Source of the DNA: Heterodontus francisci
Taxonomy: Eukaryota
DNA length: 64,000 nt
Direction of reading: 5' to 3'
Assembly: GCF_036365525.1 (NCBI RefSeq)
Contig: NC_090395.1
Location: forward strand, 65,621,326-65,685,325
Part shown: piece after piece, positions 1 to 64,000 of the stretch
Layout: each line of letters begins with the position of its first letter
How positions within the stretch are numbered: the first letter of the stretch is position 1
The notes under the pieces: generated by a model
The model's database searches: none
The model's input: the letters and a program-made list of their open reading frames with translations, nothing else
What the model was told of the DNA's origin: nothing
Position numbers and translations under genes: made by a program

Positions 1-470
1 AGTACCCTGTTCCCACTTTCTTCCCATATACCTTGATTCCTTTAGCCCTAAGAACTATATCTAACTCTTTCTTGAATATATTTAATGATTTGGCCTCAAC
101 TGCTTTCTGTGGTAGAGAATTCCACAGGTTCACCACTCTCTGGGTGAAGAAATCTCTCCTCATTTCAGTCCTAAGTGGCTTATTCCTTATCCTTAGACTG
201 TGATCCCTGGTCCTGGACTCCCCCGCCATCGGGAACATCCTTCCTGCATCTAGTCTGTCCAGTCCTGTTAGAATTTTGTAGGTTTCTATGAGATCCCCTC
301 TCACTCTTCTAAACTCTAGCGAATACAAGCCTAATCGACCCAATCTCTCTTCATACGTCAGTCCTGCCATCCCAGGAATCAGTCTGGTAAACCTTCGTTG
401 CACTCCCTCCATAGCAAGAACATCCTTCCTCAGATAAGGAGACCAAAACTGCACACAATACTCCAGGTGT
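1..470 (-). mobile_element. CR1 LINE 3' fragment
   Basis: Reverse complement matches the CR1 ORF2 C-terminus and 3' end (HLEYCVQFWSP...FFTQRVVNLWNSLP), as in the intact CR1 at 39904-42858. Confidence 0.85.
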
Positions 471-800
471 GAAGTTTATCGTCAGAAGTTTCGGAACTTA
501 TAGAGATTGGCTGGGCAGACATATGTAGAATTTGAGAGGGTGAAGCAAATTCATTTTGATCGTTGAATACTGGCATTAAAGATGAAAATCACGTATGAGA
601 ACCTTTGAGAATTGATTCTCTTGGAAGAGTTTAAAAATTCAATCCCTTTGGTAATGAGAACTCATGTAGATAACCTGAAAGTTTTGAAAGCTAGACAAGC
701 AGCAGAAATTGCTAATGATTTTGAGCTTGGGTATCAGACAGTTAAAATTTTCAGCCCACCACCTGCAGACACAGGGAGCTTTAGAGAGATACCACCAAAC
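471..800 (+). mobile_element. Degenerate Gypsy (Gmr1-like) gag fragment, SCAN-like capsid region
   Basis: Reads EVYRQKFRNL*..GQTYVEFER..FDR*..YENL*ELILLEEFKNSIP..RTHV..AAEIANDF, with stop codons. Confidence 0.7.
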
Positions 801-898
801 TCTCAAAACAATGATTAGAGCATACTGTCATGAATATCTGCATGACGGGGACTAAACTTGCTTTTATTTGTCAGCAGAGAGTCACCAAATGAGTCTAT

Positions 899-1543
899 GC
901 CCAGAATCGTATGCCCCCCCAAAAGAGCGGGATGGTGGTGGGGTGGGGGGGTTGTAAAATGTAGTGGGAGGCTCATGGGGCCCTTCCCGACCCACTCCCA
1001 CCTCTGCTGCCACTTTATGCAGGGCGGCGGCAGCAAAAAACGGCCCGCCTGCCCCAGGTCAATCAAAGGCTTTGAGTGGCTAGGTAACAGCCACTTAAGG
1101 GCCTCTGCCCACCGCCATGGAGATTTTACCCTTGGCTGGTGGGCGGACAAATCCGAGAAAAGCCACCTGTTAAAAGTAGGTGAATTTCCGACACCCTGTG
1201 CCCGATGGAGGGCTGCCCCTGATGCCCCAACCACCCCCAAGCCCAACACGCACCCTGTCCCCCAATCGACCACTCTTGCCTCACCAAGGCTTGACCAAAT
1301 GTCCCTGGCTATGCCCCAAAAACTTACCCGGTCTCCGGGGCTCCCTGACATCTTCCTTCTTCAGCTGGCACTGCTGGGACAGAGAGCTGGCGGCCCACTG
1401 ATTGGCCAGCAGCTCCATCAGACCAATTAAAGGCCTGGGGACTGCAAAATGTGGTCCAGATCCCCAGGCCAGGCGGAGGTGATTTCGCCACCGACTTTTC
1501 AGTCGGTGGACGGCTCCTGTCCTCTGAGGGTAAAGTTCTGGCC
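899..1543. mobile_element. Non-autonomous Harbinger-type element (MITE)
   Basis: Ends GCCCAGAAT.../...AAAGTTCTGGCC flanked by TAT/TAT; same family as 32733-33502 in the opposite orientation. Confidence 0.6.
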
Positions 1544-1546
1544 TAT

Positions 1547-3790
1547 CTAGTTGAGGGAGGCGACATAGAGGCAGGGGCTTATTGCTGGCTGCAAAGGGAG
1601 GCCATCAGGAGAGGCAGCACCGACTGCCAGGCAGGGTGGAGAAGGGAGGGCATTATCTGAGGATTGGGGGCAAAGGTACCAGCACTGCAGAGTGCCATAT
1701 GGGGGGGGGGAGGGGCAATGGGCAGGTGGTGACATGTGGGGGGAGAAGGGGAGGTGTTGGTAGTGAAGGCCTTAAAGTTAGGGAGTGGCCACCTATCATG
1801 GGCGTCATTCATCCAGACTTCGGGCACCTCATTGAAGAGGAGGTGGAGCAGAGCAGGAGTGAGGTCCAGGCACCAGCAGAGGCACTGCAACAACTTGTGA
1901 GCCCACAAGAGGGTCAGTAGCAGCCTCCAGGTGGTGGAGAAGGACATAGAGGGGAAAGCCAGCAGCCTCCTCTGCACAGAAGAAGTTACCCTCTAGAGGG
2001 AGTCTAGCGGTCGAGGCTCAACTACCTACAAATGTCCGAGAGGCCGTGCCAGCAAAGATACCACTTCAACAGGGAGGCTATCACTGGCCTATGATCTATG
2101 ATGCAGGATGAGCTGTGCCCCAGGGGACTTGGTGGAAATCCAGTGTTGGTGGCACTGAAGATCACCGAACTTCTACGCCGTTGGATCATTTCAGGGGTCC
2201 AATGGGGACATGTCTGGATTCTCAGAGACAGCTGTCATCGGTACATCAGTGAGGTCACCAGTGCTCTTTTCAGGCAGGAGGATGAGTATGTGCGCTTCTG
2301 CTCAGATCACAACTCTCAAGCTGAGAGGAGCATTGGGTTCAGGGCCATCACTGGATTGCCCCAGGTACAGGGTGTTAGCAACTGCATGCATTTGGCCAGC
2401 AAGGCTCCCAACACCAGCCAGCGGCCTTCATCAACAAGAATGGCTTCCACTCCCGCAATGTACAACTGGTCAGCGACCACCGTAAACGGATTCTGCAGGT
2501 CTGCAACTTCCCAGGAAGTCTTCATTTTGAGGCAGTCCCAGGGGCCAGAGCTTTTCCAGCCTTCTTCGTGCTTTCAGGGATTGATCCTTGGAGACACGGC
2601 TACCCACTGAGGACATGGCTACTGATACCTCTGAGGAACCTACGCACAGATGCAGAGGAAAGGTACAACACCTGCCACAGGACAATGCGAGTAGCCATCG
2701 AGCAGGCCATTGGTCTACTGAAGATGAGATTCAGATTTCTAGATTGGTCCGTTGGAGCCTTTCAGTGCGCTCCAACGAGGATCTCACATCGTGCTGGTCT
2801 GCTGTGCACTGCACAACCTGTCATTAAAGAGGGGAGAGAGGTTGAACAATAAGGATATCAAGGAACGTGCTGCCTCCTCGGGCGGTGAAGATGCGGAGTG
2901 GGAAGCTGGTCAAGCATTGCCAGATGGAGGACCCCAGGGATAAGAGGAGTGATGCATGAGATAAGTGCAAGGTAGGCTCGCGATGCCTTTATATATTCTC
3001 TTTTCCTATTAAATATGTTGACCTTATCTGGTCTGGCCTACATGTGATGCCAGATCCACAGCAATGTGGTTGAATCTTAAATGTCCTCTGAAATGGCCTA
3101 GTGAGCCATTCAGTTTCTCAAGGGCAAATAGGGATGGGCAATAAATGCTGGCCTAGCCAGCGATGCCGACATCCCATGAACGAATAAATAAAAAAAAGAT
3201 CCTTACTACCAGCTGTACGTTGACCAATATATACTTGTGTTTATGCAGCCCTGTTGTCACCTTCCTTCCTTTAGGAAGCATTCACTCAGCGCCCAAGTGT
3301 GCACCGCTCAGCTGGCAAGGCTCCAGACTTGACCCCTCACAGCATAATTCCTTGCCTCAAGCCCCTTGACTGAGGCAAGGTTGAAATGACACCCCAAAGG
3401 CCATAAAAAGAGAAAAAAATCTTTATTATTTCCAACAACAACCACTACCCTTTCTATTTACATTACTCATTTTCCCATGAAACCTCTGTGCTTCTAGGCG
3501 CTCTTCTTTATTCTGTTGTGAACACTCCTACGCGGTGCTCCGCCTGCACTGTCAGCTGAATTGGAGGCAGGCTGTTGACCTTGCTGCCCCTTGGCTCGGG
3601 ATGACTTTGACGATCATCCTGGAGGGCCCCGGCATGTTGAGGGCCTCTTGCACAGAATCAATGCCACCCTCTGTCGTCGGGGATGGAGGAGGATCTGGCG
3701 TCACTGGCAGAGGGGCATAGAAACAGCTGCCTGCACAAGAAGCACCCTGAGATTAGCTCCCAGCTGCAGGGGGCAGCCAAGCTTTCGTGT
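1547..3790 (+). mobile_element. Degenerate Harbinger transposon (HARBI1-like DDE transposase relic), duplication unit 1
   Basis: Frameshifted motifs [60 protein letters not shown]; paralogous to 9835-15540 and 23335-24990. Confidence 0.85.
3020..3198 (+). mobile_element. tRNA-headed SINE, 3' part (unit-1-specific insertion)
   Basis: GGCCTACATGTGA...AAGGGCAAATAGGGATGGGCAATAAATGCTGG...A-rich tail; absent from the paralogous site near 13290. Confidence 0.7.
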
Positions 3791-4540
3791 AAAGTCAATA
3801 AGCTGATGTGGAAGGAGGCCTGCGATGAAGCCACAGCCATGGAAATGGCAGGAAGAAATAGTTGCTGATTGCAAGGAAGTTACAGTCCTGAGCTGGCAGC
3901 GGAGGTCCACCGGATTTCAGCAGGAACCAGGTAGCCAAGTTCACAGACTCAGAGTCAGAAATTTAGATGCTATCATTGCCATGGTAGCCACCAACCATCC
4001 AAATGCTCCCACTTTCAGTCAAAGTGCTATGACTGTGGGAAAGTCGTTCATATCCAGACGACATGCAGGAATTGAGGAAACGGTAATGCTCCAGGTCGCA
4101 GTAATCCACCTTGTCGAGGTCATAGTAGACCTAAAGCTAAAATAGGCTCCTGGAAGTCCTCAAATGTACATATGGTGGATATGGAAACAGAAGTTGATGT
4201 TATCGAGCAGGAAGATCAAGAATTGTACTCAATCAGAGAGCAAGATAAACAGCACATGGAAGTTGAGAGAGAAAGGGCTGAAGATAGAATTCTAGCACCC
4301 TCAGTAAAAATGAAAATCGGAGATTTACAACTTACGTTTGTTGTTGATACAGCCACAGCAGTGTCTGTTAACTTGGAAGGAGAGTATAAGAAGTCCCTAA
4401 GTCATATTCCCTTATGGAAAACTAGTGCGAAACTGACTAGTTATTCCAATAACAGCTTTCCAGTATTAGGTGAAGTGAGTATTAAGGTGGAATACAATGA
4501 TGCATCCTATTATTTGCCATTGGTAACAGCAGGAGATGAG
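3790..4540 (+). mobile_element. Gypsy gag-protease fragment
   Basis: Two zinc knuckles CYHCHGSHQPSKC..CYDCGKVVHIQTTC (3968-4066) followed by an aspartic-protease-like FVVDTATAVS..LTSYSNNSFPVLG (ORF 4172-4576). Confidence 0.8.
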
Positions 4541-4810
4541 GGAAGCAATTCTCTGACTAGAGAGATGACTCAGTAGGAAAGGGTTCAGATCTCTGGCCCA
4601 TTGGGACCAGGTCTGAAAGAGGAGCAGCCTGTAGAGTATGGGAGGACTTTATCTGAACACTTATTAAACCAATGGCCTTGCTGGGTGAAGAACTCGTACT
4701 GTGGAAAAGTTTACACTAAAACTGCAGGAGTTTTTAAAAAAGGTGAAGAGGCAGAGAGAAGAACAGAAAGAGGAAATGATATAGGATAGATTAAAAGGAG
4801 AAACAATGAG
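4540..4810 (+). mobile_element. Old CR1 ORF1 (esterase) 3' fragment at the tandem-duplication junction
   Basis: GGGTTCAGATCTCTGGCCCATTGGGACCAG resembles GFRFLGHWDRFW of CR1 ORF1; copies at 17450-17715 (inverted) and 25400-25650. Confidence 0.65.
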
Positions 4811-5170
4811 GTAAAAATGCTTCACTGGCAAATTCATTTTTGCAAATAGCTGCATAAATATCAACAGGCTGTTGGTTTAAGAGAGAAGCACTTTAAAGGC
4901 TCACTAATTGAGCCAGGAAACAGGGAGTTTTATTCGGATGTTTCTTTCCTCATTGTTAATAGTAGGTTGATTATGTTGTTAAAGATGGACAGATGAAGGA
5001 TATTGTTTAATTAAGGATTTGGAGCAGATATAAAGTGAGCCTGCTGGAACATGGGGAGCAAGGCAGGAAGCAGAAATATATAATGCTGCATTCTGTGAAT
5101 AAATCAACTATCAAGAAAATGGTCTGTGTCTAGCTTCATTCTTCACCATTTGGCTTGGATCCATGTAACA
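4810..5170 (+). mobile_element. LTR 3' remnant
   Basis: AATAAA at ~5098 and terminal ...CCATGTAACA, after which the sequence resumes homology to the post-C2 intron of gene C (~58005). Confidence 0.45.
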
Positions 5171-5772
5171 CTCATAGCTAAAAGCTCTCATCTCACGTGT
5201 CATTTCAGTTCAATTCTACCACACTCTATCCTGACATCCACCCTAAAGTAGGCCACAATTCCCTTGGTCACTGACCTGAAACATTAACTCTGTTTCTCTC
5301 TCCGCCGATGCTGCCAGACCTGCTTAGTATTGCCAGCACTTTCTGTTTTTATTTCCCTTCCTAAAAGCACTGCTGGTGTACCTACACCCCAAGGACTGCA
5401 GCGGTTCAAGAAGGCAGCTCAACACCAGGGCAATTAGGGATGGGCAATAAATACTGGTATAGCCAGTGATGCCCACATCCCGTGAACGAATAATTAAACA
5501 AAAACAAATGACAGTTGACTGTTGCATTTCACAATTCCATCTGCTGGAAATAGGTATATTAGTTTATGAAGAAGGAGTCAATCAAATTCAATTTTAATTT
5601 TATGGGATTACAGGAGTTTCTGCAATGTTTATGCATGTTTTGGGGATTGTTGAGTGAATTTGCCCAGTTTCAGTTTCTCAGAGTGACTGAAGGAACTTAC
5701 CCGGTGACCAGTTTGGATAGACATTAATTAAAAAATTCAGTTACCATACTGTTTGTTTGAAGTATCTCTTAC

Positions 5773-6096
5773 CAATGCTGCTGATTTGTATCACATAACT
5801 GCAGTTTTTCTCTGATCTGTTGGAGACTGACACGTGAACCATTTCACTGGCTTTTTCTCCCTGATTATTTGAGGCTGTGCAGTAATATTGATGATGTTGC
5901 TGTTTGAAGGATTGACAATGTAGATCCAGTTTATTGATGTCAGAGATCTTTGAATCTTCAGACGGGGTCTTTTCATACCATGTGTACTGAATGGGGAGGG
6001 ATCCCTGGACAGACTCACAGGAGATGGAAACTGAGCCCCCAGAACATGAGCGATCTGGTCGTGATAAAAATCTGACTACGGGAACAGACACGGATT
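5773..6096 (-). CDS. Ig C2-type (FcR-like) exon, cassette B of the CD300/pIgR-like receptor gene
   Basis: cag|AA TCC GTG...ATT G|gtaaga; 324 nt, phase 1-1, open; VSVPV..GGSVSISCESVQGSLPIQYTWY..YYCTASN..SEMVHVSV. Confidence 0.9.
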
Positions 6097-6199
6097 CTGT
6101 GGGAAAGAAACAAACATTCAGATACTGACTGTACGTTTAAAAATCAAATACTCTCCAGTAGAATTTGGGTCAGCTCATTAAAATCAAGAAGTAGAATGA

Positions 6200-8830
6200 G
6201 TTTGAGTCAAGTTAAGAAACAACAAGGGACAGAAAACTTTGGTGGGAGTTGTTTATAGGCCCCTAACAGTAGTGTGGGGCAGAGTATAAATCAAGAAATT
6301 AGAGGCATAATTAAAAAGGGTATTACAGCAATCATGGGGAACTTTAATATTCATATAGACTGGGAAAACCAAATTTACAGTAATATTGTGGATGACAAGT
6401 TCATGGAATGTATACAAGATAGTTATCTAGATCAGTAAGTTGAGAACCAACTCGGAAACAGGCTTTTTTTCGATTTAATGTTCTGTTGTGAGGAAGGGTT
6501 CATTAATCAACTTGCACGAAAGGCACCAGTAGGGAAAAATGATCATAATATGGTGGTATTTAATATTGAGCTTGAAAGTGATTCAGTTTAGTTTGAAACT
6601 AGGGTCTTAAATCTAAACAAAGCAAACTACATAGGTATAAGGGGGAAGTTGACTAAGGTAGATGGGAAACTGCATTAAAAGATATGATGGCAGAAAAGGA
6701 AATTTAAACAGTTAATACATAATTTGCAACAAGTATACATTTCTTTAAGGCACAAACCCTCACAGAAACAGTGGTCCAACCATGGCTAACAAGAGGAGTT
6801 AAAGATAGTATTAAATCAAAGGAAGAGGCTTTTAAAGTTGCCAAAAAGAGTAGTAAGCCTGAGGATTAGAAGGATTGTAGAAGTCAGCAAAGGAGGAATT
6901 GATAAGGAAAAAGAAAAGAGAATATGAGAGCAAACTAGCAAGAGACATGAAAGCAGATTGTAAACATTTCTATAGCTATATAAATAAGAAAGGATTAGAG
7001 GTAGAGACAGGTGATATTACAATGAGGAAAAAAGGAAGGGCAGAGACATTTCTTCACGGTAGAAGACAATAAAAAGTTATAGAAATAATGGAGAACCAAG
7101 GGTCTAGTGAGAATGAGGAACTTAAGGTATAAGTAAAAAATGAGTACTAGTGAAATTAATGGGACTAAGTGGCAACAAATCCCTGATGACCTGCATCCTA
7201 GGGTTTGAAAAGTGGTAGCAGCACAGATAGTAGATGCATTGGTTTTGATCTTCCAGAATTCCTTAGATTCTAGAAGAGTTCCCAAGGATTGGGAGGTAGT
7301 AAACATAACCCTGGTTTTTAAGTAAGGTGGAAGAGGGAAAATGGGGAATTATAGACCAGTTAGCATAGCAAAATTCTAGAATCTATTATTAGGGATGCAG
7401 TAACAGAGCACTTAGAAACTCATGATATGATTAAGCAGATTCAACACGGATGTATGAAAGGGAAGTTATGTTTGACTAATTCTGTTGGAGGGTGCAATTA
7501 GTAGGATGGATACGAAGGACCCAGTGGATGGAGTGTATTTGGATTTTTGAAAAACATTCAATAAGGTGCCACACAGCAGAAATAAACAAGACAATTCCAG
7601 GTTGGCAGGCTGTAATCATTGTGATAATGGAAGGATCAGGACTTGGATCTCAGCTATTTACAATCTATATTAATGACTTAGATAAGGGGACTGAGTGTCA
7701 TTTATTCATGTTTGCTGGTGATACAAAGCTAGGTGGGAAAGTATTAGCAAGGAGGACATAAAGAGGCTACAGAGGGATATAGACAGGCTGGGTGAGTGGG
7801 CAAGAACATGGCAGGTGGAATACAATGTGGTGAAGTGTGAAGTTATCCACTCTGATAGGTAAATAGAAAAGCAGAATATTTTTTGAATGGTGAGAGACTA
7901 GGAAATGTTTACATTCAGAGGGACCTGGGCGTCCTTGTACATGAATCACAGATAATTAACATGCATGTATAGCAAGCATCTAGGAAGGCAAATGGGAGTT
8001 CTGAAGAAGGGTCATTGACCTGAAACGTTAACTCTGCTTCTCTCTCCACAGATGCTGCCAGACCTGCTGAGTATTTCCAACATTTCTTGTTTTTATTATA
8101 AGGCAAATGATATGTTAGCTATTGTTACCAAGGGGTTGGCATATGAGTAAAGAAGTCTTAAACAATTATATAGGGCACTGGTGAGGCCACACCTAGAGTA
8201 CTGTGTGCAGATTTGGTCTCCTTACCCAGGGAAGGATATACTTGCCCCAAAGGGAGCGCAAGGAAGGTTGACTAGACTGGTTCTTAGAATGAGGGATTTG
8301 TTTTATGAGGAGAGATTGTGTAGACTAGGCCTATATTCCCTGGAGCTTAGAAGAGTGAGAGATGATCTAATTGAAACATATAAAATTCTTATGGGGCTTG
8401 ACAGAGTAGATGCTGAGAAAAAGTTTCCCCTGACTAGGGAAGCTAGAACACAGGATCACAGTCTCAGAATAAGATATCAGCCATTTAGGGCTGAGATGAT
8501 GAAAAATTTCTTCTTTCAATGGATTGTGAAACTTTGGATTTAAGCAAAATACTGCAGATGCTGGAAATCTGATATAAAAACAGAAAGTGCAGGGAATACT
8601 CAGCAGTTGTGGCTGCATCTGTGGAGAGAGAAACAGAGTTAATATTTCGGGCACAGATGTGAAACTTTGGAATTCTGTATCCCAGAGAGCTGTGGATGCT
8701 CATGTATTAAGTATATTCCAGACAGATGTTGATAGATTTTTGGGTATTAAGGGAGTTAAGGGATATACGAAAGGGGATCTTGGTGAATGGCCGAGCAGGC
8801 TCACAGGGCCAATTGGCCTACTCCTGCTCC
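6200..8830 (+). mobile_element. Degenerate CR1 LINE in the V-C2 intron of cassette B
   Basis: EN/RT remnants (IMGNFNIHIDW, YINDLD, FAGDTKLGG, RPHLEYCVQIWSP); paralog at 19730-22350. Confidence 0.85.
7995..8099 (+). ncRNA. Short Penelope-type retroelement carrying a minimal hammerhead ribozyme motif
   Basis: GAGTT-CTGAAGA-AGGGTCA.TGACCT-GAAAC-GTT-AACTC; flanked by the duplication AAGGCAAATG; absent from the paralogous site at ~21595. Confidence 0.6.
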
Positions 8831-9312
8831 TATTTCTTGGCATCTTATGTATCTTGTTGATCATGTGTGTCACCTATCAGATCAAGGAGCCTATGAAACA
8901 TGTTAAGCTCAGTGGATTGATTCTATTTTTAATATTTTCTCGGAAGTAATACCACGAGTAAACACTTACTTCTCACTTCTTTGGTTAATTCTGGCTGCTA
9001 ATTTTAGTGACATTTCATACAGTGCAGAGACAGGAAAATGTGGTAAGAATCTCATGTGATATCTACCACAATACCCTGTAGTTAAAGGAATTGTTAATCC
9101 AATAACACTTGAAACTCTTGGTCAGAAAGCTGGACAGGCCACGAATTGGGTGTATGTAACACGAGCCAGATTTCCCGACCTCTGTCCATTACCTGACAGA
9201 CTCTGCACTACTGCAGAGCCTCGGGATATCGGGGCTGCCATGTTTCTCCCAGATAAAACATTGATCAGACATTTCAGTGGAGAGTAATAAAGAAAATCCC
9301 TGGGAAATATAC

Positions 9313-9626
9313 CGTAAGATATTTGTAGCTCGACAGCAAACAGCAGATCGAGGCCAGGTGTTCAATACCACAGTTGTGCCATCCTGCATCTTCTGAGCGA
9401 AGATCCTTCATTATAACAACAAATATTCCTTGTCTCTTTTTATCTGTGATTGATATTCTTTCACGTTGCCAATTTGACTTTACTAAAACTGAGCACTGGC
9501 GAGTCCAGCCATGACACCAATATTTCACAGATGACTGGTACTGCTGTGCCCCATAGCGATAATCTATTGTGATCGCTCTTCCCACAACACCTGTTACTTT
9601 CTTTTCAGCACACAATACATCTGAAA
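9313..9626 (-). pseudogene. CD300/pIgR-like V exon, cassette B (1-bp deletion, B-strand Cys->Tyr)
   Basis: cag|TT TCA GAT...TAC G|gtatat; 314 nt against 315 in the paralog; VGRAITIDYRY..KYWCHGWTRQCSVLV..RISITD..MKDLRSEDAGWHNCGIE, then frameshift. Confidence 0.85.
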
Positions 9627-11261
9627 CTGAGGGGACAGAAACTGAATAGGCTGAATACAAACAAATACATTTTGATAATCGTTGCCACTGTGCACAGAGG
9701 AATCTCTCCACTATATCTATAATACAGTTGAATTCCTTCTTGTTTGTGATGAAAGAAAACATTAATATAGTGCCTTATCACTGTCTCAGGATGTGACAAA
9801 GCACTTCACAGTCAATGACTAAGTTTTGAAGTATGGCAGAATTTTATGCCGACTTCGGGTTCAGGAACAGTGGTATGGGAGGGAGGGGCGCATTAAATAA
9901 GGACGGGCTAAGTTATTACTGCGCTGGGAATCAGTGGGAGTCTAGCGGGAGAGGCTCAATTGCCTTCAGATGTCTGAGAGGCAAAGACTCCACTTCAACA
10001 GGGAGGCTGTCACTGACCTATGAGCTATGATGCAGGACGAGCTGTGCCCCAGCGGACCTGGTGGAAATCCGATGCTAGTGGCACCGAAGGCCACCGTGGC
10101 ACTGACCCTGTACACATCTGGATCATTTCAGGGATCCACTGGGGGCATGTCTGGATTCTCACAGTCAGTGGTCAACGGCACATCAAGGAGGTCATCAAGG
10201 AGGATGAGTTTGTGCACTTTTGCTCAGATCCTAACTCTCAAGCTGAGACATCCATTGAGTTTAGGGCTATCACTGGATTCCCCAGGTACGGGACGTCTGC
10301 ACACAGATGGCCATCAAGGCGCTGGAACACCAGCCAGAGCCTTCATCGACAAGACAGTCTTCCACTCCCTCAAAGTACAACTGGTCTGCGAAAACCGTAA
10401 ATGGATCCTGCAGGTCTGCGCACGCTTCCTGGGAAGTTGCCATGATGCCTACATTTTGAGGCTTTCCCAGGGGCCAGAGCTTTTCTGCCCTCCTTCGTGC
10501 CTTCAGGGATAGATCCTTAGAGACCACGGCTACCCACTGAGGACATGGCTACTAACACTTGTGAGCAACACACACACACACATGCAGAGGAAAGGTACTA
10601 CACCTGCCATGGGACAACACGAGTCACCATCAAGCAGGCCATTGGTCTATTGAAGATGAGATTCAGATCCCTAGATTGGTCTGTTGGACCCCTTCAGTAT
10701 GCTTCAGCGAGGGTCTCACGTATCGTGGTGGTCTGCTTTGCACTGTGTTACAAGAGGTTTTATTTTTGTCCAAAATCTTAGAATTCTATGTGTTTTAAAA
10801 AAACTGAAAAAACATTTTCAGTGGACATGGACACCTGCAAATAGCTGAAATTTTTGGATGTTGATTTTGTATACAAGAATAGGAAGACCAAGCCGTTTCA
10901 AGGAAGCTAGCCAGTGGTTTTTGACCTCCACGGAGCAACACCTTGAATTACAGGGGCGACACTGTGCCTGGCCATGGGATCAGCTCAGGAAGGTTTACTT
11001 TTTTCCGAATCCTTTTAAAAACCAGTGAGTTGGACAAAGAGCAGGCATTTGAAATTCTGACCCATCTGGAGATCAAAATGGAAGACCTAGAAAAGGAAAC
11101 TGTAAAGGAAACTTGCATCCCTTGAAAAGAAACGCTGTATTTGAAAGGTGGCAGATTCCTATTGCCTCCTGTCTCTGAAGAATTCTTGCATCCAGTGTGG
11201 TTCCTGTTTCCTCCTGTGTTTGGGAAATCCTAGAACCTGAAGAAAGCTTCTACTATAACAA

Positions 11262-11750
11262 TCAATGCAAAATACTGCAGATGTTGGAAATCTGAAATAA
11301 AAACAAGAAATGCTGGAAATACGCAGCAGGCCTGGCAGCATCTGTGGAGAGAGAAGCAGAGTTAACGTTTCAGGTCAGTGACCCTTCTTCAGAACTAGCA
11401 GATATTAGAAATGTAAAAGATTTTAAGCAAGTAAAGCGGTGGGGGGGGGGGGGGTGCTATAGATAACAAAAGAGGTGTTGATAGGACAAGGTCACAGAGA
11501 ATAACTGACCAGAAGATCGTGGAACAAAGGCAAATGGTATGTTAGTGGTGTGGTGAAAGACAAAGCATTAGTACAGAGAGGGTGTGAATTGATTGTAAAG
11601 CACAAAGCACTCCAAGCACAAACATTAATTTTTTTTTTTAAAAACAGCAACAGTGGGTAGGCACAGTAGAAACAAACTAATAAACCAAAAAAACTAAACT
11701 AAAATAACCAAATAAAAATGAAAAAAGAAAAAATAACTAAACATTCTTAA
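11262..11750 (-). mobile_element. Penelope-type terminal fragment with hammerhead motif (11359-11396)
   Basis: Minus strand reads AGTT-CTGAAGA-AGGGTCACTGACCT-GAAACGTT-AACT followed by the common CAGATGCTGCCAG...CAGCATCTG body. Confidence 0.6.
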
Positions 11751-11769
11751 TAAATAATAAATAAGAATA

Positions 11770-12664
11770 AAGCTTCTACTGCTGTACTGCTGCTGTGAGG
11801 CCGAAGCAGACCTGTTGCTACACCCCTGCTGAAAGACCTATGTGAGGCCTGCTGTAGGCGAATTGCCTTGAACACCACCCATCCGGCATCTAGGGTGGTG
11901 GCGGGGTGACCTGGAAAATTCGTCCGGGAGTGACCCGCCACGACCTCCAACACCAAGAAGGCCCCGTCGCATTTTACCAGCAGCAACAAGGTCTTGGTAC
12001 AGCCCACCCCGCCCTCCCCCCTCACCGTTGCTCGGTGGCAGGGCCTTGATTTAATATTAAAATCAATGAAAAAACACGCACATCAATTTACCTTGACCCG
12101 GCTGCCATCCCACGCCAATATTACAGCCGCTGGCCGCAACTCGCACACCTTCGGAACTCCGATCAGAGTTCCGAAGCATGAGACTGTTGGGGACGGGGGA
12201 GGCATGAAAATTTCAGGGTGGGAGGTGGGGGGAGCGGGGAAAACCGCTCCGATTGGTTGCAGGGATGGTGGGAAGGGGTTTTGGGTCAAAGGAAATAAAG
12301 TTTGGGGGGGAAAGGTCGTGAGTGAAGACTCACTTTTTTAGGGGGATAGGACAAAAAAATCAACGGATTATTCATTGGGGGTGTGGGAAAGGGAATTGAA
12401 AATTTGAATAAATGTATGTCTGCATTTTTAAGCATTCTGTCACTTTAAAACTTATAATGAGACCAATGGGCCTGTAGCCCTTTAAAAATGGCGGTGGACG
12501 CTGTGCCGTGGTGCCAGACGCTGTTGCTGAGGCTGGAACGGCTGCCCCCTCTACATCATCAGGGGCAAAATATCACAGGGGCTCAGCGACAGCGCATCTG
12601 CATCTGAAGGCCACCGACTTCAAAGTTCACCGTTGCGATGTGCGGCGCTAATCAAATTCAGCCC
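11770..12664. mobile_element. GC-rich non-autonomous DNA element (Harbinger-like end)
   Basis: Ends AAATTCAGCCC like the other Harbinger-type TIRs here; left end unclear. Confidence 0.4.
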
Positions 12665-13599
12665 TTTGAGTGGCATCCAACTATTCGACTCTGGGACACC
12701 TCACCCAACTGAAAAGTTTCCTACCAGAATGTGCCAAACTGATTTATTTTATTATTCTTTCTATTCATAAGAAACAGCTGTAAGCCAAAGCCCTTATATC
12801 CCCGGCTAACTATTTAATTTTTTAATGCATGTGTGTGTGCATGAGGACTAGGGAAATAAGTAGCTTTCATATATATAGATTTATCTCATTTGTGACTAAG
12901 ACTTATTTTTTTCTACTAACTAGTTGTTGTTGTTGTTTATAGAAACCTGATTGGTATGCTTTATTCTGAGGGAGAAATAGAATCTAATTGGCTATTCTTC
13001 AGTAAGTGGGTAAAATCTATTGATATGCTGTGACCTGTGGAGAAGTGGGACTGAATTAACAGTGCATTTCTCCTGCCATGGTTGTAACAACTGCACAACC
13101 AGTCACTACAGAGTGGGGCGATGTTGTACAATAAGGATAGCAAGGAGCATGCTGCCTCCTCGGACGGTGAGGATGTGGAGTGGGAAGCTGGTCAAGCATT
13201 GCCAGATGAAGGACCCCAGTGGTAAGAGGAGAGATGCATAAGATATATGCAAGGGAGGCTCGCGATGCCCTTATACATTCTCCTTTCCTTTGATCTTTAC
13301 TACCAGCTCTGTTGTTGCCTTCCTTCCTTTAGGAAGCATTCACTCAGTGCCCAGGTGTGCACCGCTCAGCATGCAAGCCTCCAGACTTGACCACTCAAAG
13401 CATTATTCCTCACCTCAAGCCCCTTGACTGAGGTAGGGTTGATATGTAACCGCAAAGGCCATAAATGAGAGCAAGGAGATCTTGTACGATGGAAAATAAC
13501 CTTTATTATCCCCGATAACCAATGCTACCCTTTCTATTTACTCATTCGCCCATGAAATTCCTATACTTCTAGGTGCTCTTCTTTATTCTGTTGTGAACA

Positions 13600-15290
13600 C
13601 TCCTACGCAGTGCTCCCCCTGCGCTGTCAGCTGAATTAGAGGCAGGCTATTGACCTTGCTGCCCTTTGGCTAGGGGTGACTTTGTCACTCATCCTGGAGG
13701 GCCCCAGCATGTTGAGGGCCTCTTGCATAGAAACCGTACCACCCTCTGTCGTCAGGGATGAAGGAGGATCTGGTGTCACTGGCAGAGGGGAATAGAAACT
13801 TCTGCCTGTACAAGAAACACCCTGAGAGAAGCCCCAGCTGCAGGAGGCAGCCACTCCTCCCCCCTTGCATGGCACTTGTGCCTCCCTGCTAACCTGAGAT
13901 GTAAGAGGACCTGGTGGTGGCTCCAGGTTCCCTTATCCCCTCTTGCCTTGTCATTGCTGCCTTCAGTTCTTGGTCAAATCGAAGCTATGCAGGTCTGCAC
14001 GAATGTCCTGCAGACAGTGAGTGCTCTGCTGGAGCTCCAGGAGAGCTGCCAATCTGTCAATGGAGGATGCCAGTTTTGCACCAATCAGTGAGAATGCAGC
14101 AGTCAAGGCCTGGATGGGCCACTGCATCATCTGCACTTGAGTACACATTGCCTCTGGCATCTCTGCCAGATGTTGCCTGAACTCTTGCTGCAGCTGCAGC
14201 ATTTCCCGTGATGCTGCCGACACCAGAGTCACGTGATGAGCCTGGGGCGAGTGCATATCCATGGACATGAGGGTATCTGTCCCGATGGAGGGTGTGGGAG
14301 TATGAGGTGACGATTCAACTTTCGATGCTCCGTTTTCCCCCTCAGAGGTGGCAGCTTCACCCACAATTGCGGAGGCTCTTTGTAGATGCTCTGCATGACC
14401 TGCATGAAGAGAACAGAGAAATTGAAGGGTCAAGGGCCTCGCCTTCCGACATGGAAAACACCCCTACATTGGAGACCCTTATAGGCACCAGATGCCTTAT
14501 GAACAGCATGGTTCCATCGCCGATAAGGCACCCTTGTGCTCCATGGTGACCTTACTCACTGTCTTGTGAGGGTGCCCCTATTTCTACATCACAACGCTCC
14601 ATCCATCCCGAGGCCATGTCAGCTCCGTGGCCTCTTCCTCCATCGGGTTCAGAACATGCCACCGGTCTTGGAGCACTCTCTGTGATTTTGTGCTCTCCTG
14701 CAGAGACAAAGATGAATGATGTTGGTCTCCCAGCCAAGACAAGCCCAAGACATATGCTGGTGGTAGTCCAACAGGTAATGATGGGGGCACACAGATCTGT
14801 CCTGCATGTGGCCCCTTTTCAGCAGCTTTGTGAGGGTCTCCAGTGACAAAAAGCTGCCTTTCAGCCCCATTTCGCCATGCCTCAAGCAGCTTGTCTGTAA
14901 GTCCTGGCCCTTTGCCCATATCTGGGTGGGCATGGCTGCTGCACCCATCACACTCTCCTCCTCTGAAAAATACAAGGCCCGAGAGCTGAAGGCGTTAAGA
15001 AGTGCTCACTTTCTCTGCTCAGATGACGTCATTGAGCCGCTTGTGGCACTGAGCCCATGTCCTTGGTGTGACCCCACAGCTGCTGACTTCCTCTGCTATT
15101 GGTAGCCAGTCTTGCTTGGTCAGGTGTCCAGCTCTCCTCCTCCAGTCCCCAAGGAAGTGCATCTCCTCACTGTCGGCCTGTAAGAGAATTTGGAAGGAGG
15201 TATCACTAAAGCGTGGGTCCACCCGGGGTTTTCCTTCTGCCCTTGTTCTGCTGCCTTTCTCCCCTGAAGAAATTCTTAAACTTGACAATG
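13600..15290 (-). pseudogene. Harbinger Myb/SANT DNA-binding gene relic (about 3 exons)
   Basis: PRFSDTSFQILL..TKQDWLPIAEEVSSCGVTPRTWAQCHKRLNDV; second exon ~14556-14699 (RAQNHRECSKTGG..PMEEEA); coiled-coil-like third exon (ORF 13963-14433). Confidence 0.75.
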
Positions 15291-15564
15291 AAACATCACA
15301 TGCAGGGCTGGCAGCCCTTTAAATATGGCGCCACCACCTGCCATGGCATCAGTTGATGCTGGCATCTCCGTCTCCACCTTGCCACCGTCCACTGCATTGG
15401 ATGGCCCCTGTGCCTCATTCCTGTTAATTTGCCGGCCATCGTTCTATTGTGTGCAGCCAGCCGCTCATGACCCTGAAAGAAGCCACACCTGCTTCCGTTA
15501 TCATTGTCGGGACTTGCGGCTTTAACGTAAAATCTGGCCCATAGTCTCTATTGCGATTGTTCTC

Positions 15565-16285
15565 ACTGTAGCTCAGTGTTAGCACTCTCACCTCTGAGTC
15601 AGAAAGCTTCCCCACATCACATACAATCTATGCTGACATTCCAGTGCAGTATTAAGGGAAAGCTGCATTGTTCAAGGTGCCGTTTTTCAGATGAGATGTT
15701 AAGCTGTGGCCCTGTCTGCCCTCTGAGGTGGATATAAAGGTTACCATGGCTCTATTTCGAAGAAGAGAAGAGGAATTCTCTGCAGTAACTAAGCCAACAC
15801 TTAGCCTCCTTCATGGCCTCTGTGGCACATGAAGGGTTCTTCCAGCAGCAATGGCTGCCCCCGTGGCTACGTTGGCACCAATGGAGGGTGGAAACCGCCG
15901 ATTCCCAGGGTCTGCCTTCCTGGCCCCAGCACCGTACATAAACAAACTTACCTTGTCTTCGAGCATGGTTCAGCATAGAGGCACCGTCTCCTTCTTCCTG
16001 CAGCTTCAGAAACCTCCGGCTGGTGCTGCTGAGCTGCCGGCCATCTGATTGGGCTAGCAATTTTGGGAGGTGACTGATGTCCTCAAATGAACCACGTGGG
16101 GTCGGGTGACAATTTTGTCCTGGCGAAGAGATTTCTTAGCTCTTGAAAAAATCCAGCCCCCCCAAAAAATTATCTGGCCATTGACATATTTTGTTTATGG
16201 GACTCTGATGTGTGAAAATTGGCTGCTGCGTTTTCTACATAACAACAATGTCAACAAATCAAATAAGTAATTGGGGTGAAAGACT
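15565..16285 (+). mobile_element. Deu-domain SINE (SacSINE1/AmnSINE-like), interrupted
   Basis: tRNA-like head AGCTCAGTG..AGCACTCTCACCTCTGAGTCAGAA, core GGTGCCG..CAGATGAGATGTTAA, and AAATTGGCTGCTGCG; interrupted at ~15800-16160. Confidence 0.7.
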
Positions 16286-16323
16286 GTAGTGTCTGGTATT
16301 AAACTGGCTGAGTGTATTGTGAT

Positions 16324-17132
16324 AGGCTGCGTTTGCTGACAATGCTACCACTAGGTGGCACTGCAGTGGTACATGCGCAAGTGCAGCCTCTGCCACTAAA
16401 ACGTCACAGTCTGCGATGTCAGACAGCTGCCAGGACTAAAAATGGCGCTGCTCAAATAATCACACAAAGGCAACCTGAACACATGGCAGCACACAATGGC
16501 CGGAGGGAGATAGCGAGCAGGCCAGGGTGGATGGGGAGGGTGGGAGATAGCGAACGGGCCGAGGGGGGTTGGGAGGGAGATAGCGAGAGTGCCAGGGGGA
16601 TGGAGGGAGATGGCAAGTGGGCCGGGGTGGAAACGAGCGTGCTGAGGGGCGGGGGTATCGAACGGGCCGCGGAGGAAGAGAGCGCACCCATCACCACAAA
16701 GGTCTTGATCGAAGAGATTATTGACAATGCAGCCAACAGCTGACGTCATCAGAATGCACTAACTGCGCACATGCGCAGATTGGATCTTACTCTCTGATGA
16801 CGGATGCGCTCTCCTCTTCCCCGGCCCGCTCGCTATCTCCCCCCTCCCACACCCCCCCCCCCCACACACTCGCAATCTCCCTCCTCCCCCCCCCACTCGC
16901 ACTCGCTATCTCCCTCCTCCCCACCCCACCCACCCCCACTCGCTATCTCCCTCCGGCCATTGTGCGCTGCCATGTGTTCAGGTTGCCTTTGTGTGATTAT
17001 TTGAGCAGCGCCATTTTTAGTCCTGGCAGCTGTCTGACATCGCAGACTGTGACGTTTTAGTGGCAGAGGCTGCACTTGCGCATGTACTACTGCAGTGTCA
17101 TCTAATGGTAGTGTTGTCAGCAAATGCAGCCT
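16324..17132. mobile_element. Foldback MITE with long TIRs
   Basis: 16324-16517 is a near-perfect inverted repeat of 16938-17132 (AGGCTGCGTTTGCTGACAATGCTACC...); internal GGGAGATAGCGAG repeats. Confidence 0.85.
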
Positions 17133-18098
17133 TTCTCGATAGTTGGTTTATCCACAGAATGCAGCATTATATATTTCTGCCTCCTGCCTTCCTTCCCATG
17201 TCCCAGCAGGCTCACTTTATATTTGCTCCAAGTCTTTAATTAAAAAATATCCCTCATCTGTCCATTAGCAACATAATTAACCTACTATTAACAATGAGGA
17301 GAGAAACATCCGAATAGAACTTCCTGTTTCCTGGCTCTGGCACACAGTGAGCCTTTAAAGTACTTCTTTATTAAACCAACAGCCTGTTGATATTTATGCA
17401 GCCATTTGTATAAAGGAATTTGCCAGTGAAGCACTTTTACCTCATTGTTTCTCCCTTTAATCTATCCTATATAATTTCCCCTTTCTGTTCTTCTCTCTGC
17501 CTCTTCACCTTTTTTTAAAACTCCTGCAGTTTTAGTGTAAACTTTTCCACAGTACGAGTTCTTCACCCAGCAAGGCCATTGGTTTAATAAGTGTTCAGAT
17601 AAAGTCCTCCCATACTCTACAGGCTGCTCCTCTTTCAGAACTGGTCCCAATGGGCCAGAGATCTGAACCCTTTCCTACTGAGTCATCTCTCTAGTCAGAG
17701 AATTGCATCCCTTATCTTACTATTCTTATACTGACTCCCATGTCACACTGGGAATAATCCTGTGTGTTCGAGGTCCTGCTCATTGAGCTATCTCCAAGTT
17801 CCTGAATCTTCCCTTGCTGAACCTCTTTCCTCTTCCTTTCTCTGCTCTTGGCTGCATGAATCACGTTCACCTTCACTCTCCAAATCCTGCTGCAGTAGAT
17901 GTTGCAGCCAATAAAGTTGAGAGGACGGACATTGATTTAGCTGTTACCATGGTGCTGTATGAATTAGAGAAAAATATCAAATTCAAGTTGTTATTGCCGT
18001 TAGAAAGAAATACTTGCATTTATATAGCACCTTTCACAATCTCAAAATGTCACAATGCTTTTTACCCCCAATTGTTTGAATTGTTGGCATTGTTGTAA
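17133..18098 (-). other. Locally inverted ~1-kb segment (LTR remnant + CR1 ORF1 + SINE tail)
   Basis: Reverse complement of 4540-5118 and of 25020-25650, whereas the surrounding paralogous blocks are in direct orientation. Confidence 0.85.
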
Positions 18099-18204
18099 AC
18101 CATGAGGTCGTAACTGGGAGCAGCCATGTTGCAACTTTTTATTTACACCTCCCAACAGAGAGGCAATATAGCAGTGCACAATGTTTAACTGTTACATATA
18201 TCAC

Positions 18205-18605
18205 AATCAAAGTGATTATTGACAACGCAGCCGGCAGCTAATGTCATCAGACTGCACCAATCTGCGCACATACGCAGATTGGATCCTACTCTCTGCGCAT
18301 GCGCTGCGTTCCACAGTGCCAGGACTGGTTTGCGCATACGCAGATAATGCGGGGACAGCATGGGGAGTTCGCAGCCGAAGACCTTGGTGGTGACGGGTGC
18401 ACTGTCCTCCTCCCGCGCCCGCTCGCTACTCTCCCCCGGCCCGCTCGTTCCCCCCACCCCCCGGCCTGCTCGCTATCTCCCTCCACCCCCCCCCCCCCCA
18501 GGCGCGCTTGCTATCTCCCTCCCTCCTCCACACCCCAGCCCGCTCGCATTTGCACATGTGCCACTGCAGTGCCACCTACTGGTAGCATTGTCAGCAAACG
18601 CAGCC
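18205..18605. mobile_element. Right half of a second copy of the foldback MITE family
   Basis: 18210-18295 matches 16715-16795 directly; ends GGTAGCATTGTCAGCAAACGCAGCC (TIR). Confidence 0.8.
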
Positions 18606-19315
18606 ATCAAGAGAAGGATCTGTGTCTAGCTTTATTCTTCACCATTTGGCTTGGATCCATGTAACACTCAGAGCTAAAAGTTCTCATCTCAGGTGTCATT
18701 TCAGTTCAGTTCTACAACACTCAATCCTGACATCCACCCTAAACTAGGCCACAATTCCTTTGGTCACAGACCTGAAACGTTAACTCTGTTTCTCTCCCCC
18801 CAGACCCACGAAGTATTTCCAGCACTTTCCATTTTTACTTCCCTTCAGAACAGCACTGTGGGTGTACCTACACCCCAAGTATTGCAGCGGCTCAAGAAGG
18901 CAGCTCACCACCACCTTCTCAAGGGCAATTAGGGATGAGCAATAAATGCTGGCCTAGCCAGTGACACCCACATCGCATGAACAAATAAAAAAAAGACAGT
19001 CGGATGTTGCATTTCACAATTCCATCTGCTGAAAATAGGCATTTTGGTTTATGAAGAAGCAGTCAATCAAATTCAATTTTAATTTCTTGGGAATACTGGA
19101 GTTTATGCAATGTTTACACGTGTTTTGGGGATATTTTATGATCCCATCCATTTTGCATGAAAAATGCAAACCAATGGCCTTGTTCATAACTGTTGAGTGA
19201 ATTTGGCCAGTTGCAGTTTCTCAGAGTGACTGAAACAACTTAACCAGTGATCGGTTTGGATAGACATTAATTAAAAAATTCAGTTACCATAGCGTTTGTT
19301 TAAAGTATCACTTAC

Positions 19316-19639
19316 CAATGCTGCTGATTTGTGTCACATAACTGCAGTTCTTTCCTGATCTGTTGGAGACTGACACGTGAACCATTTCACTGGATTTTTT
19401 CCCCTGATTATCTGAGGCTGTGCAGTAATATTGATGATGTTGCTGTTTGAAGGATTGACAATGTAGATCCAGTTTATTGGTGTCAGAGATCTTTAAATCT
19501 TCAGACGGGGTCTTTTCATACCATGTGTACTGAATGGGGAGGGATCCCTGGACAGACTCACAGGAGATGGACACTGAGCCCCCAAAACGGGAGACATATG
19601 GTGGTGATAAAAATCTAAGTACAGGAACAGACATAAATT
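19316..19639 (-). CDS. Ig C2-type (FcR-like) exon, cassette A
   Basis: cag|AA TTT ATG...ATT G|gtaagt; 324 nt, phase 1-1, open; the C-W-C Ig motif is intact. Confidence 0.9.
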
Positions 19640-19729
19640 CTGTGGAAAAGAAACAAACATTTGGATACTGACTGAACATCTAAAAATCAAATACTGTCTC
19701 ATCAAGAGAAAATCAAGAAGTAGAATGAG

Positions 19730-22350
19730 TTTGAGTCAAGTTAGGAAACAGCAAGGGACAGAAAACATTGGTGTGAGAGGTTTATAGCACCTAATAGTAG
19801 TTGTAGTGTAGGGCAGAATATAAATCAAGAAATTAGAGGTACAATTAATAAGGGTATTACAGTAATCATGGAGGATTTTAATCTTTACACAGACTGGGCA
19901 AACCAAATTTGCAGTAATAGTGTGGAAGACAAGTTCATGGAATGTATACAAGATAATTATCTAGATCAGTATGTTGAGAACCAACTAAGGAACAGGCTTT
20001 TTTCAATTTAGTGTTCTGAAATGAGGAAGGGTTCATTAATAATATTGCACTAAAGAGACCTCTAGGGAAGAGTGACCATAATATGGTAGAATTTATATTG
20101 AGCTTGAAAGTGATTTTGTTAAGTTTGAAACTAGGGTCTTAAATCTTTACAAAGCAAGCTACATAGGTATATGGAGGAAGTTGGCTAAGGTGGATTGGGA
20201 ACTGCATTAAATGATATGATGGTAGACAAGCAAATTTAAGGAGTTAATACATAATACATAATACATTATTTGCAACAAGTATGCATTCCTTTAAGGCACA
20301 AAGCCCCCACAGAAAATGTGGTCCAACCATGGCCAACAAGAGGAGCTAAAGATAATATTAGATCAAAGGTAGAAGCTTTAAATGTTGCCAAAAGTGTAGC
20401 AAGCCTGAGGATTGGAAGGATTATAGAAGTCAACAAAGGAGGACCAAGAAATTGATCAGGAAAAAGAAAAGAGAATATGAGAGTAGACTAGCAAGAGACA
20501 TGAAAACAGATTGTAAACATTTCTATAGGTCTATAAATTAGGAAAGATTAGAGTTAAGGACAGGTGATATTTCAATGAGGAAAAAGGAAAGGGCAGAGAC
20601 ATTACTTCATGGTCGAAGACACAAAGAAAATTATGGATATAATGGGGAACCAAGGGTCTGGTGAGAACGAGGAGTGTAAAGTATAAGTAAAAATTAATAC
20701 TGATTAAATTAATGGGACTTAGTGGCAACAAATCCCTGATAACCTACATTCTTGGGTTTGAAAAGAGGTAGCAACATCTACTAGATACATTGGTTTTGAT
20801 CTTCCTGAATTCCTTAGATTCGGGAAGATTTCGTAAGGATTGGAAGGTAGCAATCATAACCCCGGTTTTTAAGAAAGGTGGAAGAGAGAAAAAGGGGAAC
20901 TATAGGCATGTCAGCCTAGCATCAGTAGTGGCAAAATGCTAGAATCTATTATTAGGGATGTAGTAACAGGGCAGTTAGAAAATCAAAATATGATTAAGCA
21001 GATTCAACATGGATAAAGGAAAGAAGATGCAATTAGTAGGATGGATAAGAGGGAACCGGTGGGTGGAGTGTATTTGGATTTTTGAAAAAGCATTCAATAA
21101 GGTGCCACACAAAATTAGGACTCATGAAATTGGGACAATATATTTGCATGGATTGGGGATAGGTTAATGGATAGAGAACAGAGTAGAAATAAACAGGACA
21201 TTTTTAGGTTGGCAGGCTATAATCATTGGGATAACGGAAGGATCAGGACTTGGACCTCAGCTATTTAAAATCTATGTTAATGACTTAGATCAGGGGACTG
21301 AGTGTCATTTATTCATGTTTGCTGACGATACAAAGTTAGGTGGAAAAGTAAGCAGCGAGGAGGACGTCAAGAGGCTGCAGATGGATATAGATAGGTTGGG
21401 TGAGTAAGCAAGAACATGGCAGGTGGAATACAATGTGGTGAAGTGTGAAGTTATCCACTCTGATAGGTAAATAGAAAAGCAGAATATTTTTTGAATGGTG
21501 AGAGACTAGGAAATGTTTACATTCAGAGGGACCTGGGCGTCCTTGTACATGAATCACAGATAATTAACATGCAGGTATAGCAAGCAATTAGGAAGGCAAA
21601 TGGTATGTTAGCTTTTGTTACCAATGGATTGGCATATGAGTAAAGAAGTCTTGAACAATGATACTGGACACTGGCGAGGCCACACCTCGAGTACTGTATG
21701 CAGCTTTGGTCTCTTTACCTAGGGAAGGATATACTTGCCTCAAAGGGAGTGCAGGGAAGTTTCACTAGACTGGTTCTTAGGATGAGGGATTTGTTTTATG
21801 AGGACAGATCAAGTAGACTAGGCCTATATTCCCTAGAGTTTAGAAGAATGAGAGATGATCTAATTGAAACATATAAAATTCTTAAGGGGCTTGACAGGGT
21901 AGATGCTCCAATTTGTTTTCCCCTGACTGGGGAAGCTAGAACACAGGATCACAGTCTCAGAATAAGATATCAGTCATTTAGGGCTGAGATGATGAAACAT
22001 TTCTTCTTTCAATGGATTGCGAAACTTTAGATAAAAGCAAAATACTGCAGATGCTGGAAATCTGATATAGAAACAGAAAGTGCAGGGAATACTCAGCAGT
22101 TGTGGCTGCATCTGTGGAGAGAGAAACAGAGTTAACGCTTCGGGCGCAGATGTGAAACTTTGGAATTCTGTATCCCAGAGAGCTGTGGATGCTCATGTAT
22201 TAAGTATGTTCCAGACAGAAGTCGATAGGTTTTTGGGTATTAAGGGAGTTAAGGGATATAGGAAGGTAGAGTTAAAGTCGATGATAAGCCATGCTCTTGT
22301 TGAATGGCCGAGCAGGCTCAAAGGGCCAAATGCTCCTATTTCTTGGCATC
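19730..22350 (+). mobile_element. Degenerate CR1 LINE in the V-C2 intron of cassette A
   Basis: Paralog of 6200-8830, including a shared short retroelement insertion (22030-22150 = 8541-8655). Confidence 0.85.
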
Positions 22351-22810
22351 TTATGCATCTTGTTGATCATGTGTGTCACCTGTCAGATCAAGGAGCCTAT
22401 GAAACATGTTAAGCTCAGTGGATCGATTCTATTTTTAATATTTTCTAGGAAGTTATACCACTAGTAAACACTTGCTTCTCACATCTTTGGTTGATTCTGG
22501 CTGTTAATTTTAGTGACATTTCATACAGTGCAGAGACAAGAAAATGTGGTAAGAATCTCATGTGATATCTACCACAATACCCTGTAGTTAAAGGAATTGT
22601 TAATCCCATAATAGTTGAAACTCTTGGTCAGAAAGTTGGGCAATTGGGTGTGTGTAACACGAGCCAGATTTCCCGACCTCTGCCCATTACCTGACAGACT
22701 CTGCATTGCTGCGGAGCCTCAGGATATCGGAGCTGTCATGTTTCTCCCAGATAAAACATTGATCAGACATTTCAGTAGAGAGTAATAAAGAAAATCACTG
22801 AAAAATGTAC

Positions 22811-23125
22811 CGTACGATATTTGTAGCTCTACAACAAACAATTAATCGAGGCCAGGATGTTAAATACCACAGCTGTACCGTCCTGCATCTTCTGAGCAAA
22901 GATCCTTCATTGTAACAATAAATATTCTTTGCGTCTTGTTATCTGTGATTGACATTCTTTCACATTGCCAATTTGATTTGACTAAAACTGAACACTCAGG
23001 AGTCCAGCCATGACACCAATATTTCACGAATGACTTGTACTGTTGTGCCTCATAGTGACAATCTATTGTGATCGCTCTTCCCACAATTCCTATTACTTTA
23101 TTTTCTGCCCACAATGCACCCAAAA
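22811..23125 (-). pseudogene. CD300/pIgR-like V exon, cassette A (two in-frame TAA)
   Basis: cag|TT TTG GGT...TAC G|gtacat; 315 nt; VGRAITIDCHY..KYWCHGWTPECSVLV..RMSITDNK..MKDLCSEDAGRYSCGI*HPGLD*LFVVELQISY; stops at 22860-22862 and 22842-22844. Confidence 0.88.
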
Positions 23126-23334
23126 CTGGGGAGACAGAAATTGAACAGGCTGAATACAAACAAATACATTTTGATAACGGTTATCACTGTGCACAGAGGA
23201 ATCTCGCCATGATATCTACTAATACAGGTGAAGTCTTTCTTGTTTACGATGAAAGAAAACATTAATACAGTGTCTTATCACGGTAATGGGTTGTGAAAAG
23301 CACTTCACAGTCAATGACTAAGTTTTGAAGTATA

Positions 23335-24990
23335 GGGCAGAAGTTTATGTGGACTGCGGGGATGGGAATGGAGGCACAGTGGGGGCATTAAATAAGGATG
23401 GGAGATGTCGGACCGGAAGTCCGACATTGTGATTTCCTATCCTGATTTTATCGATGGCAGCAAACATGGAGGGCAGAGAGCAGATATTGACATGACGGGC
23501 AGGCAATTAATGTAATAAAGAAGCCTATTGACACATATTTTGTTCTCAGTTTTAAATTTTGTTAGCGGTTCTCAGGAATCCGGGGACTTCAGGGCCTCAC
23601 CTTTTTGAGGGAGGTGACAAGGAGGCAGCTGCTCATTGCTGGCTGCAAAGGCAGGCCATCAGGAGAAGCAGCATTGACATGCCAGGCAGGGTGGAGAAGG
23701 GAGGGCATCGGGCATCATCTGAGAAGTGGGGACAAAGTTTCCAGCACTGTGGGGGGCATATTGGGGAAGGGGAGAGGGGGGGCGGCCAATGGGCAGGTGT
23801 CACCTCATCACAAGTGACAATGGGGGATGGGGTGAGGTGTTGACAGTGAAGGTCTTAAGCTTAGAGAGAGGCCACCTATCATAGCCCTCATTCATCCAGG
23901 CTTCTGGAAGCCATTGAAGAGGAGGTGGAGCAGAGCGAGGGGAGTTCCAGGCACCGGCAGCGGCACTGCAACAACTTGTGAGCCCACAGGAGGGTCAGTA
24001 GCAGCTTCCAGTTGGTGGAGAATGGTGCAGAGGGGAAAGCCACGCAGAAGAAGGTATCCTCCGGAAGGAGTCTTCCAGTCGAGGCTGAACTACCTATTGA
24101 TGTCTGAGGGGCAGTGCCAGCAAAGACTCTGCTTCAACAAGGAGGCTGTCACTGACCTTTGAGCTATAATGCGGGACGAGCTGTGCCCCAGGAGACTTGG
24201 TGGAAATCCACAGCCAGTGGCAGTGAAGGTCACCATGGCACTAAACTTCTACACATCTGGATCATTCCATGGATCCACTAGGGAAATGTTTGGATTCTCA
24301 CAGTCAGCAGTTATCGGTACATCAAGGAGGTCACCAATGCTCTTTTCAGGCAAGAGGATGAGTATGTGCGCTTCTGTTCAGATCCCAACTCTCAGGCTGA
24401 GAGGTCCATTGGGTTCAGAACCATTGCTGGATTGGCCCAGGTGAATGGTGTCATGAACTGCATGCATATGGCCATTAAAGCTTTGGAACACCAGCCAGCA
24501 GCCTTCATCAACAAGAAGGACTTCCACTCCCTCAATGTACAACCAGGTCTGCGACCACCATAAACAGATTCTGCAGGTCTGTGCACGCTTCCTGGGAAGT
24601 TGCCTCGATGTCTCCGTGTCTGAGGCAGTTCCAGGTGCCAGAACTTTTCCGGCCTCCTTTGTGTCTTCGGGGATGGATCCTTGGAGACCATGGGGACCCA
24701 CTGAGGACATGGCTACTGACACCTATGAGGAACCCACGCACAGGTGCAGAGGAAAGGTACAACATCTGCCTCAGGCAATGCGAGCGACCATCAAGCAGGC
24801 CGTTGGTCTACTAAAGATGAGATTCAGATGCCTGGATTGGTCTGGTGGAGCCCGTCAGTATGCTGCGGCGAGGGTCGTACATATCCTGGTGGTCTGCTGT
24901 GCACGGCACAGCCTGTGACTACAGAGGGGGGAGATTTTGAACAACAAGGATATCAAGGATATGCCTCCTCGGGATTGTAAGGATGCGGAA
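23335..24990 (+). mobile_element. Harbinger left TIR and transposase relic in intron 1
   Basis: GGGCAGAAGTTTA TIR; [46 protein letters not shown]. Confidence 0.85.
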
Positions 24991-25149
24991 TGAGAGAATT
25001 GACTGTTGTGTTTCCTACATTACAACAATGTCAACAATTCAAATAAGTAATTGGGAGTAAAGAGCATTGAGATTGAGATAGTGAAAGGCACTATATGAAT
25101 TCAATTCTTTCTTTCTTTCTAACAGCAATAACAACTTGAATTTGATATG

Positions 25150-26200
25150 TTTCTCCAATTCATACGGCACCATGGTAACAGCTAACTCGATGTCCATCCT
25201 CTCAGCTTTATTAGCGGCAGCATCTACTGCAGCAGGATTTGTAGAGTGAAGGTGAACATGGTTCATGCAGCCAAGAACATAGAAAGGAAAAGGATTGCGG
25301 TCCAGCAAGGGAAGATTCAGGAACTTGGAGATCGATCAATGAGTAGGACCTCGAGGGTAGTAAAGACAGGACTGTCGTCAGTATGCAAATAGTAAGATAA
25401 GGGAAGTAATTCTCTGTTTAGAGAGATGTTGCAGAAGGAAAGGTTTCAGATTCCTGGCACACTGGGGCCAGTTCTGGAAGAGGAGCAGCCTATAGAGGAT
25501 GGGAGGACTTTACTTGAACAGTTATTAGACCAATAGCCTTGCTGGGAGAGGAAACGTGCTGTGGGGACAGTTTATACTAAAATGGCAGGAGGTTAGAAAA
25601 AAGGTGAAGAGGCAGAGAGAAAAGTAGAAAGTGGAAAGGATATAGGAAAGATTAAGGAGGGGAACAAGAAGATAAAAGAGACCAGATGAGAAAGAGGAAA
25701 GATTGAAAAGAGTAAGATTGCCAAAGTGACTGAGGCACACATCAGTCGAATGTACAGAAGTATATAAAATATTCTGTGTAAAATTGGTAATTTGGGGAAG
25801 TTGGATGGAAATAGAACTAACAAAGTTTTGGTTTAGAGTAGGGGAAAACTGATAGTTTAACATTGCTGGTTACAAAATAGATTAATCATAAATAAAGGAG
25901 AGGTGCAATATTGATTAAAAATTTAATTGCAGCATAATATTGCAAGGTTAATATGTGGCAGGAGTAATTGGTTAATGTTAAAGAATGAGAAGAAAACAGT
26001 TACTTATTGAAAGAGTAACATAGACCAACCATCTACTAGTGAGGAACAGTGTCACTGACAGAGCCTCAAAAAACAATTTCATCAGCTGTACTTTAAATAA
26101 CAGAAACAATTGCAAACTCGAGACATGTTCTGTTTGAGGGATTATTACCACGGCAATCTTCATTATATAATTGGACATCAGTCTACATAAAAAAGATTAC
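25150..26200 (+). mobile_element. Highly decayed CR1 (ORF1 esterase into endonuclease)
   Basis: Aligns to LKGEGEQ..VHIGTNDIGKKR..RELG..SRTSKVV..WCRKEGFRFLGHW of the intact CR1 ORF1. Confidence 0.65.
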
Positions 26201-26518
26201 GTTTTACAGATTTAACTGGGTTACTTTTGCATTTTGATTCCAATACTTGTATAACGCTTTAAGAAGTTAAATGGGTCCTTTATTTTCCATACCCAGTTAA
26301 TAATGCAGTTCAGTTTATATTAGTAAATATCCCTGTGGTGCAACAATATAGTCTATAAGAGTTACAAGACTTCACACAAAATATTATGAATTTGTTTTTA
26401 CTGTATATTTTTTGCCTTTACATGTCTCCAAGTATTTAAACATCTCCACTGTATAAACCGTACACTAGACTGAAACAAACACCGATTATCTTCATATCCA
26501 ACGCTAGCTGTCACTTAC

Positions 26519-26555
26519 CGGACAGGGAACAAATGAGAAAAATCAGAATCCACAT
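26519..26555 (-). CDS. Leader (signal peptide) exon of the receptor gene A/B
   Basis: ATG TGG ATT CTG ATT TTT CTC ATT TGT TCC CTG TCC G|gtaagt = MWILIFLICSLS, phase 1; joins V-A to give MWILIFLICSLSVLGALWAE. Confidence 0.85.
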
Positions 26556-26627
26556 AGCTTTATTCACAAAGATCAGGTCAGCATTTCTCATCTCCCAGCT
26601 GTTAGTTCTCATTTGGAAATAACTATC

Positions 26628-26700
26628 TAATATAAATATACGGGAAATTAAATGAGGAAGAAGATAGCAGGAAGCCAGATCATGACACTGCAGGAAAGCA
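26628..26700 (-). promoter_or_regulatory. Putative core promoter (TATA-like box and Ets/PU.1-like sites)
   Basis: Minus-strand TATATTTATA ~80 bp upstream of the ATG; AAATGAGGAAG at 26651-26661 and further CAGGAA motifs. Confidence 0.4.
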
Positions 26701-28429
26701 GCTGATGTGGTGTGACCATCAGGAACTTGAAATACTAACCAAACTAAAATAATTTTATTTGAAGGATAGAGAATTGTGAAAGCAAGACTGTTAGCATCTT
26801 AGCAGGAATGGATAATGGTGACCCAAGAAATAGTATATTTATGCTGAACTGTGAAGTGAGAGCGAACACAACCAAAAAAATAGGTCATGCAAGTATTGAA
26901 ATTGGCAGAAAAGTTCAATATCCTCTCCTTCCCACAGAGTACTGGGTATCTAAGTTAAATTCACAGATGAAGTAGTTAATGCAGTCCTTATTAACAGCAT
27001 AGAGAAGATCTGGGCAAATAGCAATCTTGTAAAGTGGCATGGTATTGTGCTAAAACTATATCCTGATAGTCATGCTCTCACTAGACTTTAAATGTCCAAT
27101 CCTCTGAGGCAAAAAACTGCAGTGCAAGCTCCTGCTGCAAAATTCCTCTCCCAGTAGAATATACGTCCCACTTGCTCTGGAATGGTGCAGTGATGTGCCC
27201 ACAATATATAGATTAGATTAGATCCTGGGATCTCCACCCTTCCATTCATGTTCTTTCCAGGAACTGTGCTGAATGTGCAAGTGCCCAAAACTACCTTGGA
27301 TGCTACAGGATGCAAGTTGCTTGCTGTTACTACGACGTCAAATTGACAGCATATCTGGCATCTGCAAATACATAGTTAAACACAGATCCCGAATTTGCTG
27401 TCAGAGATACACTGCTCATCCACAAGCTGTGCTGCTGCAGTCTTCACAGATGGAACCAATATTGTTGAGGTGTGAAACTAAATTAATTACCACTATTATC
27501 ACACTAAGGACTGATGAAAAACATAATTCTTGTTTAATCAGGAGTAACTCAGTTTTTAACAACATAATAAGTCATAATGACTGCTGAACAAACTTCTCTG
27601 GTCTTGAAAAATTAATTTTACAATTCTGGATTCTTGTTCCTTCAATTCAATTAAACAGTTGCAGATTTTTTTTTAAATTAAAGTTTGTGTTTTACTATTT
27701 AAGTTTCTTGCTTAATGCATGTCCCATTCATTTTCTTTCTTTCTTTACAATGATTTAAATGTAATTTTTAGCTCCTGTTTTTCAGTTCTTACTTTGCCAT
27801 CTGTGAGGATTCATCAATCTGATTGCTTGATCAGCCTGCCTGCTGCCTGCCCTGCTCACCGACCCAAAAATAAATTCCCCTAGTAGGCGCCAAGTTCAAA
27901 CTGAAATCGGAAAAGAGGAAGTCTGCACTCTAGAGCCCATTAAAACTTAGTGGGCAGATTTTTACAAGAGCTGTTCCTTTGCCACTGACCACAAAATCTG
28001 GGCTAATACGGTGCACTTACATGGGATGGAACAAGTGGGGCAAAATTGGGCTTGGTAATGCCCTTTTTAGGGACTATGAGTGCACTTTAGGTGCTAAAAT
28101 GGAGTCTGCAGCCCTTGCATCCGCTATTGACACAAAACATACTGGACGCCATATTGGTAAAGAAGTTAGTATGTGCATGTAACATCCACTGGAAGATTGC
28201 AGGGCAGGCAGATCATGGTTTAGCATGCAACACTCATTTCATGCCAACACTGCCATTTTGGAGCTCCATGCTCTTGGCAGACATGCTCTCTCAACCTTGC
28301 ATAGCTGAACATGCATTAAGCAGCATGAAGGGCCCTCCATCAAAGTAATGATAGAGCAGACAATTGTGCTGCCTAAAGGAGCCCTGCAGCACTTGGCAGT
28401 GTGGGTTTATGGTGGTATGCTGCATGCTA

Positions 28430-29120
28430 CCATTTGTGTGGCGTGAATGTTACTTGACACTTATCAGCCTAAACTGACCAAGTCTTCCGGCACGTGAACA
28501 GGTCTGCTTCAGTATCTCAGGTGTCGCAAATGGTGCTGAACACTGTGCAATCATCGGTGAACATCCCCACTCCTGACCTTATGGTGGAGGGAAGTTCATT
28601 GATGAAGCAGCTCAAAATGGTTGGGCCACTACCCCGAGGAACTCCTGCAGCGATGTCCTTGGACTGAGATGTTTGGACTCCAATAACCAGCCATCTTCCT
28701 GTGTGCTGGATGTGACTCCAACCGATGGAGAGTTCCCCCCTCCCCCCACCCCCCCGATTCCCATTGAATTCAATCTTGCTAGGGCTCCATGATGCCTAAC
28801 CTCCTGAATTCAGGTCTTTTGTCCATTTTGGAGCAAGGTTGTAATGAGGCCTGGAGCTGAGTGTCCCTGGTGGAACCCAAACTGAGCATTGGTGAGTAGG
28901 TTATTGTTGAGCAAATGCTGCTTGACAGCACTGTTGATGACACCTTTCATCACTTTACTGATGATCGAGAGTAGACTGATCGAGCAGTAATTGGCCGGAT
29001 TGGATTTGTCCTGCTTTTTGTGGACAGGACATACCTGGGCAATTTTCCACATTGCCAGGCAGATGCCAGTGTTATAGCTGTACTGGAACAGTTTGGTTAT
29101 CGTCACGACCAGTTCTGATG
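28430..29120 (-). mobile_element. Fragment of the single-ORF CR1-clade LINE family
   Basis: KLFQYSYNTGI..MWKIAQVCPVHKKQDKSNPANYC.ISLLSIISKVM; same family as 45099-46530. Confidence 0.8.
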
Positions 29121-29734
29121 ATCAAGGCTGAGGTTTTGGAAAACAATTCAAAGAACACTGAGCTACAAATTATTTTGTAATTTCTGATGTTCTTCTATGT
29201 CTTCCATTAAAATTAAACAATAAAGAATATAGCTTTTTCTACCTGGGATGAGGAATCATATGCTTTAGTCAGACATAGTTCTCCAAGCTGTAACCAATCA
29301 AGTCAGTTCTCTGAGCAAGCGGAGAACCATTCTATTGATCTGTATAGTGATTCTGTCAGCAAGTTACGGAGTTTCCAGAGGTGCCAATACCAGAGCTCCA
29401 GAGTAATTACAAAGTAGGCATCAACTAGTATTGAATAAAATTCATGATTCCTGCTGACGGGTAAGAGGCTAAATGAATTCTCATTACAAAATATCCACGG
29501 GAGTATTTTACTTTGGAAGTACTTGCCCTCAGAGGAAGGCATCCATTGACAAATGGGAATGAAAACCGGTTTTATCTGCAAAGTTTATGGTTGAACTTAC
29601 TTTATCTAAGCTTCATCATGATCTATATACCTGCTTGTTTTGGTTTACACAGTCGTCCATCTGGGAATTGTTGACGTAATGTGTTTTAACATCCTAGTAT
29701 TCTTAATTGTATCCTATATCTAAGCAGAAGATAC

Positions 29735-29945
29735 CCTGGCCAATTAGGTGGCCTGTCCAATATTTATCACTAAATCAAACTCACTAAAAAACTGATTATT
29801 TGGAAATTATCACATTGCTGTTTGTGGGAGCTTGCTGTGCAGAAATTGGCTGCTGCATTTCCTACATTACAACAATAATGACACTTCAAAAGTGTTTGGG
29901 ACATCCTGTGGGCATAAAGGCAGTAATAAATGCAAGTCTTTTTTT
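29735..29945 (+). mobile_element. Deu-SINE 3' fragment
   Basis: ATTATCACATTGCTGTTTGTGGGAGCTTGCTGTG..AAATTGGCTGC..ATAAATGCAAGTCTTT. Confidence 0.7.
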
Positions 29946-30489
29946 TGGGTGGATATTGGGATATACTGTATTCATCTTCCTCCGGTACCATCTTCACAAT
30001 GTAAAAACATCTTTGAACGTAGCAGGACAAGTTGAGAAGGCTCTTAAAAACATATGGGATCCTTCGCTTTATTAATAGAGCAATAGATTATAAAAACGAG
30101 GAAGTTATGTTACACCTTTATGAAATACTGGTTAGGCTGCCGATGGAGCTTGCGTTCAATTCTGGGCACTATATAAATACAACTTGTTGTTGTGTTGCAT
30201 TTAATCTAAATGATATTTGTATTGATGCAGTTATGGTTGTGCATATTTTTATTATGTTTAAGTTTGTAAATTAAAGAGTATAACAAGATTTGTATCAACA
30301 CTAGTGAAAATAAAGATACAGTAAGATACTCGTTTGAATTTTAACATGTAAATATTCAAATTATACATAAATTTCAACAGAACCATTTTGAATGTAAGAG
30401 TCAAGCAAGCTGCATCTATTTGAAAAAAGAACTCTCCAACAACAATGAATAAAACGGCACTCATTTAAAACAATGGCAATAATTTATAT

Positions 30490-32230
30490 AGAATTACATG
30501 AAATATACAGCACAGAAAGAAGCCACTCAGTCCAATTAGTCTGTGCTGGTTTTTATACTCCCATTCTATCAACCTCATCCGAGCCTTTCAGCATATTTTC
30601 CTATTCCCTTTTCTCTCGTACTCATTTAGTTTCCTTTTGAATGCATGTATGCTATTTGCCTCAATGACTTCCTGCAGGAGCAAGCTTCACATTCCACTCT
30701 CTGAGTAAAGACATTTCTCCTTATTTCCCTATTGGATTTATTAGTAACTATCTTTTATTTATGGTTTTGTATTCTCCCACAAGTGAAAACATTCTCTTCA
30801 CATCTACCCTGTTCAACCCACTCAGAATTTTAAAGACCTCTGTCAGGTCTCCACTAAATCTTCCCTTTTCTAAAGGGACAAAGAACAACCAATCTTTCCC
30901 TAAAACTGCAATGTTTCAATTCTAGTACCATGTAACTCTTTTTTTCACTTTCTCTAGTGCTTGCTTCTATATCCTCCATATCCTTTTTATTGTGAGGACA
31001 CCGGAACTGTGCACTGTGCTGTAAGTGTGGCCTGACCAGGGGTCCTATACAAGTTTAACATAAGTTCACTACTTTTGAATTCTATACTCTTGGAAATAAA
31101 TCTCAGTGCTTGTTCGTATTTTTAATTGCTTTGCTGACCTGAAATATTACTTTTAATGATTTGTTAGCCTATATCCCCAGATGTCTTTGCTCTTCAACCC
31201 CATTCAGATTCTTACTTTCTAAGGTGTATGTGATGTTTCTGTTTTTCAGACCAAAGTGCATCACTTCACATTTATCTGTTAAGGTTCATTTGCCACTTAA
31301 ATGCCTAGTCTACAAGTTTTCAAATCTCTTTTTATATTATGTTTTATTCTTCCTCAGTGTTAGCTGTACCTCAGATTGGTATCATCTGCAAATGTTGATA
31401 TTGAGTTACTTATCCCTAAGTCCAAATCATTCATGTAAATTATAAACAACAGTGGGTCCAGCACCGATCCTTATGAAACAATACTTTCTATTTTCCTCCA
31501 ATCTGATCAACTATTCTTTCCCTTATTTCTACTTTCTCTTTTTTAGCCAATTTATTTATTGATACAGCACTCAAACAGGCCTTTTGGCCCACCGAGTCTA
31601 TGCCGACCATCAACCACCCATTTATACTAATCCCATACTCCTACCACATCCCCACCTTCCCTATATTCCCCTACCGCCTACCTATACTAGGGGCAATTTA
31701 TAATGGCCAATTTACCTATCAACCTGCAAGTCTTTGGCTGTGGGAGGAAACCACAGCACCCGGTGAAAACTCACGCAGTCACAGGGAGAACTTGCAAATT
31801 CCACACAGGCAGTACCCAGAATCGAACCCGGGTTGCTGGAGCTGTTTCTTCCGGCTCCATGTGTTCTAACCTTTGTCATGAGCCTAATCAAATCTTTTTT
31901 TTAAAAAATCTAGGTATGTGACATCGACTACCTTACTCTGGTTTGCTGTCTCTGTTAATACTTCAAATAATTCTATCAGGTTAGTTGAGCATGATTTAGC
32001 CTTTTGGAATCCATGCTGACTATTTATACTTACATTTTCAGTCTCGAGATGCTCTTTTACACATATTTTAGTATAGATTCCAGTACCTTTCCTTTCATTG
32101 ATGCTAAGCTGACTGGTCTATATTTCTCAGGTTTTGTTCTGTATATAGGAAACAATGTTAAATATTCATCAGTCCTTTGGCTCATGGAGTCTCAACGGGT
32201 GCATGCCATCTGGACCTAGGTTCTTATCCT
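30490..32230 (-). mobile_element. Old CR1 3'/RT fragments, interrupted by a V-SINE
   Basis: Starts with the CR1 3' tail ACAGCACAGAAA; decayed RT motifs. Confidence 0.6.
31555..31845 (-). mobile_element. V-SINE (HE1-like), 5'-truncated
   Basis: V-core GCAAGTTCTCCCTGTGACTGCGTGAGTT..GGTTTCCTCCCACA with a CR1-derived tail GGCCTGTTTGAGTGCTGTATC. Confidence 0.75.
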
Positions 32231-32732
32231 CTTGTAGTTTTGTTAGTTTGACAACAATTTTCTTCACTTATATTCCAATTGTAATAATCTTTTTAAGCCC
32301 TCTCTAGTGAACTATCTATTTCATTACTCCACAGATGCTGTCAGACCTCATGAGTATTTCCAACACTTTCTGTTTTTATTTCAGATTTCCAGCATCCGCA
32401 ATATTTTGCTTTTATTTCATTATCTTGCCTGACCAACCTTCTTGACTTCATTGAGGAAGTAACATCCCCAGTGGATTCTGGAAAGTCTTCAAAATGCCTT
32501 CAAAAGGCACTTGACAAAATCCCTCAAGTGTCAGCCTGGATTTTGTGATCAAGCCCTGGAGTAAACACATGACTTTCTGACAGAGGTGAGAGTTAGATGC
32601 TAAGTCAAAGTTGTCCCCTTAGAGCCATGATCTTATGGTGGGCTGGGTATCTGAGGGTGATGGGTACTGAGTGCGGTGCCACAAAGCTAAGTATTGGGAC
32701 CACTACTATTTCTCGTTTACATAAATGACCTG

Positions 32733-33502
32733 GGCTGGAATTTTACATTGGGTGGGAGGCCCAACCCACCAGCCAAAAAGTCAGGGGAAAGCCCGCCTCC
32801 TCTGGGGCTGGAGAGCCACACTGGGATTTTAGACTCCCCAGGCCCTTAATTGGCCTTGGGCAGGATGGCCACCTCTCTGAGGCAGGAAGTCCCACCTAAA
32901 AGAGCTGCTGGCCAATCAGCGGGTCGGCAGCTGTCAGTCCCAACAGTGTCACTGGGATCAGTGGCCACTGCTGGGAATGCAACCTAGCCACAGCAGCAAG
33001 AGGGACACCGGCTCTGGAAGACAGGCAGGTTTTGGGGTCTCACCAGGGGCAATCAATCAGTCCATGAAGAGACAAGAGGAATCGGGTGGTGGAGGGAAGA
33101 ACTTTCTTTCAGTGGGGGCGGTTGGGGCTGTGGGGGCAATTGGGGCTTTTGGGGCGGCCCTCCATGGGGCACGGGGTGACCGATCAGGAGGGCCCCCTCC
33201 AGCCTGCAAGGAGGCCGCCAGGTTTTACCTGGTAGCATTCTGGGGGCCTGAGACGGCCGCCCGCTGCTGGTAAAATACCAGTGGTGGTGGGAAGAGACCC
33301 TTAAGTGGCAGTTAATTGGCCACTTAAAAGCTTGATTGACCTGGGGTGGGTGGGCTGTTTCCCGCCGCCGCCTCTTGTAAAATTGGAGCAGGGGCGGGAA
33401 GGCGTCGTGAACGGCACCCCCCCACCTCCCACTCAATTTTACAGCCCCTCCCTCCACCAGCCTGCTCCTATGGGGTGGGGAGGGGAGTGTGAAATTCCGG
33501 CC
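32733..33502. mobile_element. Non-autonomous Harbinger-type MITE inserted into a CR1 RT fragment
   Basis: TIRs GGCTGGAATTT/AAATTCCGGCC with 3-bp TSD CTG; removing it restores ATAAATGACCTGGAC (YINDLD). Confidence 0.85.
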
Positions 33503-33778
33503 CTGGACTCAGAAACTCAATGAAATTGATTACATTTGCTGATGACACCAAACTGGGAACAGCAGTGGAATTGGAGGTAAAAACTCAGAAGTTACAGGAA
33601 GAGTTGGATAAAATTAGCTTCTGGTCAGTTCATGGCAGATGCTATTCAATGAAAATGAAATGCACAGTAAGATGGAACAATGAGCAACACATATACCACA
33701 TTAATGGTTTTCCGAACGAATAACGTTAGCATACAATGCTATTTCGGATTCCTGTGGAGTATCAAGCGATGGAATCTC

Positions 33779-34042
33779 TCAATTATTCTTTGGGGGCTGG
33801 CTTTGAATATTGATATTACTGTAGATGACATTGTCCTCATTGTTAACAGAACGCCTTGTCACATCACTGCTATGTGCTGCTGACTTCTTTTGAAACTGCA
33901 CTACTGCATATGTAATTCCGTTTTCATCATTATTCAACTGGGTAGCTCCCTCACTGTGTGTTTCTGCTGAACCACTTTGAATATGTCTTCGAATGTGGTT
34001 TACACTTTCATATGGAATACTCATTTCCACTGCTACCAATTG
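33779..34042 (-). CDS. Gene C terminal exon: cytoplasmic tail with three ITIMs
   Basis: ttttag|CAA TTG GTA...AAT TGA; phase 0; motifs IPYESV, ITYAVV, VIYSNI. Confidence 0.9.
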   Translation of the reverse strand, partial: QLVAVEMSIPYESVNHIRRHIQSGSAETHSEGATQLNNDENGITYAVVQFQKKSAAHSSDVTRRSVNNEDNVIYSNINIQSQPPKNN

Positions 34043-34635
34043 CTAAAATAAAAAAAATAAAAGATCCAATTTATTTCCAATTAGCTTGAATGGTGATTTG
34101 TGCTGTTATGAGGAGAAATCTATTTCTAGATTATTACAAATAAGTTTACAAAGTATTGCAAAGTTTTACAAGTCTTCTACAGCACAGAAATAAGCCAAAT
34201 GGTCGGTATTTATGCTCCACACAAGTCTGCTCCCATCCCTCTTCATTTAACTTGATCAATAATCCTTCCATCCTTTCTCCCTCATGTGCTTATCTAGCTT
34301 CCCTTTGAATACATTTATGGTTTTCACCATTTGAACATTCTGACCAGTCTCTGGGTAAAGATATTTCTCCTGAATTCCCTATTGCAGTTATTAGTGACTA
34401 TTTAGACACAAAGATAGGTAGGAAAGTATGTTGTGAAGAGGACATAAGCACACCGATATAGATAGGTTGAGTGAGTTGGCAAAAATCTGGCAGATGGAGT
34501 ATAATGTGGGAAAATGTGAAGTTGTTCACCTTGGCAGGAAGAATTAAAAAGCAGAGTATTACTTAAACAGAGAACGACTGCAGAATTCCAAAGTGCAGAG
34601 GGATCTAGGTGTTCTCGTGCATGAGTCACAAAACA

Positions 34636-35790
34636 TTCTTTTTTGGCCTCCTTGTCTCGAGAGACAATGGGTAAGTGCCTGGAGGTGGTCAGTGGTTTGT
34701 GAAACAGCGCCTGGAGTGGCTATAAAGGCCAATTCTAGAGTGACAGACTCTTCCACAGGTGCTGCAGATAAAATTGGTTGTCAGGGCTGTTACACAGTTG
34801 GCTCTCCCCTTGCGCTTCTGTCTTTTTTCCTGCCAACTGCTAAGTCTCTTCGACTCACCACACTTAAGCCCCGCCTTTATGGCTGCCCACCAGCTCTGGC
34901 AATCACTGGCAACTGACTCCCACGACTGTGATCAATGTCACAGGACTTGATGTCACGTTTGCAGACATCTTTAAAGCGGAGACAAGGATGGCCGGTGGGT
35001 CTGATACCAGTGATGAGCTCACTGTACAATGTGTCCTTGGGGATCCTGCCATCTTCCATGCGGCTCACATGGCCAAGCTTTCTCAAGCGCCGCTCCCTCA
35101 GTAGGGTGTATATGCTGGGGATGTTGGCCGCCTCGAGGACTTCTGTGTTGGAGATACGGTCCTGCCACCTGATGCCAAGGATTCTCCAGAGGCAGCGAAG
35201 ATGGAATGCATTGAGACGTCGCTGTTGACTGACATACGTTGTCCAGGCCTCGCTGCCATAGAGCAAGGTACTGAGGACACAGGCTTGATATACTCGGACT
35301 TTTGTGTTCCGTGTCAGTGCGCCATTTTCCCACATCCTCTCTTGGCCAGTCTGGACATAGCAGTGGAAGCCTTTCCCATGCGCTTGCTGATTTCTGCATC
35401 GAGAGACAGGTTGCTGTTGATAGTTGAGCCTAGGTAGGTGAATTCTTGAACCACTTCCAGAGCGTGGTCGCCGATATTGATGGATGGAGCATTTCTGATG
35501 TCCTGTCCCATAATGTTCATTTTCTTGAGGCTGATGGTTAGGCCAAATTCGTTGCAGGCAGCCGCAATCCTGTCGATGAGTCTCTGCAGACACTCTTCAG
35601 TGTGAGATGTTAATGCAGCATCGTCAGCAAAGAGGAGTTCCCTGGTGAGGACTTTCCATACTTTGGTCTTCGCTCTTAGATGGGCAAGGTTGAACAACCT
35701 GTCACCTGATCTTGTGTGGAGGAAAATTCCTTCTTCTGAGGACTTGAACACATGTGAGAGCAGCAGGGAGAGGAAGATCCCAAACAGTGT
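34636..35790 (-). mobile_element. RTE-clade LINE, 5'-truncated (left arm)
   Basis: LLFADDAAL, FTYLGSTI, STLLYGSEAW, LGHVSRMEDGRIPK; 3' end points left. Confidence 0.9.
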
Positions 35791-35794
35791 AGAT

Positions 35795-36728
35795 GCGAGA
35801 ACATCTCCATCAGCCTCAAGAAAACGAACATCATGGACAGGACATCAGAAATGCTCCATCCATCAATATCGGCGACCACGCTCTGGAAGTGCTTCAAGAG
35901 TTCACCTACTTAGGCTCAACTATCACCAATAACCTGTCTCTCGATGCAGAAATCAACAAGCGCATGGGAAAGGCTTCCACTGGTATGCCCAGACTGGCCA
36001 AGAGAGTGTGGGAAAATGGCGCACTGACACGGAACACAAAAGTCCGAGTGTATCAAGCCTGTGTCCTCAGTACCTTGTTCTACAGAAGCCGAGGCCTGGA
36101 CAACGTATGTCAGCCAAGAGTGACGTCTCAATTCATTCCATCTTCGCTGCCTCCGGAGAATCCTTGGCATCAGGTGGCAGGACCGTATCTCCAACACAGA
36201 AGTGCTCGAGGTGGCCAATATCCACAGCTTATACACCCTATGGAGTCAGCGGCGCTTGAGATGGCTTGGCCATGTGAGCCGCAAGGAAGATGGCAGGATC
36301 CCCAAAGACACATTGTACAGCGAGCTCGCCACTGGTATCAGACCCACCGGCCATCCATGTCTCCGCTTTAAAGACGTCTGTAAACGCGACATGATGTCCT
36401 GTGACATTGATCACAAGTCGTGGGAGTCAGTTTCCAGCGATCGCCAGAGCTGGCGGGCAGCCATAAAGGTGGGGCTTAAGTGTGGCGAGTCGAAGAGACT
36501 TAGCAGTTGGCAGGAAAAAAGACAGAAGTGTAAGGGGAGAGCCAACTGTGTAACAGCCCCGACAACCAATTTTTCCTGCAGCACCTGTGGAAGAGTCTGT
36601 CACTGTAGAATTGGCCTTTATAGCCACTCCAGGCGCTGCTCCACAAACGACTGACCACCTCTGGGCGCTTACCCATTGTCTCCTGAGACAAGGAGGCCAA
36701 AGAAGAAGAAGAAGAAGAAGAAGAAAAA
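35795..36728 (+). mobile_element. RTE-clade LINE, 5'-truncated (right arm) with (GAA)n tail
   Basis: RRLRWLGHV..RIPKDTLYSEL..CSTCGRVCHCRIGLYSHSRRC; (GAA)8 tail at ~36701-36725. Confidence 0.9.
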
Positions 36729-37253
36729 TAAATCAGGTCAAACTTTCTGCACTCAATAGAGTTGAGGAAAATATTACTGGGAATGTGCATTGATAAATAG
36801 ATTTAAGAGACAATTAGATGTATTTTGGAGAGTGGGAAAGTGGGTAGATAAGGTCATGCTCTGATAACACAACAGATGAGCTGGTTGGGCCTGACGACCA
36901 TTTCAAGTTCCTAAAAGGTTTTTTGCTGTTTTTGTGTTAGTACAATTAACATTTCTAACAGTAGAGCCAAGGCCAGCCTCCCTTTGTGTCCATCAGTAAT
37001 GATATTAAAAACTGTAGTCAATCTAAGGAGTAGTTCAGTCAAATAATAGATGCATTTAAGGGGAAGCTAGAAGGAGAATGGAACAGAAGGATATGTTGAT
37101 AGGGTTAGAGGAATGGGGCTGGGAGGAGGCTTGTGTGAACCATCAACACCAGTATGGACCAGTTGGGCTGAATGGCCCATTTCTGTGCTCCAAATTCTAT
37201 ATAGTCCAGACTTGTAAATTTCCGAACAGAGAAATCATACATAATCTCCTTAC

Positions 37254-37306
37254 CTGAGCATTATTAAGAGTGTTGTCTCTTCCATGACATGTAATGTCGT
37301 TTGTAT
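37254..37306 (-). CDS. Gene C first cytoplasmic exon
   Basis: tttttcag|AT ACA AAC...GCT CAG|gtaagg; 53 nt, phase 1 to 0; (D)TNDITCHGRDNTLNNAQ; exactly bridges the TM and ITIM exon phases. Confidence 0.8.
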
Positions 37307-37429
37307 CTGAAAAATTACAATATTACTGTTGACAAAGCTATATCGAGAATGCTTATTATGTTTAAAATGTCCAAACTGAGCATGGGTTGCAATTTGCACT
37401 GCCTCACATTGATCTATATTCATTGGAAG

Positions 37430-37990
37430 GAAGATGTTATGTTACCTTTAATTACAAAGGGATTAGAGTATAAGAGTAAAGAAGTCTTACTACAATTTTA
37501 CATGATATTGGTGAGGCCACACCTGGAGTACTGTGTACAGTTTTGATCTCCTTACCTAAAGAAGGATGTACTAGCCCAAGGTTCATTCAACTGTTCCTGG
37601 GATAAGAGGATTGTTCAATGAGGACATGTTGAATAGACTAGGCCTGTATTCCATGGAGTTTAGAAGATTCTTAAGGGGCTTGACAGGGTAGATGCTGAGA
37701 AAATGTTTCCCTGGCTGGGGAATCCAGAACATGGAGTCACAATCTCAGGACTGAGGTGAAGTGAAATTTCTTCACTGGAAAGGTTGTGAATCTTTGCAAT
37801 TCTCTAATGCAGAGAGCTGTGGATGCTCAGTCATTGAGTTGATTCAAGACAGAGAACAATAGATTTTGGGTACTAAGGGAATTAAGGGATATGGGGATGG
37901 TGCAGGAAGGTGGAGTTGCCGTGGAGAATATTGAATGGTGGAGCAGGCTCGAAGGGTCAAACAGTCTATTCCTGCTCTTATGTTCTTAAG
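37430..37990 (+). mobile_element. CR1 3' fragment
   Basis: KGLEYKSKEVLLQFYMILVRPHLEYCVQF through to the 3' tail. Confidence 0.8.
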
Positions 37991-39903
37991 TTCTGATCTG
38001 AACCTCATCTGCATTGCACTCAGGAATCCCTACATAGAGCGAAAAACTGCTCTGGTTATTATGCATAACATTAAGAAGGAATGAAGGTAGCTTTCGTCCT
38101 CGCCATCTGACAAAGCAGATCACCTTCCTGTTGTACAACCTATCAGATTTTCATCCTCTAGATTTCTACAAGGTGCTCTGTCAGATTATCGTCCAAGACG
38201 TGAAGATGAAAATTACCCCCATCCCACCACTGTGTGTTTAGCGTTTTGTGACGCAAAGACTGATCAATTCTAAGCTGAAAATGAGATCCTGTTCTTTTGT
38301 GTCATTCGTGGGAGGCCAAGGAATTCATCACAAGGAGAAATAAGTAGAGGCGGGTGAAACTAGTTTATTTTACAGCAAGTGGGAGGAGGTGGCGTACTGA
38401 TAATGTCACTAGGCTAGCAACCCAGAGCCTCAGGCTAATGCTGTGGGGACATGAATTCAAATCCTACCACGGCAGATGGTGAAATTTGAATTCAATTAAT
38501 AAATCTGGAATTAAAAGCTAGTCTAATGGTGACCATGAAACCATTGCTGATTGTTGTAAAAACCCATCTGGTTCACTAATTCCTTTAGGGAAGGAAATCT
38601 GCCGTCCTTACCTGGTCTGGCCTACATGTGACTCCAGACCCACAGCAAGGTGGTTGACTCTTAAATGCCCTCTGAAATAGCCTAGCAAGCCATTCAGTTG
38701 TATCAAACTGCTACAAACTTCTAAGAAAGAAAACAAACCTGGAAATACCACCTGGCATTGACATGGGCACCGGAAATGACAACGGCAAACCCAACCCTAT
38801 CTACCCTGCAAAGTCCTCCTCACTAACATCTGGAGAGCTGATCCACAGATTAGTCAAGCAACAGGCTGACATAGTCATACTCACAGAAGCATATCTTTTT
38901 GACAAGGTCCCTGACACCACCATCACCATCCCAGAGATGGCAGCACAGTGATATAAAATTGAGAGGGAGTTAGTTGCCCTGGGAGTTCTCAACATTGACT
39001 CTGGACCCATGAAGTCTCATGGCATCAGGTCAGATATGGGCAAGAGATCCTCCTGCTGATTACCACCGACTGCCCCCTGCCTCGGCTGATGAGTCAGTAC
39101 TCCTCCATGTTGAACACCATTGGAAGAAGCACTGAGGGTGGCAAGGGCGAAGAATGTACTCTAGGTGGGGGACTTCAATGTCCATCACCAAGAGTGGCTC
39201 GGTAGCACCACTACTGCCTGAGCTGGCCGAATCCTAAAGGACATAGTTGCCAGACTGCGTCTGTGGCAGGTGGTGAGGGAACCAACCAGAGGGAAAAACC
39301 TACTTGACTGCGTCCTCTCCAATCTACCTGTCGCAGATTCATCTGTCCATATAGTATTGGTAGGAGTGACCACCGCACAGTTCTTGTGGGGACAAAGTCC
39401 CAACTTCACATTGAGGGTACTCACCATCGTGTTGTGTGGCACTACCACTGTGCTAAATGGGATAGATTTCAAACAGATCTAGCAATTCAAAACTAGGCAT
39501 TCATGAGGCACTGTGGCCCATCAGTAGCAGCAGAATTATATTGAACACAATCTGTATTCTCATGGCTTGGCATATCCCGCTCTCTATCATTCCCATCAAG
39601 CTGGGGGACCAACCCAGTTCACTGAAGAGTGCAGGGGGGGTGCATGCCAGGAGCAGGACCAGGCACAACTAAAAATGAGGTGTCAGCTTGGTGAAGTGAC
39701 AACCCAGGACTACTTGCATGCCAAACAGCGGAAGCAGCATGCAATAGGCAGGGCCAAGCGATTACACAACCAACAGATTAGATCTAAACTCTGCAGTCCT
39801 GCCACATCCAATCGTGAATAACAAAGAACAAAGAACAAAGATAATTACAGCACAGGAACAGGCCCTTCGGCCCTCCAAGCCTGCGCCGATCCAGATCCTC
39901 TCT

Positions 39904-42858
39904 CTAAACATGTCGCCTATTTTCTAAGGTTCTGTATCTCTTTTCTTCCTGCCCATTCATGTATCTGTCTAGATACATCTTAAAAGACTCCATCGTGCCC
40001 GCATTTACCACCTCCGCTGGCAATGCGTTCCAGGTGCCCACCACCCTCTGCGTAAAGAACTTTCCACGCATATCCCCCCTAAACTTTTCCCCTTTCACTT
40101 TGAACTCGTGTCCTCTAGTAATTGAAACCCCCACTCTGGGAAAAAGCCTCTTGCTATCCACCCTGTCTATACCTCTCATGATTTTGTACACCTCAATCAG
40201 GTCCCCCCTCAACCTCCGTCTTTCTAATGAAAATAATCCTAATCTACTCAACCTCTCCTCATAGCTAGCGCCCTCCATACCAGGCAACATCCTGGTGAAC
40301 CTCCTCTGCACCCTCTCCAAAGCATCCACATCCTTTTGATAATGTGGCGACCAGAACTGTACGCAGTATTCCAAATGTGGCCGAACCAAAGTCCTATACA
40401 ACTGTAACATGACCTGCCAACTCTTGTACTCAATGCCCCGTCCGATGAAGGAAAGCATGCCGTATGCCTTCTTGACCACTCTATTTACCTGCGTTGCCAC
40501 CTTCAGGGAACAGTGGACCTGAACACCCAAATCTCTCTGGACATCAATTTTCCCCAGGACTTTTCCATTTACTGTATAGTTCACTCTTGAATTGGATCTT
40601 CCAAAATGCATCACCTCGCATTTACCCTGATTGAACTCCATCTGCCATTTCTCTGCCCAACTCTCCAATCTATCTATATTCTGCTGTATTCTCTGACAGT
40701 CCCCTTCACTATCTGCTACTCCACCAATCTTAGTGTCGTCTGCAAACTTGCTAATCAGTCCACCTATACTTTCCTCCAAATCATTAATGTATATCACAAA
40801 CAACAGTGGTCCCAGCACGGATCCCTGTGGAACACCACTGGTCACACGTCTCCATTTTGAGAAACTCCCTTCGACTGCTACTCTCTGTCTCCTGTTGCCC
40901 AGCCAGTTCTTTATCCATCTCGCTAGTACACCTTGGACCCCAAGCGCCTTCACTTTCTCCATCAGCCTGCCATGGGGAACCATATCAAACGCCTTACTGA
41001 AGTCCATGTATATGACATCGACAGCCCTTCCCTCATCAATCAACTTTGTCACTTCCTCAAAGAATTCTATTAAGTTGGTAAGACATGACCTTCCCTGCAC
41101 AAAACCATGTTGCCTATCACTGATGAGCCCACTTTCTTCCAAATGGGAATAGATCCTATCCCTCAGTATCTTCTCCAGCAGCTTCCCTACCACTGACGTC
41201 AGGCTCACTGGTCTATAATTACCTGGATTATCCCTGCTACCCTTCTTAAACAAGGGGACAACATTAGCAATTCTCCAGTCCTCCGGGACCTCACCCGTGT
41301 TTAAGGATGCTGCAAAGATATCTGTTAAGGCCCCAGCTATTTCCTCTCTTGCTTCCCTCAGTAACCTGGGATAGATCCCATCCGGACCTGGGGACTTGTC
41401 CACCTTAATGCCCTTTAGAATACCCAACACTTCCTCCCTCCTTATGCCGACTTGACCTAGAGTAATCAAACATCTGTTCCTAACCTCAACATCCGTCATG
41501 TCCCTCTCCTCGGTGAATACCGATGCAAAGTACTCGTTTAGAATCTCACCCATTTTCTCTGAGTCCAAGCATAACATTCCTCCTTTGTCCTTCAGTGGGC
41601 CAATCCTTTCTCTAGTTACCCTCTTTCTCCTTATATATGAATAAAAGGCTTTGGGATTTTCCTTAACCCTGTTTGCTAAAGATATTTCATGACCCCTTTT
41701 AGCCCTCTTAATTCCTCGTTTCAGATTGGTCCTACATTCCCGATATTCTTTCAAAGCTTCGTCTTTCATCAGCCGCCTAGACCTTATGTATGCTTCCTTT
41801 TTCCTCTTAGCTAGTCTCACAATTTCACCTGTCATCCATGGTTCCCTAATCTTGCCATTTCTATCCCTCATTTTCACAGGAACATGTCTCTCCTGCACGC
41901 TAATCAACCTCTCTTTAAAAGCCTCCCACATATCACATGTGGATTTACCTTCAAACAGCTGCTCCCAATCTACATTTCCCAGCTCCTGCCGAATTTTGGT
42001 ATAGTTGGCCTTCCCCCAATTTAGCACTCTTCCTTTAGGACCACTCTCGTCTTTGTCCATGAGTATTTTAAAGCTTACGGAATTGTGATCACTATTCCCA
42101 AAGTAGTCCCCTACTGAAACTTCAACAACCTGGCCGGGCTCATTCCCCAACACCAGGTCCAGTATGGCCCCTTCCCGAGTTGGACTATTTACATACTGCT
42201 CCAGAAAACCCTCCTGGATGCTCCTTACAAATTCTGCTCCATCTAGACCTCTAACACTAAGCGAATCCCAGTCAATGTTGGGAAAATTAAAATCTCCTAT
42301 CACCACCACCCTGTTGCTCCTACATCTTTCCATAATCTGTTTACATATTTGTACCTCTATCTCACGCTCGCTGTTGGGAGGCCTGTAGTGCAGCCCCAAC
42401 ATTGTTACCGCACCCTTCCTATTTCTGAGTTCTGTCCATATTGCCTCACTGCTCGAGTCCTCCATAGTGCCCTCCTTCAGCACAGCTGTGATATCCTCTT
42501 TCACCAGTAATGCAACTCCTCCACCCCTTTTACCTCCCTCTCTATCCCGCCTGAAGCATCGATATCCTGGGATATTTAGTTGCCAATCATGCCCTTCCCT
42601 CAACCAAGTCTCAGTAATAGCAATAACATCATACTCCCAGGTACTAATCCAAGCCCTAAGTTCATCTGCCTTACCTACTACACTTCTTGCATTAAAACAA
42701 ATGCACCTCAGACCACCAGTCCCTTTATATTCATCATCTGCTCCCTGCCTGCTCTTCCCCTTAGTCACACTGACTTCATTATCTAGTTCCTTACAGGCTT
42801 TAGTTACTACCTCCTTACTGTCAACTGACCTCAATTTGTTCCCATCCCCCTGCCACAT
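39904..42858 (-). CDS. CR1 ORF2: APE endonuclease + reverse transcriptase (984 aa)
   Basis: NARS, ITETW, GDFN, SDH; PGPDG, YRPVSL, DFSKAFD, GVPQGSVLGP, FADD; no stops. Confidence 0.97.
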   Translation of the reverse strand: MWQGDGNKLRSVDSKEVVTKACKELDNEVSVTKGKSRQGADDEYKGTGGLRCICFNARSVVGKADELRAWISTWEYDVIAITETWLREGHDWQLNIPGYRCFRRDREGGKRGGGVALLVKEDITAVLKEGTMEDSSSEAIWTELRNRKGAVTMLGLHYRPPNSEREIEVQICKQIMERCRSNRVVVIGDFNFPNIDWDSLSVRGLDGAEFVRSIQEGFLEQYVNSPTREGAILDLVLGNEPGQVVEVSVGDYFGNSDHNSVSFKILMDKDESGPKGRVLNWGKANYTKIRQELGNVDWEQLFEGKSTCDMWEAFKERLISVQERHVPVKMRDRNGKIREPWMTGEIVRLAKRKKEAYIRSRRLMKDEALKEYRECRTNLKRGIKRAKRGHEISLANRVKENPKAFYSYIRRKRVTRERIGPLKDKGGMLCLDSEKMGEILNEYFASVFTEERDMTDVEVRNRCLITLGQVGIRREEVLGILKGIKVDKSPGPDGIYPRLLREAREEIAGALTDIFAASLNTGEVPEDWRIANVVPLFKKGSRDNPGNYRPVSLTSVVGKLLEKILRDRIYSHLEESGLISDRQHGFVQGRSCLTNLIEFFEEVTKLIDEGRAVDVIYMDFSKAFDMVPHGRLMEKVKALGVQGVLARWIKNWLGNRRQRVAVEGSFSKWRRVTSGVPQGSVLGPLLFVIYINDLEESIGGLISKFADDTKIGGVADSEGDCQRIQQNIDRLESWAEKWQMEFNQGKCEVMHFGRSNSRVNYTVNGKVLGKIDVQRDLGVQVHCSLKVATQVNRVVKKAYGMLSFIGRGIEYKSWQVMLQLYRTLVRPHLEYCVQFWSPHYQKDVDALERVQRRFTRMLPGMEGASYEERLSRLGLFSLERRRLRGDLIEVYKIMRGIDRVDSKRLFPRVGVSITRGHEFKVKGEKFRGDMRGKFFTQRVVGTWNALPAEVVNAGTMESFKMYLDRYMNGQEEKRYRTLENRRHV

Positions 42859-43805
42859 TAGTTTAAACCCTCCCCAACAGCATTAGCAAAAGCACCTCCA
42901 AGGACATTGGTTCCAGTCCGGCCCAGGTGTAGACCGTCCAATTTGTAATAGTCCCACCTCCCCCAGAACCGGTCCCAATGTCCCAAAAATCTGAACCCCT
43001 CCTTCCTGCACCATCTCTCAAGCCACGCATTCATCCTGACTATTCTTTCATTTTTACTCTGACTATCACGTGGCACTGGTAGTAATCCTGAGATTACTAC
43101 CTTTGAGGTCCTACTTTTTAACTTGGCTCCTAACTCCCTAAACTCTGCTTGTAGGACCTCATCCCGTTTTTTACCTATATCATTAGTGCCTATGTGCACA
43201 ATGACAACTGGCTGTTCACCCTCCCCCTTTAGAATGTTCTGCAGCCGATCTGAGACATCCCTGACCCGTGCACCTGGGAGGCAACATACCATTCGGGAGC
43301 CTCGTTTTCGACCACAGAACCGCCTATCTACTCCCCTTACAATCGAATCCCCTACGACTATAGCCCTTCCACTCTTTTTCCCGCCCTTCTGAACAGCAGA
43401 GCCAGCCACGGTGCCATGGACCTGGCTACTGCTGCCTTCCCCTGGTGAGCCATCTCCCTCAACAGTATCCAAAACGGTATACTTGTTTTGGAGGGAGATG
43501 ACCGCAGGGGACTCCTGCGCTGCCTTCCTGCTCTTTCTCTGCCTTTGGGTCACCCATTCCCTTTCTCCCTCAGCAATCCTCATCTGCGGTGTGACCAATT
43601 CACTAAACGTGCTATCCACAACCTCCTCAGCATCTCGCATGCTCCAAAGTGAGTCCATCCGCAGCTCGAGAGCCGTCATGCGGTCTAACAAGAGCTGCAG
43701 TTGGACACACTTCCTGCACGTGAAGGAGTCAGGGACATCAGCCATGTCCCTGAGCTCCCACATTGAGCAAGAGGAGCATGACACGGGTCTGAGATCTCCT
43801 GCCAT
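42858..43805 (-). CDS. CR1 ORF1: zinc finger/leucine zipper + SGNH esterase (~315 aa)
   Basis: AAAATGG start; CSSC..CRKC; GDSIV, HIGTND, DGLH; the stop overlaps the ORF2 start as TAATG. Confidence 0.93.
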   Translation of the reverse strand: MAGDLRPVSCSSCSMWELRDMADVPDSFTCRKCVQLQLLLDRMTALELRMDSLWSMRDAEEVVDSTFSELVTPQMRIAEGEREWVTQRQRKSRKAAQESPAVISLQNKYTVLDTVEGDGSPGEGSSSQVHGTVAGSAVQKGGKKSGRAIVVGDSIVRGVDRRFCGRKRGSRMVCCLPGARVRDVSDRLQNILKGEGEQPVVIVHIGTNDIGKKRDEVLQAEFRELGAKLKSRTSKVVISGLLPVPRDSQSKNERIVRMNAWLERWCRKEGFRFLGHWDRFWGRWDYYKLDGLHLGRTGTNVLGGAFANAVGEGLN

Positions 43806-43985
43806 TTTTAATCTTAAGCTTAACTTAGTTAAATGAAAAAGGAACGAAAAGTTTTTGCCAATCACAATAAAACCAGAGAAATCAAAAAAGATTTACCTTA
43901 TAAACACCCCACCGAGTCCTTTTTTTTTTTGGTTAGAGGAGGAGGGCGGGTGGGAGACACGACAAGTGTGGTGTCTCGGGTTCAG

Positions 43986-45097
43986 AAACCGCCCAAATAT
44001 ATAGTGTTTTACTTACCCAGCAGCCCCCTGGCCTCCGCCGAAAAACAAAAGGGAATTAAATTTACTTTCAAACCGACCTTCCCAGCTGCTCACTCGCTCA
44101 CACTCTGCTCCCGAAAAAGCTGCTGCAATGAAAGGAAAGTTATTTTAAACCGCCCAAATATATAGTGTTTTACTTACCCAGCAGCCCCCTGGCCTCCGCC
44201 GAAAAACAAAAGGAAATTAAATTTACTTTCAAACCGACCTTCCCAGCTGCTCACTCGCTCACACTCTGCTCCCGAAAAAGCTGCTGCAATGAAAGGAAAG
44301 TTATTTTAAACCGCCCAAATATATAGTGTTTTACTTACCCAGCAGCCCCCTGGCCTCCGCCGAAAAACAAAAGGAAATTAAATTTACTTTCAACCGACCT
44401 TCCCAGCTGCTCACTCGCTCACACTCTGCTCCCGAAAAAGCTGCTGCAATGAAAGGAAAGTTATTTTAAACCGCCCAAATATATAGTGTTTTACTTACCC
44501 AGCAGCCCCCTGGCCTCCGCCGAAAAACAAAAGGAAATTAAATTTACTTTCAACCGACCTTCCCAGCTGCTCACTCGCTCACACTCTGCTCCCGAAAAAG
44601 CTGCTGCAATGAAAGGAAAGTTATTTTAAACCGCCCAAATATATAGTGTTTTACTTACCCAGCAGCCCCCTGGCCTCCGCCGAAAAACAAAAGGAAATTA
44701 AATTTACTTTCAAACCGACCTTCCCAGCTGCTCACTCGCTCACACTCTGCTCCCGAAAAAGCTGCTGCAATGAAAGGAAAGTTATTTTAAACCGCCCAAA
44801 TATATAGTGTCTTACTTACCCAGCAGCCCCCTGGCCTCCGCCGAAAAACAAAAGGAAATTAAATTTACTTTCAAACCGACCTTCCCAGCTGCTCACTCGC
44901 TCACACTCTGCTCCCGAAAAAGCTGCTGCAATGAAAGGAAAGTTATTTTAAACCGCCCAAATATATAGGTTTTACTTACCCAGCAGCCCCCTGGCCTCCG
45001 CCGAAAAACAAAAGGAAATTAAATTTACTTTCAACCGACCTTCCCAGCTGCTCACTCGCTCACACTCTGCTCCCGAAAAAGCTGCTGCAATGAAAGG
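43986..45097 (-). repeat. Seven tandem 160-161-bp monomers in the CR1 5' UTR
   Basis: Unit starts on + at 43986, 44147, 44308, 44468, 44628, 44789 and 44950; near-identical copies. Confidence 0.97.
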
Positions 45098-46544
45098 CTG
45101 AATGGTGGTGGACAATGAAACAACTGGTAGGAGGAGGAGGCTCCACGAACATCTCCATCCTCAAAGATGGGGGAGCCCAGCACATTAGTGCAAAAGAAAA
45201 GACTGAAGCATTTGCATCCATCTTCAGCCAGAAATGCCAAGTGGATGATTCATCTCAGCCTCCTCCTGAGGTCCTCAGTATCACAGATACCAGCCTTCAG
45301 CCAATCCGATTCACTCCACATGATATCAAGAAACGACTGAAGGCCCTGGATACTGCAAAGACTATGGGCCCTGACAACATTCCTGCAATAGTACTGAAGA
45401 CCTGCGCTCCAGATCTTGCTGCACCTCCAGCCAAGCTGTTCCAGTACAGCTACAGCATTAGCATCTACCCGGCAATGTGGAAAATTGCCAAGCATGTTTT
45501 GTGTGCAAAAAGCAGGACAAATTCAAACCGGCTAATTACTGCCCTATCAGTCTACTCCCGATCATCAGCAAAGTGATGGAAGGGGTAATCGACAGTGCTA
45601 TCAAGTGGCACTTGCTCAGCAATAACCTGCTCACATGCTCAGTTTGGGTTCCGCCAGGGCCACTCAGCTCCTGACCTCATTACATCCTTGGTCTAAACAT
45701 GGACAAAAGAGCTGAACTCAAGAGGTGAGGTGAGAGTGACTACCCTTGACATCAAGACAGCATTTGACCGAGTAGGGTATCATAGAGCCCGAGTAAAACT
45801 GGAGTCAATGCGAATCGGGGGAAAACCCTCCGTTGGTTAGAGTCATACCAAGCACAACGGAAGATGGTTGTGGTTGTTGGAGGTCAATCATCTCAGCTCC
45901 AGAACACCACTGCAGGAGTTCCTCAGGGGTTGTCTCCTGGGCCCAACCATCTTCAGCTGCTTCATCAATGACCTTCCCTCCATCATAAGATCAAATGTGG
46001 GGATGATTGCTGATGATTGCACAATGTTTGGCACCATTCACGACTCCTCAGATACTGAAGCAGCCCATGTCCATATGCAGCAAGACCTGGACAACATACA
46101 GGCTTAGGCTGATAAGTGGCAAGTAACATTCACGCCACACAAGTGCCAGGCAATGACCATCTCAAACAAGAGAGAATTTAACCATCTCCCCTTGACATTC
46201 AATGGCATTACCATCACTGAATCCCCCACTATCAACATCCTGAGAGTCACCATTGACCAGAAACTGAACAGGCCCAGCCACATAAACGCTGCAGCTACAA
46301 GAGCAGATCAGAGGCTGGGAATTCTGCGGCAAGTAACTCACCTCCTGTCTCCCCAGTTCCTGTCCACCATCTACAAGGCACAAGTCAGGAGTGTGATGGA
46401 ATACTCTCCACTTGCCTGGATAGGTGCAGCTCCAACAACACTCATGAAGCTCAACACTATCCAGGGTAAAGCAGCCCACTTGACTGGTACCCCATCCACC
46501 ACTTTCAACATTCACTCCCTCCACCACCAATGCTTAAAGGCTTA

Positions 46545-48945
46545 AAGGGGGCGGAATTCTTAAAATACATACAGGAGGGCTTTTTGATCCAGTACGTAGA
46601 AATTCCCACAAGAGAAGGGGCAGTACTGGACCTAATGCTAGGGAAGAAGCTGGACAAGTGATAGAAGTGTCAGTGGGGAAGCATTTCAGGGCTAGTGACC
46701 ATAACTCTGTAAGATTTAAGGTAGTTCTGGAAAAGGACCTGAAATAAAGGTACTGAATTGGGGTAAGTCCGATTTCAGTATGATAAAACAGGATCTGGCC
46801 AAAGTGGACTGGGAAGAGCTACTTGTAGGAAAGTCTACATCAGACCAGTGGGAGTCATTCAAAGAGGAAAAATAAGGGTTCAGAGCCAACATGTACCCGT
46901 TAAGGTGAAGGGTAGGACCAACAACTCGAGGGAACCCTGGTTGTCAAGGGATATAGAGGATTGCATCAGGATAAAAAAGGAGGCTCAAGGCAGATTCAGA
47001 GCGCTGAAAACAGCAGAGGCCCTCAAGGAGTATAGGAAGTGTAGGGGGGTACTTAAAAAAGTAATTAGGAGAGCCAAGATGGGACATGAAAAACACTGGT
47101 GGGCAAGATAAAGGAAAATCCTAAGGCATTTTATAAGTATATTAAGGGCAAGAGGACAACCAGACAAAGAGTAGGGCCCATTAGGGACCAAAGTGGCAAT
47201 CTGTGTGTGGAGCCGGAGGATATAGGTGAGGTTTTAAATGATTACTTTTCATCTGTGTTCGCTATGGAGAAGGACAATGTAGGTGTAGAGATCAGGGAGG
47301 GGGTTTGTGATATACTTGAACATATTAACATTGAAAGGGAGGAAGCATGAGCTGTTTTAACAGGCTTAAAAGTGGATAAATCCCCAGGCCCAGATGAGAT
47401 GTATCCCAGGCTGTTATGTGAGGCAAGGGAGGAGATAGCAGGGGCTCTGACACTAATTTTCGAATCCTCTCTGGCCACAGGAGAGGTACCAGAACACTGA
47501 AGGACAGCGAACGTAGTTACCATTATTCAAGAAGGGTAGCAGGGATAAACCAGGTAATTACAGGCCGGCGAGTCTAACATCAGCGGTAGGGAAATTATTG
47601 GAAAAAATTCTGAGGGACAGGATTAATCTCCACTTGGAGAGGCAGGGATTAATCAGGGATAGTCAGCATGGCTTTGTCAGGGGGAGATCGTGTCTAACTA
47701 ACTTGATTGAATTTTTCAAGGAGGTGACTAGATGTGTAGATGAGGGTAAAGCAGTTGATGTAGTCTACATGGACTTCAGTAATGCTTTTGATAAGGTCCT
47801 GCATGGGAGATTGGTTAAGAAGGTAAGAGCCCATGAGATCCAGGGCAATTTGGCAAATTGGATCCAAAATTGGCTTAGTGGCAGGAAACAGAGGTTAATG
47901 GTCGAGAGTTGTTTCTGCGAGTGGAAGCCTGTGACCAGTGGTGTACCGCAGGGATCGGTGCTGGGACCCTTGCTGTTTGTAGTGTACATTAATGATTTAG
48001 ACGTGAATATAGGAGGTATGATCAGTAAGTTCGCGGATGACACGAAAATTGGTGGTGTCATAAATAGTGAGGAGGAAAGCCTTAGATTACAGGGCGATAT
48101 AGATGGGCTGGTAAGATGGGCGGAGCAGTGGCAAATGGAATTTCATCCTGAGAAGTGTGAGGTGATGCATTTTGGGAGGAGTAATAAGGCAAGGGAATAT
48201 ACAATGGATGGTAGGATCCTAGGAAATACAGAGGTCAGAGGGATCTTGGTGTACTTGTCCATAGATCACTGAAGGCAACAGAACAGGTAGATAAGGTGGT
48301 TAGGAAGGCATATGGGATACTTGCCTTTATTAGCCGAGGCATAGAATATAAGAGCAGGGAGGTTATGATGGAGCTGTATAAAATGCTAGTTAGGCCACAG
48401 CTGGAGTACTGTGTACCGTTCTGGGCACCACACTACAGGAAGGATGTGATTGCACTGGAGAGGGTGCAGAGGAGATTCTCCAGGATGTTGCCTGAGCTGG
48501 AGCGTTTCAGCTATGAAGAGAGATTGAAAAGGCTAGGGTTGTTTTCCTTAGAGCACAGAAGGCTGAGAGGGGACATGATTGAGGTATACAAAATTATGAG
48601 GGGCGTTGATAGATTAGATAAGAAGAAACTTTTTCCCTTAGCGGAAGGGTCAATAACCAGAGGGCATAGATGTAAGGTAAGGGGCAGGAAGTTTAGAGGA
48701 GATTTGAGGAAAAATGTTTTCACCCAGAGGGTGGTTGGAATCTGGAGCTCACTGCCTGAAGGGGTTGTCGAGGCAGGAACCATCACAACATTTAAGAAGT
48801 ATTTAGATGAGCACTTGAAACAACATAGCATACAAGGCTACGGGCCAAGTGATGGAAAATGGGGTTAGAATAGTTAGGTGCTTGATGGCCGACATAGACA
48901 CGATGGGCTGAAGGGCCTGTTTCTGTGCTGTACGACTCTATGAGT
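46545..48945 (+). mobile_element. CR1 LINE, 5'-truncated and moderately decayed
   Basis: RT ORF pieces 47598-48272 and 48296-48868; tail GGGCCTGTTTCTGTGCTGTA. Confidence 0.92.
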
Positions 48946-49522
48946 CAGTGAAGCACAGCAACTGTCAGCTGTGAAACTGACTTGCGATTTTTAAAAAACT
49001 GATCAACCATCTACTGTTCCCGCTTTCTGCAACTGTCAAAACTGCTCAGCTAAACAGTAAATTAACATTATTTGTCATCTGACTCCTAATTAATTCTCTT
49101 AAAGAGAAAATATTGGTTCTGCTTTTGACTGCAACTTATTATAATTGGGTTTAATCCAAGAAATTTAGTTCTCACTAAAATTAACACTTTCCATCACAAC
49201 AGCCACATCTAAAAACTCAGTCTGACAGTTGAAAGACCAAGGCTCATCTAAATCTCCCTTCCAACAAATCACTTCCTGTCATTCACCTCCATCATTCTTT
49301 CTCATGTTGAATTTTACTTCTTGCAGAGTTCAGAGGATTATTTGCTGTTAACGTAGCAACAGTAACAACTTAATTATTCTTCCATGTTTAATACATCTAG
49401 ATTAGAGTTTGCAGAATATTACAATCATAGGCGTTTGGTCATTACAACAAACTAGTTCTCTTTATATTCTGCAGCAAACTATTGACATATAATGATATGA
49501 CTAAAGAAAAATAGAAACTCAC

Positions 49523-49611
49523 CCTTCTTGATTTGCTTCCGGTATGAAAGTAGATAAACAGCCAACACAAGAAGACTGGCCGCCAGCACACCGAGCATAA
49601 TGTAAGCCAGC
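49523..49611 (-). CDS. Gene C transmembrane exon
   Basis: cacag|G CTG GCT TAC...AAG AAG G|gtgagt; 89 nt, phase 2 to 1; (R)LAYIMLGVLAASLLVLAVYLLSYRKQIKK; no charged residue within the hydrophobic span. Confidence 0.9.
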
Positions 49612-49679
49612 CTGTGATACAGAGAATAGGAAAGAGTCAGCGCTGGTTCACAGTTGTTTCTTGGCTATTTATTTAAGGA

Positions 49680-50070
49680 AAGAAAATTTTGCATTTATAT
49701 AGTGCCTTTCATGGCCTCGGGATGGCCCAAAGCACTTTACAGACAATGAAGTACTTTTCAACTGTTGTATTGTAGGAAACGTGGCAGCCAATTTGCACAC
49801 AGCAAGATCCCAGAAATAGTAATGTGATAATGACCTAATAAATACTGGCCAGGTCCTTAGAGTGAACTCCCTTGCTCTTCTTCCAATATTTCCATGGGAT
49901 CTGTTAAATCCAATTGAGACAGCAGATGTGGTTTAATGTCTCATCTGAAAGATGGCACCTCTGACAGCACAGCACTTCCTCAGTACTGGAGTGTCAGCCG
50001 AGACAATGTGTTCTGGAACGGGATGCAAGGTCTCAACTTTCTGGCTCAGTGAATATGCTATCAACTGAGC
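49680..50070 (-). mobile_element. Deu-domain SINE
   Basis: Reverse complement of the Deu-SINE (TTGCATTTATATAGTGCC...TCTCATCTGAAAGATGGCACC...AACTGAGC). Confidence 0.75.
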
Positions 50071-50284
50071 CATGGTTAATGTGCGGTAAGTTTCACATTT
50101 TAAAAACAGAACAAAAGAATACCTGATGACACTGAAAATAATAGAAGCAACAACGGTTTCATGCCCTACATGGATTTCATATACTGATGATCTTCATAGT
50201 CAAATTTACACAACAAAGCAGACATAGAGATATGTCCGAAAATAAAATGCATAGATTTTCAATATTTTTTACATCATTAACATT

Positions 50285-52620
50285 TATCTACAACAACAAC
50301 TTGCATTTATATAGTGCCTTTAACATAATAAATATACCAAGGTGCTTTACAAGAGCATTATCAAGCAAAATTTGACACCCAGCTACATAAGGAGATATTA
50401 GGCCAGATAACCAAAAGCCTGGTCGAAGAGGTAGGTTTTGAGGAGCATCTTAAACGAGGAAAGAAAGGTGGAGAGTCGGAGAGATTAAGGGAGGGAATTC
50501 CAGGGCTTAGGGCCCAGGCAACTGAAAACATGACCTCCAATGGTGGAACAATTAAATGGGGAATGCTCAAGATGCCAGAATTGATGAAGACCTCAGGGGG
50601 CTGTAGGGCTGGAAAAGATCACAGAGATAGAAAGGCATGGAGGGGATTTGAAATCAAGGAAGAGAATTTTGAAATTGAGGCATTGTTTAACCCGAGCCCA
50701 TGTAGGTCAGTTAGTACAGGGGAGATGGGTAAGTGGGACTTGGTGTGAGTTCGGACACGACCAGCCAAGTTTTGAATGACCTCAAATTTGCAGAGGGTAG
50801 AACTAGTTAAACCAGGCAGGAGTACATTGGAATAGTCAAGTCTAGAGGTAATAAAGGCATGGATGAGCATTTCAGCAGATAATATAAGGCAAGAGCAATG
50901 TTAAGTTAAAAGAGGTAAAAATAGGCGGTTTTAGTGATGGTGTGATTATGTGGTAGGGAGAGGGATGGAGTTTGTAGTAAGTATTGAAGACAATGTCTTC
51001 CAAGTATTTACTTGGAGGAAATTTCTGTTCATCCAGCACTGGATGCTGGCCAAGCAATCTGACAGTTTAGAGAGATGGAGGGGTCAAGAGTGGTGGAGAT
51101 GAGCTAGAGCTGTGAATCGTCAGTGTACATGTGGAAACTAATGTTGTGTTTTGGGATGATATCGTTGAGGGGCAGCACGTAGATGAGAAATAGGAGTGGT
51201 ACAATGATGAATCCTTGGGGGGGGCACCAGAAGTAATGCTGTGGGAGCAGGAAGAAAAGTCATTGCAGGTGATTCTCTGACTATGACTAGGTAGATCAGA
51301 ATGGAACCAAGTGAGTCCAGTACCACCCAGATAGATGAAGGTGGAGAGATGTTGGAGGAGTATGGTGTGGTCAACCGTGTCAATGGCTACAGACAGATCG
51401 AGAAGGATAGTGTTATGATCCTATAGTTATTTTTGGGAAGAATGCAGTGTGCCTTTAAGGCTGGAAAGGGCGTCATACTGCTTTAAGGCAGCAAACGCCA
51501 GAAACTGATTCAAAGCGTGTATTCTCGTTGCCCGGGCTACAGCCATTCAGAGAATATGGTTCAAAGAGAGCATTCTCGTTGCCCGGGATATAGCCATTCA
51601 GGACCAGAGATCAAGAAATACATGGTTACAATTTAATTTTGAACTGGCTTATAGTGGAAACAGACTGTTCTAATGCACTGAGAGACAGACAGACAGCTGT
51701 GTGTTAGCACCTGAAAGGAGTGCTCTCAGACCATTTAAACTGAAGGAAGAGAATTTAGTCTGTTTATTTATTATTCTCTCTCAAAATTCTAAAAAGCCAA
51801 AACAAAACAGAGATCTCTGATAATCTAAACTGAAGGAAGGGAAGTTAGACTGTGACAATCTTTTATCCCTCAAAAATTCTACAGCCAAATTGATTCATTA
51901 AAAAAAGTTTTTGCAAGTTGTTAATTGTTGAAATTCATTGCTGGAGAAGGAGCAACTATTTGGACTTCTGAATTAGACTACAGACTGCTCTACTGTTGAA
52001 GAATGTTTTTTTCCCCGTCAGACGGCTGCGAGGACTTCAAGCAACCTTGGACTGTTCCACATCCGGCAGGAGCGTAAATCTGCAAGGACTCTAATTTTTT
52101 TCTACTTTAAAATTTGTTTATATCTTAGTAGTGTTTAAGAATTTAGTTTTTCTAATTAAACAGTTAATTTGTCTATTTAAAGACACCTGGTTTGGTTAGC
52201 CTCATTCAGGGGGTTAATAGATGGTATGATTTGGTTGGGTCTTTCTTTAATTTGGAAAGTTTTAAAATGATATGTTAGGTGAACTGTGGAGGGATGGGAT
52301 TGAATTAACAGTGCGTTTCTCCCACCACAATCAGAATCGTATATTTTGTTTGGAGGCTTTGACTGGAGTGGTCGGTCATAACAATAGTTTATCTTTTTCA
52401 AAGTCGACTTGGTAAGAGTCACTTTGGTACTATGGTGGGAGTGGAAACCTGATTGGAAGGATTCAAACATGAAGTTCCCAGAAAGATGGGCACAGATTTG
52501 GGAGGTGACAAAATGCTCAAGGACTTTGAAGCGGAAAGGGAGATTGGAGATGGGGCAGTAGTTTGCTAGGACAATGGGATCAAGGGGTGTTTTCTTTTGA
52601 GGACGGGGTGATGACGGCAA
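50285..52620 (-). mobile_element. L2 LINE fragment, split by a solo LTR
   Basis: LDPIVLANYCPISNLPF, FQSGF..HST, LIHAFITSRLDYSN; L2-type tail. Confidence 0.8.
51411..52383 (+). mobile_element. Solo LTR
   Basis: TGTTATGA...TCATAACA termini with 4-bp TSD ATAG; 3' region similar to the LTR ending at 13089. Confidence 0.88.
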
Positions 52621-52849
52621 ACTGCATGTGCTAGAAATCTGAAAGAAAAACTGAAGTTGCTCGAAATGCACAGCAGGTCAGTCACCATATGGGGTGAACA
52701 GATGTGTTTAGGTTCAGGTGTGAACTGGAATTCTAAAGACGTGACTGCACCCAAAGCATAATATTGTCCATTTTCTCCACAGGTGTGGACTGACCTGCTG
52801 TGTGTTTCCAGCAGTCACTGTTTCTGTTTGACATCTAGTTGGTGTTTAC

Positions 52850-53750
52850 TCCTTATTACCATTGTAACTTCAAAGACCCAATTCCTTAGTGTTTACATCG
52901 GACTACAACTTCTGCTGCTTATTGCTGACAGCTCAGGCTAATAACATGAAAATGATAAGTGAATTATGCCAATTGAGTATGCACATCCCAAACGCATTGG
53001 GTGAAATTTATAGCCACGGCACATGAAATAGAGAAACCTCCTCCAAGTCCTGACTCAAAATGTCACGGCTAAAAACGAGTCCCCTGCCTTCAACATCCAA
53101 GGGGTCACTATTAACTGGAAGTTTCACTGGACCAGCCTTGCCAACATTGTCACTACAAAAGCAGGGTAGAGGCAGGGTACTCTAACCCAGTGGCTCACCC
53201 ACAATCCTTCAAAGCCTCGCCATCAGCTGCAGTGCTCAAGTCGGGAGAGTGATGGAATACTCACCTTGGATGGGTGCAGCTGTAACAGCATTCAACATTC
53301 ACCACTATTTACGCCAAAGCAGTCCACGTGGCCAGTGCCGCAACCGCTGAGCTCAATATCCATCCCTCCGCCATGGTGCACTGAAGCTGCAGGACATACT
53401 ATCTGCAGGCCACACTACAGCAATGCCCACATCCTAACCACCTATTTAGAAAAACTTGCTAACATTACTTGAAATCACTTCTTTGCCCAATGCCTTGTAC
53501 CACCCAAATGGGCAAGGCAAGCAACATCATTAGAACATCAGCTCTTCTAAGTTGCACACTATTCTGCCTTCTTAATATATAGTTGTTTTTTTACTATTGT
53601 TAGTTCAAGATCATGGAATTTTTTAACATCACTGTGGGAACATAATGAGCAGATTAAGAAGACGGCCCCGGACCACCTTCTCAGGGCAACAAGCGGTGGG
53701 CAATAAATGTGACCTTGCCAGCATTGCCCACCTCCCAGGAACAAATTTTA
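52850..53750 (+). mobile_element. Decayed 3' part of the single-ORF LINE family
   Basis: GTGATGGAATACTCACC and tail CACCTTCTCAGGGCAA..GGGCAATAAATG. Confidence 0.6.
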
Positions 53751-53863
53751 AGAAAAGAAATTTCCTGTATTTGTAGTGACCGAATTTGACCAAAGCTGCA
53801 AGATGTCTCTACCTAGTGATACCAGGAGCTGTGCAGATATATCACTGTAATTTTTCCCTTTCA

Positions 53864-54184
53864 TAGAGAGATACAGCACTGAAATAGGCCCTTTGAGTTT
53901 GTGCTGACCAACAATCACCCACTTATACTAATTCTATATACCCATATTCCCTACCACATCCCCAACATTTTCCTACTACCTACCTACACTAGGGGCAATT
54001 TACAATGGCCAACTTACCTATCAACCTGCAAGTCTTTGGCTGTGGGAGGAAACCGGAGCACCCAGCGGAAACCCACGCGGTCACAGGGAGAACTTGCAAA
54101 CTCTGCACAGGCAGTACCCAGAACCAAACCCAGGTCACTAGAGCTGTGAGGCTGCGATGCTAGCCATTGTGCACTGTGCCGCCC
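53864..54184 (-). mobile_element. V-SINE (HE1-like), full length
   Basis: tRNA head GGGCGGCACAGTG..., V-core, CR1-derived tail. Confidence 0.8.
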
Positions 54185-54517
54185 TTTCACCAGCAGAAAT
54201 GCTGGCAAGGTAAGTTTGACAAGTACATCTTATCTCACGCCATGAGATTATGTTAGTGGTGAAGTAATCATGGGGCATATTAACCATCTGATGGAGGTGC
54301 TCACTTCTTATTCCTATTTCCCACAAGAAAGAATAGCACCTTTGTTAAGAAGCTAACACAACAGCATGATGTAAACCCAGCCAACATTTCCATTCTGAAG
54401 AGCTATATTGCAAAATAATAAATGATTTTCATTTCTTATACCAAAAATGTTAAAGAACATTCAATATCTCACATGGAAGCTGTGTCAATCAAAACACAAA
54501 CAATGAGAACATTGTAC

Positions 54518-54623
54518 CTTTTAGTAAAGTTGGATCTTGAAGATTGGTTCTGATTATCAGCTGAAATTTTATTTGTACTTGTGGAACGTGTAGTTGCTGC
54601 TAATTCACAAGAATATTCAGATC
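54518..54623 (-). CDS. Gene C stalk exon (Ser/Thr-rich)
   Basis: caatag|GA TCT GAA...AAA AG|gtacaa; 106 nt, phase 1 to 2; (G)SEYSCELAATTRSTSTNKISADNQNQSSRSNFTK. Confidence 0.85.
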
Positions 54624-55516
54624 CTATTGAAACAAGGGAGTAACATTCAGATTCACCTCATTTTCACTTCTAATCAACCAAGAGAGCATCATTGACAAAT
54701 AGAAGCTCATTACTTGAGGAAAAGCCTGGTTAATATAATGGATTTGGATAATTTAATTTCTGTGTAATTTCCCCCTCTCTGGTAGCAAGGAGAGATGATG
54801 CTGACACTGGGCAGAAACCCATTTTTATTGATAAATTCTGTTTCTTTTCCATATCTGACAGTTGGTGGCATAGAGCTACAGTTGTGTCCATTAAAGGGCT
54901 TACGTTGCTGGGACCACAATCCAGATATCCCTTTTCTTTGCCCTGTGCAAATGTAAAGTTCCAATCAGGGAGCTGGCCCCTGCCACCACTGGAAAATGTT
55001 TTGCTGGGGAGCCAACACCATGATTCTGTCCTGGAAGGATGTCCTTGGTGGAAAAAGAATGTTACCTGAGCATTAAGTGCATAAAGAAATATCAGAGCAG
55101 GAATTACTGCTGTTGACATTAATGGACAAGCAGTTCATTTTCATATAGTGTCTCTCGGTTCACAGAATGTCACATGGGCACATTAAATTGTCACCTGCCA
55201 CATGACAATGGACATTTCCTGTATCTAGGGGCTGGTTTTCTGAGCTTGCTGTAGTGACAGGAAACCTCACTCACCGGCAGTGGATATCACAAAATCCAGC
55301 CAGTGACTTACTGTCGATTTAATTATAATGATCAGTGTTGCTGGCAGGAGAGACTCCCCACCTCCAGTGGGCACTCAGATAATTGGCTCAGGTGTGATTT
55401 AATTAAGTAATTTGTTTCAAAATGTAAGAAATGACCTGCATTGATACAGCACCTTTCACAACCGCAGGACATCCCAAAGCGCTTCACAGTCAATGAAGTA
55501 GTTTATTTCAGTGTAG

Positions 55517-55772
55517 TGTTACAATCAGGTGAGGAGGGTGGCAAGGCTCCCTTCTTGTCCCTCTCCTTGTTTGACAGCAACAGGGTTTATTTCTTTTAAA
55601 CAGTGAATGTGCTTACCAATTTAGTGAGTGTTTAACCCTTTTAGGTGCTATGATCATAAAAGAACCAATCGGACACATTTTCTTGAGTTTAAACAAGTGA
55701 GAGGTTAGTTTATTGTACTTAAATCAAAACCCAATCTAAGTGAAAATAATAATCTACATTTCTACTTTCTCA

Positions 55773-55809
<37 letters not shown>

Positions 55810-56608
55810 GAATCACACAGACACATAAATAGGTTACAAAGTGATGGAGAATAGATTGGTTGGATTAGCGTCCAGAACAAATAAAATAAGATAGATTCTG
55901 TGGAGTGTGGTAATTCAGTCGACTTCCAGCTAAATTCGTGGTCCTGAAGTTTCTGGTTGGTCGAAGTGCACTTACAGCTGGTCCACCTGGTTCAGGGTTT
56001 TCTTATGTAAATGTTTTTTCTCCCTGGAGTCTCTGCCTGCAGTAATGATAGGCTTGGATGTTTGCAGCCCGCAGACAGGATTCGAACTTTACAGCATTAC
56101 CTGGAGAAAGAGAGAGAGACATCCCTTTTGGGATCCTGCACTGATTAGCTCTCAAAGCTTGACTGCTGTGTCCAAAAGAAACTCCAAGTTTTCACAGAGA
56201 TGGACAGACTGTCACATGATTGTCTCAGTATATTCTTTGTGGAACTTTATTGAGATTCAAGTCTAAGAATTTCAATGTCTCTCAGGCCTTTTTGTTTCAA
56301 AGTTTCAATACCCCCTTGAGGTTTTTCTCCACTAGTGTGAATATTCCAAGATGGCTTTGAATGTCTTGCTAATGAAAGCGATATCAGGTAGTCCATTCAA
56401 TTGTTCAAGCCATTGTTCTGGATGAAAGCGTCTTTAGACATGCATCTCCACTTCAATACATTGGAATGTGAGGTATTTCAATGCAAAGTGTGGCGGCCGC
56501 CTGAGCTGCCAGTTTTTTAAAAGTTGGATGTGGGATTCCAACTTTCCTTTTGGAAGTTTAATGTAGGTTTCCAAACAATGAATTAAAATCATCATTCAGC
56601 ATAGCACA
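55517..56608. mobile_element. Solo LTR inserted in a Deu-SINE; contains (CA)n at ~55771-55807
   Basis: TG...CA termini with 4-bp TSD GTAG; the flanks rejoin into a Deu-SINE (55430-56950). Confidence 0.7.
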
Positions 56609-57029
56609 GTAGTCATGGTTGTAATATAGAGAAACCTGGGACCTAATTTGTGCACAGTAAAGTCCCCAAACAGCAATTGACCAGATAACCTGTTTTTCAG
56701 TGATGTTGGTTAATGGGTGAAATTTATTAAGACACCAGGATAACTTGCCTATTCTTCCTTGAATGGTGGCATGCAATCATTTATCTTTACCTGAAAGAAC
56801 AGGTAGGTCCTCAGATTAACATCTCATCTAGGCAAAAGCACCTCAACAGCATATGGTGGATAATGGTATCTACCTGAAATTTAGCTCTGAAGGGGAACTT
56901 GAACCCACAACCTACTAGCAGCAGAAGTCAGGGTGCTACCAACTGAGCACCTGTGACACTTACATTTCAAATGCAGTTTATAGGTGAAATTTCTACCTGA
57001 TATTCTTCCCCTCTGATAGCTAATTCTTT

Positions 57030-57407
57030 TTACTTCATGGGATGTGGGATCACTGGCATGGCCAGCATTTGATGCCCATTCCTAATTGCCCTGGGCTTGC
57101 TAGGCCATTTCAAAGAGCAGTGGGTCATGGCTGTGGGTCTGGAGTCATATGTAGGCCAGACCAAGTAAGGACAGCAGATTTCCTTCCCTAAAGGGACATT
57201 AGTGAACCAGATGGGTTTTTACAACAATCAATGGTATTTTCACGGCACCATTACTGAGACTATCTTTCAATTCCAGATTTTTTGTTAGTTAATTAAGTGA
57301 ATTTAAATTCCACCTGCTGCCATGGTGGGATTTGAACCCAGGTGCCCAGAACATTAGCCTGGGCCTCAGATTACTAGTCCAGTGACGTTACCACTGCGCC
57401 GCCATCT
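57030..57407 (-). mobile_element. tRNA-headed SINE, full length
   Basis: A box GGCGCAGTGG, B box GGTTCAAATCC, core CCATCTGGTTCACTAATGTCC, tail AGGGCAATTAGGAATGGGC. Confidence 0.8.
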
Positions 57408-58409
57408 CCCCCCTTATCATTTTTAGCATATGCAAATTTAGAGGTACTACTCTTTTTCTGACCTTTTAGATGTTCCTCAGTGAAAAGACTGATGAACAAA
57501 CTGCTTCCCGCTCTGAGGAAAATTGAACCGCTACATTCAAATAGCCTAAGATCCTCCTTTTTCAGAACCAGGGTCATTGTTTCACAGTGACTGAGTAATT
57601 CACTTTTTAGTACATGGAATTCTGAGATTTTGACTGGCAATTTGGAATGATAGAATTTTACAGCACAGAAAGAGGGAATTCAGCCCATCGCTATTGACTC
57701 TCTCAAAGAACTCCCCCCTTTGTCTCATTGCCTGTCCTTTCCCCACACCCTCCTAAATTTGCTTCTTTTCACTTCCTTTTTAAAAGTGATTATTGATTCT
57801 GATTCTGACATTCTAATTGGGAATTCTATCTCCCAACAACCAATTGTATCACCTATATTTTCCCCTTTCCTTTTGGTGATGATCTTAAATTTATGCTCTC
57901 TACTTGCTCACTCACTAGTGGAAATAGTTAGTCCCAATTTATCGTAAAAAAGACCCTAATAATTTTAAATTCCTCCACTTAACCTCTGTTCTGATGTTTC
58001 TCTCCTCATAAATAAAACCTCTCAGTGTGCTGCCAATTGCTCTCTATCCCTGACATACTTCCTAATCTAGGACACAACTGTTGGAGGTTGCACTTCTCAA
58101 TTCCATCTGCTAGAAACAGGCGTATTGGTTTATGAAGATGCAGTCAATCAAATTCCATTTTAATTTCATGGGATTACTGGATTTTCTGCAACTGTTTATG
58201 CATGTTAGCGATATTTTATGTAAAATGTCCATTTCCATGGAAAATGCAGATCAGTGGCCTTAATCATAATTGGTGAAGGACCAAATAGAATGAATTTGGC
58301 CAGTTGCAGTTTCATAGAGTGACTGAAGGAATTTATCCAGTGGCGAGATTAGATCAACATTAATTAAAAGCATTAAGTTACCATATTGTTTGTTTACAGT
58401 AACACTTAC

Positions 58410-58721
58410 CAATGCTGCTGATTTGTGTCTTATAACTGCAGCTCCTGAAGACTGACACGTTAACCATTTCACTGGATTTTTCTCCCTGATTATTTGAGGC
58501 TGTGCAGTAATATTGATGATGTTGCTGTGTGAAGGATTGACAACGTAGATCCAGTTTATTGGTGTCAGAGATCTTTGAATCTTCAGACGGGGTCTTTTCA
58601 TACCATGTGTACTGAATGGGAAAGGATCCCTGGACAGACTCACAGGAGACGGACACTGAGCCCCCGGAACATGAGAGATTTGGTGGTGATAAAAATCTAA
58701 GTACAGGAACAGACACGGATT
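58410..58721 (-). CDS. Gene C Ig C2-type (FcR-like) exon
   Basis: cgcag|AA TCC GTG...ATT G|gtaagt; 312 nt, phase 1-1, open; paralog of 5773-6096 and 19316-19639. Confidence 0.92.
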
Positions 58722-59399
58722 CTGCGGGAAAGAAACAAACATTCAGATACTGACTGAACAGCTAAAAATCAAATACTCTTCAATTTTCAGCACTTCTGTA
58801 CCTCAGCCAGGGCCTGTCATGTTGTAATCTCACCAGCACATCTACCTCTCCATATCTCTCCATCCTCCTCATAGCCGGAACTACCATGTGAACCATTGTA
58901 TCAGAACATAGCAGGGCTGCAAATCAGGACAGCAGCAATGATACTGAGAATGTGTCAATGTGAAAATCGAGGCTAACAATTTCAATAGCAGGTAGCCAGC
59001 CTCCAATGCTGTTTAATTGTTTGACTACAGAATGTGAACTAATTGGAGACTCTTAGATAAACAAAGCAGAAAATGAGGCCAAAAAATTGTCAGATATCTA
59101 TTATATGTTTTGTGGCTTTAGATCAAGAGTGTAATTGTGAATGATTTCATTTAACTGCAGTTGAAATGGAACGCTTTGGCCTGAAATATATGCGGAAGCA
59201 TGAAGGGAGTGTGTGCGCAGCCAGGAAATTTGGGAGTACTGGGGAAGTGGTTGTAGTCTTGTCAGCGATGCTCAAACCCTATGAACGAATTTTTTAAAAC
59301 GGGCTTAGGCGCTACCACATTACAAAGTTTACAGGCAGATGCTCAGCTGTCGTAAACTCTCTGAACAGCAGTACTTTTGAAGGCTGAGGTTGTCATGTT

Positions 59400-59975
59400 A
59401 GATGGGGGTCAGACATCTGCAGCCTCCTATAGGAAGACCTGCTGCATGCCGGATCTGGTGGCCAAGCATCACCAGTGGCTGTGAAAGTGACCACCACTCT
59501 CAGCCTTTATTGGCTCAGGTTCCAGGGTACTATCAGTGACATATACAGGATCGTCCAGTCAGCTGCACACAAATTTATAAGGCAGGTGACTGATGGGCTG
59601 TTTGGCAGGGCTGGAAATGATCTCAACTTTGCCTCTGATAACCCCAGTGAGAATAGGCAGGTGCTCAGGTTTATGTTTCTGGCTGCTCGCCACTGGTGCA
59701 GAGTGTCGTCGACTGCACGCAAGTGACAGTCTATGTACCCCCAGAGCAACCAGGAGTATCCATCAACTGCAAGGACTTCCACTCCATCAACGTGCGGGTG
59801 GTGTGCCACCACAAGAAAAGGTACATGCAGGTATGTACCAGATTCTCAGGGAGCTGCCATGATGCTTTCATCCTGTGGCAGGCCAACTCCATGACCTCTT
59901 TGGACATGCAGGCAACCTGATGGGGATGGCTGCTAGGAGACAAAGGGTACCAGCTTTCAAACCCATGAGAACCCA
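59400..59975 (+). mobile_element. Harbinger transposase relic (different family)
   Basis: VAVKVTTTL, VVDCTQV, INCKDFHSINV..RFSGSCHDAFIL, WLLGDKGY. Confidence 0.8.
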
Positions 59976-60439
59976 ACCAATGAAGCCCAAGAGAGGGGGA
60001 TAGTGTCTGTTGCAGGTGGAGGGGGAATAGGGGAAGGTGCGGTGCTGCCATCCTGGGCCGCCAACCTTGGTTGGCACAGTTCTTACAAATATGTCCCACC
60101 CCCTTGTGTGGCACCCTGTCTGAGATCCAGAAGTTGTGAAAGGCCACCCCCTGGAACTCTACACTGAAATGGCCCTCCATGACCTCAATGCAGCTGCAGT
60201 CACTCACATTGCTGCTGGGATACTAGGAATTTCATATAGCTGTATTGTTCAGTTAGTGATAAACACTGGATCATTGTAACTACTACATCCACTGGGCCCT
60301 CTCATTCCCCACTGCCAATCCCACTGATACAAAGCAGACCTGTTACCAATCCACTGCTCATCACTGCAGCCCCTGCCCCGTTGGTCCCCGCAAGTGAAAA
60401 GCTGAGTTGCTCTGCAGGAACCAAAAATGGACAAGCGGG

Positions 60440-63400
60440 AAGTGGTGCCAGGTAATGGATTTTATGTGGTTCTACTATAAACTATAGAGCAGTTATAATA
60501 GAGTAGTTCTAGAAAATAATTACCCGAATACAGACTGGGTCAGTAATAGTTTGAAGGGCAAGGAGCTGGAAGAGTTTCTGAAGTGTATTCAAGAGACTTT
60601 TTTAGATCAGTATGTTTCCAGCCCAACGAGAAAGGAGACATTGCTGGATCTGGCTTGGGGGAATGAGAGATCAAGTGGGGAGCATCTAAAGCACATCAAT
60701 CATAGTATCATAATGCTTAGGTTAGTTATGAAAAAAAATCAGGAGCAATCCAGAGTAAAAATTATTAATGGGTGAGTGTTAGTTTTAATGGGGTGAGAAC
60801 GGATCTGGCCCAGATAAACTGGAGTTAAACATTGGCAGGCAACGTTGTAATGGAACAATGGGGTTGCTTTCAAAAAGGAGTTAGTTTAGGTACAGTCAAG
60901 GTACATTCCCATGAGGGGGAAAGGTAGGACGAACAAAGCCAGAGCTCTCTGGATGAGGAAAAAGGTGGAGAGTAAGATGATGCAGAAAAAGCATGCATAT
61001 GATAGATGCCAGGTTGATAATGCAAGTGAGAACCAGGCTGAATACAGAAACATTCTGAGGGGAAGTGGGAAAAGAAATAAGAGAAGCAAAGAGAGAGTAT
61101 GGGAAGAGGCTGGCAGCTAACATGAGAGAGCATCTGAAAATCTTTCACAGGCAGTTAAATAGTTAAAGTGTAGTAAACAGAGGAGTGGAGCAGATAGCAA
61201 CCAATAAGGAGGTTTATGCATGGAGGCAGAAGGCATGGCAGAGGTACGAAATGAATACTTTGCATCTGTCTTTACCTGAAAATCATAATGAAAGAGGAAA
61301 TAGTTGAGACACTGGATTGTCTAAAATTGATAAAGAGGAAGTATTAGAAAGGCTGCTGATAAGCCACCAGTACCAGATCAAATGCATCTGAGGAAACTGA
61401 GAGAAGTTAAGGTGGAAATTGCAGAGGCACTGGCCATAATCTTCCAATCCTCCTTAAATACAAGGGTGGTATCAGAGAACTGGAGAATTGCAAATGCTAC
61501 ACCATCTACAAGCATAAGTCAGGGGTGTGATGGAATACTCTCCACTTGCCTGGATGGTTGTGCTCCAACAACACTCAAGAAGCTCAACACCATCAGGACA
61601 AAGCAGCCCACATGATTGGCACCCCATTTACAAACATTCACTCCCTGCACCATCATCATACAGTGGCAGCAGTGTGTACCATCTACAAGATGCACTGCAG
61701 CAACTCACCATGAACGAATAAAAATAAATCCTTATTCAAAAAGAGAGTAAGGATAAGCCCAGCAACTACAGGCCGGTCAGCTTAACTTCAGTGGTGGGAA
61801 AGCTTTTAGAAACGATAATTCTGGATAAAATTAACAGTCACTTTGACAAATGTGGATTAATTAAGTAAAGCCAGCAGAAATTTAAAGGCAAATCATTACC
61901 ATCATTACCTAACTTTATTGATATTTTTGATGAGGTAACAGAGAATGTTGATGTAGTCTTCGTGGACTCCCAAAAGGCACTTGATAAAGTGCCACATAAC
62001 AGGCTTGTCAGCAAGGTTAAAGCCCACGGAATAAAAGGGACAGTGGCAGCATGGATATAAAGTTGGCTAAATGACATGAAATAGAGAATTGTGGTGAACA
62101 GTTATTTTTTGGACTGGAGGAAGGTATATATTCTGGGGCTCCCCAGGAATTGGTATCGAAACCACTATTTTTCATGATCCACATTAATGACTGGGACATG
62201 TGTGTGAAGAGCACAACTTCAAAAGTTTCAAATGACACAAAGCTTGGAAGTATAGTGAACGGTGAGGAGGACAAGGTGCTTAAGATCACAAGGCTATTTG
62301 GCATGCGGGCCGCCATTTTTTTAGCCAGGTTTGGCATGGGCACTTAAAACCCAGCGCAGAGTCTGTGGATGGAATCTATGTGATTGTGCACCTGTACTCA
62401 CCTTTCCTGACTGTTTAGGTCATTAATGTGTATCTGCACTGAACACAGGAACATGGTACAAGTCCCTGCTGCTGACCTCAAGCATGTTGAATTGATGCCA
62501 GCAGCAAGTGAAAGATGATCATGTGTATAATTATCACTTAAAACGTTCTTACTGCGACATTTGTAATTCATGTCTTTGCTCCCCCACAGGGCGTTCAAGA
62601 GTCCACAGGAGGTGCTCTAGGAAGACGAATCCCCAGAGGAGGTCACTCCCTCTGAGGGTGAACAGTCACAGCACTCACCCAGACCGTGCGTCAGCTCAGA
62701 TACAATTTGGTGAGACCATGGAATAAAATAGAGAGTGACAGCATGGATAAGAAATTGGTTAAGTGACAAAAAACAGAGTGAAATAAGGGGTTCTTTTTCA
62801 GACTGGAGGAAGGTATACAATGATGATCCTCAGCAGGCGGTACTAGAACCAATGCTTTTCTTGATCTATGTTAATGACTTAGACATGGGTAAAGAGCAAA
62901 ATTTCAAAATTTGCGAATGCCGCAAAACTTGGAGGTATACTGAACTGTGAGGAGGATAGTGATAAACTTCCAGTGGACGTAGAGAGGTTGGTGGAAGGAG
63001 CAAAACGTGGCAGATGAAATTTAATGCAGAGAAGTGCCAAGTGATACATTTGGTAGGAAGATCAAGGAGAGGCAATATAAAATAAAAGATACAATTCTAA
63101 AGGGATGCTGGAGCAGAGGGACCTTGGGTTAGATGTGCACAAATCATTGAAGGCGGGAGAGCAGTTAATAGAGGCATAAGGGATTGTTGGCTTTATAAAT
63201 AGAGGCATAGAGTACAAAAGCAAGGAATTTATAGTGAACCTTTATAAAACACTGGTTCAGCTGCAACTGGAATATTCTGTCTAATTCTAGGCACCACACT
63301 TTAGGAATTATTAGAGGAGGGTTCAGAAAAAAATTTATGAGAATGATTCCAGGGATAATGGATTTCAGTTACATGGTTAGATTGGCAAAGCTGGGGTTGT

Positions 63401-63480
63401 TCTCCTTAGAGAAGAGAAGGTTGAGTGAAAATTTGATAGAGGTGTTCAAAATCATGATGGATCTGGACAGAGGAGTCAGG
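60440..63480 (+). mobile_element. Decayed CR1 copies with nested fragments
   Basis: FLDQYVSSPTR, ENWRIAN, INDWD..SNDTKLG, LGLFSLEKRRL; inserts at ~61500-61725 and ~62270-62700. Confidence 0.75.
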
Positions 63481-63559
63481 GAGAAGCTCAACACTATCCA
63501 GGACAAAGCAGCCTGCTTGATTGGCACCTAATCCACCATCTTAAACAAGGTGATCCTTT

Positions 63560-64000
63560 ATACCAATGCTATAATGGAGAGATGAACTACAACAGGTAGT
63601 TTGATGGGAACAAGGTCAAGTAGGTTTTTCCCTTGTGTTGGTTCTCTCACCAATGTCCTCAGACCCAGTCAGGCAACTATGTCCTTCGGAATTCAACCAA
63701 CTCAGTTAGCAGTGGTGCTACCAAGCTACTTTAGGTGATGAACACTGAAGTTCCCTCGCTCAGAGTACTTTCAGTGTCCTTGTTACATTCAGTGATTCTT
63801 CCAAGTGGTGTTCAGCATGGAAGACTTCTGATTCCTTGATTGAGGGAGGGTGGTAGGTGACAATTAGCAGGATTCCTTTGCCCATGTTTGACTTGACACT
63901 TTGAGACTTCATGTGGTCCGCAGTGAATGTTGAGGACTCTTGGACCAGTTTCTCCTGAGTGGATACTCCTCTTCCGTCACCTCTGGTGGATCTGTCCTGC
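63560..64000 (-). mobile_element. Endonuclease fragment of the single-ORF LINE family
   Basis: Reverse complement resembles 38940-39350. Confidence 0.6.

What the first reader, a model, noticed from the sequence alone, without database searches (positions are those of the whole stretch)
899..26555. Intragenic tandem duplication of a [V-C2] cassette behind a single leader exon
Seen: the block Harbinger - CR1 ORF1 piece - C2 exon - CR1 - V exon repeats at ~900-9830 and ~9830-23335. The third Harbinger/CR1 copy (23335-25650) continues instead to the only leader exon found (26519-26555). I found no leader, TM or tail exon between the cassettes. The junction fuses intron-1 CR1 sequence (~4810 and ~17450) to sequence from the intron after C2 (homologous to gene C ~58005). 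All V and C2 exons are phase 1-1. Inference: one gene, L-V-C2-V-C2-..., grown by unequal crossing-over; the Harbinger copy at 1547-3790 predicts a third V exon left of the window. This shows a mechanism for modular domain-number variation.
Basis: partly seen in the sequence, partly recalled or inferred. Interest (0 to 1): 0.7.

Follow-up and report, generated by a model that had tools for sequence, protein, structure and literature searches.

The report
Broken shark immune receptor, duplicated module
A shark immune-receptor gene of the known MDIR family carries an internally repeated two-domain module, as several relatives do, but this copy has broken V domains and is most likely a pseudogene that preserves the DNA scar of the duplication.

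Summary
The repeat is real: two [V–C2] cassettes (5110–9907 and 18606–23402; 89.5% over 4589 columns) lie behind one leader exon, with no leader, stalk, TM or tail homolog between them, and an intron-3/intron-1 junction occurs twice. The gene belongs to the elasmobranch MDIR (CD300/pIgR-like) family. The first V has two in-frame stops; the second has a 1-nt frameshift (so it is not phase 1-1) and has lost its first Cys. Probable RNA runs show the C2→V splice, but in contigs that differ from this locus. The left Harbinger shares neither flank nor left arm with the other two, so it does not predict a third V; the duplicated junction does suggest a third unit once existed. The first join is non-homologous, so unequal crossing-over explains only the second step, and deletion-fusion of two neighbouring genes fits the first step almost as well. 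Verdict: a pseudogene of a known family with a readable duplication scar. Internal V domains seem to have arisen several times in elasmobranchs.

The parts
26519..26555 (-). Leader exon (12 codons + 1 nt, phase-1 donor); the only one in the window
   Evidence: (leader HMM from 34 homologs: single hit at 26555-26523)
25020..25678 (.). Intron-1 segment ending in a CR1-ORF1-like piece; leader-side (uncut) copy
   Evidence: (73-78% matches of 62-130 bp to 42957-43090 in the ORF1 of the full-length LINE)
23335..24995 (.). Harbinger-like copy 3 (internally deleted), same insertion site as copy 2
22811..23125 (-). V exon b (first V; CD300/pIgR type), 315 nt, two in-frame stops at 22862-22860 and 22844-22842
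   Evidence: (V-set 1.4e-06)
19316..19639 (-). C2-type Ig exon b, 324 nt, open, phase 1-1
17132..18098 (.). Junction copy J2 (intron-3 side 17132-17433 joined to intron-1 CR1-like piece 17434-18098), inverted relative to J1 and the leader-side copy
   Evidence: spanned by contigs of X1 and X5
16325..18605 (.). Two parts of a foldback element with terminal inverted repeats (16325-17131 and ~18185-18605) flanking the inversion; a 9-bp target duplication is split by it
9834..16159 (.). Harbinger-like copy 2 (DDE_Tnp_4 and Myb/SANT remnants, both just under Pfam cut-offs)
9313..9626 (-). V exon a (internal V), 314 nt: 1-nt deletion near 9359, first Cys codon reads Tyr (9560), YxC motif reads HNC
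   Evidence: the Tyr codon lies in zero-difference contigs of X5 and X6
5773..6096 (-). C2-type Ig exon a, 324 nt, open, phase 1-1
4534..5118 (.). Junction copy J1 (CR1-like piece 4534-4816 joined to intron-3 side); implies a further unit once followed
899..3779 (.). Harbinger-like copy 1: different left arm, flanked on both sides by LTR-retroelement-like fragments; probably a separate insertion or a hybrid
33713..58721 (-). Neighbouring paralog 'gene C', 3' part: C2 58721-58410, stalk ~54624-54518, TM ~49611-49523, small exon ~37304-37254 (weak), tail ~34042-33713; reference for the exons missing between the cassettes

Best explanation
A decayed (pseudogene) member of the elasmobranch MDIR family whose ancestor had the layout L-(V-C2)n-stalk-TM-tail. 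Step 1 (inferred): a non-homologous join fused the intron after C2 to a point inside intron 1, so that a second V-C2 unit came under the same leader; phase-1 symmetric exons made this splice in frame. Step 2 (inferred): misaligned crossing-over between the two units copied the junction, giving at least three units at that time, with patchy later exchange. Step 3 (shown in the sequence): both V exons in view were inactivated, and transposons inserted and inverted part of the middle intron. In intact relatives the same layout gives a longer ectodomain with several CD300-type V domains, each on a C2 spacer, over an activating or inhibitory tail (from homolog sequences; ligand and function untested).
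For: Shown: cassette identity and shared Harbinger site; junction present twice, copies 97.5% alike and 80% to the uncut copy; no leader/TM/tail between units; stops and frameshift; Cys kept at 209 of 210 and Tyr at 233 of 235 motif matches in 135 homologs, both lost in Va; at 7 of the 14 codons where X5 contigs differ from Va the contig has Vb's residue, so these changes are private to Va; C2-to-V joint 19316 to 9626 with GT..AG ends at depth 227 (X5) and 53 (X6), the X5 contig carrying 5 listed other letters including the Cys codon, while zero-difference contigs cross the Va acceptor unspliced at depth 11.5 and 5.8; V and C2 exons 51-66% identical to MDIR2, 3 and 5 domains. Two-step order: V plus adjacent intron 1 is 432/499 identical between cassettes against 3475/3858 downstream (Fisher p 0.019).
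Against: The Vb stops and the Va frameshift lie in no listed contig piece (tables were cut), so they rest on the assembly alone and could be one haplotype's null allele. Both C2 exons are open with good splice sites, and L-C2b-C2a is in frame. The X6 joint contig shows only one listed (synonymous) difference and could be an allele of this locus. The identity step is patchy: distal intron 2 is also only 1166/1342, and the boundary was chosen after seeing the data. The third unit and the 3' end lie outside the window and no genome is held. Runs X5/X6 are RNA by guess only.
Confidence: 0.72

Rival explanations
1. Deletion-fusion: two neighbouring tandem paralogs were joined by a deletion that removed the stalk, TM and tail of the first and the promoter and leader of the second; later crossing-over or conversion copied the junction. 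Same end product, different first step.
For: It gives the identical intron-3/intron-1 join. Intron-1 pieces of the two units are only 80-82% alike (CR1-like piece, Harbinger 2 vs 3), the same range as intron 3 against gene C (80-84%). The locus is a tandem cluster (gene C 7 kb upstream of L). Hybrid genes by deletion are described for KIR (PMC2816608, abstract).
Against: Nothing in the window excludes it. Both units share one Harbinger insertion, so they would have to be sister paralogs; a direct intragenic duplication needs one event fewer. This rival overlaps with the best explanation in everything except step 1.
Confidence: 0.35
2. The gene still works without V domains: both V exons are skipped and L-C2-C2(-...)-TM is made, a C2-only receptor.
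For: L-C2b-C2a is open and in phase; both C2 exons are intact while both V exons carry lesions; 5 C2-only and 1 C2-C2 models among 135 homologs, e.g. P0092 L-C2-stalk-TM.
Against: An unconstrained C2 exon stays open with probability 0.17-0.50 at this divergence; dN/dS between C2 copies is 0.53-0.80 on 90-107 codons, which shows no clear constraint; V splice sites are intact, so skipping is not forced; the V-less homologs are gene models that may also be dead genes.
Confidence: 0.1
3. One reading: a functional L-V-C2-V-C2-V-C2 gene; the lesions are assembly errors or a rare null allele.
For: Stops and frameshift not read-verified (tables cut); splice sites all canonical.
Against: At least five separate lesions in two exons; two are substitutions to TAA; the Cys loss is in run contigs with zero differences; X1 contigs elsewhere in the stretch match the window with 0-2 differences.
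Confidence: 0.07
4. Separate genes: each V-C2 unit is the remnant of its own gene.
For: Va begins with the signal-peptide tail typical of first V exons, and units diverge at paralog level on the intron-1 side.
Against: No leader, stalk, TM or tail homolog between units; the same join twice; internal V domains of MDIR3 and MDIR5 keep the same signal-peptide tail.
Confidence: 0.04

Closest known systems
Modular domain immune-type receptors (MDIR2, MDIR3, MDIR5) of clearnose skate, Rostroraja eglanteria (UniRef entries; Cannon et al. 2006, PMID 16738934, seen only as a reference-list entry)
   Same: Same V and C2 domain types (51-66% identity), same leader and signal-peptide tail; MDIR5 is L-V-C2-V-C2-TM, MDIR3 L-V-V-C2-V-C2-TM-tail, MDIR2 L-V-C2-TM-tail.
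   Different: This copy has dead V exons; its internal V groups with a Heterodontus first V (92/84, unstarred) and not with the batoid internal-V clade that holds MDIR3/5 (97/91, starred); probably three or more units.
RefSeq 'polymeric immunoglobulin receptor-like' / 'CMRF35-like' models of sharks and rays; nearest single protein P0040 (Heterodontus francisci, V 79%, C2 82%)
   Same: 36 of 52 proteins (13 of 16 species) have C2 directly followed by V, up to six units.
   Different: Those are gene models, some clearly fusing neighbouring genes (leader or TM inside P0001, P0004); here the join is seen in DNA.
pIgR and CD300 (CMRF35-like) V domains
   Same: Best PDB sequence hits of Vb: pIgR (E 2.6e-27, multi-domain sum) and CD300f (1.6e-11).
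   Different: pIgR is a run of V domains without C2 spacers; CD300 has one V (recalled). RefSeq's pIgR-like name is a resemblance only.
Xenopus FcR-like (XFL) and KIR families
   Same: Domain architecture diversified by inter- and intragenic recombination (PMC2413239, passages); hybrid genes and CNV at transposon sites (PMC2816608, abstract).
   Different: Other domain subtypes; there the unit is mostly single C2 exons or whole genes, here a two-exon V-C2 block.

Membership tests
MDIR | V domain of CD300/TREM/pIgR type | tested here: met
   Pfam V-set; PDB hits pIgR, CD300f, CD300a, TLT-1, NKp44; 52-61% to MDIR2/3/5 V domains
MDIR | Second Ig domain of the MDIR C2/I type | tested here: met
   51-66% to MDIR2/3/5 second-type domains, E 1e-29 to 6e-43
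MDIR | Modular, variable V/C2 combinations behind one leader | tested here: met
   L-V-C2-V-C2 order in DNA, same as MDIR5
MDIR | Type I TM with activating or inhibitory tail | not testable with these tools
   3' end lies left of the window, no genome held; neighbour gene C has stalk, TM and tyrosine-motif tail
MDIR | Multigene cluster | tested here: met
   Gene C in the window; further paralog-like contigs in runs
MDIR | Intact, expressed receptor | tested here: not met
   Stop after 100 aa in Vb; frameshift in Va. Filed as a pseudogene of the family, not a working member
MDIR | Phylogenetic grouping against CD300/pIgR/PIGRL outgroups | tested here: inconclusive
   Trees held chondrichthyan homologs only; no mammalian or teleost outgroup
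pIgR | Ectodomain of tandem V domains only (recalled) | tested here: not met
   V alternates with C2-type exons
Unequal crossing-over (NAHR) product | Homologous sequence on both donor sides of the join | tested here: inconclusive
   First join: 4817-4932 matches neither intron 1 nor gene C, donor side unknown. Second step: units 89.5% alike give the substrate; junction duplicated
PIF/Harbinger transposon | DDE_Tnp_4 transposase plus Myb/SANT protein, short TIRs | tested here: inconclusive
   Both Pfam families hit in copy 2 (E 5.4e-05, 3.4e-04) but under their cut-offs; TIR-like ends at 9834 and 16159

The most novel reading that the evidence does not exclude
MDIR ectodomains behave as an accordion: internal V-C2 units were re-created from first-V exons independently in several elasmobranch lineages (batoids, galeomorph sharks, this lineage), unit number still varies between haplotypes, and this window holds the breakpoint record of one such origin; possibly the V-dead copy lives on as a C2-only receptor by exon skipping.
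Probability: 0.25. Interest if true: 0.55.

Novelty: new member of a known kind. Interest (0 to 1): 0.27.

Why it matters
The family and its V-C2-V-C2 layout are known, and intragenic recombination is the accepted source of such variation in other paired receptors. What this window adds is modest: a junction that can be dated and typed by PCR, showing how an MDIR module count can grow, and a warning that multi-unit 'pIgR-like' gene models in sharks mix true multi-unit genes, fused neighbours and pseudogenes. If unit number proves polymorphic, it would give sharks a germline source of innate-receptor diversity comparable to KIR hybrids.

Tried and rejected
No genome is held, so the left flank could not be read. 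Run search: no RNA holder listed on record; X5, X6, X8 are RNA by guess. In one search X5/X6 depth is near zero at 23216-24383 and 25552-26135 while zero-difference intron contigs lie in 9514-17819; uncovered parts prove nothing and DNA carry-over is possible, so no internal promoter is claimed. X1 contig depth is 6.8-8.3 for two pieces in 15709-17817 against 10.8-15 for six pieces in 20065-26442; this could hint at a haplotype-specific unit but contig depth is no copy number. X7 (another organism) gave only short pieces and said nothing on the junction. No L-Vb joint among the 15 joints shown (1815 not shown). Idea that Va's 'VSDVL' start, shared with internal V domains of P0004, marks an old internal lineage: rejected, the trees place them apart. 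Harbinger 1 as marker of a third V: rejected on flanks and left arm; against my reading, a 96-bp piece is closer to copy 2 (82/96) than to copy 3 (68/93), but the 800-bp core is not (84.3 vs 83.3%). dN/dS (0.53-0.80) uninformative. The 118-row tree finished only as a quick tree. Three look-ups of earlier scan findings returned nothing. Cannon 2006 is not held; seven paper searches listed no paper on the genomic origin of MDIR modules, but most subscription papers are outside the library. No structure was predicted: the fold is not in question.
Full report
What was checked. The window was compared with itself, the exons were read on both strands, homologous proteins were collected and mapped back, four sequencing runs were laid on 9200-26700, and V-domain trees were built. 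No genome is held, so nothing left of position 1 could be seen. All three protein searches returned cartilaginous-fish proteins at the top; the nearest single protein is a Heterodontus francisci model, 79% in V and 82% in C2, so the window is most likely from a shark.

The duplication is real. 5110-9907 aligns with 18606-23402, 89.5% over 4589 ungapped columns. On the minus strand the order is L 26555-26519, Vb 23125-22811, C2b 19639-19316, Va 9626-9313, C2a 6096-5773, with canonical splice sites. The 3' part of a neighbouring paralog, gene C, supplies the exons to look for: stalk ~54624, TM ~49600, tail ~34040. None has a homolog in 1-26400. tblastn of 135 homologs gives, besides V, C2 and L, only scattered weak hits from 1-5 proteins each; HMMs from 15 and 84 tail regions score nothing there above 5.6 bits; a leader HMM from 34 proteins hits only 26555-26523; DNA alignments of gene C's exons and L do not beat shuffles. 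A very diverged short exon could still be missed.

The junction. A CR1-ORF1-like piece (label from 73-78% matches to the ORF1 of the full-length LINE at 42858-43892; the name CR1 is my reading of the translation) runs on at 25677 in intron 1 but is cut at 4816 and at 17434, where both copies continue into the same other sequence. The two cut copies are 276/283 identical to each other and 226/283 and 227/283 to the uncut one. The far side is intron-after-C2 sequence: solid to 5521/58087, weak and collinear at 5171-5258/58005-58077 and 4933-4953/57989-58009. The last 116 bp match nothing in 26600-58000, so the exact donor point is unknown and no homology across the first join was found. In the middle copy 17132-18098 is inverted, between two parts of a foldback element; a 9-bp target duplication is split by the inversion. 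Contigs of runs X1 and X5 span this junction with 2 and 1 other letters; these runs may be the source sample.

Vb has two in-frame TAA codons (22862-22860, 22844-22842). Va is 314 nt because of a 1-nt deletion near 9359, so it is not phase 1-1; its first Cys reads Tyr and its YxC motif reads HNC, where homologs have Cys at 209 of 210 and Tyr at 233 of 235 motif matches. Splice paths: L-Vb stops after 100 aa; any path through Va stops at 6078; only V-skipping paths are open. The Tyr codon is inside zero-difference contigs of X5 (9514-9878) and X6 (9514-10182). The stops and the frameshift are in no listed piece; the tables were cut (40 of 106 letter rows, 12 of 23 gap rows, 15 of 1830 joints shown), so these lesions rest on the assembly.

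Expression. Runs X5 and X6 (RNA by guess, same sample as X1) hold a joint 19316 to 9626 with GT..AG ends, exactly C2 donor to V acceptor, at depth 227 and 53. The X5 contig of that depth has 5 listed other letters and encodes Cys at the position Va has lost; over both X5 contigs, 7 of 14 differing codons agree with Vb against Va. The X6 contig shows one listed synonymous difference, shared with the X5 contig. X6 also holds a V-to-C2 joint (9313/19633, depth 508). So C2-to-V splicing occurs in this species, most likely from intact paralogs, while contigs identical to this locus cross the Va acceptor unspliced at depth 11.5 and 5.8. Contigs cannot give strand or level, and DNA carry-over is possible.

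The third V. Harbinger copies 2 and 3 share their insertion site. Copy 1 does not: its left arm (899-1540) aligns to a different element at 33503-32840 (score 367.5, shuffled max 38.5) and not to copy 3's left arm (28 vs 30); its left flank is an integrase-like frame cut at ~898 and its right flank a gag/protease-like fragment (labels recalled from motifs, Pfam found no family for 4076-4573). Its core is 84.3% to copy 2 and 83.3% to copy 3; one 96-bp piece is closer to copy 2. It is a separate insertion or a hybrid and predicts nothing about a V. The junction copy at 4534-5118 is the real argument that a further unit once followed C2a; whether it survives is unknown.

Mechanism. Shown: two units, one leader, junction twice, lesions. 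Inferred: first a non-homologous join of intron 3 to intron 1, by intragenic duplication or by deletion between sister paralogs; the window cannot separate these, since the intron-1 pieces are as diverged (80-82%) as intron 3 is from gene C (80-84%). Then unequal crossing-over between units copied the junction. That model predicts an older V/intron-1 side and a younger downstream side: 432/499 against 3475/3858 (p 0.019), with 1460/1573 next to V but only 1166/1342 in distal intron 2. The boundary was chosen after seeing the data and the pattern is patchy, which suggests additional conversion. Symmetric phase-1 exons make any such unit splice in frame (established exon-phase logic).

Comparison with what is known. 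Searching with P0040 returned skate MDIR2, MDIR3 and MDIR5. Their layouts are L-V-C2, L-V-V-C2-V-C2 and L-V-C2-V-C2, at 51-66% identity to the window's domains. That these entries come from cDNA clones is my recall; the paper (Cannon et al. 2006, PMID 16738934) is not held and was seen only as a reference entry. PMC3031540 (passages) describes MDIRs as multigenic activating/inhibitory receptors of skate and zebrafish resembling CD300, TREM and pIgR. 36 of 52 proteins (13 of 16 species) and 57 of 135 overall have C2 directly followed by V; most are gene models and some fuse neighbours. PMC2413239 (passages) attributes domain shuffling in FcR-like families to intragenic recombination; PMC2816608 (abstract and outline) describes hybrid KIR genes at transposon sites; PMC4016189 (passages) found no true pIgR in sharks. 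Seven searches listed no paper on how MDIR modules multiply in the genome; the library lacks most subscription papers. No supplements were read.

One step further. In a 45-row V tree (distinct V domains among the first five domains of 21 proteins that I chose from 135, plus Va and Vb; 89 columns) the label internal/first changes 9 times, at least 6 forced by starred branches, and one clade of internal V domains is rejected (AU p 0.008; the set was chosen after seeing the quick tree). A batoid internal clade with MDIR3/5 is starred (97/91); a galeomorph internal clade (86/85) and the group Va, Vb, Heterodontus first V (92/84) are not. Several near-identical first/internal pairs may be fused models or homogenised copies. 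The cautious reading is that internal V domains arose more than once and that this window records one origin.

Verdict. Observation partly confirmed; interpretation partly supported. A pseudogene of a known family, in a known layout, with a clear duplication scar. Interest 0.27. The boldest reading left open, recurrent and still polymorphic module number or a C2-only survivor, has probability about 0.25.

Noticed in passing
window 16325-18605: A ~1-kb inversion (17132-18098) lies between two parts of a foldback element with ~70-bp terminal inverted repeats; the 9-bp site seen once at 5110-5118 is present on both outer sides, one copy inverted, as expected if the element inserted first and one inversion breakpoint fell inside it.
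   Followed up: partly
window 33713-34042 (minus): Gene C's tail exon has an in-frame TGA at 33781-33779, after two tyrosine motifs (ITYAVV, VIYSNI; ITIM-like by recalled consensus) and before the third; gene C may be truncated or decaying too.
   Followed up: partly
window 39904-43892 (minus) and 43986-45097: A LINE with two long open frames (344 and 992 codons stop to stop; CR1-like by my reading) sits in a gene C intron, with a 161-bp tandem repeat (6.9 copies, 99% matches) at its 5' end; looks young.
   Followed up: no
window 34636-36707: Two ~900-bp copies of a LINE 3' part form a 92% inverted repeat about 270 bp apart.
   Followed up: no
window 4949-5175 vs 58005-58009: A ~220-bp insertion in both cassettes' intron 3, absent from gene C, is bounded by a 5-bp direct repeat; origin not identified.
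   Followed up: partly
window 58410-58721 (minus): Gene C's C2 exon is 12 nt shorter (312 nt) than C2a and C2b, in frame; its V and leader lie right of the window.
   Followed up: no
homologs P0004, P0017, P0020, P0026, P0033, P0034, P0037: Internal V domains often drift in the signal-peptide tail that first V domains keep (e.g. SGALWA in first V against SDVLMA, SGVVPA, PNVLWA), as Va does; fits release from a cleavage-site role.
   Followed up: partly
window 15709-17817 vs 20065-26442 (run X1): Contig depth is about half in two pieces between the cassettes compared with six pieces further right; a weak hint of a haplotype-specific stretch, not a copy number.
   Followed up: no

Follow-up and report, generated by a model that had tools for sequence, protein, structure and literature searches.

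The window, by which we mean the whole 64-kb stretch of DNA analysed, covers portions of two genes, C (f) and g, out of a cluster of nine receptor genes, and all the window exons of both lie on the minus strand (Table 1). Mapping of 464 kb with splice sites gives each cluster gene the layout leader-(V-C2)n-stalk-transmembrane segment (TM), with one to three V-C2 modules per gene; four of the nine carry an ITIM tail and five an Arg-bearing TM. The V and C2 exons of the window and the other gene C exons in it each have an AG acceptor, and all except the terminal ITIM exon have a GT donor; all Ig exons are phase 1-1, so that in-frame skipping is possible. The Pfam matches of the window exons (V-set, E 2e-6 and 1e-4; Ig_3, 7e-7) are far above chance, and Rfam gave no matches.

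Table 1. Exons of genes C and g and the duplicated unit, in window positions unless a contig is named
Feature	Position	Strand	Remark
Gene C, membrane-proximal C2 exon, FCRL5-type, MDIR-specific extra cysteines; open	58410..58721	-	69% to MDIR3 C2; placed within MDIR C2 in tree
Gene C, Ser/Thr-rich stalk exon, starts with conserved Cys; open	54518..54623	-	
Gene C, TM exon, inhibitory type, hydrophobic stretch without charged residue; open	49523..49611	-	62% to P0080 TM
Gene C, first cytoplasmic exon, short (53 nt); open	37254..37306	-	
Gene C, ITIM exon (ITYAVV, VIYSNI), premature TGA at end	33779..34042	-	aligns to MDIR3 tail, 38%, E 3e-12
Gene g, leader exon	26519..26555	-	
Gene g, V1, CD300/pIgR type, two in-frame TAA	22811..23125	-	54% to MDIR3 V
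Gene g, first C2 exon; open	19316..19639	-	
Gene g, V2, 1-base frameshift near 9362, B-strand Cys to Tyr	9313..9626	-	
Gene g, second C2 exon; open	5773..6096	-	
Gene g, V3, C2, stalk, Arg-bearing TM, outside window	G000:C25:65618898-65610002		2-11 kb past window's left edge
Tandem duplication unit, ~13.5 kb (V-intron-C2)	5105..23360	.	repeat copies 85-92% identical

Intact and broken genes of the cluster

Gene C is of the ITIM type, and its five window exons splice in frame in the order C2, stalk, TM, short cytoplasmic and ITIM exon, as a sequence-only reading of this DNA had proposed. Its leader, V1, C2 and V2 are located past the window's right edge; no window V exon belongs to it. V1 is interrupted by a LINE whose 99.7% identity to another nearby copy indicates a very recent insertion, and V2, the remaining V, is missing the C-C' Cys pair that forms the floor of the CD300lf pocket. 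In the tail, the TGA at 33779-81 removes the last tyrosine motif, which is kept in paralogues b and i and whose homologue in gene C sits past the stop and reaches about 33716. As assembled, gene C would encode at best a shortened inhibitory receptor, with V1 skipped and with neither the extra Cys pair of V2 nor the last Tyr motif.

The other window exons belong to a (V-C2)3 gene with an Arg TM end rather than an ITIM. They had been assigned to two separate V-C2-TM-ITIM genes, A and B. These share one leader and one Arg TM, and the DNA between the modules holds neither leader nor stalk nor TM, so that a single gene, g, comprises both as modules. Nor is there support for A or B yielding secreted V-C2 forms, GT donors standing at both C2 exon ends. 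A C2 exon does follow each V exon, and the V signature first described holds for KYWCHGWTxxC and RxSITD in both V exons, both of which are broken; its third element, DAGxYxCG, reads DAGWHNCG in V2 (V9k), which also has the 1-base gap, and V1 (V23k) is stopped by TAA at 22860-62 and 22842-44. Only by skipping V1 and V2 would gene g escape being a pseudogene. Alternatively, the breaks could stem from errors in the assembly or be alleles of one haplotype, with other animals carrying gene g as an intact activating-type (V-C2)3 receptor. This would fit a 183-nt contig of run X1 identical to the third V of gene g, the recency of the LINE in gene C and the skippable phase of the Ig exons; against three separate coding lesions and two lost motif residues in V1 and V2 of gene g, and a lesion or absent exon in seven of the nine cluster genes, we hold it to be very unlikely. 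The many broken copies reflect birth-and-death evolution, and two inhibitory genes, b (database model P0080) and i, are intact.

The ~13.5-kb tandem duplication is the mechanism behind the (V-C2)n array, whose modules multiply as a phase-1 V-intron-C2 unit is duplicated in tandem. The window C2 has 118 homologues at E<=1e-5, skate MDIR3 and MDIR5 included; V immediately precedes C2 in 112 of them, the number of modules per protein ranges from 1 to 9, and the TM type by motif is Arg in 34, ITIM in 34, both in 2 and neither in 48.

Membership in the MDIR family and signalling type

The cluster almost certainly belongs to MDIR, an already named immune receptor family of sharks and skates, which the sequence-only reading had offered as a possibility. 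The window C2 and V exons are 64-69% and 48-54% identical, respectively, to those of skate MDIR3 and MDIR5, and the gene C tail is 38% identical to the MDIR3 tail, with ITYAVV unchanged. In the C2 tree, the window C2s and the C2 nearest the membrane in MDIR3 and MDIR5 lie on one branch (98/89); in the V-domain tree, which contained no mammalian CD300 or pIgR rows, cluster V joins MDIR3/5 V at only 83/87 and newt V is unplaced. Further MDIR features are a CD300/pIgR/TREM-type V with extra C-C' cysteines in both window V exons, a modular ectodomain of variable Ig domain number, a C2 homologous to that of the named members, V and C2 joined in one presumed transcript of the family and, as read from sequence, a multigene set of ITIM-type and Arg-TM-type members. 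In the part of PMC3031540 consulted, MDIR is likewise a multigene family, comprising both activating and inhibitory members.

Skate MDIR3 (ABC86797.1, P0060) ends like the cluster in V-C2-stalk-uncharged TM-three Tyr motifs, with a homologous tail and with 66-69% (C2) and 53-54% (V) identity to the window; it differs from the cluster in its order, V-V-C2-V-C2, and in a membrane-proximal V without the FG-loop Asp, and the last Tyr motif, present in MDIR3, is lost from gene C. Skate MDIR5 (ABC86800.1, P0061) has the domain order V-C2-V-C2 and a TM with W-x-x-x-R-W; this TM type recurs in gene g and in four further genes of the cluster. Where MDIR5 has two modules, gene g has three, and the first two V exons of gene g are broken. 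A protein of the chimaera Callorhinchus labelled MDIR2 (AFK11143.1, P0258) is exactly leader-V-C2-stalk-TM-Tyr motifs; at 34% identity to the intact gene b over 424 columns it is more distant, and its record has Arg at the B-strand C2 Cys. A new V-C2-TM-ITIM family, as originally claimed, is therefore rejected: MDIR2/3/5 already have these domains and layouts, and MDIR2 is precisely the case in which the locus was to count as a known system. It is one more MDIR cluster, the window portion of which is largely broken.

Expression of MDIRs is expected in leukocytes or lymphoid tissue. In contigs from related animals (runs X1, X4, X8 and X12, presumed RNA, matched at 80% likeness, so that joints speak for the family rather than specifically for gene C or g), an exact V-C2 joint (CT..AC intron) is found in two contigs of run X1 with a 79-nt side. 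Contigs of this run also hold C2-stalk and C2-V joints, and runs X4, X8 and X12 contain looser V-C2 or C2-V joints. Among the matches listed for reads on window positions 46000-64000, which repeats dominated, there was no exon joint.

In four cluster genes an uncharged TM is combined with tyrosine motifs, and in five the TM carries W-x-x-x-R-W; paired inhibitory and activating signalling is probable. Inhibitory members alone, as first described, do not make up the cluster, and the V-C2 pairs of the window belong to a damaged gene of the Arg-TM type. ITIM tyrosines would recruit SHP-type phosphatases, and the partner of the TM Arg would be an adaptor that carries Asp, of the zeta/FcR-gamma/DAP10 type. 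One zeta-family adaptor TM exon with Asp, the sole zeta-family match found, is present in the genome and presumably resembles CD247. The MDIR paper of 2006 reportedly describes MDIR5 as without standard signalling motifs, so that an activating role of the Arg TM is something we infer. For FcR-gamma, the portion of PMC4016189 consulted reports none in sharks. Paired MDIRs of inhibitory and activating type are nonetheless cleanly mapped here.

The V domain and its candidate ligands

Profile and fold comparisons agree with the earlier assignment of V to the CD300/pIgR type. Single-domain profile scores are 72 bits for CD300lf and 42 bits for mammalian pIgR D1, while the N-terminal third scores best against trout pIgR D1 (29 bits; CD300lf, 16 bits). 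The structure of P0080 was predicted on a 39-row alignment, and in a fold search that tested mainly the V domain it matches mouse CD300lf with Z 19.7 (rmsd 1.0, 103 residues, 39%) and human pIgR D1 with Z 15.7. Mouse CD300lf and human CD300f share with MDIR the V fold, the C-C' disulfide, the FG-loop K-x-G-x-D-P-M-F and the ITIM tail; unlike the cluster, they have a single V and no C2. The gene i FG loop aligns gap-free to CD300lf and retains Lys94, Gly96, Asp98 and Met100, and the CD300 FG-loop metal/phospholipid site (Lys94, Gly96, Asp98) is matched at the level of sequence; the Ca2+/phosphocholine residues are those named in the part of PMC6166816 consulted. The Asp98 equivalent is present in 11/11 aligned cluster V exons, with varying neighbouring residues.

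This Asp and a V fold closest to CD300lf favour lipid over antibody binding, and lipid would, by a modest preference, be the main ligand of the MDIR V. We put at roughly 60% the overall explanation that MDIRs combine a lipid-binding V with C2 spacers and an ITIM or Arg-TM output. The FG loop would hold Ca2+ through the Asp equal to CD300lf Asp98, in the cleft above the C-C' disulfide V would grip the head group of a phospholipid, either from a dying cell or from a microbe, and the C2 domains may serve as spacers, repeated V-C2 units adding reach or avidity. The FG-loop residues provide a residue-level reason for taking lipids as the first ligand candidates. Lipid binding may not be family-wide, since the Asp98 equivalent is in place in just 129 of 254 database V domains (26 with a nearby Asp, 91 with none, 8 unreadable) and is absent from the membrane-proximal V of both skate MDIR3 and MDIR5. 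The missing Cys pair in V2 of gene C and the likeness of the N-terminal third of V to trout pIgR D1 also weigh against the overall explanation.

Between cluster paralogues, mean identity is 66% for V versus 83% for C2, and dN/dS, from a pool that includes broken copies and non-independent pairs, is 0.96 versus 0.62; V loop columns are 44% identical with dN/dS 1.12, against 0.84 for the framework. Such loops might bind varied pathogen or self proteins in the style of NK receptors, the CD300-type Asp being merely a retained structural feature, and families of that style typically show what is seen here, inhibitory members paired with Arg-TM members and a recent history of duplication and loss. 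We consider this unlikely, as the aligned cluster exons all keep the Asp despite its changing neighbours and as dN/dS near 1 is also explained by relaxed constraint in broken copies.

FCRL5 likeness, genomic neighbourhood and ancestry

Of solved structures, FCRL5 comes closest to the C2 domain, its best single domain scoring 35 bits. Among the best 120 profile matches, the named ones outside MDIRs and two newts are mammalian FCRL5 except for one CD22-like fish protein, and mammalian FCRL5 is by score the closest non-MDIR relative. In the tree, MDIR C2 forms a group with FCRL5 and PECAM1 (96/84) apart from Siglec/CEACAM-like rows, with long branches. Of the C2 resemblances originally listed, the FCRL5 type is confirmed, PECAM1 appears only weakly and mammalian Allergin-1 is absent among the named relatives. 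FCRL5 has C2 domains alignable to those of MDIR (VSxPVL...GSxPI.Y...YYCTAxN...SE.V); it differs in a C2-only ectodomain, where the cluster has V domains, in 24-31% identity and in lacking the extra invariant cysteines and Cys-tied hairpin of MDIR.

The cluster shares contig C25 with a PFKFB-SARG pair, from which it lies 7 Mb away. In humans this pair flanks PIGR/FCAMR, PIGR adjoining C1orf116 and PFKFB2, and CD300 is linked to TTYH2 and NHERF1 (Tweety and EBP50 families) at 17q25. Tweety matches, under a stricter filter, lie on C24, C26, C45 and C11 and EBP50_C matches on C24 and C26, with none of either on C25; a search for IL10 found nothing on any contig of the genome.

MDIRs might alternatively be the antibody receptors of sharks, a pIgR-like V or FCRL5-like C2 binding IgM, IgW or IgNAR and the ITIM and Arg-TM forms acting as inhibitory and activating Fc receptors. 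The C2 likeness and tree position and the shared contig are indirect points in favour, as is the statement, in the parts of PMC4016189 and PMC13337447 consulted, that sharks lack PIGR, FCRL and classical FcRs; MDIR binding of antibody would, if true, explain how Ig works in sharks although no Fc receptors are known from them. We nevertheless judge it quite unlikely. V is nearer CD300lf than pIgR D1, whose loop preceding KYWC is not shared, and FcmR is absent among V-domain matches at E<=0.01; pIgR/FCAMR/FCMR have the V superfamily in common with MDIR, but their ectodomains are V-only, whereas in the cluster C2 alternates with V and the polymeric-Ig-binding D1 loop differs. C2 identity to FCRL5 is low and the extra cysteines set it apart, and rapid V divergence with frequent gene loss suits a variable ligand more than a conserved Fc.

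The sections consulted of reviews up to 2026 describe sharks as without FCRL genes, and yet the MDIR C2 is FCRL5-like. Synteny, FcR likeness or amphibian genes may already be published (Cannon 2006, Flowers 2021, a 2010 review). It is improbable that MDIR is both an ancestral jawed-vertebrate chain, with PIGR/CD300-type V and FCRL-type C2 near the PIGR locus, and the shark Fc receptor for IgM, IgW or IgNAR; its Ig-binding half is a long shot, and to the ancestry half alone, with a newt orthologue and an FCRL-type C2 predating bony fish, we give even odds. Two newts encode a V-C2-Arg-TM receptor of MDIR type (XP_069094812.1 and a Lissotriton protein), which would place the V-C2 module in the jawed-vertebrate ancestor.

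Assignment to the MDIR family

Of 253 candidates in a search with a C2 exon, 118 pass E<=1e-5, and the 117 named homologues are all from cartilaginous fish, including the skate modular domain immune-type receptors MDIR3 (ABC86797.1, cited under that name in section 6 of PMC3031540) and MDIR5 (ABC86800.1). A V domain directly precedes the C2 in 112 of the 118, with one to nine C2 domains per protein. The window's C2 exons share 64-69% identity with MDIR3/MDIR5 and its V exons 48-54%, while the ITIM exon is 38% identical to the MDIR3 tail, with ITYAVV fully retained. Skate MDIR3 is organized as V-V-C2-V-C2-TM-Tyr motifs and MDIR5 as V-C2-V-C2-Arg TM; in a 48-row C2 tree, their membrane-proximal C2 domains and the three window domains share one branch (98/89). 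Given these matches and the tree, together with an MDIR2-labelled Callorhinchus protein that is exactly V-C2-TM-Tyr motifs, the window is part of an MDIR cluster, a known family with the same architecture. The sequence-only reading had named the domains correctly (nearest solved relatives CD300lf for V and FCRL5 for C2) and guessed the locus type well, but the window contains no new V-C2-TM-ITIM system, an outcome that this reading had itself listed as its refutation.

Exons, lesions and splicing

A six-frame scan of the window (G000:C25:65621326-65685325), followed by base-by-base reading for exon boundaries and lesions, reveals five Ig-domain exons on the minus strand, three of C2 and two of V type. 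The five in-window exons of gene f, previously called gene C, join in frame, and its proposed C2-stalk-TM-ITIM order holds, whereas the supposedly separate genes A and B are modules of a single Arg-TM gene, g, whose two in-window V-C2 pairs represent a 13.5-kb tandem duplication (85-92% identity). Both in-window V exons are broken, and in the gene f tail a TGA at 33779-81 cuts off the last tyrosine motif, which is kept in paralogues b and i.

Exons of genes f and g in window positions, from base-by-base reading
Feature	Position	Strand	Remarks
Gene f C2	58721-58410	-	
Gene f stalk	54623-54518	-	
Gene f TM	49611-49523	-	
Gene f cytoplasmic	37306-37254	-	53 nt
Gene f ITIM	from 34042	-	ITYAVV and VIYSNI
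Gene g leader	26555-26519	-	
Gene g V1	23125-22811	-	TAA at 22860-62 and 22842-44
Gene g first C2	19639-19316	-	
Gene g V2	9626-9313	-	1 base missing near 9362; B-strand Cys replaced; HNC for YxC
Gene g second C2	6096-5773	-	

Projecting the exons of an intact paralogue over 464 kb around the window yields nine genes (a-i), with 13 V exons, 14 C2 exons, 8 clear leaders, 4 uncharged TM exons, every one with its own pair of cytoplasmic exons, and 5 TM exons of the W-x-x-x-R-W type. Gene f runs leader, V1, C2, V2, C2, stalk, TM and tail, and gene g leader, (V-C2)x3, stalk and Arg TM. All expected exons are open in only two of the nine, b (identical to the database model P0080) and i, both of the single V-C2 ITIM type. 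A stop, frameshift or insertion is present in genes c, d, e, f, g and h, the sole lesion of h being a stop just after the TM, and the projection detected neither leader nor stalk for gene a.

V1 of gene f is split by a 5'-truncated 1.5-kb LINE fragment, presumably RTE-like, with a 36-base target duplication (G000:C25:65699310-65697800, L014), and its 99.7% identity to a copy 209 kb away argues for a very recent insertion. The intron upstream of the ITIM exon contains, at window positions 34636-36725, an inverted pair of 3' ends from this LINE family (92% alike, arms of about 900 bp). Also within gene f, at 39907-42882 and 43986-45097, is a LINE whose endonuclease/reverse-transcriptase frame (Pfam RVT_1, Exo_endo_phos) stays open over 992 codons; on its 5' side a 161-bp unit is repeated 6.9 times at 99% identity. 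V2 of gene f lacks the C-C' cysteines; this subtype, in which both are lost via a 4-residue deletion, recurs in the second V of genes f (G000:C25:65686448) and e (65731439) and in that of a white-shark model (P0036), and its presence in the latter indicates that it is older than the cluster's recent duplications.

For splicing, contigs from 4 of 24 listed runs (four studies) were aligned at 80% likeness to the V3-C2-stalk stretch of gene g; the runs, from related animals, are only guessed to be RNA, and none of those holding the C2 exon is recorded as such. In run X1, two contigs carry a joint skipping exactly the V-C2 intron (CT..AC; 79-nt side), C2-stalk and C2-to-V joints are also found, and one 183-nt contig matches gene g V3 with zero differences; runs X4, X8 and X12 show looser V-C2 or C2-V joints. 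The anticipated V-C2 junction is therefore seen, and modules are chained, at the level of the family rather than for genes f or g.

Candidate ligands of the V and C2 domains

As a single domain, the gene b V scores 72 bits against mouse CD300lf, 42 against mammalian pIgR D1, 34 against NKp44 and 22 against TREM2. The P0080 structure model (39-row alignment; mean pLDDT 70, 89-97 over most of V) features the V and C2 domains, a short hairpin bridging C2 and stalk, and a single TM helix, and its best structural match is again CD300lf (Z 19.7, rmsd 1.0; human pIgR D1, Z 15.7). PMC6166816 gives Lys94, Gly96 and Asp98 as the CD300lf cation ligands and includes Met100, Tyr34 and the Cys36-Cys44 disulfide in its phosphocholine cleft. 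The gene i FG loop aligns with that of CD300lf without gaps and keeps Lys94, Gly96, Asp98 and Met100. The Asp98 equivalent is found in 11 of 11 aligned cluster V exons (two of the 13, broken at that loop, being excluded), as against only 129 of the 254 V domains from the database; unlike the cluster exons, the membrane-proximal V of skate MDIR3/5 lacks it. V exons are also more variable than C2 (identity 66% vs 83%; dN/dS 0.96 vs 0.62, and 1.12 for V loops), a signal weakened by the pooling of broken copies.

Based on the CD300lf likeness and the kept cation and phosphocholine residues, we propose that the V domain acts as a cation-dependent lipid sensor, with the C2 domains as putative spacers holding it outward. 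ITIM forms would damp signalling and Arg-TM forms would activate via an adaptor. SHP phosphatases are the established partners of ITIMs, and Asp-bearing adaptors those of TM Arg residues; one zeta-family adaptor TM exon, which we take to be CD247-like, was found in the genome (L081:1450-1581 in local coordinates, sole PF11628 match).

A less probable reading is that MDIRs bind Ig as shark Fc receptors. Mammalian FCRL5 ranks directly behind the MDIRs, at 24-31% identity, both when 1.84 billion representatives were searched by profile and in a word search based on six aligned rows (best 120 of 181 matches listed for the latter). FCRL5 and PECAM1 also share a branch with MDIR C2 in the C2 tree (96/84, subject to long-branch caveats). 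MDIR C2 domains have invariant extra cysteines of their own, and the kept FG-loop residues favour lipid over Ig binding. PMC4016189 and PMC13337447 describe sharks as lacking PIGR and FCRL. SARG and PFKFB families lie together on contig C25 at 58.4-58.5 Mb, and Tweety and EBP50 families map to other contigs. In humans the former pair flanks PIGR/FCAMR and the latter are neighbours of CD300; Flowers et al. 2021 reportedly place a shark cluster of this superfamily in synteny with the pIgR locus. One isolated, divergent V exon that also belongs to the superfamily but is without the B-strand Cys (L061:4772-5017; G000:C25:59.15 Mb) sits 0.66 Mb from SARG-PFKFB and is a candidate for a gene at the PIGR/FCAMR position.

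Newt relatives and genomic neighbourhood

Two newt proteins labelled pIgR-like, Pleurodeles waltl P0259 and Lissotriton helveticus P0268, are built as leader-V-C2-Cys hairpin-stalk-TM, with a W-D-I-L-R-W TM motif that fits W-x-x-x-R-W. Both have the extra MDIR C2 cysteines, and in the 48-row tree the C2 of Pleurodeles falls together with MDIR C2 (100/96). They may represent the MDIR V-C2 module as it has survived in tetrapods; among the matches listed in limited searches, no MDIR-type V-C2 came from other bony vertebrates. That the module is an ancestral receptor, alive in newts and acting as the shark Fc receptor, strikes us as improbable. Outside Cannon 2006 and Flowers 2021, a literature search found no report of a newt receptor of MDIR layout, and we do not claim novelty.

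V-only relatives are found on C25 at 65.24-65.42 Mb, some with the same Arg TM as the cluster. This adjacent group (L062-L075) comprises at least nine CD300/MDIR-type V exons, of which three precede an Arg-bearing TM exon, and no C2 in the 17 stretches examined there. The cluster's distal flank holds a G-alpha-i exon (L043:4401-4760) and a syntrophin-like PDZ frame (L036:8262-9200), and another contig carries a further C2 exon that is broadly similar, at 32% identity (L080:5133-5327, G000:C45).

What the first reader, a model, noticed from the sequence alone, without database searches (positions are those of the whole stretch)
33779..58721. Gene C: five exons reconstruct an intact inhibitory receptor with three ITIMs
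Seen: five exons across 25 kb with canonical AG/GT sites and matching phases (1-1, 1-2, 2-1, 1-0, 0-stop) give an uninterrupted C2, Ser/Thr stalk, uncharged TM (LAYIMLGVLAASLLVLAVYLLSY), RKQIKK and a ~105-aa tail with IPYESV, ITYAVV and VIYSNI. Three of these exons are missing from the ORF track. Known: I/V/L/S-x-Y-x-x-I/V/L motifs recruit SHP-1, SHP-2 or SHIP. Inference: the functional inhibitory member of the cluster, with leader and V exons beyond 64000.
Basis: partly seen in the sequence, partly recalled or inferred. Interest (0 to 1): 0.7.

Follow-up and report, generated by a model that had tools for sequence, protein, structure and literature searches.

The report
Shark inhibitory immune receptor, known family
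This shark gene likely encodes a 'brake' receptor on immune cells, from a family already described in skates; several of its exons are joined in likely-RNA data, but this copy has a jumping-gene insertion in its first domain and a shortened tail, so it is an ordinary new family member and not fully intact.

Summary
The five exons are real: canonical splice sites, stated phases, an open 273-aa frame and three ITIM-pattern motifs (9 of 100,000 shuffles). Contigs from two likely-RNA runs of one sample join C2-stalk-TM without mismatch. The gene is a modular domain immune-type receptor (MDIR): C2 68% and V 51-55% identical to skate MDIR3. Upstream of the window lie leader-V1-C2a-V2, so the ectodomain has four Ig domains; C2a-V2 is spliced. 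'Intact' needs qualifying. V1 holds a young 1,508-bp LINE with a 36-bp target duplication. The stop is a TGA where a paralogue has CGA, which removes a fourth tyrosine motif. It is not the only inhibitory member: the cluster has nine MDIR loci, two more with apparently intact ITIM tails. The scan earlier found this family in other shark genomes. New member of a known kind; low interest.

The parts
33779..34042 (-). Last exon: tail with IPYESV, ITYAVV, VIYSNI; ends at TGA 33781-33779
   Evidence: 66% identical to P0082 tail
33701..33778 (-). Former coding extension after the premature TGA: 25 codons with a fourth Tyr motif (ALYANV), now 3' UTR; the codon is CGA in the P0082 gene and CAA in two other paralogues
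32380..33778 (-). Likely 3' UTR; AATAAA at 32416 and 32380
37254..37306 (-). Cytoplasmic exon 1 (53 nt, phase 1-0)
   Evidence: homologous exons in three paralogues
49523..49611 (-). Uncharged transmembrane exon plus RKQIKK
   Evidence: spliced to stalk in X1, X2
54518..54623 (-). Ser/Thr-rich stalk exon
   Evidence: spliced on both sides in X1, X2
58410..58721 (-). Membrane-proximal C2-type Ig exon (C2b), FcRL5-like
   Evidence: Pfam Ig_3 30.1 bits; FcRL5 best PDB hit; 68% to MDIR3 domain
58722..64000 (-). Part of the intron between C2b and the V2 exon. The rest of the gene lies beyond the window (extended coordinates; add 65,621,325 for G000:C25): V2 65123-64815 (short C-C' loop, no C-C' cysteine pair), C2a 69042-68719, V1 78236-76372 interrupted by a 1,508-bp antisense LINE at 76474-77981 with a 36-bp target duplication, leader 82421-82376
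   Evidence: C2a-V2 spliced in X1 and X2; V2 model and fold search

Best explanation
Gene C is a shark MDIR-family gene (leader-V-C2-V-C2-stalk-TM-tail) whose product likely sits on leukocytes and would, once its three tail tyrosines are phosphorylated, likely recruit SHP-type phosphatases to damp signals from its arginine-TM relatives in the same cluster. Shown: exon structure, family membership by sequence, splicing of C2a-V2 and C2b-stalk-TM, motif conservation, and both receptor types in the cluster. Inferred: the V2-C2b and TM-tail joins, the cell type, phosphorylation, and SHP-1/SHP-2/SHP-2L binding. Ligand, by analogy with CD300/TREM V domains (recalled): lipids or other surface determinants on dying cells or microbes; V2 may have a changed ligand face because it lacks the C-C' disulfide. 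The assembled allele cannot make V1 (stop 118 codons in). Protein would come from an insertion-free allele (about 607 aa) or by skipping V1, which keeps the frame (500 aa). The premature TGA is in the last exon, so it should escape nonsense decay and only removes the fourth Tyr motif.
For: Homologues: 118 hits of 253 candidates; the 117 named ones are all cartilaginous fishes and include skate MDIR3 (P0062) and MDIR5 (P0063). C2b 68%/67% to their proximal C2, V2 51-55% to MDIR3 V domains, ITYAVV identical in MDIR3. P0038 from another shark has the same V-C2-V(short loop)-C2-TM-tail layout. Spliced contigs at similar depth: C2b-stalk-TM 11.7 and 14.1, C2a-V2 15.5 and 14.3 with GT-AG ends. A 416-nt X2 record ends in the C2a-specific start with about 380 unlaid letters upstream, close to leader 46 + uninterrupted V1 321 + 13 of UTR. 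Tail Tyr conserved in 37, 48, 43 of 50 homologues, and 19 of 50 also lack a terminal motif by my pattern. [quoted passage not shown] Arg-type TM exons at five loci in the cluster, one of which has lost the Arg.
Against: LINE in V1, premature TGA, loss of both C-C' cysteines in V2 (14 short-loop V domains of other sharks keep one), an extra Cys in V2's first strand, and a drifted first motif (IPYESV against the usual IVYANV) could together mean decay. The 380 upstream letters of the 416-nt record were not seen, and a 36-bp duplication longer than the assembly word could let an insertion allele assemble as if empty. All runs are one sample and their RNA status is the tool's guess. No protein record for gene C appeared. 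Nothing here tests phosphorylation or phosphatase binding.
Confidence: 0.72

Rival explanations
1. Gene C is a still-transcribed but decaying copy (young pseudogene) in a birth-and-death cluster, with the inhibitory role carried by the two cleaner ITIM genes.
For: LINE in V1, CGA-to-TGA, V2 cysteine losses. Its sister locus at +100 to +119 kb is already a pseudogene. Two loci are clear pseudogenes and the leader-26.5 kb locus has two broken V modules. Paralogous C2 contigs reach depth 100-900 against 12-15 for gene C, though contig depth cannot rank genes.
Against: Seven coding exons downstream of V1 and the leader are open with canonical splice sites; precise splicing; V1 skipping keeps the frame; the 416-nt record fits an uninterrupted V1; the LINE is very young (99.7% to another copy), so one recent event explains the main lesion.
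Confidence: 0.18
2. The protein is made, but its tyrosine motifs act mainly as YxxPhi trafficking signals (an endocytic or scavenging receptor) and not as phosphatase docking sites.
For: ITIM and YxxPhi patterns overlap (established knowledge); pIgR-like V domains suggest cargo uptake; the first motif has Pro at -1.
Against: The hydrophobic -2 position is kept in all three motifs and across homologues. Tandem motifs fit tandem-SH2 phosphatases. Arg-TM short-tail partners sit in the same cluster.
Confidence: 0.07
3. It is the shark polymeric Ig receptor or an Fc receptor orthologue, as database names suggest.
For: Many homologues are auto-named 'polymeric immunoglobulin receptor-like' or 'Fc receptor-like 5'. 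Top PDB sequence hits are pIgR for V and FcRL5 for C2. The IL10/C1orf116 block is on the same chromosome.
Against: Alternating V-C2 layout; V2 model is closer to CD300lf (37-38% identity) than to pIgR domains (22-29%); the cluster lies about 6 Mb from the IL10-C1orf116 interval where PIGR sits in mammals (recalled).
Confidence: 0.03

Closest known systems
MDIR3 (and MDIR2) of clearnose skate; Cannon et al. 2006, PMID 16738934 (seen only as a reference entry; content recalled); MDIR3 = P0062
   Same: Leader, CD300-like V plus FcRL-like C2 modules, neutral TM, ITIM tail with identical ITYAVV; 51-68% domain identity
   Different: Four domains (V-C2-V-C2) against five in P0062 (V-V-C2-V-C2); short-loop V2 without the C-C' disulfide; terminal Tyr motif lost; LINE in V1
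MDIR5 (P0063) and Arg-TM relatives
   Same: V-C2-V-C2 ectodomain, 57-67% C2 identity
   Different: Arg in the TM and a short tail; the likely activating counterpart
CD300a / CD300f (mammalian inhibitory CD300)
   Same: V fold (Foldseek top hits, TM 0.81-0.90), ITIM tail, clustered paired receptors
   Different: Single V domain, no C2; the CD300-locus marker NHERF maps to C26/C24, not C25
pIgR and FcRL5
   Same: Sequence likeness of V to pIgR domains and of C2 to FcRL5 domains
   Different: Neither mixes V and C2 modules this way; no Ig binding is shown

Membership tests
MDIR | Ectodomain built from repeated CD300/pIgR-like V and C2/I-type modules (feature from PMC3031540 passages and P0062/P0063; original paper recalled) | tested here: met
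   L-V1-C2a-V2-C2b
MDIR | Close sequence relationship to named MDIRs over leader, Ig domains and tail | tested here: met
   C2 54-71%, V2 51-55%, tail 43% over 54 aa to MDIR3
MDIR | Multigene family with inhibitory and charged-TM forms | tested here: met
   Nine loci: four ITIM-tail, five Arg-type TM (one has lost the Arg)
MDIR | Inhibitory form: neutral TM plus ITIMs | tested here: met
MDIR | One clade with skate MDIRs to the exclusion of CD300/pIgR/TREM | tested here: inconclusive
   Tree of 67 V domains had no outgroup and an unresolved backbone
MDIR | Expression in immune tissues | not testable with these tools
   Tissue of runs X1-X3 not on record
ITIM inhibitory receptor (function) | Phospho-Tyr dependent SHP/SHIP recruitment and inhibition | not testable with these tools
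   Motifs only
CD300 | Single V domain ectodomain | tested here: not met
   Four Ig exons, two of C2 type
CD300 | Second (C-C') disulfide in the V domain | tested here: inconclusive
   Both Cys present in V1, both absent in V2
CD300 | Linkage to NHERF1/RAB37 (recalled) | tested here: not met
   EBP50_C hits on C26 and C24 only; RPL38 uninformative; RAB37 not searched
pIgR | All-V ectodomain; gene between IL10 family and C1orf116 (recalled) | tested here: not met
   C2 domains present; IL10 59.32 Mb, SARG 58.49 Mb, cluster 65.3-65.9 Mb on C25
pIgR / FcRL | Immunoglobulin binding | not testable with these tools
   No shark Ig partner tested
FcRL | All-C2 ectodomain | tested here: not met
   Two V exons

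The most novel reading that the evidence does not exclude
Two bolder readings survive. (1) The cluster sits beside a G-alpha-i gene on the chromosome that carries the IL10/RASSF/C1orf116 (pIgR) and NFYA (TREM) blocks, not the NHERF (CD300) block, and runs on into V-only CD300-like exons. MDIRs may therefore be the shark expansion of the ancestral V-domain receptor locus from which pIgR, TREM and TMIGD3 descend. (2) Gene C may be caught in the act of domain-number change: a young antisense LINE in V1 and a 99.6%-identical inverted copy in intron 1 flank the V1 acceptor and could force in-frame skipping, so a segregating insertion would switch a four-domain brake receptor to a three-domain one.
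Probability: 0.25. Interest if true: 0.5.

Novelty: new member of a known kind. Interest (0 to 1): 0.2.

Why it matters
It adds a mapped, partly transcript-supported inhibitory member to a family described in skate in 2006 and hardly followed up: the two searches on the full family name each returned one paper. The nine-locus map, with paired TM types, pseudogenes and a fresh LINE hit, is a clear picture of birth-and-death evolution in a shark immune cluster. The synteny is a lead on where pIgR/TREM/CD300-type receptors came from. None of this overturns an expectation.

Tried and rejected
No listed run is on record as RNA; this is not used for or against expression, only the spliced joints are. 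The 0.87 word share fits a spliced transcript carrying the TGA (expected 0.85) better than one lacking it (0.77), but only about 4:1, so it is weak. The tail search found only P0082, 1 of 17 candidates, so no record for gene C itself was seen. RPL38 as a synteny marker gave 11 scattered copies. The V tree did not resolve orthology between species: the short-loop V domains of other sharks did not group with V2 with support. Cannon 2006 is not held, so its content is recalled and any supplements are unseen. Literature searches gave no paper on MDIR synteny in their listings; the library lacks most subscription journals, so this is not proof of absence. No earlier finding near this place. ITSM (TxYxxV/I) reading rejected: position -2 is Ile or Val in all three motifs. 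No complex prediction was sent.
Full report
Observation. All five exons are at the stated coordinates on the minus strand, with canonical splice sites and matching phases, and the joined frame is open for 273 residues. The tail is 105 aa after RKQIKK and holds exactly three tyrosines, each in an [ILVS]xYxx[ILV] pattern; 9 of 100,000 shuffles gave three or more. Of 118 homologues, 50 had a neutral TM with a long tail by my filter (33 Arg-type TM, 29 no TM found, 6 other were left out). The three Tyr columns hold Tyr in 37, 48 and 43 of those 50.

Splicing. Three runs of one sample and study hold the last exon; the tool only guesses that they are RNA. On 49400-64000, one 1073-nt contig in X1 and one 1538-nt contig in X2 run C2b-stalk-TM with no mismatch and no intron letters; X3 showed no such record among the rows listed. 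These contigs continue for 798 and 1263 letters past the TM. If the two tail exons follow as proposed, they would end at 33298 and 32833. Runs of repeated 16-mers, where such assemblies tend to break, start at 33298 and 32834, two of 25 runs in 32400-34057. So two of the four named junctions are shown and two are inferred.

What lies upstream. The window is G000:C25:65621326-65685325 in a 6.0-Gb genome; 15 of 17 C2 matches fall in one cluster on C25. I fetched 140 kb left and 260 kb right and use extended window coordinates. V2 lies at 65123-64815, C2a at 69042-68719, V1 at 78236-76372 and an MDIR-type leader at 82421-82376. The ectodomain is therefore V-C2-V-C2, as in P0038 of another shark. 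The V2-C2b joint was not seen: the contig stops 49 nt before the end of V2.

Lesions. (a) V1 holds a 1,508-bp, 5'-truncated non-LTR retrotransposon in antisense (76474-77981), with an open RT-like frame, a perfect 36-bp target duplication and 99.7% identity to another copy in the region; the RTE label is recalled, not tested. Read through, V1 stops after 118 codons; skipping V1 gives an open 500-aa product. One X2 record of 416 nt (depth 5.9) ends in the first 37 nt of C2a, a word found exactly once in 464 kb with one 1-mismatch copy, and has about 380 unlaid letters upstream. Leader 46 + uninterrupted V1 321 leaves 13 nt of UTR, which fits an insertion-free allele. I did not see those letters, and a duplication longer than the assembly word could fake an empty site. 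(b) The stop at 33781-33779 is CGA in the P0082 gene and CAA in two other paralogues, and the frame runs on 25 codons through ALYANV. A terminal Tyr motif was found in 31 of 50 homologous tails (two may be third motifs of shortened tails), so loss is common. (c) V2 has a four-residue shorter C-C' loop and lacks both loop cysteines. 14 of 254 homologous V domains share the short loop but keep one cysteine. It still models as a V-set domain (pLDDT 92.4) whose best structural matches are CD300lf, CD300f and CD300a, then pIgR.

Family. C2b finds 118 proteins; the 117 named ones are all from cartilaginous fishes and include skate MDIR3 and MDIR5. Identity to MDIR3 is 68% for C2b, 51-55% for V2 and 43% over 54 tail residues, with ITYAVV identical. 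PMC3031540 (passages) describes MDIRs as multigenic activating/inhibitory receptors similar to CD300, TREM, FCAR and pIgR, and cites Cannon et al. 2006, which I could not read. The V exons best match pIgR and CD300 and the C2 best matches FcRL5 in the PDB, which explains the automatic database names.

Cluster. Nine leaders define nine MDIR loci over about 390 kb. Four have the neutral TM and ITIM tail: one at -83 to -118 kb that looks intact, gene C, a pseudogene at +135 to +158 kb, and the gene at +215 to +246 kb that encodes P0082. Five have the Arg-type TM. The pseudogene at +100 to +119 kb has V domains sister to gene C's V1 and V2 (support 99/90 and 100/98) but an activating-type TM exon, so gene C's paired partner appears to be dead. 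The two V-C2 sets inside the window are likely modules of one Arg-TM gene whose leader is at 26.5 kb. Seven more divergent V exons, with no C2 or leader match, lie in the next 200 kb to the left. A G-alpha-i gene starts at +291.7 kb. NFYA is at 67.73 Mb; IL10, a RASSF and C1orf116 at 58.5-59.9 Mb of C25; NHERF genes are on C26 and C24. The mammalian gene orders used to read this are recalled.

Mechanism. Most likely a leukocyte surface receptor whose V domains bind lipid-like or microbial surface ligands (analogy, untested) and whose tandem phospho-ITIMs engage SHP-1, SHP-2 or SHP-2L, all present in sharks (PMC12151841, passages), opposing Arg-TM relatives that would signal through an ITAM adaptor (established for such TMs, recalled). 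I put 0.72 on a working inhibitory receptor, 0.18 on a transcribed decaying copy, 0.07 on a trafficking role and 0.03 on a pIgR/Fc orthologue.

Verdict. It is a new member of a known family; three earlier notes of this scan reached the same family in other shark genomes (unchecked notes, seen after my own assignment). Interest 0.2.

Noticed in passing
window 26441-26676, 22812-23147, 19305-19640, 9300-9640, 5762-6097 (minus), continuing to about -18200: The two V-C2 sets in the window are likely modules of one three-module Arg-TM gene (leader 26.5 kb, TM -11.3 kb). The V at 23 kb has two stops; the V at 9.5 kb lacks its first Cys and shifts frame near its end.
   Followed up: partly
extended window 79595-80799 (L002): A second young copy of the same LINE in intron 1, inverted and 99.6% identical to the V1 insert; the pair flanks the V1 acceptor and could pair in the pre-mRNA.
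   Followed up: no
window 39904-45097: Near-intact LINE (992-aa and 344-aa open frames, minus) in the TM-cy1 intron, headed by 6.9 copies of a 161-bp unit at 99% identity.
   Followed up: no
window 34636-36707: Inverted pair of LINE fragments, 92% identical over 904 bp, in the last intron.
   Followed up: no
L041-L055 (G000:C25:65.28-65.43 Mb): Seven divergent CD300/pIgR-like V exons with no MDIR C2 or leader match; the receptor cluster is at least 600 kb long and its left end was not reached.
   Followed up: partly
extended window 100689-119070: Pseudogene with gene C's sister V1 and V2 but an activating-type TM that has lost its Arg: the probable dead paired partner.
   Followed up: partly
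L037:7698-7814; extended window 302262-303200: G-alpha-i first exon next to the cluster; a long minus-strand frame in its intron resembles a syntrophin PDZ retrocopy (likeness recalled).
   Followed up: partly
P0075: A ray gene model fuses a TRIM-like part (by its name and Pfam list) with C2-V-C2-Arg TM; probably a merged annotation.
   Followed up: no
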